Shown here piece by piece: positions 1 through 64,000 of a DNA stretch of 64,000 nucleotides (positions within the stretch are counted from its first letter, which is position 1; every line of letters begins with the position of its first letter). The notes beneath the pieces are model-generated. The model was not told where the DNA came from, made no database searches, and worked only from the letters and a program-made list of their open reading frames with translations. The translations under genes were made by a program, and so were the position numbers. This stretch comes from Chrysomallon squamiferum (Eukaryota; Animalia; Mollusca), in assembly GCA_012295275.1 (NCBI GenBank), contig CM022667.1, forward strand, positions 4,588,001 through 4,652,000, written 5' to 3'.

Positions 1-84
1 AGCATCATCTAATTTACATCACAAACATTGCTAGATTCAGATCTTTATAGGACCAAAGCACTTAAAATCTGATGTGCACATAGG

Positions 85-292
85 TACATATATACATGAA
101 GACATACATACATACATACGTAAGGGAAATATTTATATACACACACATATACATATATACATACATACATACATACATATATACATACATGCATACATAC
201 ATACATGCATACATACATACATACATACACACACACATACATACATACATACATACATACATACATACATACATACATACATACATTCATAC
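85..292. repeat. (TACA)n tetranucleotide microsatellite
   Basis: Long CATA/TACA run; source of the spurious MYVC/YIHT ORFs. Confidence 0.95.
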
Positions 293-423
293 ATAATATC
301 TATGTGAAATATTTACCCTGGTTCACCAGAACCAGTTGCAGTTTTACTCTGTGACAGTGTAGAGAAAACTCTCACATATTCCACTTTCTCCAAAATGTTG
401 ACAACAAGTTCATGTTTTTTCAG

Positions 424-923
424 AATGTCGAGAAGGACAACCTGCTTTTTGACGACGATGTCGTGACTCTTGAACCACTGCAAGGCGAAATCTGGCCCAA
501 CTCCACCTCTGACATCCACATCAAGTTCAGACCCAGACAGCCCCAGCAGTACTCCTGCACCGCCTACTGTGACATCACGGGGAGAGAGAGCAGACTTCCT
601 CTCACTATCCGAGGCACCGGTCAGGGCCCCATAGTGGAAGCTTCCTACCAGACGCTGGAGATGGGCAGCATCTTCATTGGGTCAGTCCACAAGTACGAGA
701 TGACCTTGGCAAACAGAGGCGACCTTGACGCCATTTACAAGCTGCTGCCACGAATGTCGATATTTGGGCCCTGTTTTCAGTTTGTTCCTGCAGAGGGCGT
801 TATAGAGCCTGGAGGGTTTCAGGCAATGTCCATCTCTTTCTACAGTCAGAACCTGGGAGACTTCTCTGAGGAGTTTTCTATACAGATAGACGGAGCACCG
901 GAACCTGTCAAAATCACTTTCAT
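424..923 (+). CDS. HYDIN: HYDIN exon, first visible in window (ASH/Ig-like repeat region)
   Basis: ttttttcag| acceptor and cat|gtgag donor; encodes NVEKDNLLFDDDVVTLEPLQGEIWPNS...GAPEPVKITF. An upstream acceptor at 357 is also in frame. Confidence 0.85.
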
Positions 924-1817
924 GTGAGAGTCTGAAATAGATATACCTATTCTATATCTATATCTATATATATATATATATATAAAATGTCTGTATGTGT
1001 GTGTGTATGTGTTTGTGTGTGTGTTTGTGTGTGTGTATGTATGTATGTTTGTATGCATGTTTGTGTGTGTGTGTGTGTTTGTGTATGTTTATAAGTCTCT
1101 ATCTATATCTATCTATGTATCTGTCTATCTATCCATCTATAATTCTTTTACTGCCAATTTTTTGCTATTGACAATAAAATAGTTAACACATATTCTTATT
1201 AGGAATTAAACATTTATTGGGTTTTTTTTCATAAACGAAAGAGAAAACTGCTGATATCATACTTCATCAGTTAGCTGCAACATAATATATTAGGTATATA
1301 GAACCTTGCTAGAGAGAAAACGTACACACCACACAACATTGTGAAACTGAATGTCATGCTTTGATTGGAAATGTTAACTGCCCAACAAAGAGAAAATAAT
1401 CCTAGTAAAATTATGTAAACAGATACTTTGTCCAAAAGTGCATCCTAAATGTTTGTTTTTTCAGTGGAACAGTTATTGGTCCAACATTCCAGTTCAACCT
1501 GTCAAGTATGGAGTTTGGAACTGTTTCCTTTGGTAATTAGAAAAAATATATGTTTTCTCTCACAGTACAAAATGGTTTTGTTACGTACATCTGTTTTAAC
1601 TGTTATCATAACAGACTTTGTTTCCAACACGGTTTCATTTTTTAAATGTTTTTCTTTAATTAAAATTACATTATTCATAATCTTCATTGGTATTTTTATT
1701 TCATCATCATCATCATCATCATTTAATCAAAACCCCCCAAAATATTGTTAACATATATTTTTACAATTTTTGTTTTCTTTTTTTCTTTTTTTCTTTTTTT
1801 TTTTTTTTTATTATTTT

Positions 1818-1848
<31 letters not shown>

Positions 1849-4800
1849 AAACACATTTTTGCAGGTTTTGTAAACACTCAGAACTGCACATTATTCAACA
1901 CATCGCTGGTTCCCATGAGCTTTCACCTGCGTATTCCATCGGATGGCGACATACCAAGTCTTTGCTGCATGAACAACCTCACTCTGGAAGAAGTGAGACA
2001 GAGTCTGCAGAACACGAAGTCTGTCAAAGAGTTTGAAGTGATCGCTGACTCAGATCAGCTCCAGCCTCTGAGCAAAGTGAAAATACGAGTAAACTTCATT
2101 TCCAACTCGGTCAAAAAGTACGACATTCCCCTCGTTGTTGACATGGACAACATCGGACAAGAAGTGTTGTCTTTAAACATCACAGCAAAGTTAGACTTCA
2201 TTTTGTTAACTGTGTCTGTGTTTTAAAATTTTAATATTTTATGTTAGTTTTAAATTAGTTTTTCAAACAAGTTAATTTCATTTTAATATTTCTGTACATT
2301 TTTTAGAATTTTAATATATTATGTTATTTTTTAAATTATTTTTCAAACAAGTTAATTTCATTTCAATATTTCTGTCTGTGTTTTTGAATTTTAATGTATT
2401 TACCTAATTGTTTGTTTTATTTTTTGTTCATTCAAGTTAATTTCATTTTAGTAGTGCAGTCTCTCTGTCTTTTCATATGTTTGAAAAAAGTTATTATGTA
2501 TAGTCTTTGTAATCAAAAAGAATTTCATTTTAATAAAATTACTTTTTTGTTTAAAAAAAAGTTTTTACCTGTAAATTTATATGGTTGTGCTTTTTTTAAC
2601 AGTATTTAAACACAATACAATGTGAGAATAAAAAAATATTTATTTTAAAAATCTGTTTGTAGATGTATTAAAGTCTATATAACTTTAGAATAAAAAAGTG
2701 TTAAGTGTGCTTATTTAAATATAAAAATATTTATTTATAAAAATCTGTTTGTAGATGTGTTGTGCCAACTATTACGGTACTTACTCCAGTTCTCGACTAT
2801 GGTCGATGTTTTCTGCGTTACCCGCATGAAATGAACATCCAGCTTAGAAATGCGTCTGATTTGCCAGCGAAGTACGAGATGATACGACAAGAAGAACGAA
2901 ACATCGAGAATCCACCTCTCATATATTACACCAGTAAACCAGAAGTAATTACACAACACCTCTAACTTTTCTCTAAATCAGAAACCAATTTATTACTGTT
3001 CTAAACTTTCTTTCATTTATAATATTTCTCTGTTACACTGCTAAATCACAAACCAGTTTATCACTGTTCTAAACTTTCTTTCATTATAACACTTCTCTGT
3101 CAGATTCTAGACATTGGTATTATATTTCTTAACTTTTATAAATCACATTTCTAAACATTCTCTATCAAATTTCTAAACTTTATCACATTTCTAAACAATC
3201 TCTGTCAAAGTTCTAAGCATTCTCTAACAAATATCTAAAAAAATCTCTGTCAAATTTCAGAGCATTCTCTAAAAGTTTTCCTTTACAATTCTAATGTTTC
3301 TCTGTGATATTTTTATCTTTCTCTATTGCATTATCAAGTATCACAGTTTTAAGCATTTTCTATCACAATTCTAAATATCTGTCAGCATATCTGAAAACAG
3401 ACAACACTTTAGCCTGGACCCAGTGAGGAACTGATCCCAGAACCTCTCTGTTCATAATAATGATTACCTAACACACTGTTCACCAAAGCTGGCTTTGTAC
3501 CAAGAACATTTTATTTTGTTTTATTATATTTTTAAATTACTTACTTTTGTTTTGTTTCAGGGAATGTTTTTAATTTTTAATTTATTTTTTAAATTCCTTA
3601 CTTATGTTCTGTTTCAGGGAATCATTGAACCAGAGTGTGATATAGAAATACCTCTGTTTATAGAGGCTCAGGTTTTGGATAAAAATAAAATGACTGTCCT
3701 CATTGACATATTTGGAAAATCTGAACCCCTGGTTAGTAGTAGATGTAATAAAAATGACCTTCAGTATTTACCACTTGCATTATATAGGTCATATATTTTT
3801 TAAATGTGTGGGTTTATGTCTGTGGTGTACTGTTATTTGTTCTTTCATTTTGTATTTCTGTGAGAATTTTGCAAATTTGTGACTAGATCAGAAATACTAA
3901 TATCTTATTTTAAATATAAATGTAAATTAATATATAAATTTGATAAACTAACTGAAATGTAATCTTACTGTATAGTTAATTGTCATATATTGAAGATATA
4001 AATGTTACATTTGTTTTTAGTTTTTTCATTTGACAGTATATCTGTTACAGAATACAACTTGCTATATCTTTTTAGTGTATTACTTGTATTTTTTTAAGAA
4101 AATATCTGTTATATTTTTTCGTGGCATTACTGTTTTATCTTTTCAGAGTGTGACGGTTGTTTTTATTGGGGAGGGGCCGGTTGTGAACTGCCGCCCTACC
4201 AAACTAGACTGGGGTGTGGTCACAGTGCTTCAGGACATAACAAAGAAGATAAGTCTATCAAACGAAGCTCTGATTCCAGCTAGGTTTGAAATTACCCTGG
4301 TACAGTAACCTTCACCTTCCTAACTATTTTTACTGATTAGTTTCTTTCAGTAAGAACCTTTAGAGTGGAGAGGAAACAATATATATATATATAGCAATTA
4401 AATTATAATATTGAAAAATGATCTGAATGAAAACTATCTCTGGAATTTCTGATTTCAGTTCAGTTTTTGTATCTGTTTTTAGTTCTTTATTGCTGTTTTT
4501 TTAATTAGAATTTGTTTCATTCTATTGTAATTTTTTGGTTGTTTATGTTAGTATTTATATCCACTGAGTTGAATAATTCTAATTACTAATTTACTTATAT
4601 GTATACAAATTTTATAAAATGGTGATCCATGTATATATATAGATAAATTCCTAAACGGTAATATTTTTTTTAGATATATAAATGGGAGGGGTATTTGTTT
4701 TTCAAATAATGTGTATGTAAAACAAACTGCCATTTTTTTGTTGAGATTTTAAAAAATTATTATTATTATTATTTAAGAATATTTTAATAAAGTTTTTTTG

Positions 4801-7800
4801 TTTAGTTTAATCCTAACAGCGTGTTTCGTGCTGAACCTTCGGAAGGTGTAATTCCTCCTTTGAAAACTCTGGAAATTTCAGTCATTGCCAACCTTGATGA
4901 CAGCCTCAAGTACATGAAATGTGTTATTTTTAAAATTTAATTAATATGTTTTGCCTTACAACTTTAAAAATATTTTCTTTTTAATTGCATTTTTTCCTAT
5001 TTTATTTCATAATTTAAATAATTAAATTTGCCATTTAATTTTTTAAATATTTTCTTATTAACTGTATTTTTCAAATTATTTTCTTTTTAATTGTATCTTT
5101 TCATAGTAGATTTTATAATTTAATTAAATGCATTTGCTCTCTAATTTCTAAACTATTTATGTTCTTAATTGAATTGAATTTTTTTTTTAAATTTTTTTGT
5201 AATTGTATTTTTCAAAGTAAATTTCATAATCTAATTAAATGAATTTGCTTAATTTTTAAAAATTTTCTTTTTAATTGTATATATTTTTTAATTTTCTTTG
5301 TAACTGTATTTTTTTCAAAGTAGATTTCATAATTTAATTAATTAAATTGGCTCTTTATTTTTAAATTATCTCCTTGCTAAATGTATTTTTTCAAAGTAGA
5401 TTTCATAATTTAATTAAATGATTATTCTCTTTATTCGTATTTTTCAAATTGAGTTACTAATATTTTGAATGGTGTTTTTGAAAGTTTTCAGAACACGCTG
5501 CAGATAGATGTGATAGAGAGCTACTCGCAGACTGTTCCACTCAAAGCTGCTGGTCACGGTTCAACGATTATCTCTGATCCACCTCTAACGTCCAGACTTG
5601 ACCTAGGCTATCACTTCAGGTACAGTGAATAAGTAAAATCTGCAGAAATTATATTTCTATAGCATAACTGAATAATTAAGAATATTCAAATGTTTATTCA
5701 ATAGCAACTGAATAATAAAAAAATATTGAATTTTTTTCATAATAATTGATTATAATTTTCAATTTTTTTTAATTCAAACTGATTGAATAATACTGTTCAC
5801 AAGACTATTCATATTTTTTTATTCAGAGAAATTGAATAATATTCACAATTTGTTATTCGAAGTAACTGAATAATAATAATGTTCACAATTTTTTGTAGTC
5901 AACGTAACTGAATAATAATAATAATATTCACACTATTTTCTATTCAAAGTAATAATAATTGAAAAATAAGAATACTAACACTTCTTTACAGCAATCGTTT
6001 GATCAGAAGGGTGTTCACTTTGACAAACAAAGGCAGAAGACAGCAGTATTTACAGTGGGTCACGGAGGGATTTCAAATCAGTAAACAGAAGAGAAAAATG
6101 CATTCCTTCAACACTCAGGACATTAAAAACAAGGTGCATTATTTTCAGCAAAACATTATTAGCAAAACATCAATTTTAAGCGATTTGCAACACACGTTTA
6201 TGTTGTGCTAAAACTTATTTTAAATTTAGTTTTTAAATATTTTCTTTTTTATTATATAATTTTATATCTTTGTAATATCTTTTATTTTATTTTAAGTTTT
6301 TAAATTATTTTCTTTTAAAGATGCAGTTTCAAATCTTTGTAATAAACCAAAAAAAAAAGAGAAAATAAATAAATATTATATGACCAGGTCAATAAAATAT
6401 AAATCATTATTGATTAAAACTTGAATATAATTAATTATATTTGCCTCAATCTGTGTCTGATGCCTTCAGTTTTGAGTTTTTGTTTTTATTTATTATTAGT
6501 AAAGTAAAAGAGCCAGTAAATATGTATTTGATGTTTTTTAACAAATACGTGACTGAAAAACATTAATAATATTTTTATTGTTTTTATATTTTTAGCATTT
6601 GGATTTTTGCAGACATTTTTAAATATTAGAAAACAGTTTCAGGCAATTGTTTTATTCAGCTGTGCTGTTACTTGATCTGAATGTTGTATTTTTAAATTTA
6701 GAATGTGCCTCCTCCTCCTAAACCAAGTTACCCGATTTTCAACCTTTTGCCCAATCACATGGATTTGCTTCCCGGCCAGTCGACAGAAATGACTCTCGAA
6801 GGAATGGTTGAGAGGTAAATTTATTTTAAGTTTATAAATATATTTTAATTTTCAGTGATTTTTATTTCTTAAACAAACAGTTGATACAGTTCAAATGCAA
6901 GTAAAGTTTAACACATATTTATTTTTTTTAATAAAAGTAAAGTTTAAAAAATTAAGTAAATAAATAAATGAATAAATAAATAAATAAATAAATAAATAAA
7001 CATTCTTGCACTAGAATAGTTTTAATAAAGTTTTATTTGTCAAAATTTGTGTCAGGTTTGTTTTTAAAGGTTTCAGCTTTATTGGGTAACTGATGCTGAA
7101 CATCTCAGTAGATCTCAGTGTGCAGTCTGTTACTGTTACTTCTTTACAGTATTAAATTTCACTGCATTAATCAAATAATATTAGAGGAAAATTTCAAATT
7201 TATTATGTGTATCTGTATGAAAATAATAATAAGAAAATTTTATTATTTATTTTATTACTTTTTTTTTTTAAAGAGTGGTTTCAAAAATTACTCTGAATAT
7301 AATATTTTATTTTTTACTTATCATATTTATTTGAGAATTTTCAGAAAAATAACTATGTACTGAGTTTAGTGAACAAAGATGAGATTTTTTATTGTAATGA
7401 TTTTAATAATTTGTTATTTTCAGTCCTCAGTTCATACATGAGAGACTGCTGTGTTATTCAGTGGTGGGAAAACAAAATGAAAAAGATCTCATTATGAAGA
7501 TAGATCTTCTTGCTAACTGTATCTGTCCTCTTGTAGAGTTTTCTACCAAATGTGTCTACTTCAGAGTCGATATGGTAAATTCTCATTGTTCAAATTTGTG
7601 CTGTTGTTGTTATTATTATTAGTAGTAGTATTAGTATTATTGTATTTATTATTATAGTCATTAGTACAAATTTTGACAAATCTCCTAAAATTTCACAAGA
7701 CACACACACACATTTGCACACACAGAAACACATTAAAAATACTGTGAAAAACATATTCATGAACATACACAGACTTTCATACATACACACAGTATACATT

Positions 7801-10800
7801 ACCTAATAACAGTTCATGTAATAGATGATCCAGATTTCAAGATTTTGTAGAATTTTCTAGACTACAGACTAACTACATACTAATATAAAGAGAGAAAAGT
7901 AAACAACAAAACTGTTTTTACATAAACAAATTACAACACATCTAAATAAAAGAGTTCTAAACACCTGATAAAGGGTCTCATACCTGTTTTGCATATGTAT
8001 GTTTGTAAATATAATGTTAAAAGTTTATTTCCAGTATGGAGGTGAGACTATAGATCTGCTGACAAAAGAATTAACTTTGAGCAATCTGTCCTTCCTGCCT
8101 CTGTCAGCTGAACTCAGTTTACACAAACCTTTTCAGTTCATACTCGAAGATGGAAGTGAGACATCAGAAGTGGTTAGCATGTTAGAGAGTTAAACAGTTA
8201 ACTGAATAAACCCACTTGTAGATTTGTTTGTTTATTAACATAATTTACTAATTTCTATTTCACTACTTATTTTTAGAAGCAACCAATATTCAGTCCCTTT
8301 TTAACAATATATGCCACAATTTTACGTTTAACTAAATATCTGACAATTTATGATAGTGTAAATTTTATTTTTAACTAAATATGTCACAATTTATGAAACA
8401 TAATTTTATTTTTAACTAAATATGTCACAATTTATGAAACATAATTTGATTTTTAACTAAATATGTGATAATTTAAGATAACGTAATTTTGTTTTTAAAA
8501 GATATCACAATTTATGATAAAGTAATATAATAAAAACAAAAAGTAAATTTGTTTTAGGAAGTGGAACTAGATGTTGGCAAATCTGTTTGTCTGAAAATCC
8601 AGTTTGATCATCTGATCTATGGAGAGTTTAATCTTCAAACCATAACAGAACTGTTGTACATTAGATACGCTGAACATCAACATGTTGTAAGTATTTTACT
8701 TACTTCTAACTAGTTTTTAATTATTTATACTTAGTCCTTAATTAATTATTTAATCATGTTGTAAGATTTTTTATTCTTTTTTTTATCAACATATTATAAG
8801 AGTTATACTTATTAAAACTAGTTTAATCAATATGTTGTTGGTGCTTGCTTAGACCTAATTAGTTTTTGATTATTTTGTTTACCGACATTTTTTATTAATA
8901 TTCTTAAATGGAACAGTATCCTTGATATTCTGCTGAACAAAGAAATTTGTCAGCATCAGATTGCATCTTTTGATATAATATTCTGGTTTCTGACTCATGC
9001 ATCAAAACATATACAAATACCTGTCTGCTGCTTGTAGTAGATGATTCCTTCAGAAGGTTAACATTTCCGTGACAATTTCCAGGACAGTGTGACATTGAGA
9101 GGTGAAGTCTATTTTCCAAATATTGAGCTGGAGAAGCAGGTAGTGGATTTTGGCTGCATTATCAATGACACAGAGGTCACTCGCTACGTCAACATGACCA
9201 ACACCAGCCCCATGGTTGTCCACTACAAGTGGTCATTTGTGATTGACAGCGACCACAGTGTTGTGGTTAGTCACCCGCCTGTGAAATCATCACTTGGTGA
9301 GGAGGTGCCGGAGGTTCTGGAGCAAGCCGAGACAGAGACAGACGAACTAGAGTTCACACTGCATAAGTCTGACGAAGTAACTGATTTAAAAAAATTTAAA
9401 AAAATTTAATAATATTTTTTTGTCTTAAGAGAAAACAAATGGTTTCCTGTTTGAATGTAGTGTTTCCTGTTATTTTTGAAAATAGTTTTTCTTTTTTCAG
9501 TATTATATTTTGTTATGTCTGTCCTTTTCTTTTGAATCTGATATGTCCGTCTCTTATCTCTAGATGTCTGCCCCTCTATTTCTCTCTTTCTGTCTCTCTT
9601 AACCTTTCTCTATCTCACTTTTTGCTCTTTCTCTCTCTTAACCTTTCCATTTGTATATTTGTCTCTTTCTCTTTCTTTCTCTCTCCATCACCATCTCCCA
9701 CTACCTCTGTCTATTTCTCATCCTCTCTCTCTCTCAAACTTCTGCTTTCTCTCTCTCTTTTACCTTCTCCATCTGTATGTTTGTCTCTTTCTTTCTCTGT
9801 CAAAATCTCTCTCTTTCTCTGTTACTGACTCTGTCTGTTTGTCTGAGTCTCTCTGTTTGAGAAAGAAGTAAAACTAATGAGGTATGTTATGTGTAGATGT
9901 ATGAAACTCACTCTCAGGAAGTGGAGGAAGATAAGAGAAGAGGAAGTAACCGTGGTGACAATGTGGTGTCATTTCTTCAGGACATTGGTTCTCATAGCAA
10001 CAACAGGGAGATAACTTCTGTTGACATGGAGAAGGTAACTCTGTTGGCTTTTCTTACTATTGAATTTCTCATAGAAGGTAATTCTCTTGTCTTTTCTTAC
10101 TAATGTATAATATGGGCTTAATGCAGTGAATATTATTTAATATGTCCAAATTATAAAATATATTGCGAAAAGCACTAGGTTACTATAATAAGTAATAACA
10201 ATTACTTACAGTATTTCATGTATATTTTTAAAGGCAAAGAAAACATTTCACTAAGACATATTTGAATATTTTGTTCTATGACTTATGGTCTGAATGCAGT
10301 GTTAACAATGGTTGTTTAAAAATGTAATGTTCAGGGTCAGCTGGATGTCGAACAGGAGACAACAACAAAGGATGACACGACGGAGGAGACCTTGGAGGAG
10401 GAGCAGGAGGAGGAGGAGGATCTGGTGTATGATGAGATGATGGAATGGAATCTGATACAGCTGAGTGCAGAAGAGGAGGCACTGAAGTCTAACAAAGTTT
10501 TGTCTTCTCTTTTAGAGAACAGACGACAGAGAGCCACTCCCATTGGCATCGAGCAGGTTTGACTCTGTTTACACTCAGCAGAAAAACAAATGTCATGTTG
10601 AAATCATTACTATTTCTTTTAATATAATCAAAAACCACTGTGCATATGAACCATGCTATAACTTCAACTGCATGTGTGTAATGTTGCCATATGTGATTTA
10701 CGTTCTGTAGCCAGTTATTGCATATTTGACTTGAGTGCTGCACACCTTTGAGAAACCGGAGATCAAAGAGTGTACACAATTTTGGATCACAAAATGACCA

Positions 10801-12121
10801 TCTTGGAGCATGTTGCTGGACACAGTGTCTGGGATGTTGCCAGATGTTTCAGTATAATCAAAGTCACCATACAGAGACTGTACAGTCATTTGCAGGCCAC
10901 TGGATTCACCAGGGTCAGTTGACAGAATGCAGCAGATGAGTTATTTGTCTGCACATGGCTGGTATATCAAAACAACTACTTTCCAGATCATCTTGTCACA
11001 CCTCAGTCCACTCAAACACTTGCAGGGTGATCTAGAAAGATAAATACATCTGGAGCAGACTGATTGAGCAGTAGTGTAGAAAATACACACAGAGTTTGTG
11101 AACAGGACATTTCATTACATAAGACACTGATGTCAAGTCTACATTAATTTATACAAGAGCAAAGTAGACATCCTATTCTTCTGCTGGAGCAGTCATAAAG
11201 ACGAAGATGTTCAGTCTCTGCTGTGTTTAATTGTTGACATGTGGAAATTATTCACATTAATAATCTAATGCATTATTTCTAAAATTCTTTTTAATATAGT
11301 TGAAAATGATTATACTTGTACATTTTATTAACAATAACAAAAAAAATATATAAAACAGGATAAAACATGCATTTTCTTTTGTTCCTTACTCTTGTCTTGA
11401 TCACTTATGTATATTTTCTAAGTTGAGGTGTTTGTTAGAACTTACATCATTTGGGATTTTCTTACTTGATTCTTCTGCTGTTGTGTGTTTTGTGTGTAGG
11501 TGTTTAATAAAACTTACATAATCTATTTTTACTTACTTGATTCTTCTACTGCTGTATGTTTTGTGTGTGTAAGTGTTTAATAAAACTTATGTGATCTATT
11601 TTTTACTTACTTGATTATTCTACTGTGTATATTTTTTGTGTATAGATGTTTGACATAATCTATTTTTACTTACTTGATTATTCTACTGTGTATGTTTTGT
11701 GTGTAGGTGTTTGACATCATGCCACTGTATGGGGTGCTGGAACCTGAACAGAATGATCAGCTCACTCTGACGTTCTTCGGACACACTGACATACGTGCGG
11801 AGGTGAAGTGTGTGTGTAAAATCGAGGGTGGACCCACCTACGAGCTGAGAATGAAAGGAGAAGCTTCGTCCATTGAGTACAGCTTCAATATAAAACAAAT
11901 CAACTTCGGTCAACAGGTGCCATAGTGTGTTTTCATGTGTCTTTGTGTGTTTGTGTATATATGTATGTGTGTATGTGTGTGTGTGTGTGTATGTATATGT
12001 GTATGTATGTTTGTGTATATATGTATATGCATATGTGCATGTGAATGTATATGTGTATACATGTATATATATGTCCATGTGTATGTGTGTGTATATGTGT
12101 TTGTATATGTGTATACATGTG

Positions 12122-12152
<31 letters not shown>

Positions 12153-15100
12153 ATGAATGAGTTGATGATATAGATGTCACATATACAAATATCTTAGGTA
12201 ATCTTTTAAGTATTATTATTATCATAATGGAAAGTTGAATATTTCAGTTATAGATGCTAAAGATGATTGACAGTTACCAGGTAACACTGAGGTTTACTAT
12301 GATTGATGTTTGTAAAAAGTGTCCTTGTAAAATGGCAATTACTTCATCATCATCATCATCATTATTCTTAATATGTATTATTGTGTTATTGTTGTTTTTG
12401 TTATTATTATTTTTTTAAATTATTATTATTATTATTATTATTTATTATTGTTATTGTTGTTATTATTATCATTATCATTATTATTATTATTATTTATTAT
12501 TTATTATTATTGCTGTGTTAGTTTTTATTATTGTTATTGTTATTATTAATATTATTATTATTGTTAAATACAGATATATGATCAGGTTGTGTCGTCAGAC
12601 ATAGTGTTAACTAACAAAGGAAAGATTGGTTTTCATTTCATCACAATCAACACTGACCCAGCCTTGGCCAAGAACCCTCCCCCCGGAATGCCCATCATGG
12701 TCCCACCATCAGTGAGTCAGCAGTCTTATTATTTTATTTATTTATTTACAAAAAAAGTAGAAAAGTTTTCTAAAAACATGTCCTTGAGACCATTCAGTTA
12801 ATGAATCAATATTTTTATTAGCAGCAAGAGTTCTTGCTTTATTGATCAGAAAATATCCTGGAAACCATTTTTCACTTTTTTTACTTTATGTTTGTCACAG
12901 AGCAGTGGCAGGAACAGGAAAAGGTTTAATGAAAGTTTTATTACAAGTTGAGTGTGTTGTGTAATGTTTTTTCAGAAATGTGGTAAGATCACATAGAATT
13001 TGCTTTTCCGTGATATATTTTGATAAATCAAAAAAATTTGTATTTGAAAATAGCAAGAATAATTGATATTGTAGAAGAGAGTATTCATTACAAACAGTGA
13101 AGTTACTTTTAGAAATATCACTTAAATATTCTTCCTTAATGGTTTTCCTTTTATTCCTGTTTTAGTTGTTTCTCCTTTTACTGACAGATTGTGTTTAAAA
13201 TTCATAATATATACACAAAAAATTATTATAATAAATTTTAGGGCTTTATTGAACCAGGAGAAGAAATGACGCTTACAGTCAAATTCATATTTGGAACACC
13301 AGAAAAATTCCACAAGATATTCCTGATCCAGGTGGCTCACTTTGAGCCAGACATAATCCACCTGTTCGGTGAGGGTCTGTTTCCACGGATCTCCCTGGAT
13401 CTTCCAAGACTCATAGACGAAGAGGGAAGCTACTACAACCTCCTGGAGAAAGCCATGGAGTCGATGATCAAACAGGAGGAGCTGAAAGAATCGAAAATCA
13501 AAGAGCTCGGGGTTCAGAGGTCGGTAACGATGAGGAAAAACACGGCTAGCAAGTTAGTGCAGACGTGGTTTCCTCACTTGCAGGTTCAGGCCAAAGAGCA
13601 GGACACGAAGGAACTGCAGACGTCTGATTCTCTGATGAGGTCATCACTCAGCAAGGAAGCACAGACGTCAGAGTCGCTGACCAAACCGTTGGACAACAAG
13701 GACACGCAGACAACAGACTCTCTCCTCACCATGTCTGCTATAAAACTGCCGTCTCGAGGCAAATCCTCGCTGAAGACGACCTCCATTAGAGAATGTCACA
13801 TGAAGACGTTTGTCTCAAAAGAGATACAGGCTCCCGAAAGCATGGCAGACGTCTTTCAGAACAAAGAATGCCAAACCACGGAAACCTGGATTAAAAGGCT
13901 GCCCAGAGTGGTCAGTGGTCAGGCAACTCAGATGGGGCTGAAGATTGGTGACGCTAGCAGTGACCACATTAAATACGTAGGATCTTTTAAAGTGAGTTAA
14001 GTGTGTGCTGTTATTTCACGTTGCTCATTCTTCACTGCAAGTGAGTTTCTGAGGCTTAACCACTGATTTGTTGCTTACTTTTCAAAAATAATATATTAAA
14101 ACAGACACACACACACATAAAACATGCATATGTTAACACATACACACAAAGATACAAACATAAAAACACATAAATATGCAAATAATAATTATGTTTGTTT
14201 ATGCATTATTTATTTACCTACGTCAGTCGGTTGTTTGTCTGTCTGTGTCTGCCTGTCATCTATTTCAATCTAAATTTCTACCTGTCTGTCTGTCTGTGTC
14301 TGTCTGTCTAACAGTATATCTGTTTATCTAACAATACATCTATATCTGTCAGTGTACCTACCAGCCTACCTGTTTATCTATCTAAATATCTGTATGTCTG
14401 TCTGTCTCTCTCTCTCTCTCTGTCAAACTACATGTCTGTCTACCTGTTACACAGTCAGCGGAGACACCTCTGGATCGCAAGGTAGAACTGGAGGCAGAGA
14501 GGCTGACTGTGGTTGAACAAGAACTCAAACAACAACAAGAACAGTTAAGTCCAGATCTAGCTAGACCATCTGCTGAGAGATTTGATGCTTCGTCAGAACA
14601 AATTACTCTGGAGCCCAAGAGAAGTAAAAGAAAATTGAAACAAAGGTGTTTTTTTATTTACTGCATAATGAACTGAAGCAAGAATATAAATATATTTTTT
14701 TTAATTTTTTGATTTATTTAGTTAGTTTTTGTGGAAAAATAGTTAGGTTATTAACTGAGGAGAATATTATTAATTAATAATCAGGGTTTGTAGAAAGTCT
14801 TGGACAGTTTTGGACATTTTGTGTGTTTTTAAACAAAGAGATTGGCTGCTATGTTATAAACTTAAGAAAGGAACAAAAATGAATTGAGCAAGTCTGAAAA
14901 TGAGCTGATTGTATTTCAGGCCTGTTTTGCCGGAATATGTTCTCGACTTTGGTCACGTCATCCTCGGAACTGTGCAGCTGCAGGTCGTCACGGCAACAAA
15001 CACTGGCATGTTACCAGTGTGCTTCCAGGTGGAGAGAAAGAACATTAACAAATATGGTTTTGATGTCCAGCTGGACAAAGTGAAAAATCTGCCTGGTTAC

Positions 15101-18100
15101 CCTGACTGTGAGAGTGTGGACTTTGTCATCAGCTTTGATCCAAAGTCAGCAAACCTTCCTCTTGGAGCCATCCAGAAACCTGTGCTAATAAATGTAAGAT
15201 TTGTAGCTTTTCAGCAGTTTAGGTTTTACATTGAATGTCAGCATATTTTACTGTATATCTGAGCTTTCAGTCGCTTTAGTTCATACGTGATGCTAAAACT
15301 TCTGACATCAACATAGAGATATGCAAACAAACTGATATGCAAACATGTTAGTAGACCTACATTTCTATGCACACACACACACACAAATATATATATATAT
15401 ATATGTATTGATCATGTTGGGGTGCATATGTTCATTCAAGTGTGTGTGTGTTTACATGTATTTGTCTACATATCTGTAAATATTTATGAATTTACACATG
15501 CAGACACACACATATACAAACACCTACTAACTTTTGACACACACACAGAAATACACCAGTTCACTATTTATTTGTAAACATCTGAGTTTTGCATAGATTG
15601 AGAATGGTCCCTCGGTGTCTGTTGTACTCAAGGCCAATGTGACGATGCCCACGATGCAGCTGTCAGATGAGGAGCTGTATTTTGATGAGGTGCAGTGTGG
15701 CGAGTGTAAAATCATCAGTGTTCAGCTTTACAACTACAGACCCATCCCCTGTGAGTGGAGTGCAGAAAAGGAACGCAGAGCTGTGAGAATTATTTTAAAC
15801 TTTAAAACTGTGAAACTGATTAATAAGCTTTTAATAATATTAAGGTATACTTGGGTTTAATAGGTTAAAATAATGTTAAGGTATACTTGGGTTTAATAGG
15901 TTAAAATAATGTTAAGGTATACTTGGGTTTAATATGTTAAAATAATATTAAGGTATACTTGGGTTTAATAGGTTAAAATAATGTTAAGGTATACTTGGGT
16001 TTAATATGTTAAAATAATATTAAGGTATACTTGGGTTTAACAGGCTAAAATAATATTAAGGTATACTTGGGTTTAATAGGTTAAAATAATATTAAGGTAT
16101 ACTTGGGTTTAACAGGTTAAAATAATATTAAGGTATACTTGTGTCATTTTACTCTGTACAAAATTTTACATGTAATCTAGGTTTAATATTGGATGGATAG
16201 TCAGTCTTTAAAATTATTTAAAATTAGCCACACATTCAAAAATAGTTGATTTTTCTTTTCTTTCCTTTTTTTTTCTATGGACTTAAATTTACTTAATAAC
16301 TGCAGCGTTGAATTAATTTTTCTCTTAAACTTTGATTTAGATTTTCTTTGCTGTGGTTCTTGATTTCAGGGAAACAGACGTGTGTTAAGGAAGGGACTGT
16401 GTGAGAAAAGTAGACCACCGAACTTTGAGGTTTTTCCTTCAACTGGGTCCCTACTACCAGGAGAGAAAAGCAACATACAGATCAGATTTATCCCTAGTGA
16501 AGAAGTAAAATTATAAAGTGAAAATTAACACAACCAGATTGATCTGGATAAACACTGACATATATGCATGCAACAAATAAATATGCATACTCATATATAC
16601 ATAACAACATACATACACTGAAAAAACATATCAAACTGTTCTATATTATCAACATATAAATCGTCATTTATTTTTATAAACCATTTTCAGGTTGCTGCTT
16701 TTGTTGAATAAAAAAGAATTTAAGCTGAAATTTAATTAACAAATAAATCTTAGAAAATTTTAATAAAACATAATAACAATAAAAATCATGAAATTAAATT
16801 CATTTGTTTGAAAATTTGACAGTTTAATAATTTTATTTTTTTTAAAATTTTTCAAAATAATTGTTAGTATTATATTTTTTTTTCTTTTACATGGTGAGGA
16901 ATCATGAAACATTCATTGATTATGAAAAACAAATTAAGTAAAATAAAGACATATGTGACATTTCTGTTACTACAGAAACAGTATGACCAGAAACTCGTGT
17001 TTCGCATGGCTCAGAGCACAGAGAAACAGATAATTCGCTGCTATGGCCAGGGACTCGAACCACGGCTGGAGTTTTTGGAAAACTACATAGAGTTCTCTCC
17101 CATCCTGCCCCACAGTTCGAGTGATGAGAAGGAAATCATCGTGAAAAACCCATGCAGTTTCCCCGTAGAATTCTACTGCATTGAGCTCGATAAATTTTAT
17201 GTCGAAGAAGAGAGGGTGTGAAAATGATTAGTCTGTTTAATTAATGTCTTAATTATGATTAAATATGTCATAAAATAGAATATAAAAGCAACAGATACAG
17301 TCTCATGTTTTGGTTCAAGGTTTAGGAATTAAGCAACATTCACATGCAAAGCTTGATTCTTATATAGAAGTCCAATTAAACATTTTAATTTTGCACCCAA
17401 GCTCGTATTCTGTTGTTTTATTAATGTGTTTAATTCTCACATTATTTTGTGTTTTTACAAGGTTCTGAAAACTGTGAGGTGCTATGACAAGTATAACACA
17501 CTGTTACTGCCAATACGCGAACCAGGAGACAAACTCCCATCTGAACTCATAGAGCACTATGAAGGTTAGATTTAAATTGAACTTACAATTTTAAGTGACA
17601 GAAGTAGTTTCAGTTCAGCTTGTAGAAATAGTCTTAAATTTATAGAGCTAGTTTTAAATTAAGTAGTTTCAAATTCATTACAGCTTATAGAAATAGGTTT
17701 AAATTAAATACAGCTTATAGAAATAGTTTTAAATTCATTACAGCTTATAGAAATAGTTTTATGTCTCTACAGCTTAAAGAAATAGCTTTAAAAAATGTAC
17801 ATCTCTTATAGAAATAATTTTAAATTAAGGACAGCTTATAAAAATAGTTTTAAATTCATTACAGCTTATAGAAACATTTTAAATTCAGGAAGGACATAAC
17901 AAAAATAGTTTTTTATTTAAAATCAGTACATAGAAACAAATTTCATAGTTAATAGAAACTCTGTACAGGTTTCAAAGTTTAAGTCAGTGTAGATTAGTGA
18001 AAAAAGAAACCTATAGACAGATTTAAAGTAGAAAATTAAAATGTTTGTTTTAACTGAAGAACAACTGAAGAAGGGGGAGGTTGATGAGGAAGATATAATT

Positions 18101-18259
18101 GACGTTCTAAATCCACTGGATGATGCAGAATCTCCTACTGAAGAGAAAGGTAGATAACTCTGTTAAACCTGACACCATTTTGAATTAGTAGAGAGAAATG
18201 TATTGCTTAAAACAATACAAAGATAATTTGTTAAACCATATGCAACCCATGCACACAGA

Positions 18260-18309
<50 letters not shown>

Positions 18310-21300
18310 GACATACACATATACACACATACATATACTTTCACCATTTTGACCAGTTACTTACAATGGATTAAGAAAAGCTTTGTCCCAATACCTGACA
18401 CCTAGTACCTGCTGGACTAAACATTAAGAGTGACCCTTTTTCATCTGTTGCCAGACGACAAGCAGTCTCCCCTGACCGCTGAAGAACTGGACATTTCGCC
18501 AGTAGCTGCCATCATCGCGTCCAATCTGGGCATGGACATCAACAACGACATCAGAGCAACGGTGAACCGACGCGGCATTGTTGTCATCGTCCACGGTCCA
18601 CACAAATCAGGTGAGTCATCTGGGGAGTTTATTTTTTTGTTTGTTTTTATGATTAATTAATACATGTAAAGTTTCTACACACACAGACACACTAAGTTTT
18701 AGTCCACTCTAATGCTGTTATGGGTTGTGTTTATTTTCTCTGTTTGTTCAGGTAAGACAAGCACTGCTCAAAAGCTGGCTGAGAAGTACAACGCCGCCAT
18801 GCTGACCATCGATGGGGTCATCATGGACGCAGTCAGCAAGGGTCAGTCGGTGCCTGCCAGGAAACTGTGGACTCAGTACCTGGAATTCGTACGAAAACGA
18901 GACGAAGAGGCAAAGGAAGCAGAAGAACAAGAAATGAGTAAGCAAACAGGAAGTGAGTAAGCAGACAGGAAGTGAGTAAGTAAACGGGAAGCGAGAAAGT
19001 AAACAGGAAGTAAGTAAACAAGAAATAAGTAAGTAAACAGGAAATGAGAAAATAAACAGGAAGCGAGTAAGTTAAACAGGAAATGAGTAAGTAAATAGGA
19101 AGTGAGTAAGTAAGCAAATAAGTAAACAGGAAATGAGTAAGTAAACAGGTATATAAGTAAACAGGAAGTGAGTAAGTAAACAGGAAATGAGTAAGTAAAC
19201 ACTGACAAGACACTCGCGTACATTATGTTTACTAAAAGCTCAGCCTTTCAATTGAACAATATTGTTTTAACAAAAAACAACTTCAGTCATTTTACTCCAA
19301 CACTTGCACATCTGAAATGAGTAGATACACAGTGACAAGACCTTAGCCCCTAAATCTCAACCCTGATTATAAAACCTAGTTCAGTCACCCAGCTTGTGTT
19401 CTGATGATACATTATTTCTATTAAAACCTCAACATCTTCATCTCTACAATTTGGTTTTATAAAAAAACCTTCTTTTATGTTTACTTAAGCTTCACTCTAA
19501 CAGTTTAGTTAGCACTTCAGTCATTTGCCCTGTATTTCCATTCTGAATCGAGTAAGTAAGTACTTATGATACTCTTGCATCTACATGCAGTAATTTTATA
19601 TAAATAATTCAACACTTTAACTCTACAGTGTTTTGATCAGACAAAACCTTCCATTTTGAAATGTGAAAGACCTATCTTCACCTCCATCATGTTCACTGAA
19701 CCCTGGGATTGGCTTTATTCAATTTTTTCCACTTTCCATTTTTTCTCAAATGACATCATTTATGCATTTCTGGAAAAGAAAAAAGAAAATTACTGATAAT
19801 ATTTTTTTTTTTTTTTTTTTTTTAGAAAAGCCACATCAAAAGTCAAAGCATCATGGCAAAAATGGAAATAAAACTAAAAAAGCTTTGCACCAGAAGAAAA
19901 AAGGCCTGAAAGATAAAGTAGTCGAAGAGATCATTGTACCCAAGGTATAAATTATTTTCACTGATAAAAAAAAAAAAAAATTAAAAAAATGAATTGTCTT
20001 GAAACAGAAATAGAAAAGACAAATTAGAAAGAGTAAAGAGCTTCAATTCACTGTCTACACAAATTTTCAGTTCCACTCTTTAGTTTTAATCTACATGTAT
20101 TTGGTAATTCAGCTAATTCACTTTTGTCTACAGGTGACTACTAACAGTTCCACTCTTTAGTTTTAATCTGCATGTATTTGGTAATTCAGCTGATTCACTT
20201 TTGTCTACAGGTGACTACTAACAGTTCCACTCTTTAGTTTTAATCTGCGTGTATTTGGTAATTCAGCTGATTCACTTTTGTCTACAGGTGACTACTAACA
20301 GTTCCACTCTTTAGTTTTAATCTGCGTGTATTTGGTAATTCAGCTGATTCACCTTTTGTCTACAGGTGACTACTAACAGTTCCACTCTTTAGTTTTAATC
20401 TACATGTATTTGGTAATTCAGCTGATTCACTTTTGTCTACAGGTGACTACTAACAGTTCCACTCTTTCCACTATGATCAGTCAGCAGCTTGCAGGGTGGA
20501 TTGTTCCACAGGACCTTTTTAGAAGAGATTCACTTTTTTGAGAGGGACTGCTTTAGTTTTAATCTGTGTGTATTTGGTAAAACTATTAATTATACATAGA
20601 TAACACTCTTTCCAAATGAAATATATACTAGATGAAAGGATCAAAGGTAAGTAAACTAAAAACTACACAGATGAAAATATTTAAAGGATCAAAAAAAAAA
20701 AAAGAATAGATGAAAGGACAGAAGCAGTTACAAATAACAGAACTGAGTTAAAACTGGTGGAGAAGATTCAAGTAAGTAATAACTAGCTAAGATGACAAGG
20801 TACTGTAGATGCTATGAACTGAATTGAGTATCTAAATATGTTTGTGTATGTAGGGATCTGCTTCTCTCTGTGTGTGGGTGTGTATGTTTATACGCCTATA
20901 CGTCTCAGTTTATTGTATAAGTATTGCGAATCTGTATGCAATTGTGTCTATCTGTATGTAGTATGTGTAACTACAAGTATTCATCCTTTAGCTAATCATG
21001 AGAACTGGTAACACATTTATCTGTATCCGCAGCGAGCAGACTGCGAGTGGGGAGTTGTGTTTGATGGACTCAACACAATATTCTCCCACAACGCCCTCAC
21101 TGCAGTCAACGCCATTTTGAAAGCTTTTGGCAGCCGAAGATTCATCTTCTACCTTCCTCTCACTCTGGATCCTGAGATCCCAGAAGACAAACTAAAACTT
21201 GACTTGGAAGAAAAAGGTAAGAACACATGCATTAAAGTGAGAATGAATTTTTTTTAAATTTTAAACAAGCATCTTGCATACACGCACACATCCACACACG

Positions 21301-21365
21301 CACGCACACATACACAGAATGACATACACATATTTGTATTGTTCATGTTGAGGTTCATATGTTCA

Positions 21366-21405
<40 letters not shown>

Positions 21406-23104
21406 GATACAGAGTTCTAATTTTAGTACAAAGCTTTGGCTAGAATGAAAAGTTATTATACAAGATGTTCAACATCATGTGAATGTCTTTGTAAGTTGTA
21501 GTTATTTATTTTGAGGGCATTGTTTGGAATGGGAAACTAATACGAATGTTTGTAGTGTTTGTATCATTGTGTGGGTGTATCTTTGTGTGTTGTGTATACT
21601 AATTTTTTAATTTCAACCAATACTCTCGAAATAAATAGAACTTATATATACAGACATCCATAGACAGATTGAGGGACATCAAAATCTTCTGTAATTATAA
21701 TTTTCCAATTCCATCCAATGCTTTCTAAATAAGCACAACTGACAAATGTGGACAGACATCCACTGAACGGTACAGGGATTCCTTACAATAACAGAGAATG
21801 CTAAAAATGTTTTGTGTAACTTTTTTCCAATTCTGACCAGTGCTCTCTAAACTGTTACAGAGATGGAGAGACTGAGGCAGGAGGATGAAGAGAGAGAAGA
21901 GCTGGAGGCGATGTCAGAGACTGAGTACGATGCACTCACTGAGGAGCAGAAACAATCTGTCGATGAGAGGCTTCTACATCTTAGAAAAATCAAGAGGTCA
22001 TTTCAGCTGATTTTTTATTGTTATTTTAATAATAATAATTATTATTATTATTATAAGTAGGAGCAGTATTAATAATTTTGAAATTATTATTGTTTGTTAT
22101 TATTGTTATTTTTATTATTATTATTATTATTTATTATTATTATTATTATTGTTGTTGTTATAAGTAGAGTAGTATTAATAATTTTGTAATTATTATTATT
22201 GTTGTTATTTTAATTATTATTATTATTATTATTATTAAATTTTGCGTTATTATTTTCATTAACAATATCAGATGTTGTTTGTTTTCTGAAGAAAATAAAA
22301 ACTTTCTATTTTAGTCAAATAATTTGACAAATAGATAATTTTCTTAATATTTTTCTGTTTTTAAATTTGTGTTTCAGAATTCGAGATCAGAGAGAAGAAA
22401 AAAAAAGACAAGAACTCAAGAGACAGGAAGAGTTGTAAAATTTCTTTATTTTCATATAAAAAAATAAGATAAAAAATAAATAAAAATTAGCAAATGAAAA
22501 TACTTTTATATAATATTTTTAAAGTTGTTTTTATTATGTGCTTAGTATGTTTCTGTCTTTATGGTTTGTAAATCAGAGTGCAGCTATGATTGGTCAAAAT
22601 TGAGTGGATTTCTATTTTTGAATTCAGGACCAATCAGTGACATTATGGACTGAGACCTGAATTATTTAATAATCATTAAATTTGTTTTCTTCAACCACAT
22701 TCTCACTTTTGACATTTTAAAAGCTAGGTATTTTTTCTCTAGGGTAAAATAATTTTATATTTGCCCAGTAAATTTTCAGTTATTATTATTATTATTATTA
22801 TTATTTTTTTAATTCCAGAGAACTTGAACTTCAGAGAGAAAAAGAGCGAGAAAACCATTTGTAAGTTAAATAAATGATGAAGTGTTTGTATTAAAGTAGT
22901 TCATGGGAGTATCAAGGGTACAATTCAGTATCGATAAATATATATATATATATATATATGTGTATAAAATCATTCAGTAACTGTACAGGTGTATTGTATG
23001 TATGTAATTATTCATAATTATTAAACAGAAGAGATTAAAATGACTTATTAACTAGATGACTAAGATAAGTAAAACATTTGTTTTTGTTTAGAGAAATGTG
23101 TGTG

Positions 23105-23146
<42 letters not shown>

Positions 23147-23711
23147 TGTTTTTGAATACCTGTGTTGGAATCAATAAAGTATTAATTAAAAAACCAACAT
23201 GTAATCATGAATGATGAGAGAAAAGGTAGAAGTGGGTTGTTATCTAGTTAATGATGATGTAAAACGTTTCGCTGGTTTACAGAAGAAGGAAGAAAGCTAA
23301 GAAGTTGGAGAAGGTTCTGGAGAAACCTGAAAAAAGTGAAAGACTTACGAAGGAAAGAAAATCTTTGAAGTCTGATGTACTGCTGCAATCACTAGGCAAT
23401 TCACAGGAAGACATTTTAAAAAGTGAATTGCATGCTGAAGATATTAAGTAAGTGAAAACAGACATTTATATAGGAAAAAATATATACTTTGATATATATA
23501 TATATATATATATTCTTAAAAATATTGATCCCATCATATGTACCAAATACCATCACATCATAAATCTATATTATTAATATATAAGGATATAAAGATTTAT
23601 TGTAAATGTATAGTGAACTTTAAATTCATACACTCAGCATTGAAGCACAATAAATATACATACACTGAATACATAAACACACTGACAGTTACATGCACCA
23701 TGCACTGACAT

Positions 23712-23758
<47 letters not shown>

Positions 23759-24428
23759 AATGAACATAAACTCACACAAACATACAACATACAAGCACAG
23801 ACACACACAAATTATGCATGTTCTTGTGATTTGAGAATGTTGTAACAAAAACAATTAGGAACTCTATAAAAACACAAGTCAGTGACAAAGATGATATAAA
23901 GCTTAAAACTACTCTACCTGACAATTCATCATACTTCAGTCACTACACAAAATTACATAAAGACCCCAGCCTTAAAAATACAAAGTTAATATAATTTTTT
24001 TTAATTTTTTTTTTTTAAAATAACAAAAAAATCACTAGATTGCTGACACCTAAAGGAACTATCAGTGAGAATTGTTCCATTGTCGTATCATACTTCAAGC
24101 CTGTACTGTGTGTGCAGAGATACACCCAATCTGTCATATTGTTTTTGTTGTTGTCTGAACTGTAACTGTAATTATGCTTGTAGGAAGAAAAGGAGTGCGC
24201 TGAGATTCGGTAAACAGTCGAGGGAAGCAGTGGAAGCTCCCCCAGAACCTGTGAAAGACATCAACCTGCAGGTTCTGGAGCTGATGGAGGGCTACCAGCG
24301 CACACAGAATGAGCTCTTCTACCTGCTGGAACACTGGGACAGAACAACGCAGAGCTTCCAGAACAGCGAGTCAGCACCAGGAAAACCAGGAACGAAAAAG
24401 AAAAACAAAGACGAAGGTGATTGTAGCC

Positions 24429-24463
<35 letters not shown>

Positions 24464-26055
24464 CATTAAGATGTAAATTTTTGAATTATTTTTAACATTC
24501 ACAAATATTGTTTTTTTGTGTTTGTTTAATATTTAATTAGAAGATTATTTTGAGCAATCTAAAGTTAATGTTTCATGTGTTTGTTATGACATAATTATTT
24601 GATTATTTTTAACATTCACAAAATGTTTTTGCTTTCGGTTTGTTTTAATATGTAATTACATGATTATTACATGATAACAATTTAAAATTATTGTTTCTTG
24701 TTTTATTGAGATGTAAATATTTATTATTTTGCCAGAAAATATTGAGAAACAAAATAAGGAAAAGGAGAAGCTGAAAGCAGACAGATACACAAAGGAGGTA
24801 GAGTTAAAAGGAAATAATTTAAAAATTATTTTGTTTTAGACTTTTTTATTTTTATGGGGCATGAAAATCTGATCTTGACATCTGCAAAAAATTACCTGTG
24901 ATTGCTGATAACAACAAAATAAAAACTTGAATCTTTGAAAGATTGCTAGAACCTTTTTTTTTTTAATTACTGGTGCTTGAAAAACACATTTGTATACATT
25001 GCTTAATAAAAAAAAACTAAGTGACTGCTAAAAAAAGATACAGTTAGTGAATTGATACAAGAAGATGAAGTATATACATTTTAGCACACTACACTACACA
25101 ACAAGAAACAGATCAACACAGAATTAGTTAGGTATTACAATGGATTTTTACGTTACAAGAAAACAAAATGAAGTATTGTTTATGCATTTTTAAGGTGTTG
25201 GAGAGTCTGGGTAGTGAACTTCCGATCCCCCCTCCACTCCAGTTTACAGTGATACCCTACCCCGTGGAGAGAGATGAACCACCAACACGCCCGTTTGGTG
25301 GTCAGTACATACTTTCTTCATCATCACAGGATGAGATGTGAGTTCATCATCAACAACAACAACAACATCACTGACACTACTAATTTTACTATTACTACTT
25401 TTGCTACTACTCCTACAATTACTAATACTAATACTACCCCTACTAATACTAATACTGCTCCTAGCCATGTGTCTACCACTACTCCTATTACTACTCCTAC
25501 AGTTACTAACACTAATACTAATACTAGGTCTACTCCTACTCCTATGTCTACCACTACTCCTATTACTACTCCTACAGTTACTAACACTAATACTAATACT
25601 AGGTCTACTCCTACTCCTATGTCTACCACTACTCCTATTACTAGTACTAAATCCTACATCTTTTCCATACACTGTGATAACTACTGCTACCACTACTACT
25701 AATGCAGCTACTACCACAACTTGTACTACTAAAACCAACCCCTAAAGCTCCACTAACAGACAAATGGAGCTGTTTAAGAAGAATTCTGCTGAATTTCGTG
25801 GGACATGTTGACTTGTTTTCAGGGGTGGAGATGACAAGTACAAGGAAGATGATGATGAAAGGTATGGTGCAGACGTCAGCCCGTCCAAAGACCGCAGCAA
25901 GTCGTCACAGAAGTCAAAGCAGAAGTCAGAGAAAACTCGAGCTCCGAATCTGAAACTGGGCGACCGGCAGTCAGTGAAGTTTAAAATACCCCAGTTACTT
26001 ACCAGACAGCAGACACGCACTGACTGCATTGTGTGAGTTCCTTCATCGAAGTGTT

Positions 26056-26099
<44 letters not shown>

Positions 26100-26167
26100 C
26101 TGTTACAGTTACCAGACAGACAGCAGACACGCCCTGACTGCATTGTGTGAGTTCCTTCATCTAAGTG

Positions 26168-26217
<50 letters not shown>

Positions 26218-26254
26218 CTGTGTCAGTTACTTAAGTGTTGTGAGTTCCTTCATC

Positions 26255-26322
<68 letters not shown>

Positions 26323-26390
26323 CTGTGTCAGTTACTTACCAGACAGCAGACACGCCCTGACAGCATAGTGTGAGTTCCTTCATCTAAGTG

Positions 26391-26428
<38 letters not shown>

Positions 26429-26496
26429 CTGTGTCAGTTACTTACCAGACAGCAGACACGCCCTGACTGCATAGTGTGAGTTCCTTCATCTAAGTG

Positions 26497-26547
<51 letters not shown>

Positions 26548-26704
26548 CACACACAGACACACACACACACATCTGTGTCAGTTACTTACCAGACAGCAGA
26601 CACGCCCTGACTGCATAGTGTGGAGTTCCTTCATCTAAGTGACAGTTACTTACCAGACAGCAGACACGCCCTGACTGCATAGTGTGAGTTCCTTCATCTA
26701 AGTG

Positions 26705-26738
<34 letters not shown>

Positions 26739-26806
26739 CTGTGTCAGTTACTTACCAGACAGCAGACACGCCCTGACTGCATAGTGTGAGTTCCTTCATC
26801 TAAGTG

Positions 26807-26848
<42 letters not shown>

Positions 26849-26911
26849 CTGTGTCAGTTACTTACCAGACAGCAGACACGCCCTGACTGCATGGTGTGAG
26901 TTCCTTCATCT

Positions 26912-27000
<89 letters not shown>

Positions 27001-29320
27001 TACATCTGATGTTTTCCAGTTCCAAAACACATATCTCTGCATGAGACTGTAGCCATGATTATATACTTACAACAGCCTGACAGCATAGTGTGAGTTCCTT
27101 CATCTAAGTGTTTTACAGACACACACAAACATAGAGACATACACAAATACACACACACAAAAGTGCAGACACAAAAAACAACACAGACACATATACATGT
27201 TTACATTCATACATAAATACGTGTACACAGACACTTTTTCTCATGCATGTGTAGAACATACACATTAATTGATACACATATAAGCACACATATACATACA
27301 AACACATATACATACACACACACAAAAACAAAAACACATATATATGTTTATAGACAAACACACTTTTTCTCACACACACACATAACACACACACACACAT
27401 AAAAACACATATCACACACATCACACACACATACACATATCTACATTTAAATACAACGCACATCTTTTCTTTAAAAAAAACAAAAAACATGTTGTCATGG
27501 TTATAGGTTATTGTTTGTTAACAGAAGGACAGCTTAGATAATTAACTTATGTTTATGTATTTAATCTGTGTGTTTTTGTAGTGCTGAAGATGGGGTTACT
27601 GCAGCTGATAGTAAAACTTCAAAGTAAGTCATTTTAAAATATGTCTTGTGTAGCAAAATCAATCATGTAAGCCTTTGTTTTTCCTTCTCTCTTTCATTTT
27701 TTGTATCTTCTTAAAACTCATCTGTGATGCCATATATCCATAAATTTATATAAATTTAAATATTTATACATAATATTACATATGAGTACATCTGTGTGTT
27801 TGTAATATGTGTAAATATTTAAATTAATGTATATATATATGTGTGTGTGTGTATATATATTTCTTCCTTGTTCATTTGTTTAAGTTATTAGTAACTTCAT
27901 TATTAGCAAAGGAAAGTTTCAGGATACAAAAATAACTTTACACATATGTTTATTATATTTTATCAAACTTGATGTATCATCACATTCAAGAACAAATAAA
28001 ATGATGACACTGGAATGTTACATTTTAGACAATTCATTTTTACCACCTTAGGAACACAAAAAACAAACAAAATTCATGTATGCAAGATATATTTTTCCAT
28101 CTGTATAGAAAACTATAAATCAACCATCATACACTGAAAGTACACAAAGTGCATACAACTGATTACAGTATCTCTGAAGAATTTGAATTTTCTCAAAAAA
28201 CGTGACTTTGATGTCACCCTGATAGTGCCTCTGTATTCACCTGTCATTTTTAAATGAAAATCTTGGATAAGCATCATTTAAAAAGAAATTAATTCTTTAT
28301 AATCACTAACAGGCACTGATTGGAAGGACAAATTCTTCAGCCCATGACAGACAGTGAGTCTACCCACTAAGCTACAACACATTGACAGAACGACAATTAT
28401 CAGTTCATTAATAACAAGTTTAATACAGATCTTAAGACAAAAATTTTAAAAGTTAAATTTTATATCTCGGAATGAAAATTTAAAAAAGTTAAATTTCAGA
28501 TCTCAGAATAGAAATTTAAAAATTTATATTTCAGAACTCAAGATGAAAATGCAGATGATGAAAAATCAGAGACGCCAGACAAACACACAAAAACCAAAGC
28601 CAAAGATCGAAACAGCACTGAATCCACAGGCAAGAAGATGGAGCCAATTCATCTGAAAGGTCACAGAGGTCATTCTTCAAAGGGTCAGCAAAAGCATGTT
28701 GAACCTGAAGAACCAGAGTAGGTTTATTTCTGAACGTTTCTCTGCTTTATACATTTATTACAGACATTTGTCATGAACATTTCACTACATTTGAAAATCA
28801 TCAGAAAACAGTTCAGAAAGATTTTCTGTTTCACAAATAACAGTTGTCTTGCCTTATCCATAGGCTTCATATTTGTGATTACCAGTGGTGGAATAAAAAT
28901 ATTTTAAAATTTTTGTTTTGAGTTTTGTTTGATTAAACATTTGATTCCACATAAACTGGTATGTTGATTATTTCAGGAACTTGTTTTACCGATGGATTCT
29001 GCCAGCTAAAGGGGAGATCACTCTTCATGTGAGGTTTGTCGCTGAAGAACTGGGCCAGTATGATCAGCACTTTACCTTCGAGGTTGTGGGAAACAGAAAA
29101 CAGTACAACATGCACTGTCATGGAACTTGTGCTTTCCCAACCATTGAAACAGACCCGAGGTAGACAAACACAAGGTTTTAATACAAAGAAAAATACATAT
29201 ATATATATATATTAGATGTTCTGTCAGTAGTCATATACTAAGGTAGAGAATTGATATATTATTATTTTATTTTTAATAATAATCTAGCAATGCTGACACT
29301 ATTGCTGCAACCAGTGTCAT

Positions 29321-29355
<35 letters not shown>

Positions 29356-29551
29356 TTGCTTCTTCTAATGGTACAACTACCACCACAGTTGCTGTTATTC
29401 TAAATACTACTGTTACTTTTGCTGCTTCTAATACTACTGTTACTTTTACTGCTAATATTACTACTACTACTACTACTACTACTGCTGCTATATTTCTGTT
29501 ATTACTGTTACTGCTAATATCACAAATACTAAGAATAACTAAAACAAAATT

Positions 29552-29593
<42 letters not shown>

Positions 29594-30786
29594 TATTATT
29601 ATTATTATTAGTAGTAGTAGTAGTAGTAGTAGTAATATAAAGGATTACTGATGATAATAATAATTAAATAATTACAAGGATTTTATTGTAATGTTATACA
29701 TTACTAATTACAGTGAAAAGCTTTCTTTGTTTTCTAGCATTGTGTTCTCAGATGTTAAGAAGAGCAGAAAAGAAGGTGAAATACTCAGCAAGAAGTACAT
29801 ACTAAAAACAAAAACATTCGAGTTTGGTCCTCTGCTAGCTGCCAAGTCACGAGAAAAGTAAACCAGACCTCACTTACTAACTGTATCCTAATCAGCTGAT
29901 AGAAATGTTTCTCATTTTATTTTTTTTATTTTTTATTCTGTTCTATTAGATGTTCTGAACCATCAAAAAAATTCTATCATTTTCATTCATCATGTAGGCC
30001 TATTTTTACACGACAAATAAATAACACTTCACATTCAATCATCTTCATTGAAATTAAAAACGTTTTTTTTTTCATGTTGCTAACCAAATATTTAATGGGT
30101 TTTTTTTTAATACTGACAAACAAATAAAATTATTGCAGTAATTCTGGGAAATCTTGTTTTATTCCTACAGATACAGAGAGGGAAACTTCCCAGAAAACAT
30201 ACACAAGCTGAACATCATCAACACTTCGCCCATCGACGCAGAGATCAGCTTTTACTTCGTGCAGGACGAGCAGGGTGACACTTTTCTCGTCGAGCCCGCT
30301 CAGCTGCTGGTGAAATCGGGACAGAAGGAGACCATCACCATCTGGGCCTACCCCAAGAACAACGGCAGGTACGCCGACACCCTCGTCTGCAAAGTGCTGC
30401 ACAGTCCAGTGACCAACAACTTCAACATCGCCTGTGACGCTTTCAAGCCAACCCTTGAGCTCGACAAGAAGCAGTTCAACTTCGATAAAGTTCTTCTGCA
30501 CAGGTTTGATGTGTCACACATTTTTGTCTTGGCATTATATTTGTAGATACACCTTTTCTTTTTCTTTTTTTTCAGTGATCTTTTCTTTGAGAGATTTGTT
30601 ATTGGTGTTGTATAAGTAGATATACCTTTTTTTCAGTAATGTTTTCTTTCATAGATAGATTTAAAAAAATAATTATATTTGTAGATTTATCTTTTTTTTC
30701 AGTAATTATTTCTGTGATAGAACAGATTAGTTCTTGCATTTCATAAGCAGATATTTGTTTTTTAGTAATGTTTTCTTTGGTAGATA

Positions 30787-30823
<37 letters not shown>

Positions 30824-32016
30824 GTGATAAATGTATATCTCCATTGTGAGAACTGAGTAATAATACAAAATAGAACTATTTCAGGAAAGAAACAAGATCT
30901 ATTGTAATGAAAAACAACACAATGCTTCCTGTCGGGTGGAAAATTGACGGACTAGAATTGTTGGGAGATGATTTTTCAGTGGCGGCTGTGAAAGGGGTCA
31001 TACCTCCGCTGTCAGAATACATACTGTTTGCTTTCTTCCAGGCAACCAAAGCAGCAATTTTGTCTAAAAAATACATTAAACTTCTGGTAAGTCATAGTTC
31101 AGTGGTAGGATGACTGGCTATAATTTAGTTGTTAAAGATGGGCCATGGTTTAGTTTGCTGGAAGGCAGCTGTATTTGTTGGAAGGCAGGCTGTGGATATG
31201 GAAGGCAGGCTGTGTATGAGTGATTGGAGGGCTGTTGTTTAGTTGTTACAGGATGGGTAGACTGTAATCAGTGACTGGGAGGCAGATTAGGCTTTTTAGT
31301 GGTAGGAGGGAACATTGCAGTTGGAGGGCAGACTTGTTTGATGGTTGGAGGGTGGAATACAGCTTAGTGACTGAAGGGAAGTCTATGATTTAGTAGTTAG
31401 AGGGAAGACTACAAATTACACAGCATTATATTTTTTGATATACTTTGATTTTGTAATATAACTCTTAATATACTACTATTTAACAGAATTTTTTTCAAAA
31501 GCATATAAAGTGAAAGAGTCTGGTAAAATGTAATTTCGTGTATTTATTTTTTCTCAGTGTGTTTATTTGCATGTTGTTAGGTGTATGACAGTGAAAATAT
31601 TCTGGGACTAATAGAACAGGAACAGATCTCTATTTATGCAGAAGCTTATGATGTATGTCTTGATATGCATTTCTTAAAAGGTAAATTGAAACATATATAT
31701 GAGTCTGTCTGTCTGTATTGCTTCAATCTATCCATCCATCCATCCATCCATCTTCCATCTGTCTATCATCTGATAGTTAATCCTCTAATCTATCCTCCAG
31801 TATGTCTGCCTGTCTGTTTGTTTTCTATCTCAATATCTCTATTATCCATATGGGTGTAAGTCTGTCTAACTTTCTACCTGTGTATCAATCTGTCTAAAAT
31901 AACTTTATGTTTTGTCTGATATGTGAATGTACATTCAAACTGATGTTAATGTAAGACTTTGTATTTGATTTCCTTTATGAATTCATGTGTCTTCACACAC
32001 AAACACACACACACAT

Positions 32017-32056
<40 letters not shown>

Positions 32057-35000
32057 GTCTATAAAATAGATAAAATTCTGTTTTTCAGGTTCGAACTGTG
32101 GTTTTGAGTTTGGAACTCTGCATGTTTTTGATGAGCAGAAACAGTCCTGTACAATAAAAAACAGAGGAAAATACCAGATCGGTTTCAAGTAGGCAAAAAC
32201 CAGTAGGACAATTATTAAAAAAATTTAGTTTAAAAAAAAAATGTCTTCTTTTTTTTAAGTTATAATCATTTTCCAGTCTTTTGCTAAAAAAAAAAAGTTA
32301 GAATAGTGAAAGATGAAGACAGTTTAGATTAAACTTAGTATTCAGTACAGAGCCATAAATCAGAATGAAAATAAATAAAATCATAGTGAAATAATTCAGA
32401 GAAATGAGAAATGTTATTTGTTACAGAATCACTCATTCTTTTTCCCATAAATATCTTATTAGATAGAAACTTTAAGTTTAATAACTGTGATACAGTTTGT
32501 TTATTTATCTCTTTCAGTTTTGTAATTGAGAATGTTGATCCATCTGCTCCTGATGTTATTGGTTTGTTTACTGTTAATCCAGTGAAGGGCACACTGAACC
32601 CTGCCGACCGACCTTTGAACATCCACGTCCTGTTCAAAGCCCAAAAAGAAATTTACATAAAGGATCAGCCAATCGTACGATGTCATGTCATTGACCCGAC
32701 CTTGGGATTGCAAGGGGAGATAATTGCAAACATCCCTGTCAAAGTTTCAGTAAATGCAGTGTTCAGCAAGTGGGTTTAATTTTTACTCATAAGAAATGTT
32801 AATATTAAGAATTATTAAGTGTGAGTGAGAGATTGATTTGTATAAAAAAGTAAATATAATGCAGTCATTTCATGTGCTATTCTTTTTGACCTCTAGCAAG
32901 AATTTGTTTTATGTGATACCTTCCCACAGATAGCAAAACATGTACCTGACTTAGAGGCACTGGTTAGATTGGTAAATATGTCACCAGGCTCCCTAATGAG
33001 ACTTTGCCACTGATATGTTTTCACTTCTTTTGAATCCAAGAAACAGAGAGGTTTTGGAACTTTCTGAATTAGAAATCATAAAACATATTTCGAAGATGTA
33101 ACATATTTAGTAAATGAAGCATACATATTCTTTCAGAAACAAAGAAAATAAACAAAACTATATTTTATAACACTTAAGCTTTCTGATAAATAGAAATACT
33201 AAAGAAAGGAAACCAAATAATTAATATAGAAATCTTAATTTTATTATATTAATAAAAACATTAACAAACAAAACAGTTAATGGTCAAAAATAAAAATAAA
33301 ACATATTTTGTCTGCTAGCACAGAGGGGAAGTGTTTAATGGTAAATGATTTCAGATTCCGCATAACTCCGATGAATGAAATAAACTTTGGCTGTGTAGTC
33401 GCAGGATGTCGCACAGTTCGACAGTTTTCTATAGAGAACAAAGGCGAGTTCGAGTTCAAGTACAGCATCATCAAAAAAGAGGACCAGTCGCACGTACAAA
33501 GTATTGTGAGGTATCCCATAATTCACTGCAGTCTAATTCTTGTTTTTATTGTGTTTTTGTATTTAATTAATCTCTAAGGTGTTTAATTTTTATAATAATT
33601 TTTTTATTTTTATGTTAACTGTTATTTTAAAAATTACAAATACACACAGCACAATAGATTTTGTACTCTGAAATTAATTTTATTATATATATATATGTAT
33701 ATACACACACACATACACACACACACACATATGTATATGTATTAAACTTTTATTCATACAACAAAATTACTTAAATCATTATAAAGCCACATCTACTTTA
33801 AAGTTTATTTCTCTTCATTATTAAATTGTACACAATCTCATTTTTAACAGTTTGACAGCTGTTTCAACTTTAAAAAAATTGTATTTCTTCATCATTAGAT
33901 TGCTCGAAGAACACAAATCAAATGTTAATATAAAGTGTTGAATAGTTTGTACCTTGAAAATTTATTTAATCAGTTTAAAGCCACACACTACTTTGTAAAT
34001 ATATTTTCATCGTTAGATTGTACACAGTACACTGTGTAATAGGATGTTCATATAAAGTTGAATATTGCAGCGCCCTTCCGCCAGGCACTGAGACAAAAAC
34101 ATCCTCACTTCTCAGCATTGGGGGAATGTTTCCAAACAGGCCCAGCATCTTGAGGTTTGTGTTTTACAGGAAAAATGTGTAACTGCATTCAGTGATTTAG
34201 TTGACGTTTTCAAAGTAAACTCCAACTTACAAGCAGTGTATAACTGCGTATTAATTAACACAATGTGTAAACAGAGAGAAAAAATTCAGTATAAAATTGT
34301 TTTAAAAAATTTAAAAATTAAAAATTTATTAAACAACGCTAGATTAGAAAATAACATTGTCTTTGTTGGGTGAAATTCCACCCCCAAAATATACATGAAC
34401 TAAAATAGATAACTGCATAATAAAGAATAAATTTTTTTATAATAATTCATGCTTATTAAACAGTTTTCAATATTATTATTGTTGTTATCATTTTAAAATG
34501 ATCAACTCGTGAAAAGAATGAAATAACACAAATAAAAATATGATAATTTTAGTATAATTTTGAAATGATCAGTGTATGAAAAAAAATAAAAATATAAGAG
34601 AGTATTCTTCAGTGTAGAAGTAATGTAATTTAAAAATGATGAGATTTTACGAAAAGAATGAAATAACATAAATACAAATACAATACGTAGTTAATGTGTA
34701 ACATTAATACAATTTTGAAATGATCAGTGGATGAAAAGAGTGAAATGGCACATGTAAAAGTGTAAAAATGTGTGTAATTGTGTTGTGTTTAGTCGAGCAG
34801 ATCAAGGGGGAGCGGGAAGCACACATTTCCGAGTGGTTCAAGGAACGTTTGTTATGAGCCCTGCCTCGGGGACGGTGTTCCCCAACTCCTCCGCGGTTGT
34901 TGTGGTGGAGTGTGTGTCTGAGTGGCAGACGGGAATTTTCAGAGAGGTGGGTAGCCATTTTGTTTTTGTGTTTGTCTGCCTGAATTGTTATTATTATTGT

Positions 35001-35186
35001 TATTATTATTTTTTTCTCTTAGTAAGTAACAAGTGGTCGTGGTGATTGAAGAAAGAAAAGAAAATGACAGTTTTTAAGAAGCTGTGTGTTTAGTTTACTT
35101 CTTTATTTTCAAATATTTGTTAAGAATTTGTTCTCATATATTTAAAAAATGATTGTGGAAGTTACAAAATGTTTGTGAATATGTTC

Positions 35187-35228
<42 letters not shown>

Positions 35229-38200
35229 GTGTGTGTGAGTGTGCATGTGTGTGTGTGTTTACATGCATATTATATGTGTGTAGTGGTGAGTGAGAGGGTA
35301 AATAACTGAGGGTGTGGATTTGATCTTGAATCTTTGTCTGAATGGACCTGTGCAGACTAACATAATTACTTTAATGTGGATATATATATATTTTTCTTTT
35401 CAGGAGATATTATTAGATATAACTCATCGCAATCCATGGCTGTATCCAAATGGATTACCTTTCAAGCTGTCTGCTGAAGTGTGGTTTCCTTCCATCAACA
35501 CAGACAACATGGCATCGATTTTTGAAGAGCATCGCATTTGCAGGAACCTGAGTCTGTGGCAGCATCAAAACCCTACAGTGACAGGCTGCATCTACGGCGA
35601 AGACGAACGGCGCTTTGTCTTCAACAACATCCTCGTGGGCACCAAGGCCAGCGCTCGGTTCAAAATCTCCAACATCAGCAAAGTCCCATGTGACATCACC
35701 GCCACTTTGAAACCTGTCTCTGCCAAAGACTCCACTTTGACTGTTGCAGAGTATTTCGAAGTGGAGCCTGCAAAAACTCAGATACAGACTCATGGGGATG
35801 TGTATATAACACTGATTTTTGCACCTCAGTCCATGAATGTGAGTAAATTACAAAGTTAACAGTCATGTAGCTTCCTCTGTGTGTTGTGTCAACACACCAA
35901 GATTTTTTATCTACTCTGTTTAGAGATACATACATATATAATATATTTATATATCCCTTGTTCTGAAGTACATACTTAAAAATATTAATTTATACTGAAA
36001 AAAAAATGGATCATCCACTTTTTGGTTATAAGCAAAGAATCTTTTCTGCAGGACATCACATACCATATCCACTGTGCATTTCTTATACTTATTGATTTAG
36101 CTGGTTGAAGAAGAAACAGTGTTTTACAAACAGACTACCTGGTTTCCAGAGAAGGTAACTTCTCACTGATTACAATTTGGGCCAAAATACACAAATGTTA
36201 CTGTTTCAAAAAAAAAAAATAAATAAATAAAATTATATTCCTTATTAAATCTTTTCCTTTCAGAAATTCTCAGCTATTCTTGAAGTCTCTATTGATGGCT
36301 GTTGTTTGCCTGGCCGAAACAAGGTGTTGAGTTTTGAGGTTTCAGGAGAAGGTAACTTGCCGCTGATAAAAGTTGAAAAACCAGTGGTGCGGAACAAAAG
36401 AGGTCAGCCAGTGATTTTGTTTAAGAAAATCTTAATCACAAGGACACAGACGCTTCCTCTGACCTTTGCAAATAATGGAAGTCTTCCCAGTAAAGTTAGT
36501 AAAATATGTTTATTTAAAGGGAGACAATTGGTGGGTTTTTTTTCTTTTTTTGCTAATTAAATTTAGTTACTGAAGGTTTTGTAGGATTAGAAACAGCAAG
36601 CTAGCAATATAATAATTGCCAATAAAAATCACAATAATAACCAACAAAATGTTATTAAAAACTTTTTGCAATGGTAAAAATAAATGATAAAGGAGTTATG
36701 CTATCAGCTATCAACCTTTGCTAATGATAAAGTGTGAAATTAACAATAAAAAAAAACTATAGGAATACTGTTCTTTTCTGATATCATTTATTTTTAAATA
36801 ATTATAAAAGTTCTTATAAATTGATGTAGAAGCTATGCAGTAATTTTGTGACTTACAATAAATATAGATGTTTCCATGTTCTTTTTAACTGAATAATGAC
36901 TGATATTATCTTTTTCTGACAGATCTTTGTTGAGCTGTTTGATCCTCTCGGAACATTCAAGTTGACTACAACCAGTAAACTTCTGACCACACCTATAGCA
37001 GAACCTCACATAGACAGAAAAAGTACAGCAAATTTCTTTACTTTTATTATTCCATTTTTAATTTATATTAATTACAGTTATTCTCATTTTGTTGTATAGC
37101 TCACAATAATGAATTTCTTTCTTTTATAATATAAATTTTTTGATTATTATTATTATTGATTAAATCAGCTTTGAATGTTATTGTCTAAATAAATATAGAT
37201 ATAAATAAATGTGTTGTCAGTAATTATAATGATTGAATATTATTCAGTATCTCTTACTGTTTCTATTAGTAAATAAATAAATAAATAACATTAATAACAA
37301 CAACAACAATAATAAATAAGTAAATATTTGTTTCTGTTGTTTGTTTGATGATACTATCCATTATCTCTTACTCTTCCTATTAGTAAACAAATAATTAAGA
37401 AAATAATAATTATAAATATAATAAAAATAATGAAAAAATATTGTTTTATGCAGTTCATCTGAGGACATATTATCCAGTGAATCTAAATTTCCCCATTATC
37501 AAATAAATAAATAAATACAAAAATTAAAAAAAATGTGGTTGGCTCTTCACATTATCAAATACATAAATAAATAAATAAATAAAAAAGTAAATCATTTTTT
37601 ATACAGCTTGTTTGAGGACATACTCTTACTCTTCCCATTAACAAATAAATAAATAAATAAATAATCATAAATAAATAAGTAAATAAATAAATAAATAAGT
37701 AAACAAATATACAAATAAACAAATAAATAAATAAATAAATAAGTAAACAATGTTTCATACAGCTCGTTTGAGGACGTTTTACCCAGTGTCTCTCACTGTG
37801 CCAGTTGATGAATCAGTCACGTTTGATGTTGTATTTCGTCCTTTTGCGTGTCGACGTTACGAAGCTGGCATCAAGGTTCTTGTGATGGAAAACAAATATG
37901 AAAACATCTACATACAGCTGATTGGTGAGGGCTATGAGGATGACATCACACTTGACAACATTCACAGTGTTGTCAGACCAAATCCAGTCATTGAAGAAGA
38001 TACACCTGATGGTGAAGATATACAAGGTATAATGTGACGGGAATTTTGTTGTCAGTCTTTTTTTTGTTGTTAAAATTTTTGTAGTTTTTTTATTGGATTT
38101 GAAAAATTATTTGGAAAATGGTATAAATTATCTTTGAATTTTAATTTCTGTTTTGATGACTATTTACAAAAATGCTATGGTTTACGTTTGAGTTTTAATA

Positions 38201-40991
38201 TCGTGTTTTCTAAAAAGAAATGTCATGTTCCTTTCAGTTTTAATTCTATTTTTTTTTTTAAATAATCTTATATTCATTATATTGATAGAAAACATTAAAA
38301 GGATATTGTGTTAAAATATATTTATAACGAATTCCTTATGAAAAGAAGGTATTGCAACTAAAAAGATATTAAAATACATGTTTAAAATAGCTTTAAAAAC
38401 AATGTGTCATTATTCTTGTATTTCTGTATTAAAAAAAATATATATCAAACTCTTTCAGCTGCGAAGCCCAATGTGATGGACTTTGGTGACTGTTACATTG
38501 GCGAGCCAAAAACCCTGACCTTCACAATGACCAACCACTCACCCACAGACAATCTGCGCTTTCACTGGCATGATGATGACCGTCTGAAGTTTTCTCCGCA
38601 GACTGGACACCTGAGAGCAGGCTGCAGTAAACACATGTCTGTCACATACCAGTCTGACTGTCCAGAGTCCTCTCTGAGAATCCCATGTTGTGTTCTGTCA
38701 GTCGAATAACTTTTGAAAAACCAGCAGATCAGGTGATGTTTTGGGTTCTAATCTTAAAAAAAAAAATAATAATAATAACTTACTGTTTGATATTTTGAAA
38801 ATGTTAAGGACGGACAGACAATTGATAAAAAAAGATTTTGAATTTTTAGCAGAGTATCTAACTGATTTTATTCTGTATTAAAATAGAAACTGTGATTAAA
38901 TGAATGAAAGAATTAATTTTTGCTAAAGTCTCAACACTGTTGAATACTTCTGCTGTGCCATTCAGTGGTCTGCTCTTGTTGTCTGTCAGAAAGTTATTTT
39001 TATATTTGTTCTTTCCACATACAGGAAGATATATGCCATAGATTTTTTTTTAAATAAATCATATAGAGAGAGAGTAATGGTTGAAACAAAATATCTAAAA
39101 ACAGCTCACAAATGAAGATTGTTGACTTTAGCACAGATTCAGCTGTATAACAAGAAACAAATTCAATAAATTTGAACAAACAAACATGTTAGCCTGTTTG
39201 TTTTGTTCAGAATAATATCAGTATACTGCAAAATCTTATAACTAGTACAAATTTCCAAATTACTGAGGAACGTGAAGATACCAGCATATGTCTTGGTAAC
39301 TAAAATATTGTTTAGGTTAACTTATTAGTGAGTTTTTTTTTTTTTTTTTTAAGTTAATTTCTTATTGGTTTTCCTGTTTTTTGTATTTATTAGATTGCTG
39401 ACTGGGATGATAGACTGAAAACTGTAAAATGGGTGGACAATATAGACAGTGGTGGTAACCAGCATGTCAGGTATGAACATATTATTATTATTATTGTTAT
39501 TATTATTATTATTATTTACTCTTATTATTATTGTTATTGTTGTTATTATTATTATTATTATTATCATCATTATTATTATTATATATTATTATTATTTCAT
39601 TATGATGATTATTATTGTTATTTGTTTTGTTCTTCTTATCATCATCATCATCATCATCATCAGTGTTATGATTAATATAGTTATAAATTATTATTAATCT
39701 CAACAGATAATTCAAAGCTGTATTTTAAAATGTGATCAAATTAGGTAAAAAATATAATAATAAAATAAAGCTAAAATTTAATTTCAAATGTGACTTTATT
39801 ACTATTTTAACTTTAGTAATGATTAATTTCTAGTATTCCTTCCATTCAACTGCAAACACGAGTGGAGGCGCTCAAGAAGAAAGTCGTTGAGCAGGAACCA
39901 GAACCAGTCTACAACCTGGTTGAGGGAACCACACGCGAAGTGGAGCTGCTTGTTTCTGCCATCGCAGACTACAGTCACTACAAGTGTGAAGAAACATCCA
40001 TCCACTTCAAAGACACCCTGATGTTCCAGACTAGAGTTTACCAGTACGTTTGTTCAAGAGAGATAGTTATTCATTTTATTTACCAGTTTTACCAGTACGT
40101 TTGTTCAAGAGAGATAGTTATTCATTTTATTTACCAGTTTTACCAGTATGTTTATTCAGAAGAGAAAGTTTTTCATTTTATTTACCAGTTTTACCAGTAT
40201 GTTTATTCAGAAGAGAAAGTTATTTACCAGTTTACCAGTATGTTTATTCAAAAGAGAAAGTTATTCATTTTATTTACCAGTTTACCTACATGTTTATTCA
40301 AAAGAGAAAGTTATTAGTTTTATTTACCAGTTTACCTACATGTTTATTCAAAAGAGAAAGTTATTAGTTTTATTTACAGACAAACATTTCTAACAGATGT
40401 CTTGTTTGTTAGTTATGATCACTTAAGTCACTGCATAATTAATCAGAACGTTTTGTATGTTGATAAAATATATTCAAAAAAATGCAAAAACCCTGATAGA
40501 CTGAGCAAACCATTGCAGAGTCAGTGAGGACTTTTTGTACATTAATAAAATAAATTGTGAGATGGAAAACCCTTGCAAAGCCTGACGGGACATTTGGTAC
40601 ATTAAAAAAAAAAAAAAAATATTGAAATATGCAAAAACCTTGATAGAGTCAGGACTTTTTATACTCTTAGAATAAATAATGTAATCAAAAAGGGAGAAAA
40701 ACGTCTGTTTAGTTGCATCCTTATAAGATTGTTAATTTATTGATATTCTTTAAAAATTAAAAATCATATGATACTATTTTATATTATATTTAGATCTTTT
40801 GTTCATATTATCGCAACTTTAACTTCAATTTTTTACGACCTTCAGCATATGAAATAATTGATCTGTACAACAGACACTGAACTTTGAAATAGTAACACAG
40901 AAGTTGTTAAACTTCAAAATAAAATTAATATGGCTACTGATTTTTAAAGATTATTTAACTAATTGAATTGTGTGAATAAAAAGACATAAAA

Positions 40992-41022
<31 letters not shown>

Positions 41023-41372
41023 CATCTGAAGTTTCAAAATGTTTAATGAAGGGCTTATACAGATGGATTACAAATGGCACATTATTTCTAACTCCCTGTT
41101 ACTGGGCTCGAAAAGATCAGTGAGTTTTTCTTCTGAAGAGAAGGCTAAATCAAGTGAAAGCATGTTCCTCCCGTTTTTCATTGAGCCACAGCGTGGAAGT
41201 ATCATGGCAGGCCAGAAAGAAGATTTCACAGTGAAATTCTGTCCCTTGGATCTGAACGATTATGAATCAAAACTGATCTGCAGGTGAGTGTTTTGAATTG
41301 TAGACGTCTGTGTTTGTCTTTTGTAGGTATAAAAGTTTGTTCCTGTTTGTATGTGTTATGAAAGTATATTAA

Positions 41373-41418
<46 letters not shown>

Positions 41419-42545
41419 ATGTATACAAATATCATATTTCAACATCAGGTTATTTTTAATAGATTTTGTTTCTAAAGATTAATATTTATATTTATAATTT
41501 AAAAATAACAAAAATGTTACGACTGCTTTAAAACATTTGAACAAGCTTCAGTTGAATGAGTAAAGTCAGTTAAGTGTATAAATGTCAGTTTATAATCATG
41601 TAATTTGTTCTGTTTCTAAATGTTACTGTTATGTTTTCACTGCCCAGCATTCCTAATCTTGAGGGTGAGGACCAGGGACCTGTGGTTGATTTGAAGGGTC
41701 GTAGTTTGATGCCGTATTGTCACTTTGAACTGCATGAATCTGACTACCTCCTTCGAACTTCTAATGACTCAGCAGAAACTAAGCACAACCCAAACATGCA
41801 GGTCATCGAGTTTTCTTGCACCGGAATAGGAGTTAAAACTATTAGGTATGTGTTAACATACAGTTTATAGAGTTTTCTTGTGTTATTTTAGGAGTTAAAA
41901 CTATTAGGTATGTGTTAACATGCAGGTTATAGAGTTTTCTTGTGTTATTTTAGGAGTTAAAACTGTCAGGTAAGTGTCAGTATACAGGTTATTGTGTAAT
42001 TTTTTGTGTATTTATTCCACAATGTGTTTAAGTTCATTGTAATACTTCTATCTACTATCTGTGCGTATGTAGTATGTATGTATGTATGTATGTATGTATG
42101 TATGTATGTACGTATGTAGTACGTATGTATGTATATATGTCTATGTATGTATGTATGTCTATGTATGTATGTATGTGTATGTATATATAAATTTATTGTA
42201 ATACATCTCAGTTTCTGTTAGTAGTTTTGAGACTAGTTTTGTGTTGTAATTTCAGGGAATTCAACATGTTAAACCCGACTAAACTCAACTACAAGTTCCA
42301 GTGGGTGTGTACTGACGAGGCAGATTTGAAGAGACCTATGTGTTTCAGATGTCTCCACCCAACCGGAGAAATACAGAGTCGCAAAAAATTTAAAGTAACA
42401 AAAATATCATGTATTTTACAAACAAACAAAAAGTATAAAAGATATTGCATTTATTAATATAATAATAGTTTTTTTTTAGAAGAAAAGAATAATAAGAATA
42501 ACAAAAAATATAGTGTGTTTTATAATAATAGTTTGTCTTTGTTTG

Positions 42546-42600
<55 letters not shown>

Positions 42601-43687
42601 AGAGTAAACATTTAAAACCTAGAATGACATTAATCTACTTTTTATCAGGCAGCGTTTGAGTTCACTTCCAGTGAACTTGAGTTGATCGAGTCTTCGTGGA
42701 CGTTCAACATTCCTGAGAGAAACATCAGCGTCCCGTTCCTCCTGGTTGGCAAGATGAACGACCCCAGCATCATCATGGACCGCGCACACATCGCACTCAA
42801 TGTCCTGATGGGCAGAGAGGCCAAGGAGACTTTCTACATCGTGAACAGTGAGAATATCCCGTTCCGGTTTGCCTTTGAGAAGCAGTCCTTGCAGTCAGAT
42901 GGGTTTTCAGCCCCTCTTGGCGTGGAGCCAATGTCAGGCAAAGTGCAAGCAAACTCAAAGTGAGTCTGAGCAAAATACTTTTATTTGTTTCTTAATTACT
43001 TTGTCCTAGTATATATATATATATATACATATATAGATAAAATATGGCAACCATATTTTTATCGTATTCTAATTATGTTTGATGTGGGAAATTTCCAATG
43101 ATTAAAAAAAAAAGGTTCATTTGACAATGATTTTCAGTAACTAAATATAAATCCATTATTTTTCTTTCCTAGAAAAATAAAGGATGTGTATATTATAATT
43201 ACAATTTTTTTTTCTTAGGAGATATACAAATTTAACAAAAAAATTTGTTTTGAAAATAAATTTCACAGGCTTCCCATAAGCTTGACCTTCATTCCGAACT
43301 CGGAGAAGAAACTGAATTTCAATTTGATCTGTAACGTGAAGTCGAAGAAGCAGCCGATCATGTTGAATGTGAAGGCTCAAGGTTACATCATCCTGTCCTG
43401 TGTTTACTATGAACACTTCTCTGGAGAAAGAGTTGAACTCAGCGATCAGGAGCTTAGTCTTATAGACCTGGGAGAGGTTTTTACATTGTTTTTATTAGTT
43501 TGTTTCAGTCGTTTTATAAATTATATCCCAGTTCATTAAATTTGTTAGTTAGGTTATTTTTATATTTATTATTAATTAATTTATTTGTTTAGTTATTTAG
43601 TTAGTAGTATTATTAGTTTCAGGAGTTGTAGTAGTAGTACTTGTGTTGCTGTTATTGTTAATATTATTCTTGTTATTATTATATTAC

Positions 43688-43750
<63 letters not shown>

Positions 43751-45381
43751 TTTTTAATATAACTATTATTAGTATTTTATTACTTTTTAAAATACAACTA
43801 TTATTACTGTTATTATTGTTGTTATTATTAATTATTATTTTTTTTAATATGACTATAATTACTATTATTATTATTTTTAATATTACTATTATTATTATTA
43901 CTATTATTGTTGTTGTTGTTGTTGTTTAGACTGAGGTGAATGAGGAGGCGACTAGGAACGTGATAGTGACAAACACAGGTAAATTTAACTTCACGTTCAG
44001 GTGGGAAATACCTGACAAACTGGCCAAGAAAGGCATCGTCATCATCAACCCGAGTGTGGGGGAGGTAACTGTGGGCAAGAAAACAACGTGCAGATTATCA
44101 TTCATCCCTCCTAATCCCTCACTCTGAAGTGTGAAGTTCTGCTGAAGGTAAATCCCTGCCTTGTTTAATCCAACCCATGTTAGCATCTAAACCATCACCC
44201 ACTTCTTTTCTTTATCTTAACACTCAGCTTCAGTAGCCTTGAATAACTGATAGATTAGACCAAATCATTAAAAATAATAATTATCTTCTTATTTTTATCT
44301 TTAATTTCTAATGTTTCTTGTCCCAGCCAATATTCCACATCTGGTGTAACAAATATTTCTGGATGTACTCTGCTTTCTGTGGGATGGTATACTTAAAAGA
44401 TTTGCTGCTGCTAATTGGAAAGAGTAGCCCATAATGTGTCTGCAGACAGATTTCTCTCTCATATTCTTAGTGGTCAAATATTAAATGCTGTGTATAAGCA
44501 TATATAAGTGAGTGGGTTGTTAAATAAAACATTTGATTTTGATTTTGATTTTTCTGTTACAGATTTCAAATGGTCCTACTTACAACATGAGAATTCTTGG
44601 AGTGGGGGTCTCTTCCAGTGTTGTGTTCTCGTTTGACAGTCACAAGTTTGGCAGCTGTTTCATCCACCAGGCAGGCATGCCTGTCAACTCCACCATTCTT
44701 CTCATCACTAACAAAAACACCAAAGACATCAGGTATTTTTAAACATGGTATTATTGTCTTCAGCCAGTTTTACACATCATTGATAGTTTTTCCATTTGTG
44801 ATTTTTTCAAGCAGGAATAATGCTAAAAATGTCCATGTTTTAGTTGTTCATCATTGATAGTGTTGTTTTTTCCTGAATCTGATTCTCCTAAGAAAAAAGA
44901 AGTCAGGTTTTTTTTCCAAAATGCCAACATTTGATAGTTTTTCCAGTCTGATTCTCCAGTCAGCCAAAATATAGCTTGATTCAGTTTGAGGTGTCACCTT
45001 TTATATGTAATAAATATAAACAAAATTATACTAAAGACAGAAGCAAAAAATATCAACAATGTTTTGCTCAGTTTCATATAATATAAATTTAAAATTTAAA
45101 ACAAAAACAAAATAAAAATTATTTTCAGTGTTGATTGTCTGTATGAACCAACAAAACAGTTGCATCATACATTCAAAGCTGGGATTATCAAGCCAAATGA
45201 AACCATGGAAACAACCTTCACCTTTTATCCAAGGGAAGCAATCAAGTATCACGAGACTGTGACATTTGAAATAAACAGTTTAATAAAACGCAGTGTGGAG
45301 TTTTTTGGACAGGGAACAGAGCTGAAGGTAAAACAAATAAGTTTTAATATCAGGAGAAAACAACAGTAATATTATAGTGCA

Positions 45382-45412
<31 letters not shown>

Positions 45413-47951
45413 TTCTGTGTTGGTTTGTGTGTGTCTATATCAGTATCAAAAGTTAAGTCATATATTTAGTTAAAATTCCATGTTGTAATTTTCAAGGTTG
45501 AGGTTGCAGATCCTAAGTTCAAAATGATAAACCTTGGAGCTAGGAATATTGGTGATGACGTGAAGAAGGTTGTACCCATAGTGAACAAGAGTCTGGCTGC
45601 CATCCAGCTCAAGGTGGGGGTGTCCCGCAACACAAAGGCGCTCTCAGACTCGTACGTTCTCAGTGTCCAGCCACTGGATGGGCTGAGTCTACCTGCCAAA
45701 GGAGGAACATCTAACGTAGAAGTCATCTTCAGACCACGATGTAGAATCCTGCAGTTCACAGAGGAGGTAGAGTTTATCTTGTTACGTACAGGAAGCAAAA
45801 TGTGTTATTGTTTGTTTTGGTTATTAAAATTTGTAGATAAATGTGTGAAGTTCTGCCATACTTTTCCATTCATGTCGTATCAGGACCATAAAATAAATTG
45901 TTAAAGATTACAGTATATTGGTTACATTTTAAGTTTTTATGTTTTTATTTGGTTTATGGATTTTTCAGGTACACATTTATTTACTGTTAAAAGTGAAATG
46001 TATAAACATGCACACATGTGCAACACATAGATAACATGCATGCGCACACACACACACACAAACACACCCAAATGTAAACACAAGTATAAATAGACAGCAA
46101 ATATAAAAACCATATTTGTTTATTTTCATCTGTGTCTGTATGACTGTTGGCCTGCACACACACACACACTTATATGTATATGTCTGTGTGTGTGTGTGTG
46201 AGTGCATGTGTATGTTTGAGTGTCTGAATGAATGTTTCCGAGTGTGTTTGTGTGTTTCACTGGGTGTGTGTGTTGTGTGTTTCTAACAGTGTTAACACTG
46301 TACTACATGTGTTTGCGTGTTGTGTGTTTCTAACACTGTACTACAGGTGTTTGTGTGTTTCTCTGTGTGTGTGTGTTGTGTGTTTCTCTGTGTGTTTCTA
46401 ACAGTGTTAACACTGTACTACAGGTGTTTATGTGTTTCACTGTGTGTGTGTTGTGTGTTTCTCTGTGTTTCACTGTGTGTTTCTAACAATGTTGATATTT
46501 ACATACTAAACTCTGTACTACAGGTGTTTGTGTGTTTCACTGTGTTTCTAACAATGCTGGTAGTTACTTACTAAACTGTACTACAGGTGTTTATGTGTGT
46601 GTGTGTTGTGTGTTTCTAACAGTCTTAACACTGTACTACAGGTGTTTATGTGTTTCTGTGTGTGTGTGTTGTGTGTTTCACTGTGTGTTTCTAACAGTGT
46701 TAACACTTGTACTACAGGTGTTTATGTGTTTCTCTGTGTGTGTGTGTGTTGTGTGTTTCTCTGTGTGTGTTTCACTGTGTGTTTCTAACACTGTTTACAC
46801 TGTACTACAGGTGTTTATGTGTTACTCTGTGTGTGTGTGTTGTGTGTTTCTAACAGTCTTAACACTGTACTACAGGTGTTTATGTGTTTCTCTGTGTGTG
46901 TGTGTGTGTTGTGTGTTTCACTGTGTGTTTCTAACAGTGTTAACACTGTACTACAGGTGTTTATGGAGTACTTGGGACTCAGTCAGCCACTGTTTCTGAT
47001 AAAAGGTTCGTGTCTGGGTATGGAGCTCACTCTGGACATTGAGAATCTCGTGTTCGGAGCTGTCATGCTGCGCAGCAGCAGCACCCGCAAACTGGGCATG
47101 TACAACACCGGCGACATCAACGCAAAGTAAACTTAACTGATTTCTACAGCCTCGTTTTTCTGCTCCTGTTATTAACATCATCAAAGTTCATAAAATTTTG
47201 TGATAAAAGTTAATATACTTGAGTTTTCTGTAAGATAAATACTTTCTTGTTGCAATTAAATATAAAAATAAATAAAGAATTATCTTTTTTCTCAACAATG
47301 TAAGATAATATAATTTGACTTAAAAAGTTAATATAATAATGTATTGAAAAAAATATAAACACAAAAAATTAAATTATAAAATTAAACCAAAAAAAAATGT
47401 ATAGTATCACAGTTTGGTTATAAAAATATGCTGCAGTCTATGGATAGGTTTACCTACAAGATATTTTGATGCTAAGTGATTAAAAATAAAAAAGTTTATT
47501 TGATAATGTTTCAGGTTCAGATGGGATGTAAAAAGGTTTGCTCCAGATTTCTCCATTACTCCAGTAGAAGGGTTCATCACTGCTGGCAAAGAAATCGTGT
47601 TTGATGTAACATTCCACCCACAGGAAGTGAGCTCCGAAATAAAATATGAAGTGAGAGATTTTATTTATTTATTTATTTATTTATTTTCTTATTTATTTGT
47701 TTGTTTGTTTGTTTGGTTGTTTAATTCATTATTTATTTATTTATTTTCTTATTAATCTATCTGTCTGTCTCTCTGTCTGTCTGTCTATTTATTTAAAGGT
47801 ATTCAGCCAAAATAATGTTATTATCTCAAATTATGTTAATTTGTATGTGGAATAATTTATGTATGCTACAAAACAGGAGAAAAATTATTGTTAAAACTAA
47901 AAGTTAAATAAAGTGTGCTAAACTGCAACATCAAACAAACAAAGCAACAAA

Positions 47952-47986
<35 letters not shown>

Positions 47987-49126
47987 ACAATCAAACAAAA
48001 CAGGATTTGTTATAATGCTTACTAATTCGGATTATCATTATAATATCATTTGGAAGTTTGGTAATATTGATAGGTACTTAACTACAGACGTGACTAACCA
48101 CAACAACAAAACTGACCACATTATAATATCATATTATTCATAATATGAATTAGCAATGTTAAAATTATTAATACTTTTTTTTTTTAAACAATTTTTTCAG
48201 TTATAATTTTCCCTTGTATATTTCAGAAACTGGAATGTTTTCTCAAAGGAGGTGAACATCCTCCGTTGATGCTGACGTTGTGCGGGTTGTGTACGCCTGC
48301 TACCGCAGCGAAGGAAGTACAGAACTTTGTTGTGAGTGTTCGACAGAAGGACATGAAGAACATTCCCATCCTGAACAAGAGTAACAGCACCTGGGAGTTG
48401 AAACCAATCATTGATGGAGAACACTGGACCGGTCCCACTACTTTCATCATCGAAGCACTGCAGACAAAGATGTACCCAATCACGTACAAACCTGTCACCA
48501 TGACGAAAGATAACAAAAAACATCACGTGAGGTTTTGATTGAGGCTTGCTTAGATAGAAGTTAATTTTTGTGGGGTTTTTTTTGGTTTCATTTTGTTGTT
48601 TGTTTGATTTTTGTGGATATTTAGTTTATATACTAATTTATAAATTATATATATATATATATATATAGTTTAATTTGTATTTAATTTATGTATTACATTT
48701 ATTAATATATGTATATATAATGTGTTTGTGTGTGTATGTGAGTGAGTGTGTATTTGTTGTTTTTTAATTTATTTATATGAAATCTTTTTAAAATGAAAAA
48801 AAAAACAATTCTTTTATCAGTGTCTTCTCCAAATCTTACGTCATAATCCTGTTATTTTCTTTTTTAAAATTATGTCCACTCAACAATTAAATCAATAAAC
48901 CGTTTATAAAAATATTTTAATTGATTAAATAAAATGTTTCCTGAGTAAATAGTTTCTACTGAATTTCATGTTAAAACTCCATTCAAACTCCTATCTATAA
49001 AACAGATGTAAATTCTTTGAACTAGAAAACCTTTGAACATAGAACCTCTGAGAATTTCTTGGATGTCAGATCACTTTAATAGAAGATGCTGACTATGTGT
49101 GTATAAAGCCAATAGATAAAAAAAAA

Positions 49127-49160
<34 letters not shown>

Positions 49161-49448
49161 ACTAGGTAGAATATAAAATTTGGAAACAGAAAGATCCTTA
49201 CTTACATCAGCCTGTGTAATAATTCTGGTGTGTTACGTATTATAATTAAATTATTTTTGGTATTCCAGGGTTCCTTGTTCTTCCCTCTGCCAGATGGGCG
49301 ATGTCTTCTGTTCTATCTGACTGGTATTGCTGAACATCCGAAGGCTGCAGACAAAATCACACGCGACATTCCATGTAAAACATCCTTCACTGAAGTGCTG
49401 CCTGTGAAAAACTGGCTCAAGAAACAACAGAGGTATCTTGTTCTAATT

Positions 49449-49510
<62 letters not shown>

Positions 49511-52132
49511 CATGATAATAATAATATTAATAATATTAATAACAATAACAATAATAATTAACAAAAAAATAATAATAATAATAAATACAAAATACAATAG
49601 AATTATTATTCTTTTTTTCCTTCTTCTTTTTAAAATGAACAGGAATTAATAAACATTATTCCATTCTAACCTTATATGAAATTGTTCTTCTGAAATAAAT
49701 TTAATATCCTATAAAGTGCAAAATAGTTTGCTATACCAAATTTACTTCCAGAGAGGACATAAGTAAATAGCAACAGATCTAAATGGCTGCTATGTTTCTG
49801 CTGTAATTAACAAATACATACTTTGTTTCATAGCCTCACGTTACTACAGAAAGTTGTTACTGCTGACTATTTCAGATTCCGAGTGAGAAACGAGATAGTG
49901 AGATCTGAGAGGGTGGATCCGGGTGTGGTTGTGAAGGGAATGGATTTCATCGATGTCCCAGCCAATGGCAAGAAAAACTACAAACTCACTTTCTACAGCT
50001 ACAAAGAAGGAAGTGTCTTTATAAAGGTCAGTCAGACATGTTTATCTTTTATCATTTACAAATAAAACAACAACTTTATTTTTGTCACTTTTTCAGTGGT
50101 AATCGCTAAAAGATTTAAAAAAGTAAACATTTGTTTCTCTGTTTGCAGGTGTCGTTCACTAATGAGCAGACTGGGGAGTATTTGTTCTACGAGCTGTATT
50201 ACCGAGGCACCAAGCCAGACGTCATAGCAACCATAGAACTGTCCACCCAGGTGCGACAGTCAGTGCAGCACACGATTCAGCTGCTTAACCCGCTTCCACA
50301 CCAGGTGACCTTCATAGCCCAGACTAGCACAGCAGACATCTTGATACCTTCATCTGTCGTAGCATCGCCAGAAACAGAGGTAGTCACAGTTCTTGTTTTG
50401 TCTTGTTTTGTTCATTTTGTTGTTTTAATCTCACCACGAATTGTTTTGTTTTCTGCTTCTTTAAAAGTGAAAAACAAAAAAAAATCTATTTTAATTAGTA
50501 ATGTCTGGCTATATACTAATGAAGAAAGAAATTAAGATACTTCACAGACTGATTAATAAGAAAAATAATTTTACAGGGGTTGAAAATGAGTTATATTTCA
50601 GTATTTATCAAGATCTGTTGTTGTTTTAAATTGTTTCTGCTTTTTAATATTATGTTGTTGCTGTGTCAGTAAAGTTTGATTTGTGTTATACAGGTAGATG
50701 TGACATTTGAATATCAGCCACTCAGTAAAGTTTGATTTGTGTTACACAGGTAGATGTGACATTCGAGTATCAGCCACTCAAAGTGGGTAAAACAACTGGT
50801 CGACTGGAATTTGTCTGCAGTGAACTTGGTCTTTACATGTATGACTTAGATCTGAGTGCCAGTCCAGCAGTTCCAGAGAAACCACTGTACTTCAGAACAG
50901 CACTGGGACAGAACCAAGTCCAGGTGGCGAAATTCTTCAACTATTACAAACAGAGATCAGAATATGCATGCAAGGCAAGTTCAGATATATAAATATCTGT
51001 ACAGACAAACACACACACACACAAACACACATATAATTTAAAAATAGTTGCCGATAGCTTGCTCATTCATAGTTTATATTTTTAATTTTTATCAAGTATC
51101 TTGCAATACTAATGAACAGCACGCATGTCACTGACTTCTCAAAATGTTAAAATTTTACGAGTTATAAAGAAAAGTGTTGTTTTTGTTTCTTTGAAAACAG
51201 TAATTTAATGTTTGATTTATTTTACTTGTCAATAACAAGTCACATTTTTGTTGTTTGTTAAAATCTAAATATTTACATCAGTTAAAAACTCATTTCAATA
51301 TCAGACTGATAATGAACGTTTATACAGATTTTGTCAGCAGACAAACTGATTAGTTTATTAATAATTATTTTAAATTTTTAATTACTTTTCACAGTCCACT
51401 TATTTTATAGATTTTTGCCAACAAACATGTTTATCATTTCATAAATAATTATTTAATAATTTAATTTTCAGATTGACATTTCAGATTTTTTTTAAATATA
51501 TTTTTGGCAACAAACAGACTGACAAGTTTCTAAACAATTTTTTCAAAAAATTTATATTAAATTCACAACACAGATTTTGTTTTGTGTATAAATTTTTGTC
51601 AACAAGTCTAATGAGAATTTTACAAATAAATATTTCTAAACTTAACTTTCAGATTGACAATCCAGATTTTTCGGTTGTGAAGACTGTGAGTGTGACAGGC
51701 TACGGCACCGAACCTACAGTGGACGTGACCTTTGAACCCTCAGAGCTGGGTGAACAGCGCGGAATGCTGACAGTGACCTCGCCAGTGGGCGGAGAGTACT
51801 GCTTCCCTCTGTTTGCCACCTGCCTGCCCCCCAAACCGCAAGGACCGATCGTAATCAAATCTGGGTCGCCCGTCACCATCATGTTCAGAAATGTGTTTCG
51901 AAGCATCACGCAGTTTTCCTTTCAGATCGACAGTCCGATGTTCAGCGTGCCAAAAACCTCCGACTCCATTCGACCGCGGCGAGATTACAAACTCGTCATT
52001 TCGTTTAACGAGTCTGATAAAAACCGGGGGCCAGTCACAGCTCAGCTGATTGTGTCGTGCGCTCGCTCAGCGACTGGGATGAGCAACGTGGAGTGGGTGT
52101 ACTACTTGAAAGGAGCCAGCAGTGACAAATGA
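424..52132 (+). CDS. HYDIN: Hydrocephalus-inducing protein homolog (Hydin), multi-exon, 5' end outside window
   Basis: Spliced translation is collinear with vertebrate HYDIN as I recall it (EPLQGEIWPNS..YCDITGRESRLPL; GEGLFPRISLDLPR; LPEYVLDFG; DWDDRLKTVKWVD; C-terminus WVYYLKG). Exons read by eye with AG/GT boundaries and phase checks: 424-923, 1465-1532, 1865-2189, 2755-2944, 3618-3731, 4147-4299, 4806-4909, 5485-5619, 5992-6133, 6702-6814, 7424-7574, 8035-8172, 8558-8686, 9083-9376, 9897-10034, 10335-10556, 11707-11916, 12574-12711, 13242-13976/13991, 14455-14645, 14920-15193, 15597-15782, 16370-16504, 16976-17215, 17462-17564, 18060-18149, 18455-18610, 18752-18937/18952, 19826-19944, 20443-~20550 (3' end garbled), 21033-21216, 21861-21996, 22378-22434, 22819-22860, 23283-23447, 24184-24416, 24736-24797, 25195-25337, 25823-26032, 27582-27623, 28536-28717, 28977-29159, 29738-29857, 30171-30503, 30885-31086, 31581-31680, 32089-32188, 32518-32769, 33355-33510, 34071-34154, 34793-34946, 35404-35838, 36264-36494, 36923-37022, 37763-38026, 38459-38732, 39394-39470, 39834-40043, 41032-41283, 41648-41845, 42256-42394, 42649-42959, 43269-43476, 43930-44147, 44563-44732, 45129-45327, 45497-45766, 46957-47126, 47515-47650, 48227-48526, 49269-49432, 49876-50026, 50149-50379, 50750-50974, 51653-52132. 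Exons in the low-complexity middle region (19.8-28.7 kb) are less certain. Confidence 0.96.
10570..11390 (+). mobile_element. Decayed Tc1/mariner DNA transposon remnant in a HYDIN intron
   Basis: GC-balanced island in an AT-rich intron. 10800-10922 translates ILEHVAGHSVWDVARCFSIIKVTIQRLYSHLQATGFTRVS*, resembling a Tc1 N-terminal HTH. Weak inverted ends: TACACTCAGCAGAAAAACAAATG at 10570 and CATTTTCTTTTGTTCC near 11370. Boundaries approximate. Confidence 0.6.
11440..11720 (+). repeat. About 62-nt tandem repeat, 4 copies, spanning the acceptor of exon 11707
   Basis: Unit TTTTACTTACTTGATT(C/A)TTCTACTG..TGTTTTGTGTGTAG|GTGTTT; the last copy is the real junction. Confidence 0.85.
13242..13991 (+). 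CDS. HYDIN: Large HYDIN exon containing a low-complexity insert with repeated KxxQT motifs
   Basis: ORF 13266-14000. Conserved part VAHFEPDIIHLFGEGLFPRISLDLPR is followed by a Ser/Thr/Lys/Gln-rich segment. Donor is either 13976 (gtagga) or 13991 (gtgagt), both phase 0. Confidence 0.85.
15830..16142. repeat. 36-nt minisatellite, about 9 copies
   Basis: TAAGGTATACTTGGGTTTAATAGGTTAAAATAAT(A/G)T starting at 15841, 15877, 15913 ... 16129; no spacers. Confidence 0.95.
17610..17890. repeat. About 30-nt degenerate minisatellite
   Basis: ACAGCTTATAGAAATAGTTTTAAATTCATT repeated about 8 times. Confidence 0.85.
18455..18952 (+). CDS. HYDIN: HYDIN adenylate-kinase-like (P-loop) domain exons
   Basis: Joining 18610 to 18752 gives IVVIVHGPHKSG-KTSTAQKLAEKY, an intact Walker A GxxxxGKT. 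An ADK-like domain in mid-Hydin is established knowledge. Confidence 0.88.
18925..19200 (+). repeat. About 19-nt tandem repeat built from the donor region of exon 18752
   Basis: AAACAGGAA(G/A)TGAGTAAGT repeated more than 10 times, starting inside the exon. Confidence 0.88.
20068..20580 (+). repeat. 77-nt tandem repeat, 5 near-identical copies plus a partial copy, spanning an acceptor
   Basis: Units start at 20068, 20145, 20222, 20299, 20377; TACAG|GTGACT at 20133, 20210, 20287, 20365, 20442; partial unit at 20551-20580. Confidence 0.95.
25375..25735. repeat. (ACT)-rich trinucleotide-derived repeat with an internal 75-nt duplication
   Basis: TGTCTACCACTACTCCTATTACT recurs at about 25470, 25545 and 25620; lies in the intron between exons ending 25337 and starting 25823. 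Confidence 0.85.
25992..27117 (+). repeat. Array of about 10 copies of an exon end plus donor, separated by variable (CA)n tracts
   Basis: Unit CAGTTACTTACCAGACAGCAGACACGCCCTGACTGCATAGT|GTGAGTTCCTTCATCTAAGTGTTTT(AC)nATCTGTGT at about 25992 (real exon), 26107, 26224 (truncated), 26329, 26435, 26579, 26643, 26745, 26855, 27065 (degenerate). Confidence 0.95.
32870..32980 (-). mobile_element. Fragment of the same SINE-like repeat, inverted
   Basis: GCTATTCTTTTT..TAGCAAG..TTTTATGTGATACCTTCCCACAGA aligns with the reverse complement of 44377-44430. Confidence 0.45.
40035..40380 (+). repeat. About 50-60-nt tandem repeat spanning the donor of exon 39834-40043
   Basis: AGTTTACCA|GTA(C/T)GTTT(G/A)TTCA..AGAGA(T/A)AGTTATTCATTTTATTTACC, about 7 copies decaying with distance. 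Confidence 0.92.
41808..41990 (+). repeat. About 62-63-nt tandem repeat, 3 copies, spanning the donor of exon 41648-41845
   Basis: GAGTTTTCTTG..TAGGAGTTAAAACTATTAG|GTATGTGTTAACAT recurs; donors at 41845, 41907 and 41969. Confidence 0.88.
44320..44535 (+). mobile_element. Degenerate SINE-like interspersed repeat (3' part)
   Basis: The core TCTGTGGGATGGTATACTTAAAAGATTTGCTGCTGCTAATTGGAAAGAGTAGC has inverted, diverged copies at about 32876-32930 and 56480-56550. It resembles a gastropod SINE tail from memory only. Confidence 0.55.
46270..46965 (+). repeat. TG-rich tandem array with 9 copies of the acceptor of exon 46957
   Basis: TGTACTACAG|GTGTTT with the AG ending at 46346, 46423, 46523, 46586, 46641, 46717, 46810, 46875 and 46956 (real); each is preceded by TTTCTAACA. 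Confidence 0.95.
50667..50781 (+). repeat. 56-nt direct duplication of an acceptor plus exon start
   Basis: CAGTAAAGTTTGATTTGTGTTA(T/C)ACAG|GTAGATGTGACATT(T/C)GA(A/G)TATCAGCCACTCA occurs twice. Confidence 0.95.
51653..52132 (+). CDS. HYDIN: HYDIN terminal coding exon
   Basis: actttcag|ATT GAC AAT... to TGA at 52130-52132; GGEYCFPLFATCLPPKPQGP and WVYYLKG match the recalled Hydin C-terminus. Confidence 0.93.
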   Translation: MDNPDFSVVKTVSVTGYGTEPTVDVTFEPSELGEQRGMLTVTSPVGGEYCFPLFATCLPPKPQGPIVIKSGSPVTIMFRNVFRSITQFSFQIDSPMFSVPKTSDSIRPRRDYKLVISFNESDKNRGPVTAQLIVSCARSATGMSNVEWVYYLKGASSDK

Positions 52133-53519
52133 TGTGATACTTTTTCGTCTATGTTTTTATAAACTTTTTTTGGTTAAACTGATGTATTTTTTTTGTGTTT
52201 TTTTACATAAATGATAAATGTAAAATAAAAAAAGAACTAAATTATTTGAAAAGCTTAAATAGAATATTTCTTTCTGTTTGATTCCTTTCTTGATACTATT
52301 AATTTCTTACTAAAAACCGTTTTCAAACAACAAATAGTAAAACTGATAGATGATTTTTTTTTTTTAATATTATGAATAAGAAATCTCCTTTTCTTTTCTG
52401 CTTCTTTATAAATGAGAAGAAAAAAGAAAGAAAAAATAAATAAAAAGAAAAATATCAAAAAAAATATATAAAAGAATAAACATATTGTTTTACTAATAAA
52501 TTCACTCCATATCCTGGTGAAGAAAGAAGATACTTTGTGGGTTATGTTTGTTTAATAATAAACAAAAATATATATATTTTATTATTTATTTGTTATTTTG
52601 TAAAAATAAAGAAAAATAAAAACACTATTTAAATATTCAATAAAATATTATTTGATTAAATCTAAAGCAAAAATAATTAATTTGTTTTATTCCGAATCTT
52701 ACAAAGGAGAAAATGAAAATAAATTGTGAAAACCGTGCATGCAATTTTATTTATTATTTTACTTTTTAATATATATGCAATAAATATGATTAAATAAATG
52801 GTTTTTGTTATTTTTACTTTGAAGTTTGTGAAGAAAGAGTATAACATGAAAGAGAAAACCTGATCTATCATTAGTATGAACTGAAATTATAATTAAATTC
52901 ACAAAAAATATAATAAGTAAATAAATAAATATATAAAAATATTAACTTTCATAATTTGAAAAAAGCACAGACACTAACAATTTATTTCAACTTTATTTTG
53001 TCAATTTAATGTTTTTAGATACAGTGTTTAGTTGTGTAACAATGATCAGAAAAAAGTAAACAATGAAAATTTCAGTTTCAATAACCAGTATAGTTCACAC
53101 TCTTAAACAATAACCTTTTCTAAATAAATCAGTGTATAAGTTATCAAGGTTATTCTAAATAGATATGAACAGTGGATTCTTTTACATGAAAAAATTGTCT
53201 CTGAAGAAAATATTCAATAATTTTTGGAGCAAATATATACAAATTAAGTGAACTATTAACAGTTAAAACAAGTCTTAAAATATTTTTTTATTCATAAATG
53301 GTAAAAAAACAAAAAACAAGAGAAAATGATAAATAATAAAATTTAACAATGCTGTCTCGCATTCTAAAGATATGACTTTTTACAGATATATGTAAATAAA
53401 CATACCTGAAACCAGTGATATAAAATAGTAACAATAACAGAACAATAATTATATTATTAATTATAATAGCAGTAATATTAATAATTATAGCAATAATAAT
53501 AAGGATAATGATGATGATC

Positions 53520-53563
<44 letters not shown>

Positions 53564-53736
53564 GTTATGATACAATAACAACAAAATTAATTAGAAAAAA
53601 AAAGATGTTAGGAATAACGAAATAAACAAACGTATAGGAAGTGCTATTGCTTTACATTTTATTAAAACCAAAAAATCCTTGTTTTCAGTAAACATTGCAT
53701 CACATTTTGTCATTTTTCTTTCTTCTTAGTTCGGAA

Positions 53737-56174
53737 CTATTCAGACACTTCCTCCACTCCAATTGCGTACAACTTTTTCTCCGTCGTGACGAATATATTC
53801 TTATTGGTCACGTGAATTCCGAGAATGTTATCAGTCGAGTCCAGTGCAATAACCTGCTGTTTGGCTATCGCACTGATCTGCTGTCCAGTTTTTCGGTTTC
53901 TCAGGGGAGACAACACAGGTGAGTTTTGTCTGTAGATGTAAACGTGTCGAGTGCACTCGCAGATAACAGCGTAGGAAAGATCGGGAGAACATGATGAGAA
54001 TTTTTTCTGCTGTTTCGAAGCCTGGACGTAGCCGAAGGCATTGAACGTCCCAGTGTGCTGCAGTAGACTTTTTTTGTGCGTGGGCGATGGTGTTTCTGGT
54101 TGCCACAGCAACCCGTCGACATCGTGGCGCAGGCAGAGAGCTGGTGGTTTTTCAGGTTCAGTTTGTTTGCAGAACAGCCACTGATGACCGCCAAGACTTA
54201 CCTGAAACAGAAAAAGATAGATAAATAAGTAAGTAAATTTGAGTATAAGTAAGAAAAATAACCAATATACATTAAAGGAAGAAAAATTGTTTATTATTTC
54301 ACAGAATAATAAAACAAATTAATAATATTAATAAGAAGGAGGAGAACAACAACAACACCACCACTAAAAATGACAAAAGCAGTAATAATAATAACAGAAA
54401 AAGAATGAAAATAAAATAATATTTCAAATATTTATTACTAACAGACTATTTTAAATATTAATAAGATTAATAAAACAAAGAACAACACTAAAATTCTAAC
54501 AAAAAAAAATAAAAAAGTAAATGTTTGATTCTAAACAATACAAACATTAAAAACATGAAGAATAAGATGAACTATTAAATAATAAAAGATGGTAAAAAAA
54601 CAGAAATAATAAAGAAAAACAAGACTGTCACCTCATGTGTAGTTTTGTGGGTTTCTCCGTCTATTCGAAGCAGTCTGCTGTCATCGTTGCTGTCATCACA
54701 GTCTTCCAACTCCTGACTGTTGTAAGGTTTCTCTCCACGAAACTCAGGATCTGGGTTCTTCAATAACAAAAATTAGAAATAAACTTCAACATGCAATAAA
54801 AACATTCAAAACTTTTAAAAATCAACATTACAGGTAAAACTGATTGCAAATGACGTTACGTGTGTAGTAATTAAAATCTAATTACAAGTGAACATAGGTG
54901 GTAAAATGATCAGAAATGATTGCATGTAGAAACTAAAATGTAATTAAAGGTAAGTAACACTTGCCCACTGATCTGAAGTGAGATGAGCGAGTCTCTCGTG
55001 AATGTTTGCTATTTGTTCTGCGTCTAAAACCATCTCTCCATGTGTGTCTCCAATGACAACCTCCGGCCAGATCTTAGAAACCTGTTTATTTAGTGTCAGC
55101 TCCACTCTGAAACAAGATATAAATAAGAAATATTTTCTTTTAAAATAAGTGTATTCAATCAAATAATAAATACAGGATCTTAAAATAAAATAACAATTAA
55201 AATATTATTATTTAACTAATAGTAAACCCAACAAGTTACAAATTAATATCTGCATGTTATAAATAAATCAGATGGAGAAAGAGAAAACAAGTATAGAACA
55301 AAGATTAAAAAAATAAAATGGCTTTGCTTCATTATCAAGCAATATGAATACAAAAACAATTCTTCTTCTTCCTTGAGTGTTATTTAAACTTCTGTTTGTC
55401 AGTTATGAAGGATGCTATTTTGTATGAAAAATTAAATTTAAATAATCATAATCACCTCTGTTTTTCAATTGTCCAGGTGCTGGCATCAACATCAACTCTG
55501 TCGTGGATCTGACCTTTGAGCAAGACCAAGCCATTTTTCACCCCAAACTCAATGTGGTCTGCGTGCAGGTTGAGAAAAATGTCTGCCTTTGTTATCCCGT
55601 CTGGTACAGTGAACTGAATGTGAATGTCTTCACTGTCCTGGTTCCATGTGTATCGTGGGATGTCATCTGGAAATACTACAGTGAAAAAAATATCTGTAAC
55701 AGGTGTTGATATGTTAGCAGCAAGAAGTATTGGTAGGAACAAAATTTCCACAGCATTATTTTAAAGCAGTTTTGAAAGACAATATTTAGATAGTCATATA
55801 CATATCAATTCAACCACATGTGTCATTTTGTTCATCTTTTAAAATATATCTGTAACATACATATACAGACAGACACACACACATGCACACACACATATAT
55901 ACACATACATTTTTTTTTTAAACTCACTTACCTTTTCCAATGACCTCCCACTCCCCTGCTGACTGGACTGGATTCACTGAGTCCATGACAAGTTTGAAGA
56001 TTTGTTCAGCAAGTATCAACACTGCACTGCCATTTCTCTCTAGAACAGCATAGTCAAATGGTTTCACTCCTTCCAAACAGCGAGTCCTCTCAACAGTCCA
56101 TGCCTTCTTGTCCACTGACAGAAAAATCACATGATTTTAATATGCTGTGTTCATCACACACACACACACACATA

Positions 56175-56241
<67 letters not shown>

Positions 56242-58230
56242 ACATACACAGTGTTGAACATTAATAAGTGTTGGTCAGTCCATATTAAACATAATTTTTC
56301 CAATACACATTGGTTAAAAACTATCAAGTAGTTTGAAATTCCATTTTAAATATAATTTAAAAACAAAACTAAAATTAAATTAATGATGAATATATCTATT
56401 TAATATTGGCATGCTTCAGGTGTGAAAGTGAACAAGGATTTTTAAAAATCTATTAATTTAAAGGTTGTTAGGTACAGGAACTTCAAAGAAGAAACCTGCT
56501 GTTCCCCACAGTTTCTTAATACAGCTGATTATCAGTTAATGATCTTTTACCTTGAGAAACAATAAATAAACTTTTTTAAAAACAAAAATATGGAAGCATT
56601 GAGTAGAATGGTAAACAGCCCAACAAACGTCTCATCTCAAATCCTGTCATATCTTGGGTCTGATGTTGTAATAACTGAGCTACCTCCATGCCCTGCCCTG
56701 CCCTGCCCTGCCCTGCCCTGTGTTTACCTGAGAGAAAGGTAACCCAGGTGACGACTGTGAGGAAGGAGGACGTGTATTTCTCTTTGTTCTGCTCCTCTCT
56801 CTCCTCTACGTGAACCAGCAGACACTCAATTCTGTGGTTTTCATCATTTCTGTGCTGCACTGCGTCCACCACCTGAAACAGCTTGTTACCAGCGACAACA
56901 TCATTGCTGGAAAACACAGTCTGTGAAATAATAATCATTTTTTAAAATTAATTATATTATACTTGGTTATCAACAGATTTTTTTTGTCAGGTTATTTGAT
57001 AATTAATTGGTATTTTTTTGTTGTGGTAGTTTTTCGGGGGGGTGGGGTGGGAAGTGTTGATGTCAAAAATATTTACATTTCAGTAATTAAAAAAAAAAAA
57101 TCAATCCATAAACAATAAATAACCATAAATAATCTAAGGCTTTTTAGAAATGATAAATCAAACATTAACACACATACTTCCAAATAAATAAATATGTATT
57201 TACAACAAAAATAATCATTATTTTCTAGAAGTATTTGAATTCTGCTATTCTAAGACCAGATCCTGATATGGATTTTATCCTACAGACTGTAAGTGAAATG
57301 AAGTTTATGTAAACAGTAACATTTAGACTGTACAGTTATAAGCCAGGGTGACATTTCATCTGTTATGCCTGTGTTGATTATGTTGCATTCAGTTACTTTA
57401 ATTGATTAAATAACATGTGTTAGTACAATCATCTGCAAATCAAAACATTTTTTATTCTCCTTTGTGTGTTAACTTAACTGTATAAAGATACAAAATTTGG
57501 TTAACGATACTACGTTATTCAATCATTTTCTAAAAACATAGAATATTTTAATCAGAAATGATAAACAGGAATTATAATAAAGTAATGGTAATATTATTCC
57601 TAAAATTATATTAATAATAATGATGATGATAATCATAATAATTTAACAATGAAGATGATGATAATAATGATAATGGCAATGATGATAATAATAATAATAA
57701 TAATAATAATGATGATGGTAATATTAATAATGATGGTAATAATAATAAGCTATGTTAATAATAATAGTAATAATAATATTAATGATAATAACAAAGATAA
57801 TAATAATAATGACAACAATGAGTAATAATAACAATATAAATGATAACAGCAATAAAAAGACTACAACAACAAAACGTGTAAACAAAGTTTTCACAGTAAC
57901 ATTTTTTCCACAAAATGTTTAAAGAAAATAAAACTGGTGACAAACCTTCCACATGTAAGAGTGTTCGATGCGATTATCTGTGTCTAGGATGTAAAAACTT
58001 CCTGCTCCGTCTGCTAAAACTGCCGAGTCTGTCCCACAGAAACACAGAGATGGGTTGTAACGACCTGGGACGAGCTGCTGGTTTGCCCGATCCGGAATCT
58101 GGAAATTTCTGTCTCCTATCTCCAGTTTTGAAAACTTTAATTAGACAATATTAAATAATAATGATAATAATACTTAATAGTAATAGTAATAGTAATAGTA
58201 ATAATAACAATAAATAATAATAATAATATA

Positions 58231-58279
<49 letters not shown>

Positions 58280-60008
58280 GTAATAGTAATAATAATAGTA
58301 ATAGTAATAGTAATAATAAAAATAATAAAAATTAAAATAAATAAAGAAAAAAAAACACAGCTCAAAAGATATAATAAAGAGAGAAATAAATGAAGCTATT
58401 TTAAAGATTAAAAACTAAAAAAAAACTCTACCATTTTCACATTATAAACAAAATGAAAAGAAATATTACAAAAAATAAAAAAATGTATAAAATATATTTG
58501 TATTGAAATTCATAAATTATTTTGTGTTTTGCTGTTTACAGTGTTTGAGGATAATATTATTGTCCTTTTTCTACAAGATTCTTTGAATATGACAACTGTT
58601 TTAGGTGGTTGGTATTATTTTTTTTTTTCTGATAAAGAAGAAATAAATATCAATAAATTCTCTGTTGTAAAAAGTTGTAAAAAAAATTTAGTAACATCAA
58701 TAAAGAAGTAAAAATTATTATTTTCTCTTTAAGAACAATTTCTTTTTCAGATTATCCTATGATTTCTGTAAATAAATTTATAAAACAATTCACTTGCAAA
58801 CGTGCTGTGTGTATTTACTCATTGATTTGTATTATCAAAGTATGGATTCAGATTAGCAATGATATAAAAAAAAAGAACTATTGATTACTCACTGTAGACA
58901 GTTGTACTCTCCTGATATCCCATTCCGAATCTATGATATAAGCAGCATCTGGAGACCAGGGATCACAGATCAAGTGGTTGTGTATTCCAAACAACTTGGC
59001 ATGATGGTATGAGTACTGACTGTCTGTTAGCTTTGCTACATCTAAACCTAGAAATAAAATAATACATAATCAAATAATTGTCACTAACATAATCAAAATA
59101 AACAGGTGCCTTAACCATTTATCTGTACTGTAAGAATATACAAACACACACACATACACACACACACACATATATAAATATATTAGAATAAATAAAAATC
59201 TTAAACTTTTGTGACATGTTAGGTTTAAATTATAATTTAAAAATAACGTTTTATTTCTTCAGACATATAATATATTAGGTCCTTCATGTTTCAGTTAGTT
59301 AAATAATTGTTAAATATTGATTATTTAATATGATATCAAGATTAATAAAATACCCATTGTTTTTCTATCAGTCATAGATATTATTCAATAATTAATTAAC
59401 ATATTATTATTATTACAATTTAAATGGTCAACATTTAACCTTTAACTTGTTTAAGAATTATTTATTAGTTATTAGACTATTACTACTTTAGCTGACAAGT
59501 CATTTAACTCAAAAGAATCATTTAACATGTAACGTTGAAAACTTATGTTTTTATTTAATGTTTTATTTATATATAGAACTTAGGAAGTAACTAATTTGCT
59601 AGGACGAGATTGGAACTTTAACAACTGTTTTTATTTTTATTAAATTTAAAAACAACTTTTTTTTCATTACTGCATTAGCCTTTATATGTAATAGGCTTAC
59701 ATATTGTTGTTACAGTTGACTTCTTCTGAAATATCACTTCCGTAAATACATACAGTGTAGACGTGGAAATAATGACATTAAATGACTGCACGGTTGAATA
59801 ACATCGATGATCAACAAACATTCATCAAAATATGCATGCATTGTGCGTTTCGCTTTATGGTAACGGATAAAATCAGTTTAAGCTAATCAAACATACCTCG
59901 TTCCAGTTCTTTTGAATAAACTGGAAGAGAGTCGAGAGACAACTTGTATCCATCGAAATGTGGATTTAACAAATTTTTCTTTACTTGCAGCTCAACATGT
60001 TCAACCAT
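53737..60008 (-). CDS. NUDCD1: NudC domain-containing protein 1 (CS/p23-like domain), complete, 9 coding exons
   Basis: Exons on - strand: 60008-59897, 59047-58893, 58134-57946, 56920-56728, 56114-55932, 55666-55456, 55106-54965, 54757-54632, 54201-53737. Sum is 1776 nt = 591 aa plus stop, all phases consistent. Motifs LLNPHFDGYKLSL, YTWNQDSED, WPEVVIGD, ERLAHLTS, QELEDCD, CLRHDVDGLLWQP, TFNAFGYVQASK, AKQQV match recalled NUDCD1. Confidence 0.95.
56475..56555 (-). mobile_element. Fragment of the same SINE-like repeat, inverted, in a NUDCD1 intron
   Basis: AAGAAGAAACCTGCTG...GATTATCAGTTAATGATCTTTTA is similar to the reverse complement of 44395-44460. Confidence 0.35.
56691..56720 (-). repeat. 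(CAGGG)6 pentamer, G-quadruplex-capable on the NUDCD1 sense strand
   Basis: Perfect (CCCTG)6 on the + strand, starting 8 nt into the intron after the donor at 56728. Confidence 0.9.
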
Positions 60009-60290
60009 TTTCTTTTATTGTTTCAAAAATTACAATCATTTTAAAACGAAACGAAATATTCTAACTGTACCACAGCAATCAAAACAGTATTTTATAAAAT
60101 ATTATTGTTGGTTTAAAAATACTAATGTTCCATAATATTGTACTTATTAGAAAAGTTGGAAAGAGATTTGATTATAATATTTTAAAATGTTAATCCTTTT
60201 CCATATCTATATTCATTTTATTAATTGGCGGGCTTTTAAACATTGATGTCACTGAAGTTTCCGTAATTATTTCAAAAGAGCGGGTAGGTA
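60009..60290. promoter_or_regulatory. Short bidirectional promoter (NUDCD1 / CENP-T-like) with candidate E2F and CHR motifs
   Basis: Divergent genes. A donor GCGG|GTAGGT at 60283 and an acceptor TTTCAG| at 60550 imply a non-coding first exon for the + gene. TTGGCGGG at 60225-60232 is followed by TTTAAA at 60235-60240; TTCAAA (reverse TTTGAA) at 60271-60276 lies 4 nt from CGGG. Confidence 0.5.
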
Positions 60291-60554
60291 TCTTTTATTT
60301 TAAGAATGGATGCTTTTAAACAAACAAACAAACACAAAATATTATTATTACTCAAAACACATAATTAATGGAACTGACAAATAGTTTGTGTCAATTTATC
60401 AGTTATTGTAATTAACCTTAAAAACAAGATATTTTTCTTGGGTGGGGGTGTTTTTGTTTTTGTGATGTGTCATTGTATGCTAGTTATTATTAATAATATT
60501 CGGGCTTATGTTTAATCAAAAGTATTATTCTCAACTTATTCCTGTTTCAGGGCC

Positions 60555-63500
60555 ATGTCTAATTCAAAAACTCCACGCACGCTGATACAGGATCGCACCG
60601 AGAGTGTTTCCACGGAGAAAAACATTCATTTCACTCGGAAACGGACTCCGCAGTCAACATCAACAAAATCAAAAAGTTCAATGACTTTATTACCAGGAGG
60701 ATCAGCGACTAAGAAACTTCAGTCATTGTCAGTCACTGAAGCAAGTGAATTTACACCAAGACAACTGGTAGGTATGCGAAGTTAGTAGGATTGCCATTGT
60801 CCACTAGAGCAATTCAAAAGTATATAATAATTATATATGATTATATCATCACGATAATCATAATCAGATAATGACATACATAATAATAATCACAGGGCAT
60901 CAACAGATTTAATTTTTATTAAAAATTAACATAACTTAAATTAGTCAAGCACATTAATCATCATTATTATATATATATAGCTATTGTGTTGAAAGCCTCA
61001 GTATGATGTTTCCAATTTTGTTGTAGATATTAAAACAAAATTACAAAATTAAGAAATCAAAATATAATTTTGACTTTTCTAATGCACTGTTCTCATATTT
61101 ACAGATATCTGCTTTTCTAATGACACCCAACACCACCGTTCCTTTAACACGTCAGCAGAGTCGAATAAAAGAGGGCATGGATATGCCACCCCCTACTTCA
61201 AGTGTCAAATCTAAACAACGTCTTCGAAGATCGTCACTAGGAATCCCACGTGTTGAGGAAATCGTGAAGAAATTTACTCCTCGCACGGGTATCGAGGGAC
61301 TGCTAACTCAGGGTTTGTTACTTTTAGCTTGTTACCAGAGACTGTTAACTTTATTTCAATAAGCATTTTTATTATTTTACATTCTGTGTTTTTTTTAAAT
61401 TAGTTACATAATGCTGTCATGTTCCTTTTCTTATATTTTTTTAAAATTTTTACATCAGGATGTATTTAATATATCTATTTTTAAAAATCTTTATGTGGAA
61501 CTGAAATATATTATTGTGAAAAGCAACAGTCTGTTTTGTTTCTCTAAAAAATCATAGTACATAAAAATACTATCGTACTATATAATAATAGTGTTTATAT
61601 TTAAGCGAAGTGAGGCTTTTTTTGTAGCACCTGAACAAACACCTGTGATAGGTAACAAAAGGAAGAGAAAATCTCGTTCTTCGCATTCACTTCCTGGAGT
61701 TGATGCTTTCCTAAAAGATGCATCATTTGAACCACTGCAAAAAAGGTTTGCATTAGCCAAACATATTTAATATGAATGTGTGTGTGTGTCTGTGGAAAAC
61801 AATTGTTAAAATAAACTAATTCACCCTATTTTGTAACATTAATAACTGCAAGTGACTGATTTAATTCTTTATCTTCTTATTTATTTAAATATATTTAGAA
61901 AAAGTAATTTTATAATCAGTAAAAGTAAAATTAATCCAGTGTTGTTGTGTTTCTAGTTCTGTGGGTAGTTTGCCTCCCTCTGAAATTCGACATGGAACTA
62001 GGAAACGTCGTCCAATTCAGATTGACATAGTACACAAAGCTGCTGATGTTTCAACAGGTAAATACTTTTTTGATATATATATATATGGATGTAGGATGTA
62101 GTGTAAACATTATTATTTATATCTGATAAGTTATATCTGTAGTTCAAGTGATATTTTTCTTGACTGCAATAGTTAGAGAGTGTTAGCATGCCAACAGATG
62201 TAGACTAGTGGCATATTCATTTCCTAGAAATTCCTGGAAACTAGACATCAAAGGCAGCTAAATCTTATTTTAAAACAACAGAAAGTTGTTTTTTTATTTC
62301 CTTTATAATTGTAGAAAATTATTTTATGTATCAGATGAACCAGACCTGTCTGAAAATGTTTCAGATGAAAGGGAAGCTACTCCTGTAGAAACTGATGAAG
62401 ATGTTGACATGGCAACCAGGAAGACTCCAAAGAGACGGAGATCTTCAGTAAAAGAAAGAGATAAAAATGTAAGCAGTGTGAAAGGTTTGTCTGGAAAACG
62501 CAAATCACAGCAGACTCAGGTCAGCGACAATGAGCATCTGAATGTGAGTACAGCATCAGCGAAAAAAACAAAGAGAATCATTCTGTCTCCATACACAAAA
62601 CATGTGTCACACGAAGAACCTGACAGCCCACTCCAGACACATTCTGCTCAGACATCACCAGTGGTTTCAAGAGAGGACAAAACCATTTTCTTTTCCCCTG
62701 GAAATAGGCCATTGTCTCAGAGATCAGAAAAGGAAAGTAATAACACAGACCATTATCTGTCACACTTAACTGACCACCCAGCTGAAACTGAGGCTGAGAG
62801 TCCAGGAAGGCAAGTTTCTTTACGCAGACAAGCAGTAATGCATGCCACTCACAAGGTGACTGAAAGTGACAGTCGTGATTCGACAACTGCAGGTCACAGT
62901 TTGTATCGTGGTCCCAGTGTAGGTGACGTACAAGTGACTACTTCTGTAAGCAGACGGACACTGAATCATACAGATGTTGATGTCAGTCAAGGTGAAGAGG
63001 ATTTTGATGATGTGCAGACTCGTTCAACAAGAGAATCGTTTAGAAACAAGTCGATGTTTGTTGATGGTGCTGGGTCTAAAAACTTTGACATTTCATTTGA
63101 CAGCCAAAAAACCTTGCATCCAGTCAGGACCAGCACCCCAGCTGTTGGTCAGAAGTCTCCCAGGACAAGAATGAAAAACAGTGAAAGACAAAGTGCACGT
63201 CATCCAGACGAACCTGTTGATGACCTGGTGGAAAATAGATCTCCTCAGAGACGAATTTCGCTACAGCAGTTCATCTCCAATCAGAAACAGAGTTTAGTTC
63301 ACGAAAATAGCTCTCCTCAAACATCAGTTTCTCTTCATCAAACCAAATCACATCAGAGACAAAATTCTCTTCATGAAGCAAGCTCGCCTCAAAGACAAAA
63401 TTCACTTCATCAAGAAAGCTCTCCTCGGAGGCAAATTTCACTTCACCAGGCAAGCTCTCCTAAGACTCGAAGTTCACTTCGAAAGGCAAGCTCTGCTCAA

Positions 63501-63911
63501 AGACAAAGTTCTCATCATCAGACGAGCTCTCCTCAAGGACAAATATCACTTCATGAGGCAAGCTCTCCTAAGAGTCGAAGCTCACTTCGAAAGGCAAGCT
63601 CAGCTCAAAGACAAATTTTACTTCGTTACGAAGGCTCTCCTCGGGTTGTCTCTCCACGTAAAAGAAAATCACTTGAGAGTGTACGACACAGTATGGAGTT
63701 CACTGATGACACAGATGACGGAGAGGAGATCTCAAGTGTTGTTGAAAGTGTCATAGGACAGCTGGCATCTGAAAATGATCGTGTTGCTGATGTTGAGAAA
63801 GTTGTTGACGAGGCTGTGGGTGAGGAGATGATGGATGAAGATGGTGTTGTCGAAGAGGATGAAGAGGATGTGAGAGATCTCGGTGCTGCTGTAGACAAGC
63901 AGTTAGCTGAG
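60555..63911 (+). CDS. CENPT: Probable centromere protein T (CENP-T), N-terminal disordered part; 3' end beyond the window
   Basis: Exons 60555-60767, 61105-61312, 61628-61745, 61957-62057, 62335-63911 join in frame. N-terminus has TPRTLIQ, TPRQLISAFL and TPRTGIEGLLTQAPEQ, resembling vertebrate CENP-T TPRTLL..ILLTAPES. A long S/T-P-rich then acidic disordered region follows. The diagnostic C-terminal histone fold is not in the window. Confidence 0.7.
63237..63644 (+). repeat. Coding 36-nt (12-aa) tandem repeat, about 11 copies, in the CENP-T-like exon
   Basis: Consensus near RQxSLHxxSSP(Q/K/R); includes a higher-order duplication with 108-nt offset (63432 vs 63540). Confidence 0.9.
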
Positions 63912-64000
63912 GTTAGTAGGGTTACATAATAAGTCTGTGTATGTGTGAGAATTCTGTTTCTGTTTAGTGGCTTATATAGTTTTGTTAAAACACTGACTGA

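What the first reader, a model, noticed from the sequence alone, without database searches (positions are those of the whole stretch)
2625..51675. Systematic splice-junction echo repeats: many HYDIN exon-intron boundaries are locally amplified
Seen: at least 14 junctions have one or more adjacent intronic copies that include the splice site plus a few exon bases. Acceptors: 2754, 3617, 11706, 20442, 28535, 37762, 46956, 50749, 51652. Donors: 10034, 18952, 26032, 40043, 41845. Each array has its own unit, so this is not one mobile element. The functional site is the exon-proximal copy and the copies extend into the intron. Ages range from near-identical (20068) to heavily decayed (37440). Several are centred on AG|GT. 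Known: tandem duplication of AGGT segments can create introns, and AG|GT is the signature of recursive splice sites. Inference: either a junction-biased duplication process that grows introns from their ends, or genome-wide local slippage where only junction-preserving events survive. Either way the spliceosome must choose among many near-perfect decoys.
Basis: partly seen in the sequence, partly recalled or inferred. Interest (0 to 1): 0.8.

Follow-up and report, generated by a model that had tools for sequence, protein, structure and literature searches.

The report
Mollusc HYDIN splice-junction "mirage" repeats
In the large cilia gene HYDIN of a probable mollusc, 14 exon edges are copied head-to-tail, splice signal included, into the neighbouring intron; this repeat type is already known as "mirage" from lancelets, the RNA uses the original site at the two edges checked, and the spare copies are likely harmless duplication debris, although they sit on exon edges about twice as often as chance predicts.

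Summary
Units are 19-181 bp, unrelated to each other, and always extend into the intron. 43 of 49 spare copies keep AG or GT. RNA contigs use the exon-proximal acceptor at the 2 of 14 edges I could test. Enrichment is real but modest: 13 of 28 non-microsatellite arrays span a junction, against 5.0-6.5 expected (P 0.0003-0.004), in a window picked for the pattern. No array is wholly exonic, and the copied exon part is short, which fits a selective filter. AG|GT centring is not enriched (6/14 vs 41/133), no array fills its intron, and decoy dinucleotides decay like the bases around them. Intron creation and recursive splicing are therefore not supported. This is the known 'mirage' minisatellite of amphioxus (also human F7 intron 7). 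This scan has reported it before, once in this genome and in several others. My paper searches found no mollusc case and no genome-wide test. Why junctions are favoured remains open.

The parts
424..52132 (+). 3' part of the HYDIN gene, 75 modelled exons, stop at 52130-52132. Exon 30 is unresolved; frame breaks near 20520, 38658 and 44115 are probably assembly indels.
   Evidence: tblastn of full-length homologues along the window, frame check, Pfam PF22544, RNA joints
2627..2758 (+). Acceptor echo of exon 4 (site 2754|2755): one decoy at -92, 4 exon nt copied. RNA uses 2755.
3508..3622 (+). Acceptor echo of exon 5 (3617|3618): one decoy at -57, in frame and stop-free, scoring higher than the real site. 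RNA uses 3618.
10030..10102 (+). Donor echo of exon 15 (10034|10035): one decoy at +43, 5 exon nt
11457..11717 (+). Acceptor array of exon 17 (11706|11707): 3 spare copies, unit 61-73 bp, 2 with AG intact
18926..19201 (+). Donor array of exon 28: 19-bp unit, about 14 copies; the donor used is 18937 or 18952 (both in frame)
20068..20467 (+). Acceptor array of exon 30 (20442|20443): 77-bp unit, 4 full spare copies, 97% alike; each unit also carries a piece matching 20551-20580
25992..27160 (+). Donor array of exon 39 (26032|26033): 41 exon nt, donor and a variable AC tract per unit; 8 spare copies, the last partial
28439..28544 (+). Acceptor echo of exon 41 (28534|28535): 35-36 bp unit, 2 spare copies, one with AG lost; the weakest case (score 14)
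37440..37788 (+). Decayed acceptor echoes of exon 55 (37762|37763) at -156 and -309, interrupted by AAAT expansions
40035..40377 (+). Donor array of exon 58 (40043|40044): 51-bp unit, 6 spare copies; the last two have lost GT, the first three are in frame and stop-free
41793..41992 (+). Donor array of exon 60 (41845|41846): 62-bp unit, 2 spare copies, mostly exon-derived
46270..46965 (+). Acceptor array of exon 68 (46956|46957): 9 spare copies with variable TG tracts, 8 with AG intact
50666..50780 (+). Acceptor echo of exon 74 (50749|50750): 56-bp unit, one spare copy, 94% alike, 31 exon nt
51436..51671 (+). Decayed acceptor echo of exon 75 (51652|51653) at -181, 19 exon nt
2197..40647 (.). 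Control set: arrays inside introns that span no junction, starting at 2197, 2973, 3142, 4928, 8298, 9384, 15833, 17609, 24476, 30627, 31179, 34511, 37237 and 40478; 28439 also counts as interior at score 16
   Evidence: the 2197 array is also present in DNA contigs of runs X1 and X2

Best explanation
The 14 arrays are 'mirage' minisatellites: local tandem duplications that cross an exon edge and are likely kept because the spliceosome goes on using the copy next to the intact exon. Shown: the copies, their intron-side direction, their independent origin, a 2-2.6 fold excess at junctions, and correct splicing at 2 sites. Inferred: they form like the 15 interior arrays of the same introns, by slippage or unequal exchange, and then change copy number. 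Inferred: selection removes wholly exonic duplications and most with a long exon part, and the rest decay neutrally. Inferred, and the weakest step: the excess at junctions comes from one copy being undeletable, which could roughly double an array's lifetime, plus the fact that this window was picked for the pattern.
For: All 14 were recovered in a scan of 149 junctions. Units are unrelated; only two low-complexity cross-matches were found. The same introns hold 15 interior arrays of similar period, span and identity. Wholly exonic arrays: 0 against 4.5-5 expected, P about 0.01. The exon share of the unit averages 0.27 against 0.5 (P=0.001), or 0.35 (P=0.05) for the 10 units fully accounted for. 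Decoy dinucleotides mismatch at 8/98, exon parts at 48/790 and intron parts at 127/1652, so there is no sign of selection on decoys. Transitions outnumber transversions 102 to 81, as real mutation would give; copies are not independent. RNA contigs of X6 and X7 join 2189-2755 and 2944-3618, skipping both decoys, including one that is in frame, stop-free and higher-scoring. The anatomy matches the published description of mirages (PMC3087553 passages). In human F7 the identical downstream donors are functional but silent (PMC1557585 abstract).
Against: A filter alone should deplete junction-spanning arrays, yet they are enriched: 13 of 28 vs 5.0 (P=0.0003) or vs 6.5 under the conservative null (P=0.004). 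Longer persistence predicts lower identity at junction arrays, but they are not lower (median 0.95 vs 0.91, P=0.19). Interior arrays are not shifted towards intron ends (P=0.44). Splicing was read at 2 of 14 sites, in two runs of one study, from contigs that drop rare isoforms. The youngest array sits beside an exon whose frame is broken in this assembly.
Confidence: 0.68

Rival explanations
1. Duplications form preferentially at exon edges: a breakpoint falls a few bases inside the exon because forks stall, DNA breaks or R-loops resolve at the step from AT-rich intron to GC-rich exon.
For: The excess remains under the conservative null, and at every threshold from 14 to 24 under the plain null. 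Junction arrays are as young-looking as interior ones. Breakpoints crowd 4-13 nt inside the exon at 8 of 14 sites. Exon GC is 0.46 against 0.27 in introns. Earlier notes of this scan report similar excesses in other phyla (unchecked, and subject to the same selection of windows).
Against: One gene, chosen for the pattern. The 95% range of the fold excess is 1.2-3.7 across the two nulls. The two neighbouring genes have no non-microsatellite array at junctions or in introns (0 of about 25 junctions, P=0.08). No shared breakpoint motif was seen by eye.
Confidence: 0.2
2. The copies are kept or tolerated because they work in splicing: AG|GT acceptor copies would act as recursive (re-splicing) points that rescue mis-splicing, or extra U1/U2AF sites would strengthen weak junctions.
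For: 4 of 9 echo acceptors are AG|GT against 9 of 65 others (P=0.045, post hoc). They carry more copies (9, 4, 3, 1 vs 2, 2, 1, 1, 1; P=0.06). The donors they would regenerate score at the 52nd-90th percentile of this gene's donors.
Against: There is no overall AG|GT excess (6/14 vs 41/133, P=0.38). Decoy dinucleotides are no better conserved than their flanks. Echo sites are not weaker by leave-one-out score (P=0.51 for acceptors, 0.16 for donors). These introns are only 0.3-1.5 kb, whereas recursive splicing is known from very long introns (recalled).
Confidence: 0.07
3. The arrays are assembly artefacts.
For: The assembly has at least three frame-breaking indels in 14.4 kb of coding sequence. 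The region next to the 97%-identical array at 20068 is disordered. No DNA contig was seen to bridge a junction array (184 pieces were not shown).
Against: Copies differ by substitutions with a transition bias and share variants among themselves. Several are only 70-85% alike. An interior array of the same kind (2197-2400) is present in DNA contigs from two studies. Exact copy numbers of the young arrays could still be wrong.
Confidence: 0.04

Closest known systems
Amphioxus 'mirage' minisatellites (Adh3, globins BflGb6 and BflGb9, troponin C, PGBD5). Seen: 7 passages of PMC3087553 and 8 of PMC3902484. The original Adh3 paper, PMC117041, is not held and is known here only through these citations.
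   Same: Tandem copies spanning a 5' or 3' exon-intron boundary, units of tens to about 160 bp, most copies with AG/GT, 81-100% identity, normal splicing.
   Different: Here a probable mollusc, and 14 independent arrays in one 52-kb gene with an enrichment test. The passages I read describe single-gene cases and call the mechanism unclear. Haplotype and somatic instability were shown in amphioxus and could not be tested here.
Human F7 intron 7, 37-bp VNTR (PMC1557585; abstract and section list read)
   Same: The first repeat spans the exon-intron boundary; identical downstream pseudo-donors stay silent and the most upstream site is used.
   Different: One donor array in one gene; here both donors (5) and acceptors (9).
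Intron gain by tandem duplication: Rogers' AGGT model and the potato RdRp case (PMC4974935, part 1 of 5 read); human internal tandem repeats at exon-intron boundaries (PMC2812944, 7 passages)
   Same: A duplication crossing an intron-exon boundary or holding AGGT supplies spare splice signals.
   Different: No new intron is seen here: each array covers only one end of a longer intron, and 8 of 14 are not AG|GT.
Recursive splice sites (ratchet points; recalled, no paper read)
   Same: AG directly followed by a donor-like GT in the copies at 4 acceptors.
   Different: Short introns, no conservation of the decoys, no overall AG|GT excess, no RNA evidence of use.

Membership tests
Mirage minisatellites | Tandem duplication whose unit spans an exon-intron boundary | tested here: met
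   14 junctions, 49 spare copies
Mirage minisatellites | Both 5' and 3' boundaries are duplicated, with locus-specific units of about 10-160 bp | tested here: met
   5 donors, 9 acceptors, units 19-181 bp, unrelated to one another
Mirage minisatellites | Many but not all copies keep AG/GT | tested here: met
   43 of 49
Mirage minisatellites | Regular splicing is undisturbed | tested here: met
   At 2 of 14 sites, RNA contigs of 2 runs from one study use the exon-proximal acceptor; the other 12 were not tested
Mirage minisatellites | Inner copies are homogenised, the boundary copy is set apart | tested here: inconclusive
   By inspection only: at 26032 the spare copies share differences from the functional copy, and 40043 shows a gradient; no trees were built
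Mirage minisatellites | Copy number varies between haplotypes or cells | not testable with these tools
   Only short-read contigs were offered, and no listed piece bridged a junction array
Intron gain by tandem duplication (Rogers type) | The intron consists of the duplicated segment, which supplies both splice sites | tested here: not met
   All 14 arrays end 123-925 nt before the other end of their intron
Intron gain by tandem duplication (Rogers type) | Unit centred on AGGT | tested here: not met
   6 of 14 vs 41 of 133 other junctions, P=0.38
Recursive splice sites | AG followed directly by a donor-strength site | tested here: inconclusive
   True for 4 of 9 acceptor arrays; regenerated donors score at the 52nd-90th percentile
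Recursive splice sites | Splicing intermediates or lariats at the site | not testable with these tools
   No raw or nascent RNA reads were offered
Mobile element (introner or MITE type) | Related copies at different loci | tested here: not met
   blastn of the 14 arrays against the window gave only two low-complexity matches elsewhere

The most novel reading that the evidence does not exclude
Exon edges are hotspots of tandem duplication in invertebrate genomes: breakpoints fall a few bases inside the exon several times more often than in intron interiors, so introns grow from their ends, and AG|GT acceptors tolerate the most copies because a wrongly chosen copy can be spliced again.
Probability: 0.2. 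Interest if true: 0.6.

Novelty: new member of a known kind. Interest (0 to 1): 0.25.

Why it matters
As it stands this is a dense, clean example of a little-known repeat class in a phylum for which my searches found no published case. It is a natural test bed for splice-site choice: 40 of 49 decoys score within 1 bit of the real site or higher, yet at the two sites read the site next to the exon wins. It is also a warning for gene annotation. It would matter more if the excess at junctions held genome-wide among young duplications, because the origin of mirages is described as unclear (PMC3087553) and a junction-biased mutation process would bear on intron growth and intron gain.

Tried and rejected
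No whole genome is held, so the genome-wide test could not be run. The one metagenome scan, with exon 75, returned 3 loci from 193 pattern matches: two at 33-36% identity and one 27-residue match, so no orthologous introns. Read evidence covers 1860-4700 only, and 12 of 14 junctions have no RNA or DNA check. DNA depth of X1 and X2 at 2525-2809 and 3475-3664 is not used as support: the listed pieces there are short low-complexity matches, 184 pieces were not shown, and exon 4 itself had no DNA depth. Rejected ideas: echo sites are weak sites (gone under leave-one-out scoring); interior arrays crowd intron ends (P=0.44); junction arrays are older (P=0.19); one mobile element. The hit at 43929 was dropped as a TTA microsatellite. 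The donor of exon 30 was left out of all counts after because it is unresolved (147 junctions counted). The 75-bp repeat at 25470 and the 42-bp repeat at 5835 do not appear among the 28 arrays (microsatellite mask or score threshold); counting them as interior would make the share 13 of 30. A candidate 42-nt exon at 28313-28354 was dropped because it does not fit the frame. Supplements of the papers were not opened; those of PMC3087553 (mirage alignments and trees) bear on the homogenisation comparison.

Full report
Setting. The window is 32% GC and rich in microsatellites. No whole genome is held. Exon 1 matches Pfam HYDIN_VesB_CFA65-like_Ig. Its best named relative is a Solemya velum protein at 57%, and for the last exon a Batillaria attramentaria protein at 53%, so the animal is probably a mollusc. 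A full-length homologue (P0015) aligns in order along 427-52129. From this and frame continuity I built 75 exons, all with AG acceptors and GT donors except one GC donor and the unresolved donor of exon 30 (exon 38 end corrected). The frame breaks near 38658 and 44115 and inside exon 30 are probably assembly indels. Exon 30 (from 20443) could not be resolved.

Observation. Listing copies across the whole adjacent intron gave 49 spare copies, all on the intron side, with units of 19-181 bp. 43 of 49 keep AG or GT, and 40 of 49 score within 1 bit of the functional site or better on a matrix built from the gene's other junctions. 14 have an intact dinucleotide at an in-frame offset, and 5 of these would give a stop-free extension. 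The 14 arrays are unrelated to each other. Copies differ by 102 transitions and 81 transversions (shared variants are counted more than once), which argues against assembly error, though the copy numbers of the young arrays are unverified.

RNA and DNA. Only contigs of public runs were offered, and I could lay them on 1860-4700 only. Both RNA runs (X6, X7; one study) join 2189 to 2755, 2944 to 3618 and 3731 to 4147, so the exon-proximal acceptor is used at the two echo sites in that stretch. This includes 3617, where the decoy at -57 is in frame, stop-free and scores higher (12.4 vs 10.5 bits). Contigs drop rare isoforms, so minor decoy use is not excluded. DNA contigs of two studies (X1, X2) hold the interior 80-bp array at 2197-2400; no listed piece bridged a junction array.

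Is it more than chance? With microsatellites masked, 201 diagonal segments at score 16 or more cluster into 28 arrays; two block shuffles gave 0 and 1 such segments. 13 of 28 span a junction and none is wholly exonic. Uniform placement of each unit over intronic and junction positions predicts 5.0 (P=0.0003); thresholds 14 to 24 give 14/35, 13/28, 11/24, 11/22 and 8/19 against 5.4, 5.0, 4.5, 4.1 and 3.8 (P 0.0002-0.02). Removing all array and microsatellite bases from the intron space raises the expectation to 6.5 (P=0.004). The excess is thus 2.0-2.6 fold (95% range 1.2-3.7 across the two nulls), in a window chosen for this pattern. The two neighbouring genes show no such array in introns or at junctions (0 of about 25 approximate junctions, P=0.08).

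Mechanism. Shown: intron-side direction, independent units, correct splicing at two sites, the excess. Signs of a selective filter: 0 exonic arrays against 4.5-5 expected (P about 0.01), and a small exon share of the unit (mean 0.27, P=0.001; 0.35, P=0.05 for the ten units fully accounted for). Signs of neutral decay: mismatches are 8/98 at decoy dinucleotides, 48/790 in exon parts and 127/1652 in intron parts (detection favours intact copies). Echo sites are not weaker than others. Inferred: formation by slippage or unequal exchange, as for the interior arrays, and choice of the site next to the exon. For donors this choice is shown experimentally in human F7 (PMC1557585 abstract). For acceptors I rely on the RNA here and on the recalled experiments of Reed and Maniatis with duplicated splice sites, which I did not read. 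The cause of the excess is not settled. I favour longer persistence of arrays anchored by an undeletable copy, plus window selection. Two of my tests do not support persistence: junction arrays are not more diverged than interior ones (0.95 vs 0.91, P=0.19), and interior arrays are not nearer intron ends (P=0.44). Biased formation at exon edges stays open (0.2).

AG|GT is not enriched overall (6 of 14 vs 41 of 133, P=0.38). Among acceptors it is 4 of 9 vs 9 of 65 (P=0.045, one of several post hoc tests), with more copies at those four (P=0.06) and plausible regenerated donors: a weak hint of rescue by re-splicing, no more. No array reaches the other end of its intron (123-925 nt short), so none is a Rogers-type new intron (model as described in PMC4974935, part 1 of 5). 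Echo introns are longer (median 709 vs 426 nt, P=0.0005), which fits growth from the ends but is partly circular.

Known kinds. [quoted passage not shown] PMC3902484 adds troponin C and PGBD5. PMC2812944 covers human repeats at exon-intron boundaries. The original Adh3 paper is not held. Four defining features are met here, one is inconclusive and one untestable, so this is a member. Searches (listings only) showed no mollusc case and no genome-wide enrichment test; the library lacks most subscription papers. The scan has noted the same pattern before: 28 findings in at least 9 genomes hold my search words (eight shown, unchecked).

Verdict. Real, modestly enriched and already named: a new member of a known kind, interest 0.25. 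The open and testable point is why exon edges carry about twice their share of duplications.

Noticed in passing
window 20443-20700: Exon 30 is broken in this assembly. Its start is open in one frame and the part matching HYDIN homologues continues in another. About 100 nt with pieces resembling the neighbouring 77-bp repeat lie before a possible 15-nt micro-exon at 20632-20646, which itself has two decayed look-alikes downstream. Assembly error or recent rearrangement; unresolved.
   Followed up: partly
window 18926-18960: Two in-frame donors inside the 19-bp array (18937, weak; 18952, strong). If 18952 is used, a repeat copy has added five codons to the exon, i.e. the donor has slid along the array.
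   Followed up: partly
window 26100-26915: Most spare copies at this donor begin with CAG and end at GT, so each is a potential 38-nt frameshifting pseudo-exon separated by AC tracts.
   Followed up: no
window 18052-18072: An 11-bp duplication straddles the acceptor of exon 26 (18059|18060); it is too short for my threshold and was not counted.
   Followed up: no
window 50974-50976: GC-AG intron after exon 74, the only GC donor in the model.
   Followed up: no
window 38658 and about 44115: Single frame breaks inside exons 56 and 64, probably assembly indels.
   Followed up: no
window 53730-60006 (-): Gene of about nine exons with a CS domain (PF04969), tail to tail with HYDIN. It resembles NUDCD1 (name recalled, not tested). 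No junction echoes.
   Followed up: partly
window 60551-64000 (+): Start of a third gene with a long serine/arginine-rich exon holding a coding 36/108-bp tandem repeat at 63231-63644; no Pfam match.
   Followed up: partly
window 25470-25643: Perfect 75-bp intronic duplication made of ACT-rich low-complexity sequence, probably very recent.
   Followed up: no
window 1896-4257: RNA and DNA contigs differ from the window at several exonic positions (e.g. 2085, 4257, and 2869-2897 in one X7 contig) and inside the 2197 array, showing allelic variation in this species.
   Followed up: no
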